NCBI GenBank assembly: GCA_050273025.1 | Contig: CP158635.1 | Coordinates: 1,240,001-1,304,000 of the forward strand | DNA: 64,000 nucleotides | Source of the DNA: Cenococcum geophilum | Taxonomy: Eukaryota | Direction of reading: 5' to 3' | Shown here: positions 1-64,000 of the stretch, in pieces | Position numbering within the stretch: the first letter of the stretch is position 1 | Layout: the number at the start of each line of letters is the position of its first letter | Notes under the pieces: model-generated | What the model saw: the letters and a program-made list of their open reading frames with translations, nothing else | Told to the model about the DNA's origin: nothing | Database searches by the model: none | Translations under genes and position numbers: made by a program

Positions 1-71
1 CTGTTTTTAGATACCTATTAATTTATATAAAGAGTCTACTTATAATATTTCTAAAGGCTTAAATCTGGCTA

Positions 72-1644
72 CGAAGGCGGCGGCAAAAAGTATTCGGACA
101 CCGATACTTAGCGAGAAAACCCTACAAAATTTTAACTTTTTTTCGCGCCTATACTATAAAAACCCACTCTACTTCTCCACTTAGTTAATACCTAATAGAA
201 TAGGTCCTTATACTTCTAATGTTAGAAAAGCTCAATATTTGACGTATTGTGAGTGTGGAAAGTCTGGAAGAGAGGCAGCAAAGCTCTGTAACCTTGCAAA
301 ATCAACAGCTGCCGATATATGGAAACGATCTCTTAAAGTTAAAGAAGAGCGCCTTACTGCTAGCCTCCCACCTCCTAAAATTAAAGATCTAGTTTCTGTA
401 AAGAAGAAGAGCGGAAGACCTTTAGTTTTATTAGTTAACGACGTTATAGAGATCTTTAAGGCTTGCATACTTAATAAGGAGAATTATAAGAAACAGCAAT
501 ACCACGTTGCCGTAGAGGAAGGCTTTAAAGCTTATAGAAGAACGATTAAGACCTAACTTCGAGCACGAAACCTACACCAATTAAAACCTATGAAGAAGCT
601 TGCTTTAACGGATATACAGAAGGTATAGAGATACGAGATTGCGCTCTTAAGGAAGAATTAGGGATATAAAGAGTAATTAAAGGTAATCTTTTCTGATGAG
701 GCTGCTATCCTTATTGGAGAGCACCGTGGCCTATAAAACTACTCTTATATACTAGAAGAACGCTTTTATAAAGATGTTATTAAACGTAGGTATAATAACT
801 ACTCAGAGGCTATATTTTGAGGGTGCTTTTTATATAATTATAAAGGGCCCTACCACGTGTATTACAAGAAAACACTAGCGCAGAAGATCTACTATAAGGA
901 GCTTATTTAGACTCTTAATGATAAAGAAATCGAGGTTAAAGTATATATACAATTTGATAAGGAACAAGCCGAACTACGAGTACAATGGGATGTAAAAGGA
1001 AAGAAGAAACTAGGCAAATAGGCCCTTTGGGAGATGTACTGGAAGAACCATAAATAAAAGAGAAATGGGAAGTATAAAGGAGGAATTGATAATATCAGAT
1101 ATACCTACAAATGCCTTATTCCACTCCTTATTCCTTTTTATTACGAAATTAATCTCTAGATTTACGACCCAGACGAATTTGAGTGCGATATTTAACGATT
1201 CCAATTCTAGCAAGATGGCGCCCCATCCTATGCCTCTTAATAGACGACTCGAATTCTTATTAAAGAAGGTATTTAGACACTTAAGTATATTGGAAATAGC
1301 CCTAATATAAGCGCTATTAAAAGCGTATAGATGCTAATAAGGATTATAATTACAAAAGATTGGAATAGGCCTTATACAATAAAATGGAGTGATAGAGCAT
1401 AGCGGGGTAAGTAGGAGAATCTTTACTAAGATTAAATACGTGCTTGGATTTGTAGAATGGCAGCTATAAATTAGTTAGTAATTAAACACAAAGGTGAAAA
1501 TAAATTTTATGGCTAGAACTCTTATTTATATTATAATTACACTAGAGTTAGAGTTAATTTGATGCTAGAATTAATGATTTCTTAGTGGGGTTGTATTTTT
1601 TAGCTAAAGTATCGGTGTCCGAATACTTTTTGCCGCCGCCTTCG
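72..1644 (+). mobile_element. Tc1/mariner DNA transposon #1 (DD34E)
   Basis: ~37-41 bp TIRs (cgaaggcggcggcaaaaagtattcggacaccgatact and its reverse complement ending at 1644); TA TSD at 70-71 and 1645-1646. Confidence 0.95.
200..1516 (+). pseudogene. Tc1-like transposase, RIP-inactivated
   Basis: One frame that includes track ORF 239-556. VIFSDE at 683, QDGAP at 1211 and NSP(D)MSAI(E) at 1295-1321. There are 34 codons between the second D and the E position. Confidence 0.9.
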
Positions 1645-1746
1645 TAAGCTTTTATACTATACCTTTCTACTTATCTAAGATAAGGTACTAATGTAGTAGT
1701 ACTACTACTACTTTAAAGCCGTATACTATATGCTTACGGACGTCCA

Positions 1747-2051
1747 TATAAGGGCGCGAAGAGACTTTAAGGAAGATTTAAAGGAATAATATAAATTCTA
1801 TCTAAATCTAAGGGTATATAGCTCTCGCTAAGAACAAGACATTACGTAAAAAAGAGAAAGGAATAACGAGAGAATTATATAATTAAATAGCTAGGGGCTT
1901 AGTGGTCAATGCGTACATATATATACACACGGTCTTTAACGGACTTTAGTAAAATTTAATTAATCTAGCCGAATTTAGTTAAAGCGTTAGAATTTATCTA
2001 TTAAGTGTTTTACTAAGACATTCCTACTATAACTGGGCTAATCCCGTTATA
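1747..2051 (-). repeat. Gypsy-1 3' LTR
   Basis: Direct repeat of 24753-25057 with RIP-mutated TG..CA ends. Confidence 0.93.
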
Positions 2052-2138
2052 GTACCCCCCCTTTTAGCCAAAGGTCCAAATAATTTAATTTTAGTTAAGG
2101 CTTATAACTTATCGCGTGTTATATTTTTACGTTAGGTA

Positions 2139-2321
2139 GCGGTATAGAGTTTTACCAATTCTATCGTTAAATAGGCCAATTAGGATTTTCTATCCCTTAG
2201 ATAGAAAATCGCTATTAGCTTAGTTAAGGCGGTAAGCAGAACTATCTTTATAGTAGGTCTTAGTAAGGCAAATCTAACTAATTAAATAACTTTAACTGGT
2301 GGTTAAAGTTCTTTAACATCT
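2139..2321. promoter_or_regulatory. Shared palindromic CCAAT module, copy A (Gypsy-1 3' UTR); function inferred
   Basis: ccaattaggattttctatcccttagatagaaaatcgctattag at 2176-2218 plus aatctaactaattaaataactttaactggtggttaaagtt at 2271-2310; homologous to 11922-12057, 14193-14357 and 37499-37572. Confidence 0.55.
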
Positions 2322-2411
2322 TATATATTACGTAATTATATTATAAACATTATAACATATTTTAAGTTCTTTTTAGTTTTAAGCTTTTTACTATTATATT
2401 TTATATATTCG

Positions 2412-3433
2412 TGTTAGGGGCCGTCGAAAACGGACTCTGCACCTGTACGTGGTGACGGCTACGAACCTGGGTCTTAAAGTTCAGACCCAGAGCCAACGCA
2501 GAGACGTCGCATAGCGTGCGGACAGGACCTGGTGGTGGTTGTGGGCGTTAAGGGCGGTAGTGAAAAATTTTCGGATAGTGAGATCTTGAAAACCACTACT
2601 GTTGGCCCTTTACAATACGACGACTACCACTATTCTCCTATCTGGGGCACCTATACGATCCAACGTGGATATGTGGTACTTAATAAACATCCCCAAACCT
2701 TAACTAAAAGCATTAACGACCTTATATCAATAAACGAACGCGCGCACGAACGAATGAACAAACAAGCAAATATACGGCCCCTCCTAACCCCCAGGGCGAT
2801 CGCCCGCGGAGCATGCGGTCACTCGCCGTCTTACTACCAAATACTACCTAGCAGCCTGGATTGCGACCCACGGTTTTCCCCATTGTCTTCTTTCAACGGA
2901 GTGGTGACCCTTAGGAAGGGCCTAGCTGGGGCCTAGGCACAAAAGATACCCAAATACAACATATCCCGCTCGCTTATTAGTATTACGGTAGTTAGAACGG
3001 ATGAATCCCCCTTACGCCTTCGGTGGCTCTAGGGGGGGGGAGGCAAGGCGTATATAGCAACGCAATGGTTATAGGAGATAGCATACAGGGGGTGGTCAAG
3101 ATATGGGAAACGACTGTACGGCAATTAATTAGCAAGGCCTAGCTAGGACGTAGTAAACCCTAGCTTTGGATAAGCTAGAGAAGGAAGCAGTAGTTCCTAA
3201 GGAGTTCGAACATCCAAGGAGGACAGGACGTAGCCGTAGGCCCGCAGGGCCGCCGCTACGGACGGACATGGCAAATTAGGGTTTTTCATCCTACTGAGGT
3301 GGCTCATAGGGTTTTTCCTCCCCCCCAGCAGCAAGGGTTTTTTCCCGTCAATATTACTTTTCCCTTATATACGGAGTAGTCTGCGTGGGGCTAGATAGCA
3401 TCCATATCAGACGTTAATCAAAGAAGAATTATA
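2412..3433. mobile_element. ~1-kb GC-richer insertion in the Gypsy-1 3' UTR, probable solo LTR
   Basis: Sharp composition change. Starts tgttag and ends ..aattata (possibly RIPed ..ttaca). Flanked by (tata)ttcg on both sides, so the TSD length (4-8 bp) is ambiguous. Confidence 0.55.
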
Positions 3434-3941
3434 TTCGTATTAAGTAATAGTTATTTACCTTTATATTATATTTATCTAGCTAAAGTAGGCCGCAAAGAAT
3501 AGTCCTTATAGAATTCCCTTACTAGGGAAGGCGCGTTAGTTTTAATCTAGTTATAGGTTTCCTAAGTTTATATTTTATATCCTTCCCACTTAATAACGAG
3601 TTTAAATTATTTAAATTATATTTTCTATTGTATATTATTAATTAAGTTAATAAAGTAAAAACCGTTACTATTATTAATAATTATAAGAGGTAGTGGCGGC
3701 ACTTTATAAGTTATAAGTTTACCCTTTAAAGGTTATAGTAAGCTTATGTAAAACGTTAGATATATTTTTATTTTAATTAGCAGTTTAAGCTTATAAGCGT
3801 ATAGGTTTAGTCTTTTTTAATTTAGTATAGGCCTATAAACTTCTAATTAAGTTTCTTTAAGGGTTATTAAGTCTTTAGGTTTTATATATTTAGGTAAACT
3901 ATATTACCTTCCTTAAAGTCCTATATAGGGGCTCGTTCTTT

Positions 3942-5070
3942 TTTTTTATTTTTTATTTTTTATATCCGTTGTATTATACTATGTACAATACTGCGCATGC
4001 AGCCTCTAGGCTATGGCGCTATAGTTCTATATACATGAATCCTTTCTAGGCAGCTTAACATATACTAGTAGCTATGTCCTAGTAGTTTATAAATCCCTAG
4101 GCTAGGGATTTACAGCTTCCTAGTAAGATACTAGGTTGCTAACAACTATTAGGTAGTGAGAAAACGATAGGAAAATAGTAGAAAAAATTGAAATAAAATT
4201 ATAAATAATCCTAACGCCTGTCCCTGTCCTTTTTATAGTTCATTTCTGTCCTTTTGCTTTCTATGGTCTATCTACTAGGACTTTTAGTAGGAGTTGCCTC
4301 CTTCTAGAGATCCTTCTGCTCTTAGCCACTTCCCAGTAGCTATTTTTGTCCTACTTAAGAATAGAAAAAGCGCCCTTCTTCCTTTCTTTGTACAAAAAAG
4401 CTTCTCTAAGGAGAGAGAAGAGCCTATTTGTCTTTGCATTTCCTTTCTATCTTCCTAATGTAGTCTGCATTCTAGTAAGAGGTGCGTAGGGGTTTGTACC
4501 GCGGTACAGTCCTTAAAGCATCTACCTTCTTTATCCTTCCCTATTGTTTTAGAGAAGGATTTAAAGAAGCCTTTTCCTAGTTTTAGTTGAAGGAAAGCTG
4601 ATTGTAGCTTTTTAGGATATTTATCCTTAGTAGCTTTAAAAGAAAAAGGGTAGTTTCCCTTACAGATTCTAGTATAGTGTTTTCCTTTGCTTTTATTCTG
4701 TTGCCAATTGTTTTTCCACTATTCTAGTATCTTTTCTCTTGCTTATTTCCCTAGGTGGGCTAGGGAAGAATAAGAAGATTGTATTTTTCTTCTAGAGAGG
4801 CCCTTTTTAGCTAGTTTATCTGCTATTTCATTTCTATAAATTCCTAGGTGGCTAGGGACCTAATAGAAGTTAATAGAGATATTCCTGCTAGCTAGATAGG
4901 AACAGCTTTGCGTAATTTTAAAGACTAGTTCTTGCCCTCCTGTAAGAGAATTAAGCTGTAATCTCTTAATAGCCGCTTGGCTATCTATAAAGATATAAAC
5001 CTGTTTCTCTTCTAGTCTTTGTTATTTTAGGTGTTCTAAGGCCCTATAGACTGCATAAAGCTCTGCGTCC
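3942..5070 (-). mobile_element. 5'-truncated LINE (Tad1-like) copy 1: RNase H domain, 3' UTR and A-rich tail
   Basis: T-rich tail at 3942-3961; TSD ata(g/a)gggctcgttcttt at 3925-3941 and 5071-5087; MDAELYAV, (W)VPSH and ADKLAK RNase H motifs; homologous to 21202-23550 and 62476-62882. Confidence 0.9.
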
Positions 5071-6899
5071 ATAAGGGCTCGTTCTTTATTTATATACTAT
5101 TCCTATACCGTTTAAGCATATACTAATTTACTTTATAATAGTTCCGTTAACTGCTTTATTTAATTAGTAAAGTTATATATATTAATTAGTTAAATCCTCT
5201 TAATTATAGGTCCTATTATATTAATTTTGGGTTATAGTTTAAATCTAAGTTAAGGGTCTTATCCGTAGGTTATATAGAATAGCGTTACGCTTATTAATTT
5301 GTTTCTTATATTATTTATAATAAACTTAGCTAAAGGTAGCCACTTTTCCTAGTTATCTTATAGGTAAGAGTAGTATATTTATAAGTATTATTCTATAATT
5401 GCGTTCGCAATTTTAGTTTAACTATCTATCTTTAGATAAAATATAGTTAAGAGTTATATTTATATACTTAATTATTTATATAGGGCTTATTAAAAGTCTA
5501 AAATAAACTAGCTTTTATAGTTAGATATTATTAAATTAGGAAGTCTATATAGCTTAAAGACGTACTTAATAAAATATTCGGCGACTAATATTGCATTAAT
5601 TAAGTCTAAAGGAATTATATATTGTATTTTTATAAAATAGTTAACAATTACTATAATATTTATAAACCTATTACTATTAGGTAGGTTAACTATAAAGTTA
5701 ATTAAAATATCTCGCTATCTTTATATTAGAATTGGTAACGGTTAAAGTACTCCTTACTTCTTTATATAAGAGGTCTTCCTATATACGCATATTTTATATA
5801 TTTAAACGCATTTTTATATATAGTTGTGTATTATAAGCTAATAATATACTTATTAAATAATTTTATAGGTCTTTATATAGCTAGGGTGCCCTACTATAGG
5901 GGAATTATATATAAATTTAAGTATCTTAAATTATAAGGGTTTAGAATTCGGGCCTACTATTTTTTATTAATAGTATAACCAATTATTACAGATTTTGTAT
6001 TTAGTAAGTATAATATTCTTATATTACCATTTCCCTATTTAAATTACTTTTATTATATCTACTATCTAAAGGTTATTCTTATATTTATGCTTTATTAATT
6101 TATTAATTTATTCCTATTAAGCTCCGCGTTTAAAAATATAGGGTGTAGTTTCTTAAAGCGTTTAGGTTGTAGTAGAATTTATAATTAATTTATAATCTGT
6201 TTATTAGAGGCGTTAATAGGTAAGTTTTATAATTATTATATTAATAAGTTAGGCTTCTAATTAAGTTTACTAGGTTAGTATATAATCTTAAAGTTAAATT
6301 ATAAGAGGTATTCGGCCTAATAAATTTAGCATTATATTTGTCGGGAATGAGGCAAGCGGTTATTACGTAACGCCGCGGCACTAGCGTGGCGAGGAGTCTT
6401 AAGCTCCTCGCCCTCCCTTATTCTAATAAAAGAAGCTTTATTAACTAATATTACTATAACCTACTTAAGTAGTTGTTATTGGTAAGTCACCCTATATAAC
6501 TAATACTAATTAGTAGTTAAATATATAGTTAACTATAGAGCAGCTAGGTTTTTAAATAGAAGAGATAGTCTTATATAAAGGTGCTATATGCGCTTATATA
6601 GAATAGATCCCGGCGATACTGTGCTACCTTAAACTTGCGGAAAACTAGTAATAGAAGTGTTACTAAGTACTAGGAGATACTAAGTTGCGTTTATTATATA
6701 GAACAACTACGTTTATAAAGATTTGGTTAAGTACTTTAGGTTAAAAGTGTTACTAAACCTATAGTCCTAAGTTAACGTCCGAAACGCGTTAAACGACGTC
6801 TAAAACGCGTTAAACAATATCTTAAATTGCCTACCTCTTAACAGTAAACCTACGAGATCCTATAAAACCGAAAATCCTACCTACCTTTAATATATAACA

Positions 6900-9800
6900 C
6901 CCCGTTAATTCTATACCTACTATAGCGTTAACCTATTTAAAGAAGTATAAGAAGGATATTAACCCGGAAATATGGAATACTAATATAATTAACTTTGTAA
7001 ACGCTAAGCAATAGGACCTAAATGGATTCTTATTATACCGTATAGTATACTATAAAGATAGCGAATATAATAATACTATGCTATGGTATTATATAAAGGA
7101 GGACTTTATTAAATAGATAAAGGAAATATAAACTCCTATAAAGAAGGATATTATATAAGACTTCCGTAACTTCTTACGGGAGTATAGAGTGTTTATACTA
7201 ATAGATGGGGGTATTATTAGAGATAATATTTGGGAGCAAGTTATTAACGTAAAAGAAAAGCACGAATAGACTCTATAAGAGATTAAGCACTAACTACGCA
7301 CTATAAGGAAGCTTAACTTATAATAGAACCTAAGTAATATACCTCTAAAGACAAACCTACCTCCACCTTTAACTCCTCTATATCTAATTTAACCCATAAC
7401 CTTAATATTAAATACTATACCCTAACAAGAGCAGATATAGGATCCTATTGCTTCGCGATTTAATAACCCTTAGACTCTACTGACTAGACCTACGTCCCCA
7501 CTACAGCCTATAATGCAACTCCTACCTCCTCTATCTTAATCTTAAATTAGAGGTAGTTTAAAATTGCTTATAGAGCTTACGAAGCTCTACTTAAATTAGG
7601 AGAAGAAGTTTAGCGGGGAATTATATAATATTCTTAATTCAAAACTACGTATCTTTTATAACTATTGCTAGAAGGTAGAAATAGAGTCTAATTAATACTA
7701 CAACGCCTATTCCGTTATGCTTAAGGGCCAAGCTAGTACCTTCTATTATAATTATTTAGCAGGAAAAGGATATAATTTTAACTGTATAATATATAAGTTA
7801 AGATACTATTTTAAAATAGAAGAGAATAAGTAGCAGTATTTATTAGAATGGAGAGAGACTACCTTTTTAAGGATTATTGCTATAAACCTAGGTGTCCCCC
7901 GGCTTAATTATCTTTAAAAGCTCTTTAATTAACTTTAAATAATTTAGCGTGGTTTATCCGAATTATATTAAAAGGATTTTAGCCTATATAATTAAGTTAT
8001 TAGCGTATACTAAGGCGTTAAAGAATACAACCTTATACTTTTTAATCCTATAAATACTTATAAAGGAGTATATGCTTAATTAAGATCTTCTATTAGCACC
8101 GCTCTACGCTCTTAAGAAGTATAGTAATTTAACACCTAACTCTAACCTACTTTAATTAACCTGCCTAACTAATATAATTATAACTAGACTAATTAAATAT
8201 ATAGTGGCCGGGGTAGATAATATAGTAAAGGGTATAATTAATAACTATAAGGTAAAGGTGGAGGCCCTTATAGAGGTTTATTTTAAAGTAATCGCTAGAA
8301 AAAGTGCTATGTTTGTAAGAAACCGAATTGCTAATTAACTAGGTATTCTCTTAATAAGTAAAAGGAGGTATATAATAAGTTTTGCCAAAGTATAAGAAAT
8401 GTTAGAAATTATAAGGTTACTATAGCCTACTTCTAAAGCTTCCTGGTTTAATATAAAGGCGTAGAAGATCTTAAGAGTAAGGTTAATAAGGCCGAACAGC
8501 TCCTTATAGATATAGAAATTAAGGACTACTTACCTAACCAATACTTTACTAAGTATAGTGAGGTAGATAGTAAATAAACTATTACTATTCTTAATAACCA
8601 ATCTACGCTCTACTCTATTACGAAGTTAGATATCTTTAATAAGCTATAGAAGAGTTTTACATTCTCCTTTAATAATAGATACTTAGCAAACATCTTCTAT
8701 AGTATTATACCAGACACTAGAGCCGCAGGAGTATCTATAGTAAGAGAACCTTAAGTTTAAGCCCTTTAGTAGCTTAATAGCTCTATTTAGATTAACTATT
8801 TAACGGCAGGCTAATATATAATTTGTTTTAGTATGGGTACTGCAATCTCTTTTAGCACAATTAGGGTCCAAACCCCCTTAGGGTGCATTACTTTCTACAT
8901 TATTCTTATAAATACCCCGTTTCTATTTTACATTAAAGATATAAATAAATTAGGCGTTAAGCTTAATAACCTTAAAAATATACTTATTTAGGGAGATAAT
9001 TGGGTGCCTATTATACGCAAGTAGGGTTACCCCTAGTTGCTCCTTTATTAACTAGAAAAGAGTATTACTTAGAGCTATTTAACTAAGTTAGAGTTACGTT
9101 AACTATACCGTTGTTTTAGCCACCCCTCTATTTACTAATTACTTAAGGTTCTTTAGTAAGTAGGCTATAAAGTTAAGGTTAAGGCAATTAAGCACCTTAT
9201 AAAGTACTACTATTACTATTAAATAAACTAGAAGTCCCCTAGCCGATTTAAGTTTACCCTTAAAGATAACTACAACTTTAACTTCTATATTATTATTGAC
9301 GTTATATACCTTAGCGGCAAGCTAGTACTCTAAGTTATTAACTTCTTAACCTCCTTTTAAGCCGCACGTTTTTTAAAGGATATATTAGCTAAAAACGTAT
9401 AGGATACCCTATAATTATGCTAGATTAATATCTACCTAGAACTCCCTAATTAAATCGTTTATAATATAGGAAAGAATATCTTATCTATAGAGTTTTAATA
9501 ATAGATAAAGGTAATGGCAATTAAGGTTAAGGAAGTCCCTATTAAAGTATATAATAGTATTAAAAAAGTGGAGCGATATTACGCGCCATTACGCCGCATA
9601 TATAAGATTATCTCTTTAGAACTAAAGGATACTAGCAAAAAACTTACCTTATAAATAGCTATTAAAGCCATTAACGATTCCGCTGGCCTAAATAGACTTA
9701 TACCTATATTACTAGTCTTTAGCGCCTACCCTTAAATAACTAATAATTCTCTACTATCCCCCTCTATTATATAATAAGCTAAGGCTATTTATAAGGTAAT

Positions 9801-11895
9801 AAAGGAGGTATAATATCTCTACGCTATACGCTAGGTTAATAACGCACTAGGAATAAGAAATGGTCTAAATACCTTAACTACGCTTAATCTACCACTCTAG
9901 TCTAAGGTACGCATATGGCGTAAAAAGGGAGGATAGTTAGGCCTATATTAACTTATTATAATTAATAGTTAGACTTATATTATTTAGATACCTTATAGAC
10001 CTACTTAATTCCGTTTAACTATTATTAAGCCTTACTATAAAGATAACAGTTCTAAGCCTTTATAGGATGCTATAGGAGATGCCCTAAAGGAGAGCTATAA
10101 TTAACGTACTCTAAAAGGCAACCATAATTCTAATACAATTGTAGTAGATACGCCGTAACTATAACGCGGTAGAGGTCGCCTAAAAGGATTATAAAATCGC
10201 TAATACCTTATTAATTTTAAAGAGTAATTTATTGCCGCTATTAAGAATAGAGTTAAGTTATTAATGGCCTTTATAACAGCTAAGGAGAAGGCTAACTTTA
10301 AGCTCGCAAAATAGCTTTAAAAGGAAGGTTATATTATAACTCTAGGAGCTCCTTTCCAAGCATCCGATAAGCAAAAGATTAATAGTCTTATTACGAGAGG
10401 AGTCTTTAAATTTAAGAAGTATAACCCTACTAAATTTAGTAAAGTTCGTATCTTTAAGTTAAAAATAGTTAACGAGATTAAGGGCAAAGCTACTAACGCC
10501 CTATTTAAGAAATTAAGGCTTATTATCTAAGGTTATAATAATAATAGTAAGGAGGTAATTTTTACGCAATCTCCTATAATTTAACGAGCTAGTTAGCGAG
10601 TTATTGTTATACTAGCTCCCTCCTTAATAAAGAATAAAATGGCGGTCTATTTATGAGATATTACTTAGGCCTATACCTAATTAGAGACGCACCTTTAGCG
10701 CTTAATATTAGCATACCTTTTAAAGTAAATTCGCTACTAATATCCCGAAGATATAATTATGGTTATGCTTAAGCCATTATATAGAATTGCAGAGGTAGGA
10801 ATTTACTAGTAGGCTACCTACAGTAAGCACTATAAAGAGAAGCTTTTAATAACTACTTCTATATTTAATCCCTGCTTCCTTATTATAACTATAGGAACTC
10901 TATTTAGAATTATTGGCATATAAACTAATAATATAATTATCTTAGGAGACAACTAGTTCTTAGCTCTTAAAGAAGACGAGCTAGTAGAGGTAAATCTTAT
11001 AGCAAAGCTAAAGGAAAAGCTTAATTTAATAATACTATTACTTTTTAATAGATGCATCCTCTCCCTAAATAAGGATTTTATTGCTTTACGCCAGAAGGGT
11101 TAAGGTAAGAAGATTAATGTTATTAACGTTAACTCTCCAAAATAAGAATATATGGAGTAACGCGCTTATAGAGCTTATATTACTTCTATTTATTAACCTA
11201 AGGCTTTATTTAATCTCTCTATTGCCGCCTAATACTAGGAACTAACTAAGGATAACGTTCTTGCCCTAAATAAATATCTTTTTTAGTAAATAAACCATCT
11301 TAATTAGGGACTACTTTATATGCCTATTAATCTTCCTACCGCTAAGCTCTTTATATTTATTAATAGACTGTTTATAAATAATAAAGATTTTAGCTCCTAG
11401 CTAGAATATAAGATTATTATCGCAAACGAATTTACTGGAGAGAATAGCTTTATAATCTACGGTAATCTTATCTATTAGAGCTTAATTAAGAGTAAACGCG
11501 TTACTTAAAGCGCTCTAGCGTTAGAGATATATAAAATAGTTAGCGGAGTTAATATGGTAATTATAATTGGAACTACCTTAAAGATAATTATAGATTAACT
11601 TAAACTTCCTATTATCCCTATAATTATATACACCGACTTATATTCCCTCTATAAGTATTTAGTTAAGCTTGGTACTATAAAGGAGAAGCGCCTTATAATT
11701 GATATTATAGTACTTTAGTAATCCTACGAGCGTTAAGAACTCTTTAAGATTTAATAAATTAATAGCTAAGATAATATAGTAGATGTAATAACGAAGGTAA
11801 ACCTAAATAAGGCACTAGAGACGTTTGTTAATATAAATACTTTACGTATACGAGTTAAAGGTTAGGTTAAAAGGGAGTCCCTAGAAATTTCTTAG
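6900..11895 (+). pseudogene. Copia-1 gag-pol polyprotein, RIP-inactivated
   Basis: KCYVCKKPNC knuckle (~8300), PDT(G)AA protease (~8710), integrase VERYYAPLRR, RT TQSP.I.R, DIT(Q)AY and LKPLY, RNase H TD.YSLY. Confidence 0.88.
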
Positions 11896-11921
11896 TTACG
11901 TAAGGTCTTAAGATATCTAGG

Positions 11922-12057
11922 AACTTTAACCGCCGGTTAAAGTTGTCTAATTGGCCAGATTCTATAGACCCTAACTTAACCTAGCTAATTAGGATTTTCT
12001 ATCCCCGGGATAGAAAATCGCTATTAGCTTGCTTATAACTAGCGCCTTAGCGGCCCT
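11922..12057. promoter_or_regulatory. Shared palindromic CCAAT module, copy B (Copia-1 3' UTR); function inferred
   Basis: aactttaaccgccggttaaagttgtctaattggccagatt (11922-11961); ctaattaggattttctatccccgggatagaaaatcgctattag (11985-12027); ctagcgccttagcggccct. Confidence 0.55.
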
Positions 12058-14192
12058 AATATAATATATACTTATAACTCTAAGCAAGAAAGCACTACGT
12101 CCTAAAAGGTAAATTTTAGGATAGCGAGACTTATATTATAATGGCAATAGTAAGTAAGAAAGATTAGTATTTGTTACGCTAGTTAAGTAGCATTTATATA
12201 TAGATGGCAACTATAAAAGAAGAGTTGCTAGTGTTGGGAATAAGGCAAGCGGTTATTATATAACGCCGCGGCACTAGCGTGGCGAGGAGTCTTAAGCTCC
12301 TTGCCCTCCCTCATTCTAATAAAAGAAGCTTTATTAACCAACATCACTGTAACCTACTTAAGTAGTCGTTATTGGTGAGTCACTCTGTATAACTAATAAT
12401 ATTAATTGCTTTATAGTTATAAAAGTACTATAGGTTTTTATAATCCGTTAATACGTGTATTAGGAATAATAATCCTTTAAGTTTTAAATACTATTATTTA
12501 AAACATCTAATAATTATAAGTAGTTTCTTATTATAAATCTTATAGTTTAATTCAGTAGGGGTATGTTTTTAGGAGAGAAAGGCTACTAGGCATAGCTCGC
12601 CGTTCTTATTATATTATAATAACACTCCTTCTAGTATATAATTAGATAAGTCTATTTTAATAATATATTTAAGGTTTAGATTAAAGTAGGTAAGAATTAA
12701 AGTAGTTATAAAATAATATTTTAGGTTATTAAAAGCTTATTTATATTTAGTAGTCTATTTAAATCTTATGTTTTTCCTTATTAAGTTTACTAATAGCTAA
12801 ATAATTTTTAAGAAGTAATTAATAAATTAATAATAAAAATTTGCGAATCCTAGAAAATTTTAGATGTTTTATATACTACTAAGACTTTCCTAGTTTATAA
12901 TTATAGCGATTTTTTTAGGGTCTATTTTAATTCCATTATAGGATATAATTAGGCCTAAGTATATAACTTTAGACGCGTAGAACTTATATTTCTTAATATT
13001 ACATTATAAGCCTATGTCTTATAGGCGTTTAAGGACTATTTAGATGTACTTTTAATACTTAAAAAGTAAAGATAAATAGATTAAAATATTATTAATATAC
13101 GCGGTAATAAATATATTAAGGAATTCGCGAAGCGTATTATTAATATATTACTAAAATATACCAGGACCGTTCTTTACACTAAATAGTATTACTAGGTATT
13201 TAAAAAGTCCCTATTATATATAGAAAGCCATATACTTCTTATCTCCTTTATAAATACGGATTTAATTAAAGGCAGCGACTATATTAAGCTTTATAAAGTA
13301 TTATACTTTTATTAAGTAGTTAAGCGTTTCTTAAAGTAGAGGAATTAGATATTAGTTTTAAATTATAATTATATTTAGGGCTTAATAATTAATATAGAAC
13401 CTTAAGCCTCCTTTAAGTTTCTTAATAAATAGTAATTAACTAGGGCGAATAAATCCTTTCTCTAGGTGCTCTTTAAGGTATTATTATATTATAAGCAGCT
13501 CTTCTTACGATATACCGTATGATGGGCTGAACTTTAGCATTATACTAAGTTTAAGTTTTATCTTAAAATTGTGCTCATCTTAATGCCGGGGTAGTTAGTT
13601 TATAAATTGTTTCTTAAACATATTAATTAGATTATAATATTCTTTAAGTATAAAAGGTTAGGGGTTAATATATTGCTTTAGTTCTAACGCCTTCTTAATA
13701 TCTTTTAGTATTATATTAAAGATCTTATAGTCTCGTTTTCTTACTAATAAATAAAAGGGTGCGGCTTATATTATATAAATTTTAAGGGGTTTTAATATAT
13801 TATCTTCGCATTTATAAGGTAAGGATATGGATAGGGAGTCCAATGATAGAATAATGGGTATATTATATAGACAGAGACAAATCCTTAAGGGAAAAGGAGG
13901 AGTCTGTGTGCGAGGTAGGAAGGGTTTTCCCTAGGCACGTGCAGAGCACGTGCCTTACGGGCAAGTCACCCCTGGGTTGCCCCAGGGTCGCCCATACCTT
14001 ACGGCTATATAACTATCTACTTAGGTTTTACCTAACAATGCCCCCCCCTTTAAAAAGGGTCGTTCCCAATCCTTTATATACTTAAGCCTTAATAAAACCC
14101 CATAAAAAACCTTAGTAAGAAAAAAATTTAGAGGGAAAAGAGCGTCTTAATTTTGCGTATAGAGAGACGGGTAGTATATATACGCGGCGCGA

Positions 14193-14357
14193 AGATGTTA
14201 AGGAACTTCGACCGGCGGTTAAAGTTGTCTAATTAGTTAGATTTGCCTTACTAAGACTCCCCTACATTTAACTGAGCTAGTAGTGATTTTGCATACCTGG
14301 TATAGAAAATCCTAATTGGTCTATTTAACAGGTAGAGCTAGTAGAGCTTAATACCGT
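14193..14357. promoter_or_regulatory. Shared palindromic CCAAT module, copy C (Gypsy-2 3' UTR); function inferred
   Basis: aacttcgaccggcggttaaagttgtctaattagttagattt.. followed by ctagtagtgattttgcatacctggtatagaaaatcctaattgg; reverse-complement homolog of 2139-2321. Confidence 0.55.
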
Positions 14358-14879
14358 TGCCTAAATTTAGTAGACTAGAAATATTCCAAAAGCTTACTTG
14401 CGTAGGCAGGTCGCTGGTACCTCGTGGGTTAGTTATAGGTTATTCGCATATAGCCAGATTTATAGACGGTAAGGCTATATACCTATTAAACCCGCCACTG
14501 ACCCTGCTTTAGCCTTACGCTATACCGGCGTAGCGCCGTGTATACTTCGCGGGTAGGTTTATAGGTTACTTGCATACAGCTAGGTTTAGGACGGCAAGGC
14601 TATATGCCCGTTAAATCCGCCGCTGACCCATGCTTTAGCCTTATGCGTTATCTATATAGCATATACGTGGAATAGTGTAAGTTGTTAATACAGGTTACCA
14701 CTAGCGGGTCACCAGTAGGTTATGGACCCCAGTTAAATAGACCCTAGTTATAAACGGGCGTAGGATATTAATAAATCAAAACTTTACCCCGTATGTACGC
14801 CGCAGTTCTTATAGCAGTCATTGCTTATTCTTTAATCCCTTAGGACGTCCTCTGCTCCGCTTTAATACAGGTTATATTT

Positions 14880-17800
14880 TAATAGTGGCGCTTACTTTTC
14901 GCCTGCGCTTCGGCTGTAAGGCTGGGGTGTCCCGCTTGCGGTACTTATCTAGCAGTTATTAACAATTCTTAAGTTCTATCTCGTATTTCCATTCATTGTA
15001 CTTATTTAGCCATCCTAGCTATTTAATAAGGTACTGCGGTTGTCTAGCACAATCCTAATGGGCGATGATTACTTCTACTTCCCAGCTGCCTTCCTTAAGC
15101 TCTTTTACTGCTAGGGGTTAAAACCTAAGGCGTGACCTATAAGGCTCTAGTAGGGAGACATAGAAGACTAAGTGGAGCCATACTATAGCAGATAGGAGCT
15201 CTAGCTTATATGCTTACTGCCCTACGCGCTCTAGGATCTAAAACGGTCCTATAAACTTGTAGTTAAGCTTTTTATAAGGACGTTTCGTGTGGATATTCTT
15301 AGAGGAGAGCAGGACTTATTCACCGACGGCGAAATGCTTGGCTAAATAGTGACGATTATAGTATTTTACCTGAAGCTTTTAGGCGTGTATTATTAACGCC
15401 GCCGCTGCCTCACATATAAGGCGCAGGCGTTATAGGTATATCTCTGCAAGTTGGACATTCGTTAACTTGGACCTTTCCCTACCTTACTAGGCGTCTTAGA
15501 CGCTGTCCGGGACTCCATCTAGGACGTTTGGTAGCTAGCCATAGGCGAGCTTAATAGGGGAACGCTTTATTATAGCATAGACCTTAGAGTTATAGGCAAA
15601 GGCTACTTCTTTAAGTAGGGAGGCCCAATTAGACTATTCCCAGTTCGTAAATATACGCAGGTATACCTTAAGCTCCTAGTTCTAGCGCTCCGTCTACCTA
15701 TCTATCTATAGGTAGAATATAGTACTAAGTTTACGTTAAACGCGGAGATAGTAGCACATAGTGCTCTAGTACTCGCTTGTAAATATACTACCCCTATTAG
15801 AGACGATATTATTTAGAGGCCCTATTTATATAAAGACTCTAAATAAGAGTTCTGCGAGTTATATAGCATCAATTATCTTACGCACTAGATAGTAGCGCAC
15901 TAGCTTCATAAAACGGTCTATAAAGACAAGGACGGAGTTATACTCTACGCTATTAAGAGTCTTAGACTCTGGGAGATCCGTAATAAAGTTAAGTAAATAA
16001 TGCCGCTAGGCTCGGGTGGGGGCCTAGAGAGGCTATAGCTCACTATAGGGTTTATAGTGGCGCGATTTGGAGCGTTAGCAGGCATTATAATTATCTAGGT
16101 ATTTGCGAAGGTCCTAGGTAAGGCCGTTCTAAGCGTACTTTCGCGCAATTACCTTAAAGGTACAGTTAAAACTATAGTGGCCGCCTATAGAATCGTCATG
16201 ATTTCGCTTAAGGATCTCCTGTTATAGTAATGTGCAATTCGGCACCCAGACCTTATTATTTTACCTTAGGAGTCCTTAATTATTAAGGGTGTAGTCCTTA
16301 TTACCGGCGGGAACTTATTTCTAGGTTAACTGATTATATATAAAGCGTATAAAGGCGTCCCTTTTTTATACTCTATAAATAAAATTAACTAGTGACTTAG
16401 GGGGTTATTCCGTAAACGCCGTTTTAGCTAAAGCAGCTACTACTACTTCTTGCCATAGCACGAGACTCTACGTAAAGTTAGTGCTAGCGAAGTAACGTAT
16501 AATACGTAGGTGACTTACTAGGTCGTCGCGGGGGACCGTAGCCTAGGCTAAGGGGTCTTCCCTAGGGTTAAGCGCTATTAGGCTAGTTAAAGTGGTCTTA
16601 AAGAGAATAGCAGGACGCTCTAGTCCGCTGGCGCCAAGTTTATAAGGGTCGCTCGCATGCTGCACGCATACTACTCGCTAGTATAGTATAGTAACACTAG
16701 GGCCGCCCACAAGGCCTATAACCCGCAACTTTTGCTGCAATATAGGTAGCATAGCATTAAGAAGTGTCCTCTTGCTGCCATTTTTAAAGCCTTTAGCATA
16801 ATCCGGGCGCCGGGATAGTGCGTTAGTAGGATTTGTCTTACCTAGCTTATATTTAATCTTAAAATTAAACTTAGCTAGTTCCTTAGCGTACTAGGCCTAA
16901 CGAGCAAATAAGCTCTTAGTGGTTATAAAGTACCGGAGATTATTATAATTGCAGAGCACGCGCGTTATATGCGCGGCGTATTTAAGGTAATAGCGCCACG
17001 TCTTAAAGCATTATACTATAGCGAGTAGTTCTTTATTATATATATCATACCGTACTTCTAGGCTAGTAAGCTTTTAACTATAATAAGCAATCGGGTGCCA
17101 GTGGAGTTAATCTTCCTACCCTAAAGGCTGCAGAAGTATACCGCTATAGGCATAATCGGAAGCGTTAGTAATCACCATTAGGGGTAAATTAGGGTCGAAG
17201 TGGTGAAGTAGAGGAGCCTGTATAAACACAGCGCGTAGCTTATAAAACGCCTATTACGCGTCGTCGGGCTAGGACCAGGGTTAATACCATTTAGTAGGCC
17301 CTTTTAACTTACGCTTCCTCTTCTTCTCCCCATCTAACGTTAGGTCGCGATGTGCCTATACAAGATATGCATATAGGGGGTATGCGGTATCCGAGTAGTT
17401 CCAGATAAATCGCCTATAGAAGTTGGCAAAGCTAAGGAAGACCTAGATGTCCCTATAGGACTTAGGCTCAGGCCATTCCTTAATAGCTTTTACGCGGTTA
17501 GGGTTCATTATAATACCCCTAGGGGTAATAATAAAGCCTAGGAACTCAACATTCTTAATATAAAAGATGCATTTTAATAGTTTGGCGTATAGGCCCTAAG
17601 CGCGGAGCTGTCGCAGTACCTACTTAACGTGCTCGACGTGCTTATCCTTATTATTTAAGTAGATAAGAATATTATCTAGGTAGATTACGTAGATAGTATC
17701 TACTAAGGTTTCTAAAGCTTTATAAATGTAGCTCTAGAAAGTTATAGGGGCGTTGGTAAGACTAAAGGGCATTACTAGGTACTCAAAGTAACCATAGCGT

Positions 17801-20310
17801 GTCTTAAATACGGTCTTCCATTTATCTCCCTTTTTAATGCGAATTCTATGGTACGTATTACAAAGATCTAGCTTTATAAATATCTTTGCATGGCTAAGCC
17901 TATTAAAGAGTTCGCCGACTAGCGGTAGGGGGTACCGATTTTTAATCGTGATCTTATTTAGGCGTTTGTAGTCGACGCATAGCCGCATTATACCATCTGC
18001 TTTCAGCACGAAGAGGATAGGCGCTCTAGTAGGCGACTTACTAGGCCTAATTTAGCCCTTTTTAAGAGCACTGTCCAGGTACTCTTATAAGATCTACAAC
18101 TCTTTCTATAAGAGGTTATAGAGGGGCATTTACGGTGGCGTCTTGCCTTCTTCTAAGTCGATTGCATAGTTATACTTAGAGTTCTACGGTAGCATACTTG
18201 CTAGCTCATTAGAGAAGATATTAATTTCCTCCTTATATATATCTAGTAGGCTAGGGGCTATAGAGGTTAAAGCAACTATTATATAGTAGTGTGCTTCCGG
18301 GAGCTAGTGAAGAGAAGGGTACGGCCAATATGTATTTTGCAGGTGTGCTTATATAGAGAGTGCATATAGCTCTACTGCAGTATACTTAATAGTTTTGGGG
18401 TTTCGATCACCTCCCCCTTACATATAGGTAATCTGCGCTGGCACCAGAGGGTCTCTATAGGTACTCGCTGCTAGTAACGGCAGGTCCTCTACTATGTTTA
18501 TAACCGGTATCTCTATATCTGGAGGGTCTATACAGGTACTTGCTACCAGTAACAATAGGTCCTCTATTATGTTTACAACCGGCATAAAGAAGGAGTCTTC
18601 TGGCTATAGCGAATAGACTGTTTCGCTAGCCTTAATGTCTACTAGGAGAGCGTTAAGGGTAACTATCTGGAGGCGTTTAGGGTCTAAAGTACTCTAGATA
18701 AACTGTCTAGAACGGAAGCTAATTAATAGATCTGCTTCCGCGAGCTAATCCTATCTAAGAACTATATTGTAACTATTAAATAAGCCGCCCTAAAAGGTCT
18801 GCGGGCCAATGGTATAAGGGGTACCCTAGAAGTCGCTAGTGGTAACTATTAAATTATAAGCATCCTAGATTGTTATCTGGTTGCTATTAAGGAAACGTAT
18901 AATAGGTTTACGTAAACGTAGCGCGTAGCGTATAGGCAGGTTAAACCTACGGACAACGTCTTAATTAATAAGGTTAATTTAGCACCCATTGTCGTATAAG
19001 GCATGTAGGCGGACTTCGCCCTAGGGTATATTTATCGTAATATGTACCACAATACGTTTCTTCTCTCCCTTTGTATTAGGCCCTAGTTACAGTTAAAAGA
19101 GATGCGCTACTAGGGCTTTAGGTTTTCCGAAGCCTAAGCTAACTTCTCTTTAGCCTGCTTCCAGTGTTCCTTACGGTGGCCGCCTACGGTCCTTTAACTC
19201 GCCTGCGTAGCACTAGCGTCTGGGGGGTCCCCTAAGCCATCTAGCTTTTAGGTGGTCTCCCTGGGAATTTACTTAAAAAAGCGTTGCCCTTTTTAGGTTC
19301 TGTTCCCTAAGCCTAAGTCTATAAAGCCTGTGCTGCGACTGCGCTTCGTACACAATAATTTGCTACTACTACTTACGCGATCTTCTGTAAGCTTTGTGGT
19401 ATTAAGCAATTACTCTACACGGCAGATTTTGTTAAAGAGGTCTTTAGCAGTTCTTACCTATTAGGCGAAGTTCTAGCGGAAGAGCTCTGCTTATAGGTAG
19501 GCTAGAAGATATAAAAACTAGAAGTCTACCTGTTATTTAGGATTAATAAAAGGGGTATATAAGAAGAGGTCCTTTAAGCTATGTATACGGGCTAGGAAGA
19601 CGTTGAACCTCTAATTCTTCTTTATAATAGCCGTATAGTACGTTATAGCGTTATTAAAGCGTCTTACTATAGGGTTCCTAATCTGGTCTTAGACTATAGT
19701 CTTAAATTCATCTTATAGTAAGGGACCCTTATCCTTGGTACCTAACCGGCGATAAACCAGTTGGGCGATTATCTTCTCTTTTATAAGACCTTTAATGGCC
19801 TAGCGTATGCGTCGCTTACAGTCGTAGTTAGCGTTATTAACCTTAAATCGGTTCTTAACTGCGGCAATCCACCGGTTAAAATGCTATTAAGTAGTACCGC
19901 CAATATCGGGTAGTGACTTCTTAACCAGGGCGTTGAGATTTAATCGGCGTATACGTTCGCTACGTGACTCGTGCTCTTTACTAGAGAGGCAATAGAAGGG
20001 CTTTATCGAATTAATAATGCTCCGTAAGTTGGCTATTTTCTTAGCTAGCTTATCTAGCTCCTTTATATCAGCGGTATTAGGTAGGACGCTGGTAACCTTA
20101 CTAAGCTTCTATTAAGCCTAGGTATATAAGTCGAACTAGTCTCTAGCGTTCGTAGATATCTAATCATTTTGGGATTCGGAGAATGGCTTAGATGCTGCTA
20201 GTGTGCTTCTAGCGGTTTCGTCTACACTAGATCCTAAGGCGTTTTACGGTCGCATCGCTAGCGTATTACTATTGGGTGCAGGCGTCAGTTTTCTTTTTAG
20301 AGGTATTATA
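14880..20310 (-). pseudogene. Gypsy-2 gag and pol (PR-RT-RH-IN-chromodomain), RIP-inactivated
   Basis: ALYDNGC protease (~19000), RT motifs, FLSFANFYRRFI, integrase IVSNRG and chromodomain, all on the minus strand. Confidence 0.85.
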
Positions 20311-21201
20311 GAAAAATTAAACCGGCTATCCTCCTAAGGGGATTGGTAAGGATTTAAATGTAAGGTAAGAATGTGGATAGGGAGTCTAATGATAGAATAA
20401 TGGGTATATTGTATAGACAGAGACGAATCCTTAAGGGAAAAGGAGGAGTCTGTGTGCGAGGTAGGAAGGGTTTTCCCTAGGCACGTGCAGAGCACGTGCC
20501 TTACGGGCGAGTCACCCCTGGGTTGCCCTAGGGTCGCCCGTACCTTGCGGCTATATAACTATCTACTTAGGTTTTACCTAACAGCATTCTTTACCGCAAT
20601 TAGCGGTTATAACTTTTTAATATTAGTTTAAGGTTATAATAAGGGTAATTTATATTATATTAAATTTAAATAGTTATATATATATTTATAGGGCAAGTAG
20701 TATTTTAAGTAATAACTTCGGTAGTAAGTTATACGAAATTTTAGTATTTCTTTAACCTAGTTAATTAAAGGGTTATATTATTTTAGCTATCTATATCTAA
20801 GTATTACTTTATAATACTTTAAGGGTATTATAAATAGGGAAATATATTTAAGGTATTTGCCTATCTATATCTTTATAAGAGCGTAGTATATTAGTTTACT
20901 ATATATTAAAGGCTTACTATTAAAGCCTTATAGGCCTTAGGGCTTATTAAGTTTCTTTAAATTTAAGCGTTAAGTTTTCGCGTAGTTTGTACTAATAAAG
21001 CCTATATTAGTAGCTCCACTATTTATAAGAATTTATACTTCCTTTTATTTTCTAAATATTTAAATTTTACTAAGTATATTAAGGGAGTTGTATTATATAT
21101 TAGCGCTAGAAGAGCCTAGATACTTATACTTTTCTACTTCTTATCTTAAGATATAACTTAGCCCTAGGATAATTTATTTTCCGAATTAACTAAAGATAAG
21201 A

Positions 21202-23550
21202 TTTTTTTAAAAATATCCGTTGTATTATACTACGTACAATACTACGCATGCAGCCTCTAGGCTATAGCGCTATAGTCCTATATATATGAATCCTTTAGGG
21301 CAGCTTAACATGTACTAGTAACTATGTCCTAGTGGTTTATAAGCCCCTAAACTAGGGGTTTATAGTTCCTTAGTAAAATACTAAGTTATAAGCAACTACT
21401 AGGTAATAAGAAAACGGTAGAAACCTATAAGAAATAAGAAATCCTAACGCTTATCCCTATTCTTTTGTAATTTAATTCTATCCTTTTGCTTACTAATATC
21501 TCTTTACTAACGTATTTGACCACTCCCCGGCCCATACTAGTCCTCGGCCCACTCCAAAAACCACTAAAAATCGGGAAAATTGCATTTTAATATCTTAACA
21601 ATGGCTTTATAATAAATTCTAAAATTCTATAGCTAACCTTTTATGCCTATTCTAAGACTCTACTCTAACTTTAGAAGGAATTCATTAAGTAGTTCTAGAG
21701 GAATAGCAATTTAGCTCAAAATTGGGGGCCAAAACTCAATATCTTAATAATGGCTAGGCTTATTATTCTAGAACTTTAATAGGAGTCTTAGAATAGATAT
21801 AAAAGGCTAGCTATGGAATTTTAGAATTTATTATAAAGCCGTTGTTAAGATATTAAAATGCAATTTTCCCGATTTTTGGTGGTTTTTAGAGTGGGCTGAG
21901 GACTAGTGTGGGCTGGGGAGTGGTCAAACACGTTAGAAGCCTAGTAGGAGTTACCTCCTTCTATAGATCCTGCTATTATTAGCCACTTTCTAATAGCTAT
22001 TCCTGTCCTACTTAGAAATAGGAAAAGCGCCTCTCTTCCTTTTTATATACAAAATAGCTTTTCTAGAGAGAGAGAAGAGCTTAGTTTCTTTTGCATTTCT
22101 CTTCTTTCTTCTCTATATAGGTTGCAGTCTAGTAATAGGTGCCTAGGGGTTTGTAGTGCTCTACATTCCCTAAAGCATCTACCGTCTTTATCCTCCCCCC
22201 TATTACTTTAGAGAAGTATTTAAAATAGCCTTTTAGGATATTTATCCCTAGGGGCTTTAAGAGAAAAGGAATAGCTTCCTTTACAGATCCTAGTATAGTG
22301 TTTTCCCTTATTCTTATTCTGCTGCTAGTTATTTTTCTATTATTCTAGTATCTTTTCTCTTGCTGCTCTCCCTATATAGGCTAGGGAGGTATAAGAAGAT
22401 TGTAGTTTTCTTCTAGAAAGGCCCTTTTTAGCTAGCTTATCTGCTATTTCGTTCCTATAGATTCCTAGATAGCTAGGAACCCAGTAGAAGTTAATAGAGA
22501 TCCCCTTACTAGCTAAATAGAAACAGCTTTGCGTAATTTTAAAGACTAGTTCTTGCCCCCTAGTAAGAGATTTAAGCTATAATCTCTTAATAGCTGCTTG
22601 GCTATCTATAAAGATATAAACTTATTTCTCTTTTAGTCTTTATTATTTTAGGTATTCTAGGGCCCTATAGACTGTATAAAGCTCTGCGTTTATAATTTCC
22701 ATATAGGGTCCTAGATTCCAGTTTGTTGCATATTTAATCCTATTTCTCTTCCCTATTTTGCATATAGCAGCTATATTTAATTTATTGTCTTTAGAGCCAC
22801 CTATATAGTATATATCTACTAGGTCCCACTCTAGGGATTCTTATAGATTTTTTACTAGTCTTAGATGTTCTTGTACAGCTTCTTCCTTACTACCTTTTAA
22901 GATAGAAAAGGATGCGGAAATAGGAGGAGACCACGGTTTTTGCCAATCTAGAGAGATTCTCTCTATTTTCCAGTTTTGAATTAGCTACTGAACTCTAGAG
23001 GCTAGGGATAGTAGCTGTGTCTTTAGCTGTAAGAGGTGCTTTATAGTAGAGTTTTTAGGGCTAGAACTAGAGCTAGAACTAGCTGCTAATTCGTCCCTAT
23101 CTTTGTTGATCTCTTCTATATAGACCTTCTTAATTGCGTGGTTTTCCTTAAATTTTAGGATTCTTATTGCGTAGTTATTGCAAAACTTTTTAAATCTAAT
23201 CCTAGGAGGAGGAATAGAGGCTTTAATCTCTATAGCTTGGCTAGGAGATCCTCTAAACGCTCCTAGAACTAGTTTTAGAGCCTCGTTTTATAGAGATTGG
23301 TACCTATCTAGTAGGTAATCTCTAGATTTACTTTTCCACTAGCATTGTACTCCGTAGTCTGCTATAGTAGTAACGTAAGCTATATAGAGCTGTTGTAGGG
23401 CTTGTAGAGATAGACCTCTTTATGTATTACCTAGTCTTCTAATTAAATAGAAGGCTGCCTTTGCTTTAGAGATTTGTATTTCTATATATTGTTTAAAAGT
23501 AAGCTTAGAGATTAGGAATACCCCTAACTACCTAACAAGGGGTTTAGGGG
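21202..23550 (-). mobile_element. 5'-truncated LINE copy 2 (RT C-terminus, RNase H, 3' UTR) containing a MITE
   Basis: TSD taaagataaga at 21191-21201 and 23551-23561; LVR.LGVFL..KLTFKQ motif at ~23490-23540; T tail at 21202. Confidence 0.9.
21510..21933. mobile_element. MITE 1 (424 bp, ACGT termini, Fot1/pogo-like)
   Basis: ~150-bp TIRs (acgtatttgaccactcccc / ggggagtggtcaaacacgt); TA TSD; absent at the equivalent site of LINE copies 1 and 3. Confidence 0.92.
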
Positions 23551-23565
23551 TAAAGATAAGATACT

Positions 23566-23625
23566 TTATAGTAACTAAGTATAATTTATAGTAACTAAGT
23601 ATAATTTATAGAATAAGTATAATTT
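23566..23625. repeat. ~20-bp tandem repeat, about 3 copies (ttatagtaactaagtataat)
   Basis: Directly visible next to the TSD of LINE copy 2. Confidence 0.75.
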
Positions 23626-24752
23626 AAGGATTAAGAGAAACTACGTCAAACTTTTTTAAAAGGGTAAGTTTGGCAATTTCTTTAAATATATCCCCCTTTA
23701 CTACATCTGAAGTATTCTCTATTTACGGCTTATATTCTTTATTTATTAGTTCCTAAGGGTATAAAGAAGTAAGTAGTGTTAAGGTCTATAGGGTTATATA
23801 TAGGGCTTTTTAGTTTTAGAGACAGATTATGCTTTAGGGTATATACTAGGTTTATAAAGTTTTAAATATAAGGTATAGTTAGCTTTAGGGAACGAGTTTA
23901 TTTATTATATTAAAGGTCCTTATTAATTTATTAATATATTATAGCAAATTTAGGTAAGTCCTTTAGTAGTTCTCTACTTACTAACTATACTCTAATTTTA
24001 TCTAGGGTGGCTTAATAAAGAGTAGTAACTCTAGCAGCTTTATTCCAATCTAGTTTACTAATAAGGCCTAAAAATTCCGAAAAGAAGCTAGTAAAGTCTC
24101 GGTTCCGTTATTATAGGTTTTTAAGTTTAGTAATAGCTGTATATTTACGGCTAGTGTTATTATACGTTCGTTCTAATAGAGAAATAAAGATTTTAAAATT
24201 AATAAAGGTACTATTACGGAAGAATAGGTCTATAGTTTATGTAGCATCTTTACTTAAATAAAACATTTTATAGCTAATCTTGCTAGCTTTAGTAGGGTAT
24301 TAGTTATAGTTTATTAAAAGTTTAAGATGGAGCTTGGTTATAAAGGGATGTAGGTTATTTTAATTTCTATTAAATATTAGAGGGTTAAGGAGCTTTTTAG
24401 ATTTTATAGTAAGTACTAGGTTTGTTATAGGTATAGGTTAAGCTACCGTTATTAGTTTAGGGTTTATATTTAACAGGTTAGGTTTATATATAATTATTTT
24501 AATTTTATTTATAGGTATTACTATTAGGGTCTTTAATATAAGTGCTTTAAGGTTACGGAGTTCTTCGTGGATTACTTTTATTAATTACTAGTGCTAAACT
24601 TCTAATATCGCTTACTATTAGGCCAAAGCATCCGTAAAGAACTATTATATTATAGTTAACTGTTCCCTAACTAGGGCTATAATATTTATAGTTAACGCGG
24701 AGGGTTCGAGTTTATTTACTATTTTAATAGTAGTTGTTTTAATGTAATGTAA

Positions 24753-25057
24753 TATAAGGGCGTAAAGAGACTTTAGGGAAGATTTAAAAGAATGATATAA
24801 ATTCTATCTAAATCTAAGGGTATATAGCTCTTGCTAAGAACAAGACATTACGTAAAGAAGAGAAAGAAATAATAAGAGAATTATATAATTAAATAGTCAG
24901 GGACTTGGTGGTTAATGTATGCATATATACACACGCGGTCTTTAACGGACTTTAGTAAAATTTAATTAATTTAGTAGAATTTGGTTAAAGCGTCGGAATT
25001 TATCTATTAAGTGTTTCGCCGAGACATTCCTACTATAACTGGGCTAGCCCCATTACA
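24753..25057 (-). repeat. Gypsy-1 5' LTR
   Basis: Direct repeat of 1747-2051. Confidence 0.93.
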
Positions 25058-26086
25058 GTCCGTTTTAACAACTCTACCTTTAGCAAAATCCCTACTATTT
25101 TAGGCAATAACTTTGCTTAAATACTACCTGTCGTCCCGCGGGGGAACTGCGCAGCTATTATAGGTGCCTACCTATAGCGGTTATTCCTCTAGCCTACCTT
25201 CTATATACTATTCCTATAGTTAAATATACGTGTCCACTAGGGTAAGGTTAATTAGTAGTTTATAGCTTAGGTATAGAGCTTATCCTATAATGTGTCCCTA
25301 TTTAGTAGCATTAGTATCCTACCTAGTATAGCCTAGTTCCGGTTTAAGGAGCCCTTTTATAGGTATATATACCCTCTATAACTGCTTACGTAGGTATATA
25401 CTACTCTTAATACCTTCCGTAATTGCGCTATTTTAACTATTTATAATAATACTATGGCTAAGATTAATAAGGCTATCCTTATACGGCTTTACGGCCTTTT
25501 AAGGACATTTTTTTATAGATACTATAGAGTAAAGTAGAGAAGAAGAAGATAGTAATATTATACTACCGCCGCTAGACCTTCTGCAAATACTTAATCCTAA
25601 TAACTTACCTCCGTTAAAGCTTTCCCTTAAAGTAGGCGCACCTATAATTTTTTTTTATAAAACCTCTACCCTAAGGAGGGCCTCTATAGCGGCACCTGTA
25701 TAGTTATTACGCGCCTAGGCCACCGCTGTATTAAAGCCTAGATACTTAGCGGCGGCTTTTATAAGCAGCTACGGCTAATCCCTTATATTAAGCTTACCTC
25801 TATAGAGGGAGAACTACTGTTTATTATTAGTAGAAGGCAGTTTCTAATCTGGTTATACATTATTATAACTATAAATAAGTTATAGGGGTAGTCTTTTAAC
25901 TTTATTAGGGTTAATTTACGTATACTAGTCTTTACGTATAGGCAGCTATATATTATACTATTAAGAGTAACGAATATAGGTAGGCTTTTACTATTACTGC
26001 CATAGAATAGGGATAGTATAACTGCTAATATTATATATCTAGAAGTGTTGCTATAGTCTTAGGGCTAAGGCGCAGGGGGACGGTAT

Positions 26087-26240
26087 AGCAGTAGTAGCAG
26101 TAATAGTAGTAGTGGGGTAGTAGTAGGGCAGTAGGGTAGTAGTGGGGTAGTAGTAGGGTAGTAGTAGGGTAGTAGTAGGGTAGTAGTAGGGCAGTAGTAG
26201 GGCAGTAGCTGGGTAGTAGGAGGGTAGTAGTAGGGCAGCT
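26087..26240. repeat. (gtagtaggg/gcagtaggg)n degenerate minisatellite
   Basis: Directly visible just after the end of the helicase frame. Confidence 0.85.
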
Positions 26241-28144
26241 ACTTAATTTTTAAAAGGACTTCGTCCTAAAAGAACAAAAGCTTGCCGCAGGCGTGAGGAA
26301 TATGTAATTTTCTAAGGAACTGCAAATTGCCGGCTATAAGTCGGCAATTTCAGAATTTTCCTTGGAAAATTGCTTATTTCTCGTCTATAAGCACTCCGTC
26401 TAGCTATATAATATATTTTAAAACGTATTTACGTAAGCTTAAAAGACTTTCTTCTCTATTATATACTATCTATAGGCCTTTTACTATAATATTATCTAGA
26501 AATGGTAAGGTATAGTATGGGATATATTGTTCTAGGATCTTAGTAATTATTTATATAAACTAGGCTACGGAATTTATACCTCTTATAGGTATCGTTATTT
26601 ATTATTAAAGTCTTAAAGGTATTATAAAGGCTATTAGGTTCCTGCTTTCTATATTAAGCTTTAACTAGTTATAGCTAAAGAGGAAGTCTACTAGAGATAT
26701 AACCTTATACTCGATAAACTCTTTAGAAAACTTATTAGTATATAGTAGTAGATTTATGTCCCTAATTATTACTTCTTAAATATATATAATCTAGATAATC
26801 TAGAGGACTATAGTATAGTAAAGGATAAGGAGGTTAATATGGAGGGTATATAGATAGTAGAGGAAGAAAGTAAGGTCGCTATAAATTAAAGACGGGATAA
26901 AACTGTAGAGCTTATATAGAGAGGCTATTACTAGATAATTACGAGGCCTTTATAATATATAGGTATATAATCTATAAGCATATTACTATACTAAATTATA
27001 TACTAATATATCTCACCGCTATATAACGCGCTTTAAAAAAGTTTTTAATATAATAATTGTTACAGGACTTTAAAAATACTATTAAATTGATCGGCAGAAG
27101 TAGCTTTATAGTTGATTAACTTTTGGGCCTTATATATATACGCCTATTGCATTATTATAGCTAAATCTTACGTTAGGTCTTGCGATACGTCTTATATCGT
27201 TAAAATTTATATAGGAACTATATATAATCTTTAACAAAATTGTTAAAGCTAGCAATATAAGGTCTAGAGCTATATATAGGCTTAAAATAATTGCAAAAGC
27301 TAGGTTTACTAATAGTTAAATTTTAGCTTTTATATATATACTTATATACTTATTATAATATTATAGAAAATGTTTACATGCCTAATAATAGGGATTTGTT
27401 TTAACGAAAATGATCTTAACTCTAGGGGGTTATGGCTGATTTAGACTAGATATTTATAAAATATTAGGTTGTCTCTCTAATCGATTTACTTTCGGTAGTA
27501 CCCTAAGCTATTATAGTTAAGCAATTTAACTGTAAGTATAGAGAAAATTATAGATACCGTTTACGCGCTTAACAAATGTTGCGAAACGCCCTTAGACGTT
27601 GCACTACGAACTTAGTTAGTCACCCGCTTGCGGGCCGATTAACTCTTACCTTAGCGAGCTCAGACGCGATTTTTTAGCTAGCATTAGAATAACCTAAGCC
27701 GTCTTCCGAATTGCAAAATCACGTCTGAGAGGGTTTGGTGAGTTTTGTTAAAAGCATAAGTAAAATCTATAAAACGGATATTACGGATATCTAATTTATT
27801 TATTTATATAACGCGTTATTGTTACTAAAAGTTAATACAATATTTTTAAGACCTAGGGCTTCTAAATGGTATAAATTTTATAATACGGCTATTGCTTAGT
27901 CCTGATATTAATTTTGTTAAAGTTAAAAAACGCGTTGTTAAAAGCATAAGCATATATTGTATCTTATTGAGTAGTCTGCTAATATAGATAAAACTATATA
28001 GATATATAGACATCTACTACTTAAAGCCATTGCAGCACTTAGTAGGTGCTATAGTTAGGTCCTTCCTTAAAAATATCCTCCCTTGGCCTGGAGTGCCTCT
28101 ACTATTACTAGGGGGCAGAACCTCGTGCAGAGCCTTAGTAAAGC

Positions 28145-31100
28145 TAGACTTGCTAATAAGTAAGCAAAACCCTGCTTGCTTGCTTGCTTGCTTATCTTAA
28201 TAGTAAGTAAGCAAGCAAGTAAGAGGCCTTATTTTAGGCAATTAAGCAAGCAAAGGGGGGGTTTACTTGCTTGCTTGCTTGTTTATTGCTTGTATATAGT
28301 TAATTTAGTAGTAGCGGTAGTTGGTAATAGACCTTTGGTGTTTTTAAAGTGGCCGAGGTAATGCAAATAGTGTAAACATGCCCTTTTGGGCAACCGCTAA
28401 GCCTATTTTAAACGGTTTTCCGCGCCGACCAAAAGTCTTACGTAGCTTACAGTAAATAATAAATACCTTCCTATGCCTATCCGCCACTAACTCCACCAAT
28501 TTAATAGAACCCACTTAGCCACCGCTACTACTATGGTATAGGACCCTACCAACGCGAATGTGAGCGCGATAGCCGCAGAAAACCCCTTAGCCCCTACAAT
28601 CTTATTGTTAGAAGCCGAGCTTGCAGACGACGATAATATTAACAATTATGATGGCATTAACTGGAAACGACTTCCGGATTTTTAAAAACCCTATTATAGC
28701 TTAAAGCGGACGCCTAGCTTTATCTATAAATATAGGTATAGGTGCTAAAGTCGTGTAAAGCTGGAGTAAATTATCTTTATCTGTAAGTACTGCCACTAAT
28801 ATAAAATTCTTAACTGTGGAGGTCCTGGTTGTTATAATATATTAAATGCTAATACTACTGCTTAAACGTATCTTGCTAAAAATACTCCTGGTTATAGATA
28901 TGATAAAAATGGAGAGATTATATCTAAATTAAAAAAGCGCGGGCATACCGTTCTTAAGCAACTTTAGGCTTTAGGCTAATACGTCTCTTAAGAAGCTGCT
29001 AACGCGATTATTGGCGGCTTTAATACATCTATATTTAAGTAATTAGCTATTAATTGGCTTACCGAAAACAACCACCTGCTACGAGAGTTTGAAACTTTAT
29101 CTTTCCGCCGTATAATATAAATTGCAAATCCTAAGGCTAAGCGCGTACTCTGGCTCAATTATTAAGCGGTAGCAGACTACGTACTGGCCGACTATAAAGC
29201 GTACCTCCCCTCTATTACTAAGACTCTCGCTGCCTCCAGATTACTCCTATATATATCCTTTAATGGCTGGCAGACCCCTAATGGTAAGCTTGCTCTTACC
29301 GGCGTATATATATATTACCTTAACGAGGAAGGTCGTATAGTGGACTATATGCTTACTTTACCTACGCAGCTCGGCTAGCACTTAGGAATTAACTACACGG
29401 AAGTTATTAGTAACGTCCTTAATACGTTTAAGATTACAAAGGAGCAGCTTGGCTACTTTATCACTAATAACGCCCACATAAATAATACTTGTTTAGATTA
29501 TCTGGCAGTTAAATTTAGCTTCAACAAAGCCTATAGGCGTGCCCGCTGCGCTTGCTATATCCTAAATCTAGTTGCTTAGCAGCTTATGTTTGGTAAGAAT
29601 AAAGAAGCTTTTAAAAACGAGGATGCGAATATACTGAAAGAAAAAGAGTTCCTAGAGTAGTGGCGAAAGGAAGGACCGCTTGGAACACTCTGTGACCTTA
29701 TTAATTTAATCAACACGCCTTAGCTTGTGCAGCTATTTAAGCAATATTAAGTTAATAAGAACATGCCTCCGTAGAAAGGCTTCTGAATTAAGCAGCTTAT
29801 TAAGCCCGTTAAGACCTATTGGAATAGCTACCATGCTGCCTTTAAACGAGCTACCGAACTCTAAGCGCCTCTTAATTTGTTTGCTTAGTACCAGATAATA
29901 AAATATAAAAAGGAAACAGCCTTACTTAGATCTAAAGGCAAGAAGGTGCCCGAGCCTCGCCGCTATATTGCCGTTGGCGGCTTAAACGCATACGATTGGT
30001 TAATTATTAATAAATACATGGAGATCCTTAGCCCTCTTAAAGAAGCCACGAGCTTAGTAGAAGGCAGAGGCAAGGCTAGTAAACACGGCGCGATTTAGGA
30101 GGTCATTCCTACGTTTAATTGGCTGCTTAGAGTCTTTAAAGAAAAGAAGGATTACGTCGCTAAAGCTATAACAGAGGACTATCCGAATTAAGAAGCTATA
30201 GAGGATTATTTTATAATTAATCTAAACGCGGCCTGGGCAAAGCTGAACGACTACTACCTTAAGCTTAATAATACTCCAGTATATTACGTAGCAGTCCTTC
30301 TACATCCTTATTTTAAACGCTTCTGCTAGAACGCGTAGAGGGATAGGCCCGATTAGATTATTAGCGGCGACGCTGCCTTTTAAACTCTCTGGCTTTAGTA
30401 TAAAGATCGTTTACTACCTTTATTAGCGGAACCAGAGGCACCGCCTCCAAAGCGCGTGCGAGCCTTTGCCGGCCGTAATAGTTATATTAACGCCTACTCT
30501 GGTGCCTTAATACTAAGCCAGATGGTCTGCGAGGACGAGTACGCGCGGTGGAAGTTGCTTAATTCTCTACTAAAGGAACACCCGTTGGCCTAGGATCCAA
30601 TTAAGTACTGGTGGCAGATGCAGATCGAGTTTCTACGCCTCGCCTAGTTCGCCTTTAATATACTAACTATACTAGCTATAAGCTCAGATTGTGAGCGAGG
30701 ATTTAGTGAAGCTGGTGATCTACTAGAGCCTCGTTGATCTAGGCTGCAGCCAATAATAATTGCTGCTCTACAATGCACGCGTTCTTGGAAGAAGATGGGT
30801 TATAAGAAGGCCGCTAGAGGAGGTAGTAAGTCTATTAATTTATATAAAGCTAATAGCTAATAAAGGAACAGCTGCTACACCTTCCTCTGCTACCTCCCGA
30901 TCCTCTACACCACGCCAAGATCGCGATATACGCGCTGCCTTTACCGAGTCTGCCTCATAAACTGCCTCCGAGCCGCGCGAACAAGCCTATACCTTATACT
31001 ACAATTGATTGGTGGAGGAGCTTAGTGGGCAATATACTGCTACTGGGCGAAGCCATGGCGGATTTTCTATAGAACTTCAAATTCTATTGTCTTGGCAAGC

Positions 31101-31234
31101 AATTAGCAAGCAAGCAAGCAAGCAGACGTGATTTTGAGGCTAACAAGCAAGCAAGCAAGCAGAGGGCTCCCAAATCGGGCAATCAAGCAAGCAGATGGGT
31201 GTTTTGCTTGCTTGCTTGCTTATCAGCAAGTCTG
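28145..31234 (+). mobile_element. hAT DNA transposon (3090 bp)
   Basis: TIR (c/t)agacttgct(g/a)ataag; 8-bp TSD agtaaagc at 28137-28144 and 31235-31242; subterminal (gcaa)n/(ttgc)n arrays at both ends. Confidence 0.95.
28533..30860 (+). pseudogene. hAT transposase, RIP-inactivated
   Basis: DGI.WKRLP, FICKYCH (BED-like), SF(D)GW.TPN, IT(D)NA..N(D)T, RCAC(H)ILNLVA, T.WNS, AAVLL(H)P and SSDCERGFS (dimerisation domain). Confidence 0.9.
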
Positions 31235-31242
31235 AGTAAAGC

Positions 31243-31470
31243 CTCATGCAGAGCCAGTAGAGCTTCGTGCAGAGCTTCGTGTAGAGCCTTAGCAGAGCCT
31301 TAGCAGAGCTCCGTACAGAGATTCGTGCAGAGCCACGTGCAGGCGTGCAGACGTGTAGCTGTGCAGACGTGCAGACGTTTGTACGGGCGATCAATTGCAG
31401 AGACGTTTGTAGAGGTGATTGTATGGGCAATTGATCAATTAATTGTATGGGCGTTTGTACGGGCGATTGT
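31243..31470. repeat. Mixed short tandem repeats (gcagagcc/cgtgcaga; ttgtatgggc)
   Basis: Directly visible; continuous with 28115-28144 on the other side of the hAT insertion. Confidence 0.75.
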
Positions 31471-31667
31471 AGAACCTTCCTAGTATATTAGTGCTGCGTG
31501 TTAGTAGAGCTTTAGAGCTCTATATAGGTGAAGAAAAGAGACTATATATGCATGAGGTAGGTGGCGAAACGCTGATAACAATAGAGCTGACGACTACGAT
31601 TTGTAATTGCCACTGTCGACAACGCCACTCAGTCAGTATTTTGTAATGGGAATTGACAAAAGGGCTT

Positions 31668-31935
31668 TGAGTAGAGCTTCGAGCAGGCTTCGAGCAGAGC
31701 TTCGAGCAGGGCTTCGAGTAGAGCTTCGAGCAGGCTTCGAGCAGAGCTTCGAGCAGGGCTTCGAGCAGAGCTTCGAGCAGAGCTTCGAGTAGAGCTTCGA
31801 GTAGAGCTTCGAGCAGAGCTTCGAGCAGAGCTTCGAGCAGGGCTTCGTGCGGAGCTTCAAGCAGGGCTTCGTGCGGAGCTTCATGCAGAGCTTTTGCAGA
31901 GCTCTGGTAGAGCTCCGTGCAGAGCTCCGTGCAGG
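31668..31935. repeat. 12-bp minisatellite (gcagagcttcga)n, about 20 copies
   Basis: Directly visible tandem array; it explains the several low-complexity track ORFs here. Confidence 0.92.
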
Positions 31936-33817
31936 TCTCCCCCTGAGCTTCGTTCTGCAGAGCTCTCGCAAAGCTCCACAGCTCTACGCAGAGGGCTGGC
32001 GGCGTGGGCGTTGGTGTTTACTGCGCGGCTTGGCGGTGCAGAGGTGGAATTAGGGCCTCTACGGCGACGAATTCCTCTTAACGTCGCGCGTGTATAAGGA
32101 GCTAAAGATCTCATAACTTATAGAGTAGGCTTTTCTCTATAATTTGGTGTAATTTTTATATTGGCAGGTTTTGTGGGAGGGTAAATTAATTTCGTTAAAG
32201 TTAATGAGGTCTTCTCATATAAACCGTGTTTAGGTTTCTACAAAGCTCGCCAAAGTGCCTCAGACCAAGAAAACGATTACCGTCCTAAATCAGCTTAGCG
32301 GACGGTGCGGATATTCCTATATCCGTAATCGATTTCTTGGTCTGGGCTTCTGAGGTAAGATTGACTCCATACTAACAGAATCACGTCTAAGTTTGCTAAG
32401 GTGAACGTCTAAGCTCGTTAAGGTAAATACAAATGTAACTGTAGATATACTATTGATATCGACGATTAATCTATATACGGCTAGTAGAAGGCTTAATTAA
32501 CACGCGCTTTCAACCATATATACTGGGGTAGTGTACGGAGGTCGCTAACATCTAAATTTGCACCTTCCTAATTAGGAAAATTGACTTACCGCCCACCGGC
32601 AGAATATGAATTTTAACGATAGACGCATTAAATTCGTTCCTAAAGCTTCAAATAAAAGGCAATATATAGATAATTGATTAATTAATTAATAAACTAGCTA
32701 TTTGGAAGGTGACGGCGACTGCGCGGGCGCAGCTTCCTGCCCTGCGACGACTCCGCTGAGGCCTCTACTGCTTAGGCGGAGGCCTCTACTGCTTGAGCGG
32801 AGTCCTCTGCGCCCTCGATTTGAGGCCTTAATTCTGCCTTCTTGGCAAGCTTTTGTATAGAGTCTTGGTGTTAAATGTATTCTAGAGGACGCTCTGCAGG
32901 ACGCTCTGCTTGGCGCAGACTGCCAGCAGAGCTACCAGCAAAGCCTTCCGCAGAGTCTCTAGAGCCTCCAGCAGAGCTACCAGCAGAGCCTGCCGCAGAG
33001 CTACCTGTCAGCCAGGCAGGTATCACGAATGACATATAGCTAGCTGATTGATATAGAGACACAGAATTGAACGATTGATCTGTTTTATTTAAGGTGGCTC
33101 CAAGAGCCCTAATATATATAATAGAATTGACCCCCTATAGGGGTCCCTAGAGGGTGGTGTAATAAGACGATATTAGGCTAATACTAATATCTAACAGCCG
33201 TCGTCACAGGTCAATATTACCCATAGGTAAAGCTACCTCCGTGGCCAACACACCCCCTTAGATCTGGCGTAGAGCGGCAGAGCTGGATTACTGGATTAGG
33301 TAGTCGTGATAGACGAGCTAGTAGTAAGCTTTGCTAAGCGTTAATTAACTAGATGTCTAATATCGCGGAGCCCTACCACGTCGACGAATTTTTAATGATT
33401 TTGCTTTAATAGAGCTTTAGTTAGTCCATCTGCAACTATCTCGCTTATCGGTACCCATTATACAACAAAGCTTCCATTTTAGACTTTTTGGCGAAGCCAA
33501 AATTAATACTAGCGTCTATATATTGCTTGGCAGCATCTACCTCAGCAACGCACAATGCTGAGACCTCCTGCAATATTCGCGAATATCGAACGCAGTCACT
33601 ACGTGGCTAATTCGCTTTTAATATCGCTAAACTTATTAATATTCATTATATATCTATCATCCATTCGTTTAAGAATTATTTTATAACGCTATTACCGCTT
33701 ATGACCAACTAGGAGATTTGTACGCGTGTATAATCCTAATAAGCAAACCCACCTGGACGACCTACCTTAACTACACTATCGTCTATAACCGCTATACCCT
33801 CCTTTACTAGTTCTATA

Positions 33818-34708
33818 ATGCCGTCTGAGGCTAATATACGCGCCGCTGCCGTAGAAGAGCGCGAAATTGCTAAAGAGTAAAGGGAATAAGCCTAAGATAA
33901 AAGGGAGATTTAGAAGTATAAGGAAGAGCGTAAAGCCCGCCTAGCGGAGGAGGCTCGCCAGTATAAATACCACCTGGCTTGAATGGCTTAATTATAGTTA
34001 GGCTTGGCCGCTTCGGCCTTATAGGCTACTATAACAGCTGCTATAGCTAATATCCTTGGTAAGCCTCTCCCTCCTAGCGTAAAGTCGCTTGAACTCCGCC
34101 TTCCTGGCGTTATAAAAAGGGATTACCTGGACATTTTTAAGGGTACCTTTAATCTAGTAAACCTCGCCTATCTTTAAGTCTATACCGCTTAAATTAAGAT
34201 CGCTGATGAGACACGGATTAAGAATGGTACTCTGGTTATAAGGAAGGTAAAGGTAGATAGGAAGCTATTTATAGATAAAGGCGTCTGGTTTAAAGGTTTT
34301 ACTAACTATATGGTTATTACTGGCACCCTTTATATATGCCCGCTAGACCTTATCGCTAGTATGCTTCTCTAAATAAATATAATTCGTACCTTATTAACCT
34401 AGTATATCTAGGTAGGTTGCATACTTAATTTAGCACTTAACTATTATACCTTTATGATAACTAATGGCTAACTAGAGCCCGCTAATTGGCAAATGCTAGC
34501 CTAGTATATAGCGCCATACCTTACGATGTTTAGTGCTATTAGCTTTACTGCCTTAAAGAGACCTAGATTAAATACCTCCTATACCTCTAATACCTGCCGT
34601 AGGTTTAATAGTAGAGGCTGCGATAATATAGCTTGTAAATACCCCTATAAGTGCTTAAAGTATAGTAAAGATTATACTGTATTATCTAAAGCTTGCGCCT
34701 AGGAATAG
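33818..34708 (+). pseudogene. Ngaro gag-like ORF1
   Basis: ATG at 33818; coiled-coil-like N-terminus; C-terminal CRRFNSRGC...CKYP(H)KC.K(C)..D(H) zinc finger. Confidence 0.8.
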
Positions 34709-36400
34709 TAAGGCGAACCTTATAAAGTAGGGTCTAGCCTAATAATAACACTAACTTTAATTATATGCCTAGGACCTAGGCCTAATACGTTACTATTATT
34801 CTCTACCTTTGTAGAGGCGAAGGCTCTTTATTACTCTCCATCGCCCCTAAGGATCTTAGCGTGGCACTTCCTTTTATTTAATTACCTGGGCAATCTACTA
34901 GCTATCTTAGTAGGTATTCTAACCTATAGCTGCGAGATAGGAGCTGAGTCTATCCCTACCCTAAGATCTTATAGGAACCATAACTCCTCTTAAAATAACG
35001 CCGACCTTATCTCTAAGAAGATAATATTAGACCTTAAAAAAGGACATATTAGAATTACGACAGGGCCTATTATAGTCTTACTTCTTAGCCTAGTGCTAAA
35101 ATTGGATGGAGAATACCGCCAAATTTACGATCTCTCCTTTCTACTAGTATCTTTAGTTAATGACGCAATTCTAGAAGAATATAGAGCACTAGTATACACT
35201 ATAGTTACCGCTATTTAAGCCTATATTATTTCTGTAGGTTGTAGATGTCTATTGCTTAAAAGAGATATTAAAGACGCGTTTTATATAGTCCCCCTATCTT
35301 ATAGGGTAAGAACATTAATGGGCTTCTCCTGGGAAGGTGTTACCTACTAGGAATACTGCCTATCCTTTGGTCTTTAAACTGCGCCGCTTATATTTAACCT
35401 CTTCGCGGAAGGCCTGCACTAGATACTCTATTTATAACTACTTTATAAGGTAGAACACTACCTAGATGACTTTATCTTTATCCTTGCCAACCTAAATAAC
35501 TTAGCGGCTGTTACCTAGACTTACATCTCTATTACTAACTCCCTAGGTATCCCTTAAAATAGCTCTAAAGATATAGCAGGAACTGTTATTAAAGTTCTAG
35601 GATATACTATTAATACCGTATAAATGTAAACGTAATTATTACTATAGAAACAATTATGTGCTATTAAGAAAGTCACTACCGCACTCTAATATGGCTTATT
35701 ATCATTCCTTTAAGCCTAGTAGCTTGCGGGCTACCTTATATAGTGCGCCCACGTAATTAGATTTGGTTGATCTTACTCTAAATCCCTCTAGATTTTTATT
35801 ACTGCTTAGCTAGAGACTTTGGTAAATAAGTATAAACCTAGGCGATTTAGTACTAAGTTACAAAGTGACTTATATATCTAGCTTAACCTACTTACTACGA
35901 GTAATAGGGTATTATTCTTTAATGATATTAAGCGTACCTATATTTATTTCTTTACTAACGCCTCTACCCGGTTTAGGTTTAGCGGCTTTTACTTTTTTAA
36001 AGAACTTAAATACAAGGATGACTAGTAGTGGTATATAGCTAACTTCCCTTAATTTTAGGCGTTTAGTATATTACCTAAGCCCAGTTAATAAGTAGACTAT
36101 ATTAATCCAAAAGAGATGCATGCTATTGCTTACGCATTTAATCTATGGTCTACCAACTGGCAGTATAGCGCGCTATCTATTTATACTAATAGTATAGTGG
36201 TTTACTAGGGCATTAAGAAGACTGTTATCTGTAGTGTAGCAAATAAATCGCTCTGTAAGATTATGCTAGCTACTATAGCTTATAATATTACAATATCCGC
36301 GAAGTGGATCCTAGGTGATTTAAATGGCTTGGCTAATACACTATCTTAATTCTAGGCCGCGGCTATCTATTAGTTCTACCTACACTAAGCCCTTAATTTA
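34700..36400 (+). pseudogene. Ngaro reverse transcriptase-RNase H
   Basis: KRDIKDAF, LSFGL.TAP.IFN, HYLDDFIF (35456-35479), FT(D)AST, INPKEM.AI, WI.GD.NGLA(D).LS. Confidence 0.88.
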
Positions 36401-37467
36401 TTACTACTAAAGCTAATAAGTTTTTAATAGGTGCCGTAAACCTAACGGACTACTTACAACCGCCTATAAACTTTAAAGATAATGTTAACGCGCTATCCGA
36501 CCTTTACGCGCTCCTTCTCTAAAACGGCCTTACGCTAGCAACCCGTAGAAACTATTCCTTAGCAGTTAATAGCTGGGAGTTATACTGCGCACTTAAAGGA
36601 GTCTCCCCTTACCTGGCCAAGCCGCGTAAACTAGGCGAATAGATTACCCGCCGCGCGTTTGGTACCTCCTAGCTATAAATAGGCAGGCTTAAGGCCGAAA
36701 CCTTACAAGCCTACGTTTCCGTAATTCGCTCGCGCCACGTGGATTATGGTATCTTAATTGCAGCATTTAAGGATCCTATAGTATACCGATTACTTACTAG
36801 AGCAGCCGCTATCTCTCCCTTAGTAAAAAAGAATAAGCAACCTATTACTAGGGATATTCTAGCCCAGGTAGTAACACACGGCCTATTGCTACTAGATGTT
36901 AACACTAATGCCGTATTTACCCTCGCATTTACTGGATTTCTACGGATAGGCGAGATTACGTATATTATGGCGGAGCTTAAGAACCAAACAACCTTCCTAG
37001 CGAAAAAGGCCACTTAACACGATATCACCTTTACGCCTAGTGGGATAACATTCCGCCTTAAATGGAGTAAAGCCGACAAGTAATACTAGGGCGTTAACGT
37101 CGCTATCGCGGTGGTAGGCGGCCCATTATACCTAGTCGCTGCTATAATAAAGCTATTTAATAGGGACCCTTAACCCCTTAACTCTCCCTTATTTAGTCTT
37201 AATAGTAAACCCTTTACCTCTTTAGGGGTTCGTAAGATCCTTTCCTTCTATCTAGTAGCTGCTAGGATTAACCTAAGTAGTTACTTAAACTACTCCTTCC
37301 GCCGGGGCGCTGCCTAGTTCGCTAAAGATTTAGGGTGTTTATATTAGCAAATTTAGCAGCTAGGTTAGTGGTTATTAGAAGCCTTTCGCCTATATATTAG
37401 GACTAAGACCACTAACCTCCGTTGCCTTAACTCTTACTTCTAGCGTAGTGTACCGCTCTTAGCGTAA
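36400..37467 (+). pseudogene. Ngaro tyrosine recombinase
   Basis: TRRNY, FTLAFTGFLRIGEIT (track ORF 36739-37017), LKWSKAD, (H)SFRRGAA, LG.W..EAFRLYI; R-K-HxxR-W-Y catalytic pattern. Confidence 0.9.
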
Positions 37468-37498
37468 GGATTACTAGGTAGTAGGTTAAGATATTAAA

Positions 37499-37572
37499 AG
37501 GGCCGCTAAGGCGCTAGTAGTAAGCGAGCTAATAGCGATTTTCTATGCTGGGCATGGAAAATCCTAATTGGT
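37499..37572. promoter_or_regulatory. Shared palindromic CCAAT module, copy D (Ngaro, after the YR stop); function inferred
   Basis: agggccgctaaggcgctag..gctaatagcgattttctatgctgggcatggaaaatcctaattgg; reverse complement of 11985-12057. Confidence 0.55.
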
Positions 37573-37591
37573 TGGCTTATAACTTAGGGTC

Positions 37592-37712
37592 GGCAGAATA
37601 TAGCAGAATACGACAATATGGCAGAACTTGGCAGAATGCGACAATGTGGCAGAATTTGGCAGAATGCGATAATGTGGTAGAATTTGGCAGAATATAGCAG
37701 AATGCGGTAATG
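37592..37712. repeat. ggcagaat-based degenerate tandem repeat in the Ngaro 3' region
   Basis: About 9 copies of (g/a)gcagaa(t/c), alternating 10- and 18-nt units. Confidence 0.8.
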
Positions 37713-40700
37713 TCTTATTGGGCGTAGGAGCTTCGCTTAGGGACATCTAGCCGCTTTAGGGCAAATCCTTAGCAGATTTGAGTGCTAGGAACTAGCAAAA
37801 CTGCTAAGAACTAGCCCTAGAGCGACCTTATAGCCCTACGCCTCCCAATTATACAAAAATTAAATATCCCCTCACGTAACTGCGATAGATAGATACTAGT
37901 GTCTATATATTGCTTAGTAGCATCTACCTCAGTAACGCATAATGCTGAGACCTTTTGCAATATTCGCGAATATCGAACGCAGTCACTACGTGGCTAATTC
38001 GCTTTCCCCACCCGCTATCCCTTATACTTAGTATGCATTATATATAGATAGCGCTTTAAGGCAATTCTTTAGTAGGTGCTAGGAACTAGCAAAACCACTA
38101 AGAGCCAGCCTTAATGCGACCACTATAGTTAGATAGTCTTACAGCTATAGGCTTACGGTCGGGGACATCTGGCCGCTTTAGGGCAAATCCTTAGCAGATT
38201 TGAGTGCTAGGAACTAGCAAAACTGCTAAGAACTAGCCCTAGAGCGACCTTATAGCCCTGCGCCTCCCAATTATATAAAAATTAAATATCCCCTTACGTG
38301 ACTGCGATAGATAGATAAATATCTACGTGTTGGAGTTTTATAGATACCATAGGGGTCTCTTTTGTTACAATCTGTACTAACTGCTGATTATTATAATTAA
38401 TAATAACGTCCTATTCGGGATCGAATCTAATGGCTTTAAAGATCCGAACTATATGCTTAACCTCCCTACTAACGTATAAGAGAGCTAGGAGTTCTACCTC
38501 CGTAATAAACTTAGTAACTGCCTTTTATCTAGTTGCCTACTATACTATAGGCCTATTAAATAAGCTTATTAAGAAGCCCTATAAGCTTTAACGTATTAGA
38601 GTATCGTTAGCAAAGCTAGTATTAAAAGCAGCTTTTAGAACCTGGTTTATCTTATACGGCGTAATAGTAGAAAACTTAAGAGTGAGGTATCTGGTATTGT
38701 AGAGATAGGTAAGTAATCTATTAATCTCCGCAAGATAAGCTGGCGACGGATTTTGTAAGAACTTAGCCAGCCTACTAACTAAGAAAGCAACGTCTGGTCG
38801 TATAGTAGATGCCGGATATATTGTAGAACCTATATAACGTTAATATCCTTTCATCTAATTTAGCGTAGCTTCTCCCTTATACGGCGTTAATTCCTAGCCC
38901 GATAGTAGTATAGCTAATAGCTTTAGATATTCTAGATGGTATATTAAGACTAGCTTTTTAAGATATTAATCTAGACAGAGCTAGAGCTTTCCCTTTTATC
39001 GATCTCACACAACACGAGTATTTAGGAATGACGTAAACTAAGGTATTTGGCGGATCTCGAATCGATCTTATAGCTACTTTAGGATGTCCTCTATCTGCTA
39101 TTAATAGCTCGGGTGTCCTATAATTAGGATATCGTTAACGTAGAAGAATATAAAGATAGGTTCGGTAGGGTATATATAGAGACATGGCTTATCCGGTATA
39201 GCTTTTAAACCCATACTCCGCAAAGCAGCAGATATTTCTAAAAACCACAATTTAGGAGATTTCCGTAGTTTGTATATTGCCTTTCTTAGATGGAGAGAGA
39301 ATCTAGGCGGTAGGTCTATACCCTTAGGGGGAACGAGGTAGACCTTATCGTTAACTAAGGCATTGATAAATGTATTGACGGCGTTAACTTGTATAACGTC
39401 GAGGTCGAAGCCAGTGGTGAGAGCGCAAAGTAGACGGAAGGTTCGATAGGCTGCCGTTATAGCTTTAACCTCCTCTTATAAGACTGCTTAAAGGTCTCCG
39501 CAGATAACTAGACGAGCTTTAAATCTTATAATAAAGCCGTCTGAATTTTCCTTATACGTAAAGACCTATATAGTAGGAAGTCGATAGACCTTCTTAATTA
39601 GTCGTACTTCGTCCTAGGTCTGCTTTCCGGTTAAGGCCCTTATCTTAGTATAAGCAGCTGCTTTAAACTCTGTAGCGTACTTATAATTAAGCATCTCTTT
39701 CCATAACTTTAGTAGTGGTGGAAAGTCGTCTTAATATCCGTACGTCTTTATAGCAGCAGTATAGAAAGCGTGAGCTAATAGTGTTATATTAGGACTGATA
39801 ATATTATTACCGTTATTGATTTGAACTGCAAAGGCTCGTTATTGTAGATCCTGATTTGGCATATCTTTCTTCTTTACCGTAGACCGCTTTTTACGGCTAA
39901 AACGTCTCTTACCCCCTAACGATAAGCCTGCTGTCGTCTGAGGTTTAGAACGAGGTGTAGGATCTATAAATAGTGGTTCGGTGACTTTAGAAGATGACTA
40001 AGTAGTAGATAATATCTGTGGCGTAGATGCTACGGTAGATAGTAATTGCTGAGGCGCCGAAGACGCTAATGGTTTAGACGGTTCTGGAGTTAGCTCCGGG
40101 GTAGGTAGCTAATAAAGTTCTTCTGTTAAGATCTAAATGCTTTTTAATGTAGGAGTAACGTTAATATTTGCTAAATGCGGCAGTCCTACATCTAGTTCTT
40201 TGTTAAAGTTCTCTATCCAGTCCTTGCTGCCATTTTAAAGATTATCTAGTAGGTTTTGGACTTGCTAAAAACGGTCCTTTTAAGCCTATGAGATAATAAG
40301 GTGTTCTAGTATTTCGGGAGATTAATATCTCTTTAACTTATTAATTCGTACGTCACGAGATCGGATAATACGGTTGGTGGTTGGTATCTATATCCTATAG
40401 ATATTTGACGCTTCTATACCGACGAGATAACCTATTTAGGCTTATGGCTTAAACTTTGCCTTCCTAGGAATGCCGTGTTTAATAAGCACGTAGGTTAAAG
40501 ATTTGGCTACACGAAGTCCTGCTAGCTATAGCTTCCGTTTATAAAGCATCTTAAATAGGGTCTTTTAGTTAATGGACTTAATAGGAGTTTGATTAAGTAG
40601 GAATACTGCTAGAAGTATAAACTCGGGCTATAGATCTACAGGTAACTTTGCTTTAATAATAGCAGTCCTTACTTATTCGGAAATGGCTCTTTCTGACCTC

Positions 40701-43504
40701 TTTGTAGGTCCATTTTAAGCTAGCATATATAGCGTTGATTGCTTAATAATACCTCTGTTAAGCTAGATAAGGTTCTTTACCCTGGCGCCTATACCTTACT
40801 CCTTATCTATATACCAAATGCGGATACCTTAAGCATTAAATTTCTTCATAAATGCTATTATTAATTTAAAGAGTGGGAGCAGTATCTTTTGCTTATAGTT
40901 CTTAATAGGAAAGGCACGGTGGTACTTTATATAGTTATACCAAAAATGAGCTATATACGTGTCTCTATTGAACCCATCTTGTTCTATAATAATATTAAAG
41001 TAAACACGTTTAAAAGGGTAAGTTCTCTTTATAGATATTCTGCGAGATATCTGCTGTGTTATCTTTCTAAGAATATATGGTTTATAAAGTGGTACACTAT
41101 ATAAAGTTCTTTCTCTGTCCGTCTTAACCACTTTAACCCCATCTGCCGCAGTCGGCAGATAATCCACTAACTCTATATTATAGTGTAGTAAGCGTTAATG
41201 CCATACTTTGTTATATGCTAAGGTCTCGAAGAATCTAGTGGATGTAGCGTAGGTAGTAGGAGTAGGTGGTAAGGTGGCAATGGTATTAATAAGGTAGAGA
41301 CCTCTGTATTTTATAATGTTGGTAAATAGGCTTCCGTTATCTTTATAGCGTAGATGGTTTATAGATTAGTTAATAATTACTCTAACCCTGTAGAGCTTTA
41401 CTGCGGATATTAGATTAGTATAAAAATAGGGAGTATATGCTACGTTCCTTAATGTCAGATACCGAGTTAGGCGTTATTTTCCCACCTTAATTGCTAAGTT
41501 GATATTACTATATCCATAAATTTCTGCCCTAGAATCTCTAGCTGTTGCTATGGATATGCTTAGCTTAAAGTTATGGAAGTATTTAATATTGTTATAGAAG
41601 TGGGTGTCTGCCATAGTGTTATACCCCTAGGCATTAATTAAAGACAGATCCGGATGATCCTGCGATAATGTTAATAATGAAAAGGATGTTGTTATAGCTG
41701 CCGCTGTAGCTTGGGGCCTGTCTAGATCCTTAACCTTTTTAGCAGTAGACGAAGCTGATATAGACGTCCTTAATTTAGGACCTTCCTTCTTAATCTACTT
41801 AAGTCTTTTATTATAGTACTGCTTGTTTATTAGGACCTTAAGCCATTCTTAATACTTCCTTAAATACTTATTATTTAGTATAAAGTGCGGACCTTAAAGA
41901 GACTAAAACAGTTGCTTGTAATTCCTTAACTTATAGGGTAAACCATAAGTAAAACACTTTATCTCAGATAATTAAGAAGGTGCTAGGCTAGTAGACGTTG
42001 TTAGATCTGTAGATGGCTGCCCTAAGAGTATAGCGTAAGCGTTATATCTAGTATTTGGGTGCTTATAGAGGAGGTTAAATTCCTTAATTATTATTGCTAT
42101 TTTAAGCTTTTCTAACCTCTTCGCTACCTTTTAAATAAAGGCATAATATAGAGCTAGATAGATCTCCTTATAGTCCTAAACAAAGGCTTATATAACGCTG
42201 CTCTCTGTTGCCTCTATTAACCCTTCCTCTAGCTCTTCGCCGTTTTGTATAATGGTGATATAAAGCTAAAGCTATAACTTTAGTGTCTGGCGTTTAGGCC
42301 TTTATTTCCGTTTCTTAAGATCGTCCAATACTATTTGCTATAGCGTAGCTTAAGATAGCTTTGCTACCTTCTTTAACTGTCTTAGAACTAAATATGGTAT
42401 AGTAAGGTTTTTGAGATACCCTAAGAAGTTGGTGCCTATGGTGGTATGCAAGAGTGCTGCAAACGTATGGAGCTTCTCTTCCCGCTTTAGGTAGTTCTGT
42501 TATTAGAGCTTATAGAGCTTAAAGAGCATTCTTTATATCTTTAGAGATTGCTAAGTTTATTGTCCTTAACTTAATAACCTAGGTGTAGCTGTTCTAGTAG
42601 ATGCTGGAGTTGCTACTAGATTTGCAGGAGCCGCTGCTTGTGCTGCAGGAGCTGCAGGATTCGCTGCTGGTGCTGTAGGATCTGTAGGTGCTGCTGTAGG
42701 TGCTGTAGGAGCTGCTGTTATTGAAGGTATGGCTAGCTTATTATTTTCTTTAATTTTATTCTCCGTCTTATCTGGGTTAATATAGTCCTAGATCTTTGCA
42801 AAACTTGCTTCTTGGCGGATAAATTAAAACTATATAGGCTAGTCTTTCTAGGTTAGCAAAAGAGGGTTTGTAGAGTCCTTAGTTGCTATAGTGGCTTTTA
42901 TTTTAAGGTTGCGTAAAGAGACGCGCTTACGCGTAAAGCACGCGATATTTCGTGACGAACTATGCTTAAAGAGGCTTAGTGGTAGTCGTCTGGCCACTGA
43001 GATCTCCTTAGTGCTTAGAAGGTTACCGGGCTTATAACTGTTAGCTAGGTAGGTATCACGAATGATATATAGCTAGCTGATTGATATAGAGACACAGAAT
43101 TGAACGATTAATCTGTTTTATTTAAGGTGGCTCTAAGAGCCCTAATATATATAATAGAATTGACCCCCTACAGGGGTCCCTAGAGGGTGGTGTAACAAGA
43201 CGATATTAGGCTAATACTGATGTCTGATAGCTGTCGTCATAGGTCAATATTACCTATAGGTAAAGCTACCTCCGTGGCCAATACTACCTATAGAGCCTTC
43301 CGCGGGGCTACCTGTAGAGCCTCTAGAGCCTCCAGTAGAGCCTTCCGTAGAACCTCCAGAGCTTCCAGCAGAGCCTTCCGCAGGGCTTCCGCCTTGACCC
43401 TTCTTTGCCCACTTTATAGATTGGTTAATTGTAACCCATTGAATATCCGCTGCCTTATAGTGTTAATTGTTGTGCCCATTTAAACCCTGCTGCTGCCCCT
43501 GCTG

Positions 43505-43539
<35 letters not shown>

Positions 43540-45661
43540 TAGTGTGAGGCTCTACAAAGCTAACTTTGAACGTCAGCTTTGTCGAGTTTCTTCCCTTTGT
43601 ATTCGGCCGATTTTGGATTAATTAAGGAGCAGGAGGAGGAGGAGGATTAACGGGTAGTAGAGCCTTAGGAGGAGCCTTGCGGGAGGAAGTCTTTAAGCTA
43701 GTAAGCGGTTTAAGTAGTGCCTATTTAGGTCGACGTTGTCGCCGAATCTTTAGATCTTAATCGTCTTGCAGAGGCTCTAAGTTAACGAATTTGTGTAGTA
43801 GATAAGGACCTATCTATATAAGCGGTGGAAGCTTTAGCGGCTAAGGCTTTAAAAGCGTCTACTTATTCCAATTAAGCCTATTTAGCTTAATAAGCACCTA
43901 CTGCTATATATAAGCAATAACCTAATAACAATAACGATCCTGCCTTTTTAACGCCTTTTAGTCTCGGGTATAATTAGCTGCTCCCTCGCAATATTTATTA
44001 CCTCCTCTATAGCGGATAACCTCTTATATATAATATGGAATTCGCTTTATCTAAGCCTAAATTCGCCACTGCTTAAGCTCCTCCCACGCCTTCCGCTATG
44101 CTTGTTTAGCTTCTACGCGGGTTTATAGTGCTCCCTTTTATATAGTAACTCGCTTTATATAATTCTAGTAAGGCTTAATTATATTTAAATTGGGTAAATT
44201 ACTAGGCCAGAATAATCGCTAAATATTTACTACGTTAAAGTAGATCTACTAGCGCTTTAATGTATAAGGTATAGCTTTATCCTCTTATATAACTATATCT
44301 AGGCGATTAATTTAGCACTTAATTGTAAATAGAATAAGTTTTAGAAGAAGGATATTTATAAGATAGCGGTACCAATTAATGCCTCCCTTCTTACTATTCC
44401 GCTAAAAAGTACTTATATCCTTAGTAAGGCGGAACAATAGCTTTCTTCCTAGCTTATTTTTAAGGCCTAGTTAACTTATACTAGTAGTAAGCGCCTACGC
44501 CTAACAAAGCTCTGGCTTAATTGCGTTATTAATTTTCTAAAGGTCCTTCTTTACCGCCTTCTTTTCCGCTATAGTCTCCTTCTTCCATATATAGTAAGGA
44601 CCCTTTTAATTATATAAGAAGTAGCCCTAGAATATAAACTTAGAGGCCTTCTACTAGCGAGGTTAAATAGACTATTTATTAACCTTTTCTTTAGCTAAAC
44701 GCTAGAGCCTATATTTACCTCTTCTATAGCCTAGAATAACGCCTATCTTATTACTCTAAATAACGGCCTTCTAATCCTTAATTGTCTAATTCCAATATTA
44801 TAAAGCGAATTAATAGTGAGCTTCCTTTATAGCTAGTATAAGGCTGGGCTTTTATATAGGCTTAGTCTTGCGATATTTATAACGCTAAAGAACTCGCTAG
44901 ACTGTTTAAGTAGAGTAGCCGCATTTGGCAGCAATATAGGCGCAGGACTTCTCTCTACTATATTAATCGGAGGTAACCTTCTTAAGGATTCGCTGCTCAA
45001 ATTCGCGTATATATTTGGTTTTTCTGCTAGGATAAGAAGCGTTAATAACGTAGCCGTTAATTATAAGAGGATTTATAGTAGGATTCCAGCCGTAATTAAT
45101 AGCTTTTTAGAATAAATACTAAAGGCCTTAACGTTTAATTTTAGTAATATTTTTGATTTAATTTAAGATAGCTTCTATAGCCTTTATAGCTAGGGTATTA
45201 TGGACGCTTTAAGTACGATATTACGATTACTTGGAGAGGAATCGGAAGAAGCTAATTGGTTGATTTAAGCACGGTCCAGGATGGAGCCGATAGAGCCATA
45301 TAACGAGGAATGGTAACTAAGGTCATATAATATGCTACGTATTAAACAAGAGGAACGAGAGGAACTTACGTACCTTATATATAAGACGTACATCACGTAT
45401 AAGAAGGATTTTATAGGAGTACGGTTGTGTATTTAAGGACCCTTAGTCCCTACCTAGATAGTTCCTTCCTTATAGTAATTCTCAGAATATATTTAGAGTT
45501 AATCTATTAGGCAACTACTCTACTAGTTATTATTGTTTATTAACTTTAATTCCTTTACCTACACACCTAGCCTAATAATAAGCCTATTATAGTACCTGCT
45601 ATAAGGTTCTGTTACATAATTACTACCTAGTTATAGTATTAAATATAGAAAGTTAAACAAT

Positions 45662-48640
45662 ATGCCACTAAAAGCAGCCACCATAACGCTATTAACGGCG
45701 GCAACTACTTTAAGGTTAGGTGACACTAGTATAGTAAATACTAACTTACAGTAACCTATGACGGTTGGATAACTATAAGAGGTAATTAACCAGCTAACAG
45801 CTAATAATGTAGCGTTGGAAGAAAGGGTTAATGGGATTAAAGCAGTAAAGGTTAAGTTACTATCTATTAAGAGATTCTTAGGAGAAAGGTTAAAGCTTAA
45901 AGGATTTCTTATATAAATACACTTTAAAGTTTTATAGAAAGGGGTAAAGCTACTAACACCTATGGATCGAATAGCCTATACAGGACTATTCTTATTAGGA
46001 AGAGCACTAAAGTGGTTTAAATCTTACCTTACAGAGATACAAATAAACAGAATAACGACTACTAACTAAGATATACGATTTATATTCTTAAGCTAGGAAG
46101 GGTTTGCGGAGCGACTTACGCAAATATTTAAAGACCTAGAATTAATAACTACGGTGGAAAGGAAACTCTAAGACATTACGTAATAAACTTTAGTAATTAA
46201 GTATATAATATAGTTCCAAACGTTAGCGACATAAGTAGAGTGGAATAATAGGGCGCTTATGGCATAGTATAAGTAAGGACTTAAGGCTAAAGTCTAGGAT
46301 ATAATTATCCTAATAGAAGATACGGACACCCTAAGGGAACTAATAGATTAAGTGATTAAGATTAATAATTGGATCTACTAAAGGGAATAGACTAAGAGAG
46401 GTTAGGATAGAGTTCTATAGTTATATAAGGCGTAGAGTACGCAATAATAAAAGCTAAGTTAGAAACTATAGTATAGCGCAGAGCTAATGGACCTAAGTAG
46501 TACTAAAGAAGCCTATAAGAGATAGAGCAAAAAACTATAAAAACCTAAAGGTTAAGGATTTAGTAATTATAGGACTAAGGAGCAGAGGCTAAACTAGGGA
46601 TTTTAGTAACAGAAGACGTTTAGGCGGACTCTATAGTAAAGTTAATAGTTTAAAGACGGAGCTTATATAAATTGCAGGAAATAGGGTTATTTCGCAAGGG
46701 ATTATAAAGATAGTTAGAGTTACTATATAATAAAGGGAACTAGACTAATAGTAGAAGATATATACGTATAGAGGGATAATAGTGTACTGCGAGGAATAAA
46801 AGAATATTTAATTAGAAGTTTTGCGTTTTGTTATAATAACGCATACCAAATTTATAAAGACGCTAAGTACGGCGTAAGCTATTAGCTATAGGAGCTAAAA
46901 TCTATAGAGTATAGAGGAACCAATAAACCAGTTCGTAGATTAGATATTAAGGACGATAAATTTAATAAAGGCGAAACATTTTGTAACAATAAGGTAATAA
47001 GAGTAGCTTACTAGGAGCATGCGGACCTCCAAGATATTATACTAAAGGTAGAGGATAATTCCACTACAGAATAGGGAATATTAGTAGGGATTAAGACCCT
47101 ACTAGACACGATATCTATTGCTTTGCGAGATATAAGAGAAATAGGATAGCGAACTACTTTAGCACTCAATAAAGGCAAGAAGCTAAAGGCTTAAGATTCT
47201 TAAGATAAGATAAGAGACGACCAAGATTCTTAAAATGAGATAAGGTATACCTAAGGATCTATAATAGACGAAAACCAATAGAGTAGGGCAGTAGCTTAGT
47301 TTAAAGATATACGAATAAGCTTAGGATAGAGTTTCCTACAGGTATAGGACTCTTAAGACGAGATAAGCGAGATTTAAGACTCTTAAGACGAGATGAGAAT
47401 ACTAAGTAAGCCTAGTTAGACTAAGGTAGGAGTAAGGCTTAAGTTAAAAGCAAGCTTAGGATTAAGAATCCTATAGAACTAAGACTTTAATATATAAATA
47501 AGGACTATTAAAAAGATTAGAGAATCTATAATATAAACGGTAACTAGACTAGGAGACAGATATATAGACCTAGAGGACTTACTAGGGGAATATAGTGTTC
47601 GGCCTAAAGATCGAAAAGTTAATACTAAGATTAAGAAGTAAGACGACTTTAAAGATCTAAGTGTAAGACGCAAACTAAAAGAAACTATAAAAGAATTTAG
47701 ACGAAGAATTATCGTATAGTAGGAGTAGAAACTAGATAAGAGATTTAGTATATTAGGACGTATAAGGGATAGAGCGCTAGTACGAAGAATTACTAATAGG
47801 CCTAGAGCAGGCATACTAAGAGCTAAGTGGCTTACTAAACTAGAAAACGAAGAGGATTTAGGGATTTTAACTAGGTTTAAGGAACGATATATAAAGGGCT
47901 GTTATAATGCAGTAATAAGAAGATACTTTCTTACGGATAAACCATATATACTCTAGCAGCTGTACTAAAAGTGGTATAGGCAAAGGCATAATAATAAGTA
48001 GGAAGATTTCTATATGTAGTTAGATAAAAAAGTTATCTAAAACCACCTAATTACGGAGAAGGCTATAAGTTATATTAAAGGAGCCTTAATTATAATATTA
48101 AAAGATCTAGAAAAGCGTTTAGAGGACTAGAGAAGTAAAAGACGTATTTTAATACCTGCAAATAAAGATATAACGTTTAGATTAATATGGTAGAGGTTTA
48201 AACTTAAGGATAAAGACAAGCCGAGAGTTAACCTAAGACACTAAGTACATTATACGCTATTATGGATCGTATATGTAGATAATATATACAATATACATAA
48301 AGCACTAAAAGATAAGCACTATAAGTATCCTATAAGAATGTATTGGATAATAGATAAGCAAAAGTATAGGAATACTAAGTATATATATAGTTAGTATCTA
48401 GTAGAAGTTTAGGAGTTAGGAGACTTAATACTTTAACTAGGAAGATTCCTTACGGAAGAATACCTAGATAAATAATAGTAGTGGGAATGCCTAGAGAATA
48501 TGTGTCTATAGTATATTAAAGATAAAAAGCAAACTAAGTATTGGCCTAAGTTAGACCAAGTATAAATAGGATTAAGTAGCTAATAGTTAGGAAAAGTAGA
48601 GGCCTATAGGACTAAAGGGAGCTAGTAATAGAGCCTTAGA
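45662..48640 (+). pseudogene. Gypsy-3 extended gag (capsid, CCHC knuckle, extra Cys/His motifs)
   Basis: ATG at 45662; LGRALKWF..YL; (C).NC.K.G(H)FARD(C) at ~46664-46704; ~1.9 kb of further coding-like sequence before the protease. Confidence 0.75.
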
Positions 48641-51199
48641 CCCTTAAAAGAATTTAAGGATAATACCTAAATTTATAAGTTAAGTAGCAAGATTAACAGT
48701 TTAAGGCATTAATAGATAGTGGAGTAATAAGGAACTATATCTCGCTAATAGCAGTTAAAAGGATGGGATTACCTTACAGACAAAAAGAGGAATCTTACCT
48801 ATTAGTAATAATTTTAGGAGATCCAATAGCCTATAGAGGAGGGATTATTAATCTTAAAACAGGACCTATTTAGCTAACTATTAAAGGGAGATAAATTAAG
48901 ATGTCTTTTAATATATTACTATTAGGGAATAATAAGGCAGTACTAGGAATGCCTTAGTTATAAGAATATAATTTAAGAATCGATTGAGTTATAGGTTAAG
49001 TTAATATTAGGGATACTTAACGCCGCAAGATATAATAACAAGCTAAGATAGTATAGTACTAAGTAGGAGCGACCTATAAAGAAATAGAAAAAGGACTAAG
49101 TTACGTACTAAAAAGATACCATAAGTACGGCAAGAAACTATAGTTACTAGAAAGTAAAAAGCTATTAGAGTATATAGTATAGGACTATAAGATAAAATTA
49201 AAACTAGAAATAAGTCTAAGGTTCTTTCTAATCTATAAGCTTACTAAAGAGAAAGGTAGAGCATTAAAAGAGTTTATCTAAGAAAATTTATAAAAGGGAT
49301 ACATTAGACCATTGTAGTTATTAGCGGGTTATCTAATACTATTTATACTAAAGAAAAATGGCAAGCTAAGGCTATATATCGACTATAAATAGTTAAACAG
49401 TATCACTAGGAAGAATAGGTATCCTTTACCCTTAATTAGCAAAATTTAAGATAGGATAGGCAATGTATAAATCTTTACAAAGATAGATTTAAGATAGGTA
49501 TACCATTAGATTAGAATTAAGGAAGGCGATAAATAGAAGGCAGCCTTTAGGTTAAAGGAAGGACTATATAAACTATTAGTTATACAATTTAGGTTTATAA
49601 ACGCACTAGCAACGTTCTAAAAGCGTATTAATAATATATTAGGAGAATACTTAGATGAATTTATTATGGCATACCTTAATAATATTATTATCTACTTAAT
49701 AACTAAGGAAGAATATAGGGAACACGTTAAATAGGTCTTAAAGAGACTATAAAAAGAATAGATGCTAGTAGTAATTAAGAAATACAAGTTCTTTACCAGG
49801 AAGACCAATTTCGTTAGATTTATTATTAAACTAGGCTAACTTAGTATAGATCTAAAAAAGATTAAGGCTATAGTAAATTAGCAGGAACTAGAGAATATTA
49901 CGCAGTTAAGATTATTTCTAGGATTTTGCAATTACTACAGAAGGTTTATAGCGCAATGGTTAAAGAATATTAAGCCATTTACGCGATTAATAAAGAAAGA
50001 AGAAATATGGGCATAGGGAGAGGAATAAAAGGAACTCTTTAAAAAAGTTAAAGAGTTGTTCACCTAGGAGCCAGTTTTTAAAATCTATTAACTAGGACTA
50101 GAAACGGTTATAGAAATAAACGCATTAGACTATATACTAGGGGCGTACTTTATATAGAAATATTAAAATAGATAGCACCTAGTAGCATACTATAGTCGGA
50201 AGATAACACTACTAGAGTTAAACTATAACATCTATAATAAGGAGTTATTGGGTATAGTTATAGCACTAAAGAAATAGAGAGTATTCTTATAAGGTATAGA
50301 GAAACTATTTATAGTTAAGATAGATTATAAGAACCTAATAGGATTCCTAATAATAAAGGAACTTAACTAAAGATAGGTTAGATGGGTAGAGATGCTTATA
50401 GAATACTATTTTAAGATTTAGTATATTAAGGGTATAGACAATACGCGAGCAGATATTTTAAGTTAAAAGGCTAAACTATAAAATAATAAGAAGCTATTAG
50501 GGGCTTTACTATAAAAAGATATAGACGGATTAATTAGATATAATTATCTAAAAATTATAATAACTTAAGAAGAGTTAGACAAAGTCTATAAGACGCTAAA
50601 AAGCTTTTAGGTATAAAGGATTTTAGAAGTATAACTAGAGGATCTATAGATGGATATATATAAAAATTAAGAAGTAATTGTTTGTACCAATTTAATGGTA
50701 CAAGTGAGTCGTGTCTAGGGGCACGAAATACGTATAGTATCGTATGCTTATTTAGACGGTGGTGACTGTCGATTGTATAAAGCAGACTACGTAGTCTATA
50801 TACTGATGCGCCTCCCCCCTGATTAGTTAGTGCTTCAGAAGTGCACCAGACGCGTAAGCGGGTGGTTGGTGCACCAAACGCGTAAACGCGTACTCGGCGT
50901 ACCGAGCGCGTAAGCACGCGGTTGGTACGACAGGTGCTATAATTATACACTGGCGGTACTTGGAAAATGAAACCACTTATGTATAGCCTCCGTAATTGTC
51001 TTAATAGAACCATAAAACACATAAGAAAATACATAGGAAATCCCTCCTGAGGTGCCTTCTGGGTTGCCTTCCAAATAGTGCTCCAAGCTGGCCGTAAGTC
51101 CTGCTTACGGTCCGTAAAATAAACTGTACGGCCTTTTAACGGGCCGTAAATGCACCGTACGGCCTTCCGACGGGCCGTGGCTGAACCATAAATGCTCCG

Positions 51200-54100
51200 T
51201 TAGTCTCGCTCTACCCATTCTGTGACCTTTAGGTTAAGCTTATTCGTGTCGATTAGGGTTTTAAGAGCTTAACACGGCTTTGCCTTAGTTATGGCGTCTG
51301 CTAGGTTGTCTCCGCTGCTGATCCATTTGACCTCCGTAATCTCACGTTATTTATAGGCCTGACGTAAGTACATTAGGTCGACCATAAGCCTCTTCTCTTG
51401 TGTCGTACCTAGTTTAACTAGGCAGTCGTAAAGGGACTTTAAATCGGTGTATAAAACCAGGGGTAACTGCTCCAGTTATAGAATCTTCTAGACCGTTGAT
51501 TTAATTGCGGCTGCTATATTAAATCTATAAGCTAGTGCATATAGTTCAGAAGCTAGTATACTACGGGTTACTCGTTTACACTTAATTGAAGACTAGTGCA
51601 GTATATTTGCGTCCTGATTGCGGTCCGTAAGTATAATTACAAAGCCGATTTGTGATGATAGGTCTTTATTATTAGCAAAGGAGGCGTCCGTAAATGCCAG
51701 TAAGCTAAGGGAACTTAGGTCTAGTGGTACAAAAATAAGTCCCCTTGCTGCATTGTCAATTTGCCACTGAATGCGCTTATTAAGCTGCTTAATATTTTCT
51801 TCTTGCGGATTTACTGCCTGGGCCGCAAAGGATAAGTCGTAGGCAGATTCGGGTTAGCAGACTGTGGCAATGTAGGCGCCTCTTGCACGCTGTGCAGCGT
51901 ATTGGTCCTTTGTATTTACGGTCTTACGGGTCTCTCCGCAGGAACTGGTAAGGTCCGTAGGCTTTACTATAACGAGCTTTAGGTTTTAAGCTTGGCGTTT
52001 TTGGGTTAGCTAAATTAAGTTGCCCTTTTGTGTAATTAAGCCTCCGTTGAACTTAATTGGAGTCTACTTAGTTAACTGCTCTCGCGGCTTTGCCAGGAAC
52101 TTAGCTTCTTACAGTTTAGTCTTTTTAGCGTCCGCAAATGTCCGGTCTGCTAAGAAGAGGGTATTGTCTGTTTGGAGTCCAACAATACTAAGGCCGTTTA
52201 ATGGGCTGTATAGGAGGCAGGGGTCGTAGGTCGACTGTTCCATTTTAAGTTTACTGACGTGGTGCTAGTGGTATGTCTTAAACTAATGGTTTCCGGCTTC
52301 TGGTACTCCGTAAAGAGGTTTTACGACCCGTAAAATTGTTCCTGGTTGTAGGTTAAGCTCATAGGGTGGTCGTATAAAGATATCCCTGCTTAGGTAGGTA
52401 TTAGACTGCACGTAGGCTTGTAAGATATCCCGTAAGTAAAGGGCTACGGATTTAGTTTGCTGTAGTCCAGGCATAAGTGCGAGTATAATCCGTTGACTGA
52501 CCCGTTGAATTGTAGGCGATTGCGTAAGGACTAGGTCCTTTTCCTGGTCGTTATAAGCTTATACAACGAGCCTTAATTTCTTAAAGGCTTTGTTAATACT
52601 AGGGTGCTTAATCTCGTCAATAAAGCGTAAGTTAAATATACAGACGCCTTGCGGAACGTCTCTCTCCGTTACGATCGCAAAGACACCCTTTTTAAGTAGT
52701 CCGTTGATCTCTTTACGCCGTGAGTCCGTAAAAGGGGTTTCCTGTACTAGAACTGATATATCCACAGGCGGAGATTGCTTTGCGAATGTGCCTGCGGAGG
52801 TTAGGTGGTTCTCCGTTACGGGATTCTTACGGGGGCGTCCTCGGCCACGCTTTACGGCAGGTTTAGTAGGTTTAGTGGGTTTTTGGGGGACCTCTAGGGT
52901 AGGCAAGGGTGCCTCCAGTTTATCTGATTCGGCAGTCGTTTCTAGTTTGTTTGGTTCGGCGGTTGCTTCTAGTTCGTCTGGCTTAACGTTATGGGTGTTT
53001 TTGGACCGAAAATAGGGTTTTACGGACGTGCTTCTAAAGCTTATTGGTCCGCTAGGGAGCTATACATAGCAGGTCTCGTCTTCTACGGCTAGTAGACGGT
53101 AAGGTCCAGTCCAATTGCCGCTTTCCCGCCACACGAGGACTTTAGAGTTAAGCGGGAGGTTGTGTACTGGGGTCGTATTAGGTCCGTTGCGGTGGTGCAG
53201 AGCGTTATTAACAGTTTGTTTGGCCCGTAATTTGACTATTTCGGCTATTGCCTTCCGTATTATAGCTGCTCGATCCATAACGGACGGGGTAGGAGGGTCC
53301 AGTTTGCTCATCCTTGGGTAGGCTCTGTAGACTAAGAGGGTAGGTACCAGTCCGTCAGGGCCAGCGGTATCGTTAACGGCTTTTACGGCCATCTGTAAAG
53401 CCAGTTCTTTTTAGATATTCTTACACTCGTCCGTAATAATCTGGTAAGCTCTCCGTAAAGCTAGGTAAGCTCGCTTAACAAGTTTAATGGACTAGTGCGC
53501 CTCAACTAGAACGGCTTTTGTTGAAATAGCCATGGCCGTAGCGTACTGTTGGAATTCCTTACTAATAAAGTTCCTACTAGCGTCGTGGGTGATATACTTA
53601 GGGGGTCCAAGGTATGTGTTAATTTAGCAGGTCCATAAAATGTCCCAAGTATGTTTTGCGGATATATTTTACAACTAACAGGCGGCTTGGTAGCGGGTTG
53701 CCTTGTTAATTATGTGTAATACTAGGCTGCCGTTAATATACATAATGTCTACGTACACTAAGTGGTTAAAGTCAAGGTCCTTATAAAGGGTGAACTTGAA
53801 TCGGCCTGGGGAACGTCCGTATTTCTGGCAAAAGGAGCAGTATTTGGTCAGGTAATCAACTGCCTTTCTGTCGACGTCGTTATGTCCAGAGCGTTTAAGG
53901 ACTCTATATAGCTTTTCGGCTGACGGGTGGCCGAAACAGCGGTGCAGACGGTGGATCTCCGTACTGGTAAGGTAGCACGGGTTATAGTCGAAAGATTCCT
54001 AAATATAGGTCCGTAAAGTCTCTCCTTATATAAGGAACGGGTGTCCAAATCGTCGTATAATTAGCAGGGTAACATACTTGCTTCCTAGGGCAGTTGCGGG

Positions 54101-56239
54101 GCCGATTAAGGTGTCCGTAATATTATTGTAGTAAACCTATAACCTGTCTATGTCCGTAAGGCAAAGTAAGAAAGGGGTGTCCGCTTTTACTATATAGAAG
54201 TCAACTAGGCCAATTAGGGTCTTAACTACGACTAATCCAATTAATGCGGTTAAACCAATGCCAAATTAGACGTTTACGGCCCCAGCTTGCATAGTGTTAA
54301 TGTCCGTATTATTATTTACGGTAGTCTTATATGCAAGGTATTGTCCGTAACCTACAGTAGACTTCTTAGAGGCACCTGTATCGATCATAACGCCATAGAA
54401 TTCTTTGGGGGTATAGCGTTCTGTAGTAATATATACAAATAGGTCCTGTTCGCGGTCTATAACGTCCGTAACGGGTCCAATGGGTGTACTTACGGGCCAG
54501 TTTTCGGGTGTAATTGAGTGTATAAAGGAGCGGTCAGCTAATACGGTTATAGTATTAAAGGCTTAACTGTCCGTAAAAGGTCTAAAAGTAGTTAGGAATG
54601 TCTCTAAGGTCTCCTGTTCCTAAGCGTCTGAGTTAAAGTCAATTATAAGGGCTTCTATTAACTCGTTAGGGGGCTCCTTTGCTTCCTCTCCTTTATATTC
54701 CAAAATGAACTGGTTAATCCGGTTATTAAGTCTCTTCCTAGACTTGTTACGTTCTTCCTGGGTATGCTTTATAGACCAATATCCTTCCTTGCCGCACACG
54801 AAGCACTTCTAGCTAGTTCGTTTGCGTAGATATGCTTTTATACGGGGGTTGCTACGGGGGTTATGGGTGGGGTTTGGTCGGTACGGGTACTGCTGGCGGT
54901 AGCGGCGGTCCGTAAAATAGGCTTCTAAGTCTGTTTGCGGATATTAAATATCCGTAGCGAAGGCTTAAGTGCTGCTTAGTGGGTTTGAGACTTCGTACGT
55001 TACAATAGAGGAGCGTAGGTCATTAATAAGGCCAGTTAAGGTGTCTGCAGGCTTGTAACAGGCGTACTTACAGGGCTCTACTTCCTGGCAAGCCGTAATA
55101 AGTTTATTGTGCAGGAAGTCGTCTATTTAAAGCTTGGCATTAAGGCCGTGCTGTAGGTGCCGGAGGTCTTTAATAAGGATTTGCAGACACTCTATAGTCG
55201 ATTTTTCGGTGTTCTTGTCGATTACGGTCCGTAGCTTAGTCGCATTCCATTGGGTAAGGATATCATGCCTATATTCCGGTCCTTTAAAGTAGTTACGGGT
55301 AGCTTCGCATAGCTTATTAAAGGGGACACCAAGGGGGTTGCTCTTAAGGTTGGTATAGTAGTAGTTAAGTGCTAGGCCGCGTAGTATGGTAGAGTAGGCT
55401 TGGCTGAACTCTTGTTTAGGAATGTCAGCCTTCTAACAGAGGTCCGTAAAAATGGTCAGTTTAAAGTCAAAGTTGTCGTTTTCACCGCTGTACTTAGATT
55501 CGTCGGTATAGAGCTTAGCCAGGTTGGCTAGTTCCTTGCCATAGGTCTTTACTTAGATAGGTTGCGGGTCTATGGCTTGCGGATCTATAGCTTACGGATA
55601 TATAGCTTACGGATCTGTAGCTTGCGGATATATGGCTTGCGGATCTATAGCTTGCGGACATATAGTTTGCGGATCTATAGCTTAAGCAGCGGAAGTATTT
55701 TGGTCCGTATTTTGGTTTACAGGGGTATTGCAGTCCGTAACTTGGGTACTAGGTATGCTCTGGCCCGTAAGATCAATTCTAAAGGCGTTTGGGTCTATAG
55801 GACGAATTTGGTTAAGTGGGTTAGGTATAAGGCTAGCGATTACATTAAGTTTGGAAGAAGCAAAGAGTTCCTTAGTAGTATTAAACTGGTCTAGGATTTC
55901 TTCCTTAGTCCATTCCGTTTGGTCCTCCTTATATATTACATTATATAAAGACCGTGCAACAGTAACGTGTTTGTCTTTTTCAACCCATACGCCGTGGTTA
56001 CGGAGGAGGGTTCGTAGGTTACGGATGGTCATAAGGCTGCAGGCCTTAAAAGTAGCTTCCGTAAAGTCCGCAAAGTCTTCCTTATATTGCTCCCATATGT
56101 CATTGTTCGTAGGCTTAAAGTATCCGTATTTAAGGAGTTTAAATTGAATATAGTCGTTGACGTCGTTCGTAGACGTAAGGTCGACTCCTTAACTCCACTT
56201 CTTTTGACCTTCGCTGACTTGCTTGCTGATATCTGCTAT
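51200..56239 (-). pseudogene. Copia-3 gag-pol polyprotein
   Basis: KCFVCGKEG knuckle, MIDTGAS protease, HRCFGHP integrase, TQSPTIQR RT and RNase H motifs; same clade as Copia-1. Confidence 0.9.
55556..55683. repeat. 15-bp tandem repeat, about 8 copies, inside Copia-3 gag (PQA[I/T][D/Y] on the minus strand)
   Basis: ggatctatagcttgc units directly visible. Confidence 0.85.
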
Positions 56240-58259
56240 ACTGTGTAGTATTATACGTAGCGGGTAGAAGGGTCTTGTAGTGGTCCGTAAAGGCGGATAA
56301 TGGGTCCGTAAGGGTTTATAGGAGGGTAGGGGGTTTCTATAAGGGCTTGTAACGGTCCGTAAAGGTAATTAACGGGTCCGTAGCGGTTCGTAGAAGGGTA
56401 AGGGGTCTCCGTAAGGGGTCTGGGGGAGGTATAGTAAGGATAGGGGTTCGAGGTTCGAGGGTAGGGGGTTCCTGTACAGGTCTGTATTCGCGTCTATTAT
56501 ACTTCTGGTAAACCGTACTAAGACTTGAATAAGTATATAGAGTTAGTGATAGGTCCGTAATCCCCAACTTCCGACCTTCTAGCAGGTCGTACTAGGATAT
56601 GAACGGGTGGTCGCTGTCGAGTATCGCTCGGGGGGAGGTGTCGAGTGATTGCTGATCTGTGCGCGCTTACTGATTAGTGTTTGTACCAATTTAATGGTAC
56701 AAGTGAGTCGTGTCTAGGGGCACGAAATACGTATAGTATCGTATGCTCATTTAGACGGTGGTGACTGTCGATTGTATGAAGCAGACTACGTAGTCTATAT
56801 ACTGATGCGCCTCCCCCCTGATTAGTCAGTGCTTCAGAAGTGCACCAGACGCGTAAGCGGGTGGTTGGTGCACTAAACGCGTAAACGCGTACTCGGCGTA
56901 CCGAGCGCGTAAGCACGCGGTTGGTATGACAGGTGCTGTAATTATACAGTAATATATATCCTAAAAAACATAGTAGAGTAATTTATGGAAGATTTCTATA
57001 AGGGAATAACTTAAGGATATAACGGAGCTATAGGCTTAGTGTTAAGACTCTAGGAGGAGTATATTATTAACAGAATCTAGGGACTAGTATAAAAAGTTAT
57101 AAAAAAATATCTAGATTATTAAAGGAATAAACTAATAAGATATAAGCTATATGGAGGGCTATAACCTATTAAAATATTAAAGAGATTATAGGAAGTTATA
57201 TTATAGGACTTTATTATTAAGTTACTAAAGTTAAGAGATCCTATTACTGGATAAGATTATAACGCGATTTTAGTAATAGTAGATAAGCTTATAAAGTGGG
57301 GATACTTTATAGCGTGTACAGAAGAAATATTAGTAGAAGATATTACTAAAATCTATATTAAAGAAGTATTCGCAAGATATAGAGCACTAAGTAAAATTAT
57401 ATTAGATAGGGATTTAAGATTTATAGTAGTATTCTAGAAGGTATTCTTAGCGGAGTAAGGAGTTAGAGTAGTAACTTTTACCATATATTATCCGCAGACA
57501 GACGGTTAAATGGAAAGATTAAATTAGACACTAGAGCAATATTTAAGGCACTATATTAATTATGTATAGAACAATTAGGTATCGTTATTACTAATTATAT
57601 AGTTTATATATAATATAACACCATAGAAAGGAATAGGCATATTACTATTTAAGGCAAATTATGGATACGAGTTAAGAATATCGTTATCGCTATAATAAGT
57701 AAAGAAGATAAGTAGCATAGCTAAGTAGAGAATAGAGACACTAATAAATCTTTATAAGAACCTTATGGAAACAGTAAAAATAGTATAAAAGAGAATAAAA
57801 AAGTACTATAATGCTAAGAGATCTAAGGGACTAGATCTTAAGGAGGGAGATAAAGTATAGCTACTATATAAAAATTTTAAGAGTTAACAACTAAGTAAGA
57901 AGTTAAACTACGTTAGACTAGGACCTTTTAAAATTAAGTAAAGGATTTTACTGGTTACGTTTAAGTTAAACCTACTAGCTAAAATAAAAATCTACCCTAT
58001 ATAGTATATCGCAATACTAGAGTTAGCGTATAGGAATATTAAGCTATTAATCTATAAAGCAGACATGTATAGAGGATAAGAGGAAGACAAATAGCAAGTT
58101 TTAAAGATTGTTAACTATAAGAATATTAATAATAAAATATAGTATAAAGTAAAGTAGATAGGCTATACTAAGACTACCTAAAAGCTACTAGAGAATTTAA
58201 AAAACGCTATAGAAAAGGTATAGGAGTATCGGAAGAGATTAGGTTAGGTAATATTAATA

Positions 58260-58858
58260 AAAAAAGATCGCTAAAAAATAAGTCACCTAAGGGGGACCTA
58301 AGAAGAGCAGTTGCCGAGCTACTTAGATCTATTTCCTTCTTAATTAAAGGAGAATCTATTCTTTTATTACTAAGTTCCTATAGACCCTATTTTATAAGTT
58401 TTTACTCCTTAAAACGGACCTTTTTATAAACCTTCTTAAGATGGAGTAAATGAGTAGACGCCGCGATGCAAGTATCTAGGGCCTTCTGTTCCGCATCTTA
58501 AGAACATTCTAACTTAATAAGGGCTTAAGATAGTTTACTATCTAGCCGCGTAGTAGTAGATTAAATATAAGACCCTAAGACGAATTAATTAGGGAACCAG
58601 ACGACTATTTAGAGTAATAGGTCGCGTATATTTAGTATTAGAAGTAGAGCGAACGTCATAGGACAAACGAATATTCGCTTTAGTGCACTTTAAGTAAGAG
58701 GACGATTGTCGCGAAGATGGATTCGCTAACGCAATATAAACTAACCCCTTTTTTAAACAGCGAGAATATGGAGATAGTATGATCTTACTAAAAGATAATA
58801 TTATAGTAACAGTGCGAGCACGACGTTGGGCGTATAAAGAAGAAATTGCTTTAGGTAT
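58260..58858 (-). pseudogene. Antisense accessory ORF of Gypsy-3: Zn2Cys6-like domain plus coiled coil
   Basis: Reads IPKAISS..PYSRCLKKGLVYIALANPSSRQSSSYLKCTKANIRLSY. Restoring TAY>TGY gives C-x2-C-x6-C-x13-C-x2-C-x8-C. Confidence 0.7.
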
Positions 58859-60319
58859 AATAAGTAATAATATTAACCAAATTAATTAGACGGATATTAT
58901 ACCTCTAATAAATAACTTAGAGATATTTTAAATCTTTAAGGATAAAGATAAAAAGGAGGAAGATAGTGTTATGGACGCTTTAAGTATAATATTATAATTA
59001 CTTAGAGAGGAATTAAAAGATGCTAGTTAGTTAATTTAAGTACGGTTTAGAATAGAGCTAATAGAGCTATGTAATAAGGAATAGTAACTAAGGTTATATA
59101 ATGTGCTATATATTAAATAAGAGAAACGAGAGGAACTTACGTACCTTATATATAAGACGTATATTATATATAAGAAGGATTTTATAGGAGTATAGTTATA
59201 TATTTAAGGACCCTTAATCCCTACCTAGATATTTCTTTCCTTATAGTAATTCTTAGAATATAATTAGAGTTAATCTATTGGGCAACCACTCCACCAGTTG
59301 TTATTATTTGTTGACTTTAATTCCTTTACCTACACACCTAGCCTAATAACGAGCCTATCGTAGTACCTACTATAAGGTTCCGTTATATAGGGCCTAGGCC
59401 CTAGTCGCGATCTAATAAAAGACCATATTATTAAAGCTTTAGAGGAGCTATAGACTATCGTTTATATAATTATGCGATTTTAGTAGCGCTGGTGTTAGTG
59501 TAATAAAGGAGTTAAGGCTACAGATAAATTCTGCCAGTTCTATTTTTGGGCGGTCAGAGTGCGGTAAGTCAATTTTCCTAATTAGGAAGGTGTAAATTTA
59601 GATGTTAGCGACCTCTATAGAGCTAAGCCGTCTTACATGAGTTAAGGCCCCACAAATCGCTTAAAACCGGCCCATAAAGAACGTTTAAAAGAACGTCCAA
59701 AAGACCCCAAATCTTGATGGTCGTTCGGTTCCGATCTGAAGGCCCTAGATTTAGTTCAGAATACGTTAATTCGAAGTGATTTTAAATGCACAGCCTCGAA
59801 GTTTTAATTTTCCTCTCACCGCTCGTAAAACGCCAGAATTATACGCTAAAAAGTTGGCAACTTTACCGTATAAGGCTTCTGAACTGAAGGTCTTGGCGTC
59901 AATTTAAAAAAGTGCCTAGAGCTCCTTTTTTATTTAAATTCTAAAGCCTTTAGATTTTATACGCCTGTGCTTTTATAAAGCCATAAACGCGTACTAAATT
60001 AGGAAGGAATGCGTTTTTTTCTACTAGGCTTTTAGTTTAGATCTAATCTAAAGTTTTATAACCAAATAAGCCCTTACCCAATGGAATTCCTATAATGAGG
60101 GTAATACAACACATTTATTTTATATAGTTAAAGACCTTCCAGAATGAGGCAATTTATTTAAAATTTAGACATTATTTTTTTAAGGACGATTTGTTCTAAA
60201 ATAAGGCATAAATAATCTAGAACGAGTCGTGTTCTAGTATTAAGGCTTATTTAGTAACCATTTTTGGCTAGGTTAGATCGGCTAGGTAGGTGTTAATAGT
60301 AGGCGCTAAAGTAGAAGTA

Positions 60320-62297
60320 TATAAGGAGGCTACCTAAGTGGGCTAGCCGCCCTCCCTGCACGCGCTTCCTATTAGTACTTATATTGCCACATTACTACAT
60401 TAAAAACAGTGCTTATTTAGTATTTTATAGGACCCCTATCTGCAGCAATTACAGTAAGGTAACGCTCCCTTATATTGCCTGTATACTTCTTAAAATATTT
60501 AGGTTTAAGCTTCTCCTACTCCTCCTCTGCGTACCTCCTAACTTCCTCTTTTATTATAGGAAATCTACGTTATATTCTCCCCTTTAACAACCTTTAGATA
60601 TTCTTAATTAGGTTTAAATTAGGGGAGTTTACTAGCTATTCTATTATAACCATACCATTCTACTCCTAGGCTAGACGAGTTGCTTTTACTAAGTAAATTA
60701 AAGTATTATCCTTTATAAGAATAGGCTAGTACTATAGTGTTTGTTAGTAGGGGGGGTACTTAGGCAGTCTCTTTAAGCTCGGCAATGTATTACGTGACAT
60801 ATCACACAGGCTATTTTGTAGATATCTTCTCGGGCGATTAAGCCCCTAAGATTTTTCCTTATAGAGCATTATATGTATTATTTCCATTAGCCTACTTAGC
60901 GTCTAACAGTGTTTACTATAATTCCCATGTAAAAGCCTTAATATTAGGATATATATACATGCAATATACGTTCCTATTTATTATCTTCTTTTTATAACTA
61001 AGCTCGATTAACTAGCCCTTCTTAAAAATAACTAAAGGCCCCTTATTCCCATAGAAGATACTACTATAAATTATTTAGCTTAAGTATCCCCTAAATTTAG
61101 GGACATAGCAATTAATATTATATTTCTCCTCTGCGCATCTAGTAATAAAAATCTGGCCTCTATCGGTTTAAATTAATGCCTTATCTGTCCAGATTACTGC
61201 TACCTATATTTTAGGGGTCTATTCTAGGTAAGAATAGGCCTACCTTAGCCAGGCCTCTCGTTATTTAGGTGTAATAAGGGGCTTCTCTATAGTAACACGC
61301 TAAAAATAGCCCTCCTTTTTAAAAGCTTTATATAAGGGTCGCTTGCAGGTAGAGACCCCCTTTAGAATTATAATCTCTTTAAATGGCTTCCTTTAATGGA
61401 AGCGATTAAGCTTAGCACATACAATAAGGCGTTATTATATTAGCGTATTAATATTTGGCTTTCTTCCTCTCTATTTATAAGGAGTCCATTTACCTTTTTA
61501 AAGAGAGTTTAAAATTGTTTAATAAGGAATACTAAGGTAGCTAGCAATTCTATACTACTTCTAGCCAGCGTATTAATTAAGGGAATAGGTAATATTACGC
61601 TTATGGTAGGAAAGCCAGGTGCCTAGATCTTAAAGAATTGGGTATTAAATTACTAATAGATAACGTTTTAGCCACCCAGTCGAGCTAGCTACCTAATCGA
61701 GCCACCCTAAAACATATTAAAATCTACCAACTTTAACCTTTTATAACTCCACCCCTATTAAAGATATTTAATTAAAATTTCAAATATGGCTGCTTATATA
61801 TAGAGGTATTCTATTTATAATATTTTAAAAAAAAGTATTATATATTTAAGCTAATAAATACTTAATAAAAGCCTATATAGACCTAAAAGAGACTAAATTA
61901 GGCAATAAATAGAAATAATAATGTAATACTTTTTTTGAAATATTATAAATAGAATACATTTATACATAAGCAGCTATATTTAAATTTTTATTTAAATATC
62001 TTTAATAGGGGTGGAGTTATAAAAGGCTAAAGTTGGTAGATTTTAGTGTATTTTGGGGTGGCTTGACTAGGTAGCTGGCTCGACTAGGTAGCTAATACAT
62101 TAGTGGCCACACTGCCCGCAAATAAGATTTAGCATTTTAGGATTAAGATATAAGGATCTCTTCCCGTTGTTTTATATTATCTAGCTGTTCTAGTAGCTTC
62201 TATATATTTATAATACGAAGAGCTACGCTTTATATGGTTAAAACAACGTCAGCGCTAGCAGGGAGGGCGGCCAGCCCGCTTAGGTAGCCCCCTTACA
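60320..62297 (-). mobile_element. Tc1/mariner transposon #3 (DD34E) with nested MITE
   Basis: ~40-bp inverted repeats (t(g/a)taagg(g/a)ggctacctaag(c/t)gggct(g/a)gccgccctccctgc). Minus-strand transposase at ~61645-60372 with WTD(E)A and (E)DN..34 codons..NSP(D)LN.I(E)N. The TA TSD is not clean on the right side. Confidence 0.8.
61663..62100. mobile_element. MITE 2 (438 bp, ACGT termini)
   Basis: ~180-bp TIRs (acgttttagccacccagtcgagc / gctcgactaggtagctaatacat); TA TSD at 61661-61662 and 62101-62102. Confidence 0.9.
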
Positions 62298-62475
62298 GCT
62301 TATACAAGCTTCGGCTTCTCCCCCCCCCTAGCGCGCAGCGGTACATACCGAATTTCGCTAAGCCTGCAGCTAAATTAGTATATAGAGCTAGCAGGAAGAG
62401 GTGTAGTATATAGCCCTGGCTTGGGCCACTAGCTATCTCAAATTTAGAGCTTAAATCTGAAGCTATTCGTGACTT

Positions 62476-62882
62476 TTTTTTATATTTTTATTTTTTATAT
62501 CCATTGTATTATACTATGTATAATACTGCGCATGCAGCCTTTAAGCTATGGCGCTATAGTTCTATATATATGAATCCTTTTAGGCAGCTTAATATATACT
62601 AGTAGCTATGTCCTAATAGTTTATAAACCTCTAGACTAAGGGTTTACTGCTCCCTAGTAAAGTACTAGATTGCCAACAACTAATAGGTAAGTTAAAAATA
62701 ATAGAAAAGACAATAAGAAATTAAGAAACCCTAACGCTTATCTATATCCAATTTGTAGCTTATTTCTATCCTTTTGCTTTCTAATATCTATCTACTAAAA
62801 ACCTAGTAGGAGTTACCTTCTTCTAAGGATCCTGCTATTATTAGCTACTTCCTAGTAGCTATTCCTGTCCTATCTAGAAATA
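62476..62882 (-). mobile_element. 5'-truncated LINE copy 3 (3' end only)
   Basis: Homologous to the 3' ends of copies 1 and 2; T tail; 12-bp TSD tattcgtgactt (62464-62475) versus RIPed tatttataactt (62883-62894). Confidence 0.87.
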
Positions 62883-62964
62883 TATTTATAACTTGTCTCC
62901 CTTACTAAAGGCCGTAATATTTGCTCTAGATCGTGGTATATTAAAGCTTCTTTTTCTCATTAAT

Positions 62965-64000
62965 ATAAGCTCTAAACGTACTGCTGCTGCCTTTATTAGT
63001 AGTCCCTCCGGCCGCCTACCTATATAATGATTTCGAATATCACTAATATAGCCTTCCTTATTAATCGCCTGCCTACCTACTTTAACATAGAGCTTAAGTA
63101 TAAGTATGGTGGTAACTCTCCCACCTATATACAGTAGCCAAATTAATACGTAGTTTAAGTATCCTTAGCCTATATACGAGGGCTTATATACGTTGTAATA
63201 GGCTGCCTTATTTGCTACGGGTAAGTTTAATAAGATCCTAAACGATCCGGCGGCTACTAAGGAGTATAATAATAAGGAAGTTTAATACTTTTACTACCTA
63301 CAAGATTATAATGTGGCGAGAGCTTCTATGCAGCTTTTGTAACTCTCGCAGCCTATAAATATAGGTCCCCTTATATTGCCAAATTAATTATATACTGAAA
63401 GGCATTTATTAGCAGAGGCCTTAACATCTAAATCTTTGGTAGAGAGGGAGGAGGAGCTAGCTCTAAGGCTTTAGATAGAATAGGAAGAGCAGCTAGTGAA
63501 GCCTTCTAAAGGAGGTTCCTTCTTTAAATATCGCCTCTTGGTAATAACTAAGATTAAGAAGCCAAATCACTTAAATGGTTTCTTAGCTTATACATTTCCT
63601 AGGGCTCGCCTTTGCCTCTTAGTTATATATAACCGAGAGGTTCTTTCTAAGGTTAATAGGGCTATATAGTAGAAGTACGCTGGCCGTACTTTTATAAGTA
63701 ATATGTGTAATAGTATTGTAAAGGTTCCTAGGCGGTTAAAAGGCTCCTCTAGAGCTACATTCTAATTTAATCCTAGCCGTATAATAGATGGCTTAATTCT
63801 AAGAGTAAGCTTATAAGGCTAGCGAGAGCCTATTACAATTGCCCTAGTAATGTAATTAAGAAGCTTAAAGTTAAACTTGGTCTTAAATATATTAAGACTA
63901 TAAGATAGCAAGCTCCTCGCCCCTCTAGTCGCTCTTCTATAATAACGTAATTAGCTTTACAATTAGCTCCAGAATCCTTACAGAGCTCTCTACCAGCTAC
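62965..64000 (+). pseudogene. RIP-degraded ORF of unknown function, runs off the window
   Basis: One frame from (M)SSKRTAAAF for more than 340 codons; all stops are TAA/TAG/TGA consistent with RIP. No recognisable domain. Confidence 0.5.

Follow-up and report, generated by a model that had tools for sequence, protein, structure and literature searches.

Host elements and two palindromes in the window

The window, a 64-kb stretch of the Cenococcum geophilum genome, holds four retroelements that each carry the same 43-bp motif, here termed M, which consists of a CCAAT box, a 27-bp dyad and a reverse CCAAT box. Host 1 is the outer Gypsy element (1746-25059, minus strand), with LTRs at ~1746-2053 and 24752-25059, a PPT at ~2054-2068, INT at ~5100-6338 and RT/RH at 12402-13813; it is broken up by nested insertions and RIP, and Pfam returned RVT_1, RT_RNaseH and a weak Integrase_H2C2 match. 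Host 2 (6339-12401, plus strand) has LTRs at 6339-6508 and 12232-12401 and ends its INT-RT-RH region at ~11880. Pfam found no match on its own RIP-damaged frames, and it is called Copia from its INT-RT-RH order and a tblastn link (E 1e-19) to an RVT_2-positive frame. Host 3, a further Gypsy element (13815-20583, minus strand), has LTRs at 13815-14037 and 20361-20583 and a PPT at ~14038-14060. Host 4 (33506-38317, plus strand) comprises the repeats A1 (33506-33618), B1 (37740-37895), A2 (37893-38005) and B2 (38162-38317), with RT at ~35200-35600 and YR at ~36480-37440. Pfam applied directly to its RIP-damaged YR frames gave no YR match; its A-pol-B-A-B repeats, RVT_1 and YR homologues, one of them with PF00589, make it an Ngaro element. 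The assignment of the hosts to two Gypsy elements, a Copia and an Ngaro in the first-pass annotation is upheld, for the Copia as a probable one.

All four reported copies of M were recovered, against a mean of 0.08 matches in 100 shuffles of the 64 kb, and genome-wide (178 Mb) we found ~3,150 M sites and none in the control. Orientation relative to the host differs, as had been claimed: copy 1 (2176-2218, plus strand) is reverse to host 1, copy 2 (11985-12027, plus strand) and copy 3 (14277-14319, minus strand) have the sense of hosts 2 and 3, and copy 4 (37529-37571, minus strand) is reverse to host 4. The second arm and second box of copy 3 are degenerate family-wide. Each window copy lies between the end of coding sequence and the 3' repeat, a placement that had been put forward as general but has exceptions genome-wide, with M inside an LTR in 29 of 122 M-selected loci and ~3 kb from the 3' LTR in one gag-like family.

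The hosts had also been said to share no other nucleotide similarity, which proved incorrect, as longer shared blocks and a second, overlooked palindrome, P2, surround the M copies. Copies 1 and 3 have 192 bp in common at 72%; here a flank-M-flank-P2 block (2132-2322, plus strand) is 72% identical to 14364-14192, and its orientation within the host is opposite in the two Gypsy families. Copies 2 and 4 have 123 bp in common at 78%, the relic of an LTR clan around copy 2 (11954-12074, plus strand) being 78% identical to 37604-37482. The inverted LTR-clan relic in the Ngaro element (37482-37710, minus strand) has a conserved right flank at 37482-37528 and 8/10-bp TTCTGCC-type repeats at ~37590-37710. 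P2 occurs at 3,586 sites genome-wide and is common to the surroundings of M copies 1-3: at 2278-2310 (plus strand), with a RIP-changed CCAAT box at 2278 and a 23-bp dyad at 2288-2310 (axis +22); at 11922-11954 (minus strand), with the dyad at 11922-11944 and CCAAT on the minus strand from 11954; and at 14204-14236 (minus strand), with the dyad at 14204-14226 and a RIP-changed CCAAT box on the minus strand from 14236.

M and P2 differ in arm sequence and share their register from CCAAT, the dyad axis lying at +22 from the first C of the box in both (357 M and 126 P2 matches at +22). P2 has a single CCAAT box, without a pairing partner; the box, partly required by the search pattern, matches at position 1 in 159 of 162 sites, and purines occupy -2 and -1 in 161 and 162 of them. 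No third dyad type was found at the +22 register in 1.35 Mb of loci, mostly chosen for M or its hosts. The M centre is symmetric about a single base, with a 1-nt spacer between 13-bp arms. Of the three concerted inner variants described at first, acc/ggt is a RIP product (TG>TA, CA>TA) of gcc/ggc, leaving as true inner variation the centre base and one covarying pair, positions 19/25 (C:G or G:C), which is symmetric in 322 of 322 M sites although the search pattern left both positions free. Most site sets were picked with M patterns, so conservation of the core is partly built in. Sites with a half-site and no dyad number only 35, and independent use of the half-site by the host was rejected, as the listed matches read, from their letters, as decayed M.

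LTR source and captured relics

In full Gypsy elements (L087, L088) M occupies bp 37-80 of both 231-bp LTRs, and it has the same place in a solo LTR (L089). These are TG...CA LTRs with 5-bp TSDs at their ends, a CT-rich tract downstream of M and a PPT before the 3' LTR. The 3' UTRs of two Copia elements (L141, L164) embed the portion of the LTR that starts at M and ends with the terminal CA (84% over ~195 bp), four non-autonomous elements (L082, L084, L085, L142) contain part of the same M-to-CA sequence, and some Copia subtypes have a PPT-like tract and an LTR-like start ahead of M. These alignments give good support to the view that where M sits in a 3' UTR, in Copia, Ngaro, other Gypsy and non-autonomous elements alike, it belongs to a relic of a captured LTR that has been shuffled and inverted; for the shortest relics we infer the direction of transfer. 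The source would be a clan of short Gypsy LTRs beginning TGTGACGG, in which M appears to be placed in U3 as an upstream promoter element. Nested insertion or template switching during reverse transcription may have brought it into the 3' non-coding regions of other Gypsy, several Copia, one Ngaro and non-autonomous LTR elements, where trimming, inversion and exchange would later have altered the captured pieces while almost always sparing M.

M is a regular component of its host families. It is carried by 27-29 of the best 30 copies in each of the four families, a total of 111 among 120 copies that were anchored outside the motif, which answers the concern that it might be absent from other copies. 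In one Copia family, anchored on RNase H, 27 of 30 copies have M; its position is 115-228 bp where it runs forward, some of these copies also having P2, and 121 bp where it is reversed. In a successful Gypsy family of 297 candidates the second arm and second box are broken in 29 of 29 M-bearing copies. In the Ngaro family (115 search candidates) two of 30 copies have lost M through the same clean deletion, so it is no absolute requirement. M or P2 is found in at least four Copia RH clusters, at least six Gypsy integrase clusters, Ngaro and gag-only elements; the integrase tree (20 rows from 12 clusters) has weak deep support and was used just to count lineages. The proposed portability across superfamilies is supported, M being kept in Gypsy, Copia, Ngaro and non-autonomous elements. 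Among the 122 loci, 19 of which the script left unassigned, two are Ngaro and none was attributed to a DNA transposon or a LINE. A gag-like frame of 743 aa had no Pfam match and only two unnamed homologues.

Outside this genome, at least 125 metagenome loci with M appear to belong to the same families or to close relatives of them. The M pattern was absent from viral contigs and had just three partial, chance-like matches in prokaryote genomes, which were excluded from later counts; the P2 pattern had none in prokaryote genomes, and neither viral nor prokaryote contigs yielded any related YR locus.

A candidate CCAAT-dyad control site and its alternatives

The extended NF-Y/CBC consensus comprises the CCAAT pentamer, purines at -2/-1 and C-A at +6/+7. 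All three features are present in the sites, with the pentamer partly required by the search patterns and the contexts non-independent; the purine rule is weak on its own, because the contexts are related and positions -3 to -9 also hold their purine/pyrimidine class in 69-91%. Of 70 contexts, 39 have an A at M position -1 that faces a C (36) or a T (3) at +44, none of them in a RIP context, and the base at position 8 changes while spacing stays fixed, a pattern that fits spacing rules better than pairing. The unpaired P2 box at the register of M favours a composite DNA site for the Hap/NF-Y complex and a dimer. According to the available text of PMC7144946, the CBC covers 13 nt downstream of CCAAT, a span that coincides with the stretch of each M arm that does not vary (positions 6-18). 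The host HapB is intact, with 59 of 63 residues identical to the solved HapB 4g91_A.

We consider it moderately probable that M is a U3 promoter element of Gypsy-clan LTRs, captured by other retroelements and acting as a DNA Hap site and dimer centre. Two head-to-head Hap/NF-Y (CBC) footprints would flank a symmetric centre, either bound by a dimer or shaped to receive one, and P2, with its one CCAAT box, would repeat this geometry as a second module. The putative role is that of an enhancer or an open-chromatin anchor for element transcription, and the shared motif is most likely kept by unrelated elements as a common control switch. Points against this reading are the broken second arm and box in the Gypsy family of 297 candidates, the Ngaro copies without M and the strength of M as an RNA hairpin. 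A wider reading, possible but doubtful, is a retroelement-wide regulon in which M and P2 would serve as an interchangeable transcription or anti-silencing licence, traded by recombination through the palindrome and captured by newcomers such as the ascomycete Ngaro; its partner factor could ride mobile DNA.

M and P2 might instead be RNA hairpins, or self-complementary dimerisation or packaging signals that enable co-packaging or copying of unrelated elements, with the CCAAT boxes as relics of LTR origin. We regard this as unlikely, although the M hairpin is strong on both strands (z -3.8 to -5.7), the 19/25 covariation is perfect, all classified hosts are of the gag/RT particle type, the module comes to lie in the genomic RNA of every host and one P2 variant is located in a 5' leader. 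A hairpin leaves unexplained why the unpaired P2 box is held at the register of M, and it is at odds with the A that faces a C across -1/+44 in 36 of the 70 contexts and with arm mismatches that are family-wide in one Gypsy family and recur in the leader P2 variant; moreover, there is only one covarying pair, and an Rfam scan of four loci gave no match over M or P2 and one sub-threshold match elsewhere in a locus. Stranded RNA reads from four of 24 listed runs (278 raw reads, mostly at 90-95% identity, 211 only partly aligned) cover M and the 3' part of the gag-like family in host sense, with few on gag. This profile decides nothing on starts or ends, since coverage by DNA reads rises there as well and the RNA reads may stem from other M carriers. 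Orientation independence, which had been offered as a sign of DNA function, is weak evidence because a near-perfect palindrome folds almost alike on either strand.

The flanks of M bear on a second alternative, that M has a function in the source LTRs alone and elsewhere is a neutral relic spread as a pause or crossover site for reverse transcriptase or DNA repair. The 322 unique M sites have 38 left and 13 right flank types in 70 combinations around a core invariant apart from RIP, which favours the control-site reading. On the side of the relic, the flanks switch precisely at M, and in some hybrids (L129, L189) both flanks are of the right type. Flips of the centre base, the presence of both inner variants in most families, the Ngaro copies without M and the tolerance of 3' UTRs for insertions would all suit such a relic. 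In 10 contexts with one flank type, transversion columns are 4/43 in M and 9/44 in the left flank, a modest contrast; selection may act on M, or its conservation could be inherited from the source LTRs instead of reflecting post-capture selection. A crossover site, however, would need non-homologous capture for its first entry into each M-free family, yet the many Copia, Gypsy, Ngaro and gag-only lineages above carry M or P2. Trimming within the one Copia family left M in 27 of 30 copies, and asymmetric 19/25 hybrids number 0 in 322 sites. We judge this relic quite unlikely.

A repeated genome segment carries six RIP-broken copies of a divergent HapB-like domain, an amplified cargo that hints at a partner factor on mobile DNA; neither M nor P2 was found in the two of six segments examined. 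Tyrosine-recombinase sites have 11-13-bp arms and a 6-8-bp asymmetric spacer. The HapB-like copies, the 13-bp arms of the dyad and inversions centred on it could suggest that M and P2 are insulators or targets of an element-encoded protein, either an anti-silencing factor or the Ngaro tyrosine recombinase at a lox-like site. This is improbable: the single-base centre of M is unlike YR sites, Ngaro makes up so few of the M-selected loci, M arms are unlike P2 arms, the examined HapB-like segments are without either module, and nearly all M copies are RIP-mutated, giving no sign of protection. Finally, a tiny free MITE or SINE inserted at random, suggested by the long terminal inverted repeat shape and by TTAA near both ends of some copies, is scarcely credible and was rejected, as position is fixed within families, flanks are LTR-clan sequence, TSDs show no excess (17 of 70 contexts and ~11 in shuffled pairs) and no free-standing copy was recognised among the 122 loci.

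Significance and comparison with known systems

Together, M and P2 average about one module every 27 kb. Should CBC and a partner bind them, a large part of the retroelement load would be under a single switch that has passed between superfamilies and orders as a captured piece of LTR, which would offer a direct, small-scale test of the co-regulation of unrelated elements and of how foreign elements adapt to a new host. Solo LTRs with M beside intact reading frames (L089) could also influence host genes.

Among CCAAT composite elements, the animal NF-Y/ATF6 element ERSE is CCAAT-N9-CCACG. M reads CCAAT-N9-CCAT(C/G), one or two bases off, and P2 does not fit; the ERSE partner factor is not known in fungi, and the likeness is probably a coincidence. 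The CBC:HapX bipartite site of filamentous fungi (CSAAT-N12-RWT), as given in the accessible part of PMC7144946, also combines CCAAT with a partner site at a fixed distance. It belongs to iron genes and ends in RWT, whereas M positions 18-20 are T-S-C and those of P2 are A-C-C, both in retroelements, and in M a pair of inverted CCAAT boxes flanks a dyad. A HapX site was rejected for M, which lacks RWT exactly 12 bp after CSAAT.

We found no description of the M module in the searchable literature. Modular, chimeric non-autonomous LTR elements of sugar beet similarly reshuffle shared segments among families, although the portion of that report available (PMC13570524) describes regional similarity, mainly among non-autonomous elements, and no conserved CCAAT-dyad core or passage into a YR element. 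LTR swapping in plants, in the accounts accessible, likewise involves LTRs donated among families. The Angio-domain of plant SINEs and the 5S promoter of Cassandra LTRs are short conserved modules in divergent bodies, as M is, but according to the same kind of partial accounts each is confined to one element type and neither is CCAAT-based. The RT, YR and A-pol-B-A-B repeats of host 4 are those of the Ngaro retrotransposons surveyed in PMC3783388; the available part of that survey has a single remnant in Ascomycota, compared with 115 search candidates and a resident Gypsy LTR piece here. Exchange between very different retroelement types is also seen in the bdelloid ORF3 pool of LTR and Penelope-like elements, which the accessible text of PMC5408684 attributes to RT template switching; there the cargo is coding, whereas here it is a non-coding element of 43 bp.

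Motif M in its hosts and across the genome

As the first-pass annotation reported, motif M (43 bp: a CCAAT box, a 27-bp dyad and a reverse CCAAT box) is found at 2176-2218, 11985-12027, 14277-14319 and 37529-37571, and its 27-bp core has these four matches in the window at up to three mismatches, against 0.08 expected, and no further ones. Copies 1 and 3 lie in two minus-strand Gypsy elements (1746-25059 and 13815-20583) whose PPTs adjoin their left LTRs, copy 2 in a plus-strand element that is probably Copia (6339-12401) and copy 4 in a plus-strand Ngaro element (33506-38317). The mutation process RIP has altered the entire window (TpA/ApT 1.3-2.0); this pattern, together with a HapB domain identical to 4g91_A at 59/63 residues, marks the host organism as a filamentous ascomycete. 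The hosts had been said to share no other nucleotide similarity, but copies 1 and 3 have 192 bp at 72% in common, copies 2 and 4 match over 123 bp at 78%, and a second palindrome, P2 (a CCAAT box and a 23-bp dyad), is common to copies 1-3; the acc/ggt arm, taken for a genuine concerted variant, is instead the RIP product of gcc/ggc. The outer Gypsy element has, in its 3' region, a GC-richer insert at about 2412-3360 that starts with TG and is probably a solo LTR; it is missing in most copies of this family, M lying 1,231 bp from the anchor in the window versus about 208 in those copies.

The 178-Mb genome contains 2,256 exact sites for the M core (control, 2), about 3,150 for a RIP-tolerant CCAAT-plus-core pattern (control, 0) and 3,586 for P2 (control, 0). 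Family copies were collected by searches anchored on coding DNA outside M (115, 1,348, 297 and 428 candidates for the four sets, the window's own copy included in each), with the best 30 of 40 scored per family. The expectation that M recurs in other copies of the same four families holds for most copies: M scores at least 35/40 in 28/30 Ngaro, 27/30 Copia, and 29/30 and 27/30 Gypsy copies, one or two distant matches in the last set possibly coming from neighbouring elements, against background best scores of 23-29. One additional Copia copy has M with a 1-nt deletion, and the same clean deletion has removed M from two Ngaro copies. A metagenome scan yielded at least 125 loci with the same M core; their Copia frames are no farther from the window's Copia than are the genome's own copies, so these loci enlarge the sample and not the taxonomic range.

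An LTR source and its dispersal

M is traceable to a clan of Gypsy elements, and the feature is real and larger than first reported. It occupies 37-80 bp within both 231-bp LTRs of these elements and also occurs within solo LTRs, and 5-bp TSDs flank the ends of the M-bearing LTRs. Among 122 distinct loci, selected by M and assigned to classes by script, M is inside clan LTRs in 29, behind Copia RT/RH in 38, behind Gypsy pol in 17, behind one gag-like frame in 14 and another in 3, and behind Ngaro YR in 2; for the 19 left without assignment, the inspected flanks belong to the same LTR-type families, and no DNA transposon or LINE host was assigned among these M-selected loci. Copia 3' UTRs contain the clan LTR stretch from M through its terminal CA, and non-autonomous elements contain part of it; certain Copia subtypes have, ahead of M, a tract of purines and a start resembling that of an LTR. 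The 3'-UTR copies of M are therefore LTR relics, captured pieces of such LTRs, although for the shortest of them we infer the direction of transfer, LTR to UTR. Taken by itself, the origin of these copies by LTR capture is very probable. An intact solo LTR carrying M (L089:7806-8036) lies ~1 kb from long open frames with no Pfam matches.

In a related LTR the dyad is missing and only the reverse box remains (loci L344 and L359), and families with this LTR have P2 in the 3' UTR; because these families were selected on P2, we treat the complementarity of M-in-LTR and P2-in-UTR as a hypothesis only.

The surroundings of M are shuffled. The 322 unique M sites (core with at most two mismatches, boxes scoring 13/16 or more; three prokaryote loci and all sites no more than 70 nt from the end of a locus were left out) have 38 types of left flank and 13 of right flank, in 70 combinations, and hybrid sites have right-type flanks on both sides (L129, L189). 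Within a single Copia family M is found in either orientation, in the presence or absence of P2 and with both inner variants; M is reversed in a fifth Copia type (L092), and the window's two Gypsy families carry the flank-M-P2 block in opposite orientations. M or P2 is found behind at least four Copia RH clusters, at least six Gypsy integrase clusters (scattered over a tree of weak resolution), one YR family and gag-only elements.

Anatomy and putative function

Counting the first C of CCAAT as 1, the symmetry axis of M is at position 22. Nearly all variation at positions 1-7 and 9-18 comes from RIP, position 8 is unconstrained, and positions 19/25 are C:G or G:C, with asymmetric cases in 0/322. 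The arms of P2 are unlike those of M, its axis is likewise at +22, and it has one CCAAT box without a pairing partner and purines at -2/-1. The HapX signature is not present in either module. The Hap/NF-Y CCAAT-binding complex (CBC) covers 13 nt beyond CCAAT, according to an extract of PMC7144946. Given this cover, M reads as two predicted head-to-head CBC footprints with seven central bases left free, and P2 as one predicted footprint beside a CCG-N-CGG centre. The spacing of this centre resembles that of Zn2Cys6 sites. A further conserved box, GACATCTT-like, adjoins both modules (on the right flank of P2 and the y-type flank of M), and TTCTGCC-type repeats of 10-bp period lie upstream of M at about 37590-37710 and in the clan's left flanks, yielding a TTC-N7-TTC spacing that resembles step-type heat-shock elements.

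In the best reading, which we favour slightly, M would be a composite site upstream of the LTR promoter in the source LTRs, captured by other elements and then kept as a putative DNA enhancer or open-chromatin anchor. Against this reading, the second half of M is broken in one large family, copies without M occur, the source LTRs could have bequeathed much of M's conservation, and M contrasts only modestly with its left flank after capture: transversions are found in 4/43 columns of M versus 9/44 of the left flank (right flank, 17/53, where the alignment has gaps). M also folds strongly on both strands, so orientation no longer argues for a DNA function, and action as an RNA hairpin is a minority possibility; a neutral recombination hub is a little less probable again, and a site for an element protein or insulator is improbable. 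That M is a MITE we consider negligible.

Other elements and precedents

A divergent HapB/NF-YA domain occurs as six RIP-broken copies inside a repeated segment of the genome (G000:C7:4783895-4784056, L359:2972-3202; C5:10238576, L360; C1:7592674; C4:19595002; C6:11953957; C6:7815363), two of them being 42-49% identical to host HapB over about 85 aa. The segment is at least 5 kb long, with 84-90% identity between copies, and also contains a solo clan LTR without M and a methyltransferase-like gene with more copies elsewhere. A little-mutated LTR element present in RNA runs (L079:2279-4888) has a P2 variant in its 5' part and M behind a 743-codon gag-like open frame with no Pfam match and two unnamed homologues.

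Within the window, M and P2 are both absent from a Tc1/mariner element (70-1646, 40-bp TIRs), and M from LINE-like 3' fragments (3938-5074, 21202-22695, 62473-62882) and a hAT-like transposase region (about 28200-31200), both recognized by translations and not Pfam, and from two foldback elements (21507-21936, 61661-62102). A 55-bp segment, 98% identical and inverted between two otherwise unlike elements (32538-32592, 59561-59615), holds a palindrome that resembles an Mcm1 site or, alternatively, resembles RIP-changed overlapping CCAAT boxes.

The Ngaro family at 33506-38317, with its 115 candidates, resides in an ascomycete; the available portion of a 2013 survey (PMC3783388) gives a single Ngaro remnant in Ascomycota. 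Its closest named YR homologue, at 48%, is from a Dothideomycete. The searchable literature yielded no account of such a CCAAT-dyad retroelement module, nor any description of a pair of dyads, anchored on CCAAT boxes with a constant geometry, that is carried across Gypsy, Copia and Ngaro elements; M could still be present in repeat libraries or in TE annotations published as supplements, and in the accessible part of PMC4522978 CCAAT appears as a table entry only. Segment exchange among retroelements is itself a known kind of process, as described in excerpts of PMC13570524 and PMC5408684.

Follow-up and report, generated by a model that had tools for sequence, protein, structure and literature searches.

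What is a 23-bp palindrome with a CCG-N1-CGG core doing in the 3' UTRs of both Gypsy and Copia retrotransposons? The window analysed here, a stretch of 64,000 nucleotides from Cenococcum geophilum, contains three copies of this palindrome (M2), at 2288-2310, 11922-11944 and 14204-14226, each with a small ATTGG dyad attached. A sequence-only reading had described these copies as part of a cassette of shuffled blocks that accompanies another dyad, motif 1, and had favoured protein-binding sites over a single RNA fold. The copies and their carriers are as follows.

11922..11944, no strand assigned: M2 palindrome with 11-bp arms and a free centre base, RIP-mutated, in the Copia-1 3' UTR right after the end of pol
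6339..12401, + strand: Copia-1 carrier, LTRs 6339-6508 and 12232-12401 (91% alike); RT/RNase H read on the + strand, Copia label from motifs by eye with no Pfam hit behind it
2272..2310, - strand: M2 (2288-2310) and CCAAT dyad in the Gypsy-1 3' UTR, with motif 1 at 2176-2218, the PPT at about 2055-2061 and the 3' LTR from 1746
14204..14255, + strand: M2 (14204-14226), CCAAT dyad and GCCAAG-like box in the Gypsy-2 3' UTR, with motif 1 at 14277-14319, the PPT at about 14041-14047 and LTRs at 13815-14037 and 20361-20583

The arrangement around motif 1 was as the earlier reading had it. M2 lies on the GCTATTGG side of motif 1 in Gypsy-1 and Gypsy-2 and on its CCAATCAG side in Copia-1, and it is absent from the Ngaro-type element (32900-43400) at up to 5 mismatches. 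Compared with Gypsy-1, the Gypsy-2 unit is inverted relative to its element.

The palindrome predates RIP damage

The window consists of RIP-mutated repeats (TpA/ApT 1.5-1.9 throughout), and all three of its M2 copies are RIP-mutated; the unmutated spelling given in the sequence-only reading is present exactly elsewhere. Across the 178 Mb of the genome (7 contigs), a RIP-tolerant search returned 3,689 copies, against 0 for the reversed control. Unmutated M2 with CTGATTG attached occurs in 21 copies, and its 17-mer core in 46. Metagenome contigs, which may derive from the same species as the genome, carry unmutated M2 at 122 or more loci. Because the control gave no matches and unmutated copies exist, we conclude that M2 is real and older than the RIP damage, and reject its origin as a RIP artefact.

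The constant partner of M2 is a CCAAT box

M2 had been thought to travel with motif 1, and in general it does not. Motif 1 lies within 130 bp of only 38 of 80 consecutive M2 copies, M2 lies within 700 bp of motif 1 in 7 of 30 copies, and motif 1 is missing beside M2 in families A, B, C and U6 and in the LTR copy. The constant partner is the strict ATTGG dyad, present in 3,122 of the 3,689 M2 copies. The true unit is CCAAT plus M2, rather than M2 plus motif 1. In Copia-1 its further parts are these.

11946..11959, - strand: CCAAT box (ATTGG at 11950-11954 on the + strand) within the small dyad
11896..11903, no strand assigned: E-box-like octamer, the RIP form of TCACGTGA, 26 bp ahead of M2

This CCAAT box points antisense, towards pol; its distance is 5 bp to M2 and 13 bp to the CCG triplet. 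The octamer, which resembles an E-box, belongs in Copia-1 to a block also present in Gypsy family B.

The general layout is an upstream flank of about 12 bp, M2, 5 bp and ATTGG. Usually there is also a GCCAAG box at +43 to +47, along with a nearby octamer resembling an E-box. Almost all family pairs have in common a core of about 11-13 bp upstream, M2 itself and 18-20 bp downstream. RIP changes aside, the 22 arm positions and CTGATTGG are constant across families. All four bases occur at the centre of M2, base +23 and flank positions -3, -4 and -7 are variable, and the right arm of the small dyad deviates in families C and D. The GCCAAG-like box is retained at +43 to +47 in all families despite indels, and the TCACGTGA-like octamer sits at -25/-26, -33, +56/58 or +70, depending on the family.

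Unmutated, the CCAAT box reads CCAATCA and fits the CBC consensus, CCAATVR (PMC7144946). In the accessible text of the same source, CBC covers the 13 nt that follow CCAAT, and this footprint length is exactly the CCAAT-to-CCG distance in the unit. The host HapB gene is intact in the genome. The GCCAAG box agrees with the PacC site GCCARG (PMC5468973), a match of letters in a lone, and hence weak, 6-mer. The CCG-N1-CGG arrangement of M2 is absent from the sites shown in the available part of PMC5468973.

Leaving the inner 13 bases of M2 free gave 3,177 copies genome-wide, against 3,122 with them fixed; with a gain of only 55, there is no abundant compensatory class of M2. The bare 13-bp core searched outside the block gave 4 matches against 6 for the control, showing no enrichment outside retroelements, and all 4 belong to a variant found in another LTR family, in its 5' leader. 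Host promoters therefore give no evident sign of a host factor that recognises exactly this site, and host-promoter copies of the core were set aside as no more frequent than chance.

Motif 1 and block 3 share one stretch in Copia-1 and Ngaro

The remaining blocks occur in the window in Copia-1, the two Gypsy elements and the Ngaro-type element.

11985..12027, + strand: motif 1, a dyad with a 7-bp spacer and an inverted CCAAT box on either side; other copies at 2176-2218, 14277-14319 and 37529-37571
12039..12057, + strand: block 3 (M3), 11 bp past the ATTGG-like box of motif 1
37499..37571, - strand: block 3 and motif 1, without M2, behind the tyrosine-recombinase ORF of a Ngaro-type element on the + strand (assigned by an RVT_1 match and by YR motifs seen by eye)

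A third block common to Copia-1 and Ngaro had been proposed, and the 19-mers at 12039-12057 and 37499-37517 are indeed identical, with block 3 and motif 1 of the Ngaro reversed relative to Copia-1. The idea of at least three shuffled blocks held in part: shuffling is observed, but block 3 is not independent of motif 1 in these two elements, where both belong to a single continuous common stretch of 98-111 bp. Block 3 follows motif 1 at +54/55 in 24 of 30 motif-1 loci and, of 50 distinct places in the DNA compared, 48 have it exactly 11 bp past an ATTGG-like box. In unmutated copies it contains CTTGGC, which is GCCAAG reversed. It also occurs without motif 1 in the LTRs of Gypsy A and Gypsy D, directly ahead of the TATA box. 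M2, motif 1 and block 3 are all CCAAT-anchored, and two of the three are TATA-proximal in the LTRs of some families.

Carriers are diverged and the unit faces either way

We surveyed 80 consecutive M2 sites in the first 2.95 Mb of contig 1, clustering their flanks and orienting them by tblastn; the family names are our own labels. Copia-1 accounted for 16 sites, Gypsy C for 13, A and B for 12 each, D and Gypsy-1 for 10 each, Gypsy-2 for 4, family U6 for 2 and an LTR for 1. Against the integrase of family C, those of A, B, D, Gypsy-1 and Gypsy-2 show 25-31% identity. Outside blocks of 45-110 bp, most family pairs have little DNA in common, the exception being A and B (77% alike over 1.3 kb). 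Seven families have the unit in the stretch from pol to the PPT. It faces antisense in six of them, with CCAAT-to-M2 directed into pol (A, B, C, D, Gypsy-1 and Copia-1), and sense in one, the inverted Gypsy-2. Taken over all carriers, the unit is found in U3, 5' leader and 3' UTR, at 87 to about 250 nt from the PPT, and several abundant families are without M2 or motif 1.

A structure linked to the PPT was rejected, since the unit lies at varying distances from the PPT and also occurs in 5' leaders, and since a YR element carries motif 1 and block 3. A nested solo LTR or MITE was also rejected: around M2, what the carriers have in common with the LTR family is limited to about 12 bp on the upstream side and 18-30 bp on the downstream side, and there are no termini. 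No DNA transposon carried M2 among the 80 genomic and 122 metagenome copies listed. One candidate, a hAT-like ORF at locus L068, was discarded as an insertion about 500 bp off that is missing in sister copies. This short hAT-like element, at about 500-1420 bp from M2 and inserted in a U6 element, has terminal inverted repeats of about 23 bp and a dimerisation-domain remnant recognised by eye.

The unit also occupies LTRs and 5' leaders

A second Copia family has the M2 unit within both of its 181-bp LTRs, in the order CCAAT-M2-TATA. Loci L264 and L265 are full elements with M2 in both LTRs, a 5-bp TSD, a PBS and a PPT. The U3 order is E-box, reversed GCCAAG, CCAAT, 5 bp, M2, 22 bp and TATATA. 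Among 100 LTR copies with both ends called, a PBS adjoined 38, a PPT 35, a TSD 20 and both PPT and PBS 1, with none of these at 6. TG...CA ends, TSD, PBS and PPT thus identify a bona fide LTR for this one family only, and its Copia identity comes from a relative with Copia gag and integrase domains. The 173-182-bp LTR houses 17 of the 21 unmutated M2 copies, and LTR-type copies make up 104 of the 122 metagenome matches listed. Because unmutated copies are biased towards short solo LTRs, the LTR family should be regarded as a small share of all M2 copies. At metagenome loci L143, L114, L108, L111, L102 and L145, unmutated 181-bp LTRs with an intact module lie about 0.2-1 kb from intact ORFs, among them ORFs with HET, DUF726, carbon-nitrogen hydrolase and Ist1 domains. 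Such RIP-escaped solo LTRs beside host genes may have rewired host expression.

In U6 the unit precedes a gag-like ORF by about 200 bp in 29 of 30 copies, facing gag, and integrase lies upstream in 24 of 30. U6 (L266/L267 and L302-L307) is a composite repeat of at least 14 kb with DUF6589. It comprises two head-to-tail Gypsy-like units, about 77% alike, with M2 ahead of gag in each and no obvious LTR between integrase and gag.

The variant family, with 10 RIP-tolerant copies, has its site in the 5' leader, about 330 bp past the LTR and about 30 nt ahead of the gag ATG, again facing gag. Two positions of the outer arms are changed without compensation, and pairing is lost. No change affects the inner 6+6 bp or the CCAATCAGAC spacing, apart from one extra base in one copy.

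Copia-1 points to exchange with Gypsy donors

Copia-1 exists in two subtypes with the unit at an identical place. Subtype 1 has 43-50 bp upstream and 34-50 bp downstream in common with Gypsy B (94.7% over 75 bp, with a PPT-like G-run kept), and subtype 2 has 26-28 bp upstream and 93-141 bp downstream in common with Gypsy D. Because each subtype has stretches in common with a different Gypsy, the alignments point to two captures by Copia-1, from B-like and D-like donors. The window copy is without the GCCAAG box and the G-run present in sister copies, and would apparently be a deletion derivative, with the deletion between short repeats. G/C and A/T flips of the M2 centre base occur within families. 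Such flips would be consistent with the palindrome inverting in place, a process that could preserve perfect arms even if symmetry were not selected for. Junction microhomologies and deletions were found inside the cassette, and the invariance of the unit may stem partly from recent exchange.

RNA data are compatible with several readings

The Copia-2 element was partly present in 20 of 24 RNA runs, and reads from four of the 24 were mapped to one such element. In run X21, reads at 937-1170, in the internal region, fell on a single strand (19.3 against 0). This is consistent with sense transcription of relatives, the strand reading assuming the usual library type; the raw reads of X21 are mostly less than 90% alike to the Copia-2 element. 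Deep RNA contigs start at 746-766, although contigs cannot show transcription starts, and no pile-up of transcription starts was found on the Copia-2 element in the four mapped runs. A contig from run X9 spans the 5'-leader variant and extends 144 nt upstream of it, so the variant may lie inside the transcript and not ahead of its start. The RNA data neither prove nor refute a promoter reading. At L264, 17 reads from X21 link the 3' LTR start (6298) to position 588 with 13 other letters between; they probably represent a related LTR variant rather than a circle.

A composite DNA site is the favoured reading

The proposal that the shuffled blocks act as DNA sites, and not as a single RNA fold, is supported by the orientation, position and variant data. 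DNA sites are preferred because the asymmetric CCAAT and GCCAAG boxes are kept facing either way, because the unit is found in LTRs (with CCAAT and TATA), 5' leaders and 3' UTRs, and because in the variant pairing is lost but core and CCAAT spacing are retained. Together, M2 and its CCAAT box probably form a composite promoter/enhancer module that would act on double-stranded DNA for host factors and be traded between superfamilies. The host CCAAT-binding complex (HapB/C/E) would bind the CCAAT box. The adjoining CCG-N-CGG core would be the site of a partner that acts as a dimer, plausibly one of the host's Zn2Cys6 proteins, and PacC-type and bHLH factors would perhaps add input. Families could gain the block from one another through template switching or through nested insertions and deletions, and it would be kept since it raises or times transcription, as an LTR enhancer or as an antisense promoter. 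The order CCAAT-M2-TATA in LTRs, the occurrence in both orientations, the deep divergence of the carriers and the invariance of arms and CCAAT all support this promoter reading. Against it, U3 and 3' UTR both belong to the genomic RNA, just 1 of the 80 consecutive genomic copies is LTR-borne, and the leader variant lies within a frame that is open upstream of the first ATG. The 3' UTR unit is also 5-6 kb from the 5' LTR, which is far for a fungal UAS.

The palindrome could instead serve as an RNA or cDNA hairpin for dimerisation, packaging, strand transfer or RNA stability, indifferent to strand through its perfect palindromy. A 10-bp stem with a free loop, a site close to the 3' end of the RNA in most families and within a 5' leader transcript in one, and the CHS precedent in fungal Copia elements (PMC5445492, accessible text) speak for it. 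The predicted fold of the block is about -21 to -24 kcal/mol; either strand of a perfect palindrome gives the same fold. We nevertheless consider a hairpin unlikely. Rfam gave no match at E<=1 in two unmutated loci; M2 has no abundant compensatory class; pairing is broken in the sole diverged variant; CCAAT and GCCAAG, which differ between the strands, persist whichever way the unit faces; and the position varies from U3 to 5' leader to 3' UTR, at no set distance from the PPT. Slightly more doubtful still is a DNA site with a role in chromatin: an anchor that is nucleosome-free or counters silencing, or else a tether used in integration or in looping between LTRs. Indifference to orientation and position and the distance from the 5' promoter in most carriers would suit such a site, and CBC and Cbf1-type factors displace nucleosomes, but the order CCAAT-site-TATA in the LTR, like that of block 3, is most simply promoter anatomy.

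The block may also be a neutral passenger, functionless outside the LTR family, whose palindrome stalls RT, promotes template switches and corrects itself. The microhomologies and deletions inside the cassette, centre flips that would fit in-place inversion, and the absence of M2 or motif 1 from several abundant families would all be expected of a passenger. Sharp conservation of arms and CCAAT against variable neighbours, retention of the CCAAT spacing in the diverged variant, and the apparent double capture by Copia-1 at the same place make this quite improbable. Little more credence, on a par with the chromatin site, goes to a wider version of the promoter module, a regulatory commons in which Gypsy, Copia and tyrosine-recombinase elements would trade CCAAT-anchored sites under one switch, supplied partly by mobile DNA, with the antisense 3' UTR copies as promoters of regulatory antisense RNAs. 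Part of the switch may come from mobile DNA because the genome holds six broken NF-YA copies and thousands of zinc-cluster-like ORFs.

The six broken NF-YA (HapB-like) domain copies are present besides the intact host gene. Around one of them (G000:C7:4783895-4784056, locus L345) the DNA is RIP-mutated. The strand opposite this copy carries a broken MADS-box (SRF-TF) domain, and a Gypsy-A LTR-like piece separates the two remnants, which are possibly transcription-factor cargo of a large mobile element.

A link between the motif and a Cys-rich ORF in the window had been suggested as a speculative possibility.

58502..58831, - strand: disrupted Cys-rich (Zn2Cys6-like) ORF in the antisense direction within the 3' part of another Gypsy, outside the module

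In this explanation, the ligand of M2 would be the zinc-cluster protein of the abundant Gypsy family at 58260-58858, acting in trans. The CCG-N-CGG core fits such a ligand, and the ORF family is very abundant, with 3,168 first-look candidates genome-wide. The suggested link found no support: neither M2 nor motif 1 occurs in any of 20 ORF-family loci of about 3.3 kb, that is, within about 1.5 kb of the ORF. By tblastn the ORF was not found in the carrier copies tested, several of which were 5-kb pieces only. The window copy has no Pfam zinc-cluster match, and all 150 copies scored contain stops. We regard this ligand as highly improbable.

Comparison with known systems

It is well known that LTR promoters are made of host factor sites. 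The Ty1 enhancer is located in the 5' coding region. This internal enhancer is bound by Tea1 (a zinc-cluster protein), Rap1 and Mcm1 (PMC10968565; Gray and Fassler 1996, by its title), and resembles the M2 unit in having internal, non-LTR sites in a fungal retrotransposon and a host zinc-cluster factor. Unlike M2, it belongs to a single family, and the accessible part of PMC10968565 does not describe a CCAAT-anchored unit. The U3 modules of the ERV-9 and PERV LTRs contain CCAAT (NF-Y) boxes (PMC10968565) and, as far as that text goes, are alike in setting CCAAT beside fixed-spaced sites upstream of TATA. The M2 module differs from them in occurring also outside the LTR, in either orientation and letter-identical in Gypsy and Copia.

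The RM boxes of Sireviruses are palindromes with a CGG/CCG core, found both ahead of the LTR TATA box and within the internal linker; they are conserved although their flanks have diverged, and a regulatory role has been proposed for them (PMC2829016). M2 is likewise a CGG/CCG-core palindrome upstream of an LTR TATA box. RM boxes number 8-32 copies per element, are mostly CGG...CCG and belong to one plant Copia lineage, with no tie to CCAAT in the portion of PMC2829016 available. M2, by contrast, is present as one copy per LTR or UTR, reads CCG-N-CGG and occurs in both Gypsy and Copia.

The GalEa CHS is also a short palindromic non-coding stretch common to different families within a species (PMC5445492), and its RIP form, CTAATTAGT, is the same as that of our small dyad. 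As described in the accessible text, it replaces the PBS directly after the 5' LTR, whereas the M2 unit lies elsewhere and the LTR family has a normal PBS. CHSeq1 is CTGATCAGT, paired with CHSeq2 12-41 bp off, and the unmutated copies here read CTGATTGGT. By position and by the lack of CTGATCAGT, the unit was rejected as a CHS, a comparison on which the extended CHS sequence table could bear. The bipartite CBC:HapX site, CSAAT-N12-RWT (PMC7144946), resembles the unit in its CCAAT box and in a second site that begins at the edge of the 13-nt CBC footprint. The M2 unit has ACC at positions 13-15, not RWT, and a GC-rich dyad as partner; with RWT missing, identity with this site, as given in the accessible text, was rejected.

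We found no description of the module in the literature covered, in which subscription journals are thinly represented, nor by its sequence letters among the matches listed. Within that coverage, no precedent was found for one composite site that passes unbroken from Gypsy to Copia families and occupies LTR, 5' leader and 3' UTR alike. If the promoter/enhancer reading is true, it would give a testable account of how many unrelated families are switched on jointly in a RIP-active fungus, and a short sequence with which to fish out the factor.

Other features of the window

A DNA transposon at 70-1646 has perfect 40-bp terminal inverted repeats (70-109 and 1607-1646) and a DDE-like transposase remnant recognised by eye. 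MITE-like long inverted repeats lie at 61661-62102 and 21507-21936, with arms of 173 and 154 bp set 96-122 bp apart.

Follow-up and report, generated by a model that had tools for sequence, protein, structure and literature searches.

An antisense gene with a Gal4-like cysteine pattern between pol and the 3′ LTR of a RIP-degraded chromoviral Ty3/Gypsy element

Annotations of fungal Gypsy elements list gag and pol only. In the 64,000-nucleotide stretch of the Cenococcum geophilum genome analysed here (contig CP158635.1; hereafter, the window), one such element raises the question of whether a further gene is encoded opposite the end of pol and, if so, what its product would do. A preliminary description of the locus had noted a stop-free minus-strand frame between the chromodomain and the polypurine tract, whose tyrosine codons lie where RIP would have altered the cysteines of a Zn2Cys6 (Gal4-type) cluster, and had proposed a DNA-binding regulator transcribed antisense from the 3′ LTR. 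We compared this frame with its sister copies, with intact relatives and with known zinc-cluster proteins.

Host element and layout of the antisense gene

The source genome comprises 178 Mb in seven contigs. The host has the makeup of a chromoviral Ty3/Gypsy element, namely an LTR pair, a TAGGG duplication, a polypurine tract, and an integrase followed by a chromodomain-like motif. Its relevant parts, and those of the antisense gene in the window copy, are as follows.

45196–59387, plus strand: host Ty3/Gypsy LTR retrotransposon, RIP-degraded, with the 5-bp target-site duplication TAGGG on both sides
45196–45616, plus strand: 5′ LTR, 421 nt; 59 differences separate it from the 3′ LTR, and 56 are transitions
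57000–58250, plus strand: pol tail, with integrase region, Tf2-type SH3 and chromodomain-like end (3′ boundary provisional)
58207–58574, minus strand: exon 2, a long coiled-coil-type helix and then an acidic/hydrophobic Pro-rich tail; six internal stops in the window copy
58575–58629, minus strand: intron, 55 nt, phase 1; donor AT in the window, acceptor AG; branch point 58592–58588 or 58588–58584
58630–58858, minus strand: exon 1, with start position, N-terminal helix and six-cysteine cluster; 51% identical to the intact relative P0152 over 67 residues
58658–58768, minus strand: cysteine cluster C-x2-C-x6-C-x13-C-x2-C-x8-C, within exon 1; the window copy has Cys at positions 2 and 5 and Tyr at 1, 3, 4 and 6
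58942–58966, plus strand: polypurine tract adjoining the 3′ LTR, read from the sequence
58967–59387, plus strand: 3′ LTR, 421 nt, the presumed site of an antisense promoter

The pol tail matched PF24626 (SH3_Tf2-1) with an E value of 1e-4, which is under the cut-off, and the same search returned no Pfam match for its chromodomain-like end. The motif at the end of pol was judged chromodomain-like by eye in less-mutated loci. From 58221 to past 58410, codons that are stops in the pol frame read as sense in other copies. RIP marks are evident over the feature region, with TpA/ApT at about 1.5 and (CpA+TpG)/(ApC+GpT) at about 0.45. A second LTR element (50679–56948; LTRs of 271 nt, 98% identical; duplication GTAAT) is nested in the host pol; by composition, it is opposite in orientation to the host, and it is much younger. 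A contig from one RNA run (X3) omits 55 nt in the chromodomain-like region (58093–58147), the ends of which form no clean intron on either strand. Outside the element, 59561–59615 matches 32538–32592 in inverted orientation (55 nt, 98% identity).

On the minus strand, the frame described as stop-free from 58858 is in fact open from 58885 to 58594. The six codons of interest read TAT (58768), TGT (58759), TAT (58738), TAC (58696), TGC (58687) and TAT (58660), with a spacing of 2-6-13-2-8. The complete gene consists of exon 1 (58858–58630), an intron (58629–58575) and exon 2, which ends at the stop 58209–58207, giving 198 codons in all; its start position lies 109 nt from the 3′ LTR, with the LTR on the upstream side. 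A short intron had been suspected here, and its 3′ end was placed correctly; its full extent of 55 nt emerged only now. The span first described had also stopped at 58260. Exon 2 of the window, translated, aligns with the intact relative P0170 at 35% identity over 104 residues, reaching the last residues. The gene continues past 58260 to its stop at 58207 and overlaps the end of pol.

How often would such a pattern be met in this DNA? Allowing Cys or Tyr at each position, the stop-free Zn2Cys6 spacing occurred three times in the 127,996 codons of the six frames of the window, and the other two occurrences both fall in a low-complexity stretch (42635–42707). The surrounding sequence (42560–42760) has Cys/Arg-rich and Ser/Tyr-rich frames, which yield false cysteine-spacing matches. 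The window copy itself is heavily damaged: the start codon now reads ATA, four cysteines and the splice donor are gone, and exon 2 is interrupted by the six stops listed above. This copy cannot make the protein.

Sister copies, intact relatives and constraint on the antisense frame

A first look across the genome with region 58150–58965 returned 3353 candidates, of which 40 were scored; all of these were near full length, at 89–100% identity. Between the first 30 copies and the window, 2392 of 2528 differences were transitions. RIP runs in one direction and produces transitions only. Across 64 distinct copies, Cys codons were found at the six positions in 19, 27, 6, 10, 51 and 17 copies, respectively (at 58696, five of the ten Cys copies had been chosen for that very codon, and 5 of 59 remain without them), and every non-Cys codon was TAT or TAC save a single TAG. 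Since RIP runs one way, the ancestral codons were Cys, as the preliminary description had supposed. The Cys/Tyr picture was the same in a further 30 loci retrieved with an intact relative as query. In our control, Cys/Tyr-variable codons were present in all three minus frames; this variability therefore demonstrates ancestral Cys codons only, and neither a gene nor a function.

Tyrosines kept in less-mutated copies would have told against a cysteine cluster, and the 64 copies did not bear that objection out. Among 87 distinct own-genome entries (one of which stands for five loci whose alignment stops short of exon 1), one copy, L168, keeps all six cysteines. The start codon is ATG in 11 of these 87 entries and the intron donor GT in 4, and none has a stop-free exon 2. 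An LTR lies inside the flank of all 91 own-genome loci. The 3′ LTR of the window contains CGG-N12-CCG at 59043–59060 (CGG in 58 and CCG in 48 of the 91 loci); the arrangement resembles a Zn2Cys6 inverted site, and shared descent accounts equally well for its presence. In two cases, a pair of gene-region copies lies within about 2 kb, the first pair head to head (L045 and L047, G000:C2:15964651-15967295; L146 and L153, G000:C5:499548-501183).

To find relatives, we built a profile from nine natural exon-1 translations, which retrieved 181 proteins. Among the 150 of these that were listed, the majority were RIP-marked and two kept the six cysteines. Intact relatives were reached by searching onward from the least damaged protein. 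Two of them, P0152 (152 aa) and P0170 (239 aa), keep the 2-6-13-2-8 spacing and run straight from the cluster into the helical region. The same spacing recurs in the intact P0061 and P0119 and in the own-genome copy L168; the distant P0264, 32% identical to P0152, has six cysteines spaced 2-6-8-2-6. Ten of the 277 proteins collected—known as protein records rather than from their source molecules—read through the junction with Trp, in the phase predicted for the phase-1 intron at 58629–58575.

Genomic context was gathered from the best 80 of 329 confirmed metagenome loci. Four assemblies supplied these loci, and identity to the window is 70–86% for the 79 that could be aligned; hence, they do not represent independent lineages. 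In 77 of the best 80, a pol tail follows on the opposite strand 332–483 nt downstream, and the remaining three are too short. The 55-nt intron is present in 68 of the 80 (donor GT in 15 and AT in 53; acceptor AG in 66); of the others, five have an intron of 127–130 nt at the same place, two have other gaps and five cover one exon only. The longer intron, at the position of the 55-nt one, marks a sister subfamily (L066, L067, L071, L108, L131). The ctaat sequence at 58592–58588, offered earlier as the branch point, is common among own-genome copies; CTRAY occurred within the last 30 nt of none of the 68 metagenome introns (best 80 of 329 loci), and 58588–58584 is an alternative.

Other searches returned less. 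A word-index search with a mutated 76-residue copy among longer proteins confirmed none of 26 candidates, and a scan of IMG/VR gave ten pattern matches, none confirmed. The best ESM Atlas hits (0.75 and 0.85) are unnamed clusters, the second from an ascomycete, and serve as leads only. The gene's relatives matched no named host protein in the protein searches.

Does the antisense frame bear the mark of selection? Transversion columns were counted per codon position, since RIP makes transitions only. For the exon 2 helix in own-genome copies, positions 1, 2 and 3 had 2/71, 1/71 and 12/71 such columns (p 0.0002); the counts for exon 1 (2, 1 and 1 of 76) are too few to judge. Among the best 80 of the 329 metagenome loci, the corresponding figures were 22, 13 and 33 of 76 in exon 1 (p 0.002) and 8/46, 5/47 and 17/47 in the cysteine domain (p 0.004), with a codon-position bias in the exon 2 helix as well (p 0.03) and none in the intron or the exon 2 tail. 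As the columns cannot be treated as independent events, these p values are rough. The position enriched in exon 2 does not coincide with third positions of pol codons. A third-position bias in the antisense frame, together with six cysteines kept at 32% identity, requires selection on the protein: as far as sequence comparison reaches, protein-level constraint acted on the antisense gene during the spread of the family.

Taken with the layout, the window gene is a RIP-killed version of a true accessory gene, one that belongs to a fungal lineage of chromoviral Ty3/Gypsy elements. The gene is encoded on the strand opposite to pol, in the interval from the chromodomain region to the polypurine tract; its intron is conserved, and its product is about 200 residues long. 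That the antisense gene is real we hold to be almost certain.

Resemblance to Zn2Cys6 proteins

The Zn2Cys6 consensus is C-x2-C-x6-C-x5-16-C-x2-C-x6-8-C, and the cysteines of the intact relatives and of L168 fall inside it, with two of the six surviving in the window. Zn_clus (PF00172) was the commonest Pfam family matched, by 13 of 28 members at E values up to 1 (best 0.0017), with the scores shown (8–18 bits) below the gathering cut-off of 21 bits. Except for P0170, the alignments shown match the first three cysteines to the second half of the profile, and neither the window frame nor copy L035 had a Zn_clus match in Pfam. Against solved structures, sequence searches placed Ppr1 first for P0152 (E 0.56) and found Put3 and Hap1 for P0264 (E 1–2); a profile of 28 sequences had six weak matches there, none of them a Zn2Cys6 protein. 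DUF3716 (PF12511) also gave a weak match, over nearly its full profile, to the cysteine domain of 6 of 28 members (best 17.4 bits, E 0.0043), short of its cut-off of 22 bits.

A first AlphaFold model from eight sequences had a pLDDT under 50 in the cysteine domain. The better model (mean 84; cysteine domain 62–74) has short helices at 35–39 and 59–63, one after each CxxC, and a single long helix at 77–151 with a pLDDT over 90; a helical segment behind the cluster had been noted in the preliminary description. All six Foldseek rows were Pho7 or Hap1 DNA complexes, each a weak match (E 4.6–8.7), and VIA comparison with these two proteins gave Z 2.7–2.8 and rmsd 9.4–9.5. A wide VIA search was filled by the long helix and its coiled-coil neighbours (best Z 7.5) and barely probed the cysteine domain.

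Asn299 of Pho7, four residues after Cys2 and equivalent to Lys18 of Gal4, reads the CGG triplet (PMC6265462). Among 50 relatives, this position is Gly in 31, as in the window, and Lys in 12, and the residue before it (Cys2+3) is Lys in 39. A base-reading Lys, His or Asn at Cys2+4 is thus missing from the window's subfamily and present in a sister group. In P0170, P0251 and P0247, the C-terminal 45 residues contain 6–7 acidic and 1–2 basic residues and 17–19 of F, L, P, M or W; activation domains are acidic and hydrophobic.

With Gal4, Ppr1, Put3, Hap1 and Pho7, then, the present protein has in common a cysteine spacing within the consensus and predicted helices after both CxxC motifs, and the long downstream helix and acidic tail are likewise found in Zn2Cys6 factors. 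It differs from them in the 13-residue loop between Cys3 and Cys4, in the Cys2–Cys3 loop (A/V-K/E-K/E-G/K-L-V), in its length of only about 200 residues, in being carried by a retrotransposon and in its Pfam score. Of the Gal4-type regulator first proposed, the spliced antisense gene, its six conserved cysteines and the long helix behind them have held up, and the family assignment is putative: Zn_clus stays below its cut-off and the fold matches are weak. The protein has the look of a Gal4-type factor, yet does not pass these tests. That its cysteines form the predicted binuclear zinc cluster is, in our judgement, probable.

Transcription, possible function and known counterparts

RNA data bear on the gene to a limited degree. 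In run X17, of which about 12% was read, 21 reads were placed; their depth covers the pol tail and exon 1 and has a single orientation throughout, which would mean antisense RNA provided that the library was stranded in the usual way. The reads stem from other copies or relatives, since none is 95% alike. No intron joint was seen in the four runs aligned, and a contig from run X1 crosses 58551–58997 unspliced. Sixteen of 24 listed runs contain 4–7% of the sequence words, which is not evidence by itself. A further lead comes from the read-through ahead of the spliced P0170. It matches the edge of LTR and polypurine tract at 58976–58929, weakly in the window (E 6) and more clearly in sister loci (E 0.0005–0.008), and over 58976–58840 on the minus strand it joins exon 1 about 22 codons early, bypassing the presumed start. 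This would fit a transcript from the 3′ LTR, although a single sequence is no more than a lead. Upstream in P0170, a second intron is possible, as is an isoform starting from the Met just before Cys1.

What might the protein do? Transcription may begin at an antisense promoter within the 3′ LTR, and since the genomic RNA has the opposite polarity, the intron would not be lost in retrotransposition. The six cysteines would hold two zinc ions in a Gal4-type binuclear cluster, the long helix would dimerise and the tail could recruit the host transcription machinery. Such a product would amount to a miniature trans-acting regulator whose most likely target is the LTR of the element that encodes it, and the DNA sequence that it recognises may not be the canonical CGG. 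We regard it as an even call whether the gene encodes such a protein—zinc cluster, coiled coil and acidic tail—as a putative DNA-binding regulator acting on the LTR. Rather tentative is the broader proposal of a widespread clade of ascomycete chromoviruses that are 'complex' retrotransposons, each with a spliced antisense, Gal4-derived trans-regulator of its LTR with altered specificity. Complex retroviruses encode regulatory proteins, and an element regulator would be their fungal counterpart. If this were true, thousands of LTRs per genome would be potential binding sites, and host genes could be rewired.

Four other accounts compete with an LTR regulator. In the first, the targets of the cluster and helix would be host proteins or chromatin instead of a specific DNA site, and the element would be protected against heterochromatin, RNAi or methylation. 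Most relatives lack the canonical base-reading residue, weak full-length matches point to DUF3716, a domain of two Zymoseptoria REP9 proteins (PMC8232023), and plant antisense extra ORFs are reported to be nuclear, with function unknown (PMC7264820). However, cluster, linker, long helix and acidic tail follow one another as they do in Gal4-type activators, Lys does occupy Cys2+4 in 12 and Cys2+3 in 39 of 50 relatives, and no sequenced own-genome copy escaped RIP, though RIP differs from the silencing that would have to be blocked; we consider such an anti-silencing or chromatin factor rather unlikely. A second account is a late role in the life cycle (particle assembly, nuclear import or integration targeting), in which the protein would pair with Gag or integrase through its coiled coil and the zinc site would be structural; roles of this sort have been suggested by analogy with retroviral accessory proteins (PMC7264820). 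In its favour, a single long helix makes up about half of the modelled protein and matches only generic coiled coils, and the gene goes with one pol lineage; yet the cysteine cluster is the best-conserved part, its sole structural neighbours are DNA-bound transcription factors, and an acidic hydrophobic tail would be unexpected, making this reading improbable.

The working part might also be the antisense RNA itself, acting over the end of pol through double-stranded RNA and self-limiting silencing, with the protein secondary. Exon 2 does overlap the pol tail, the X17 reads run in one direction across the pol tail and exon 1, and the idea has been raised for plant elements (PMC7264820). The third-position bias in the antisense frame and the cysteines kept at 32% identity speak for the protein, and although both roles can coexist, we think a primarily RNA-based function quite improbable. 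Finally, a piece of some host zinc-cluster gene, captured and carried along without function, or a chance product of RIP, could be suspected from the Cys/Tyr-variable codons in every minus frame, the lack of an intact own-genome copy among those examined and the failure to match any named host protein. Against this stand spliced intact relatives, the fixed phase of the intron, the fixed position, the codon-position bias and the rarity of the pattern within the window, by which this reading is already largely refuted; we give it hardly any credence. The combination of zinc cluster, coiled coil and acidic tail makes the function of antisense extra ORFs directly testable on one small natural protein, and such a gene would explain a class of orphan fungal 'hypothetical proteins', marking them as transposon genes.

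Extra genes in this place have been described before. The function of antisense extra ORFs of LTR retrotransposons is stated to be unknown (PMC7264820). In the literature searched, with subscription journals outside, we found no zinc-cluster label for such an antisense retrotransposon gene: zinc, Gal4 and antisense are absent from PMC3248453, and PMC9409477 and PMC2447501 hold nothing relevant on such a gene. The DUF3716 proteins REP9-1 and REP9-2 of the Zymoseptoria element REP9 (PMC8232023) are likewise transposon-borne; REP9, however, is a class II DNA transposon.

The closest precedent, cited in PMC8365987, PMC7264820, PMC4227169 and PMC5987419, is brtn of Botrytis Boty, an antisense extra gene between pol and the 3′ LTR (PMC7264820) whose host is a fungal Gypsy element bearing a chromodomain. 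The accessible parts of the accounts citing brtn ascribe no domain or function to it, and zinc is unmentioned in the available text of PMC8365987; the name BRTN appears on no protein match of the present gene. Compared by description only, the two share antisense orientation, a place between pol and the 3′ LTR and a chromodomain-bearing fungal Gypsy host. Brtn-type genes are defined by lying antisense, with pol on one side and the 3′ LTR on the other, in the majority of copies; here, the antisense place behind pol is seen in 77 of the best 80 of 329 metagenome loci, and the LTR is present in the flank of 91 of 91 own-genome loci. The location of such a gene is already known from brtn, and we did not find the zinc-cluster architecture in the literature searched. 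Further afield, the antisense ORFs of Grande (gene23), RIRE2, Retand and PvRetro13 belong to plant lineages and have no clear protein similarity, as far as the accessible account goes, save an SMC domain in one (PMC7264820); in position, orientation, presence in most copies and suspected regulation, they are nevertheless like the gene described here (PMC7264820).
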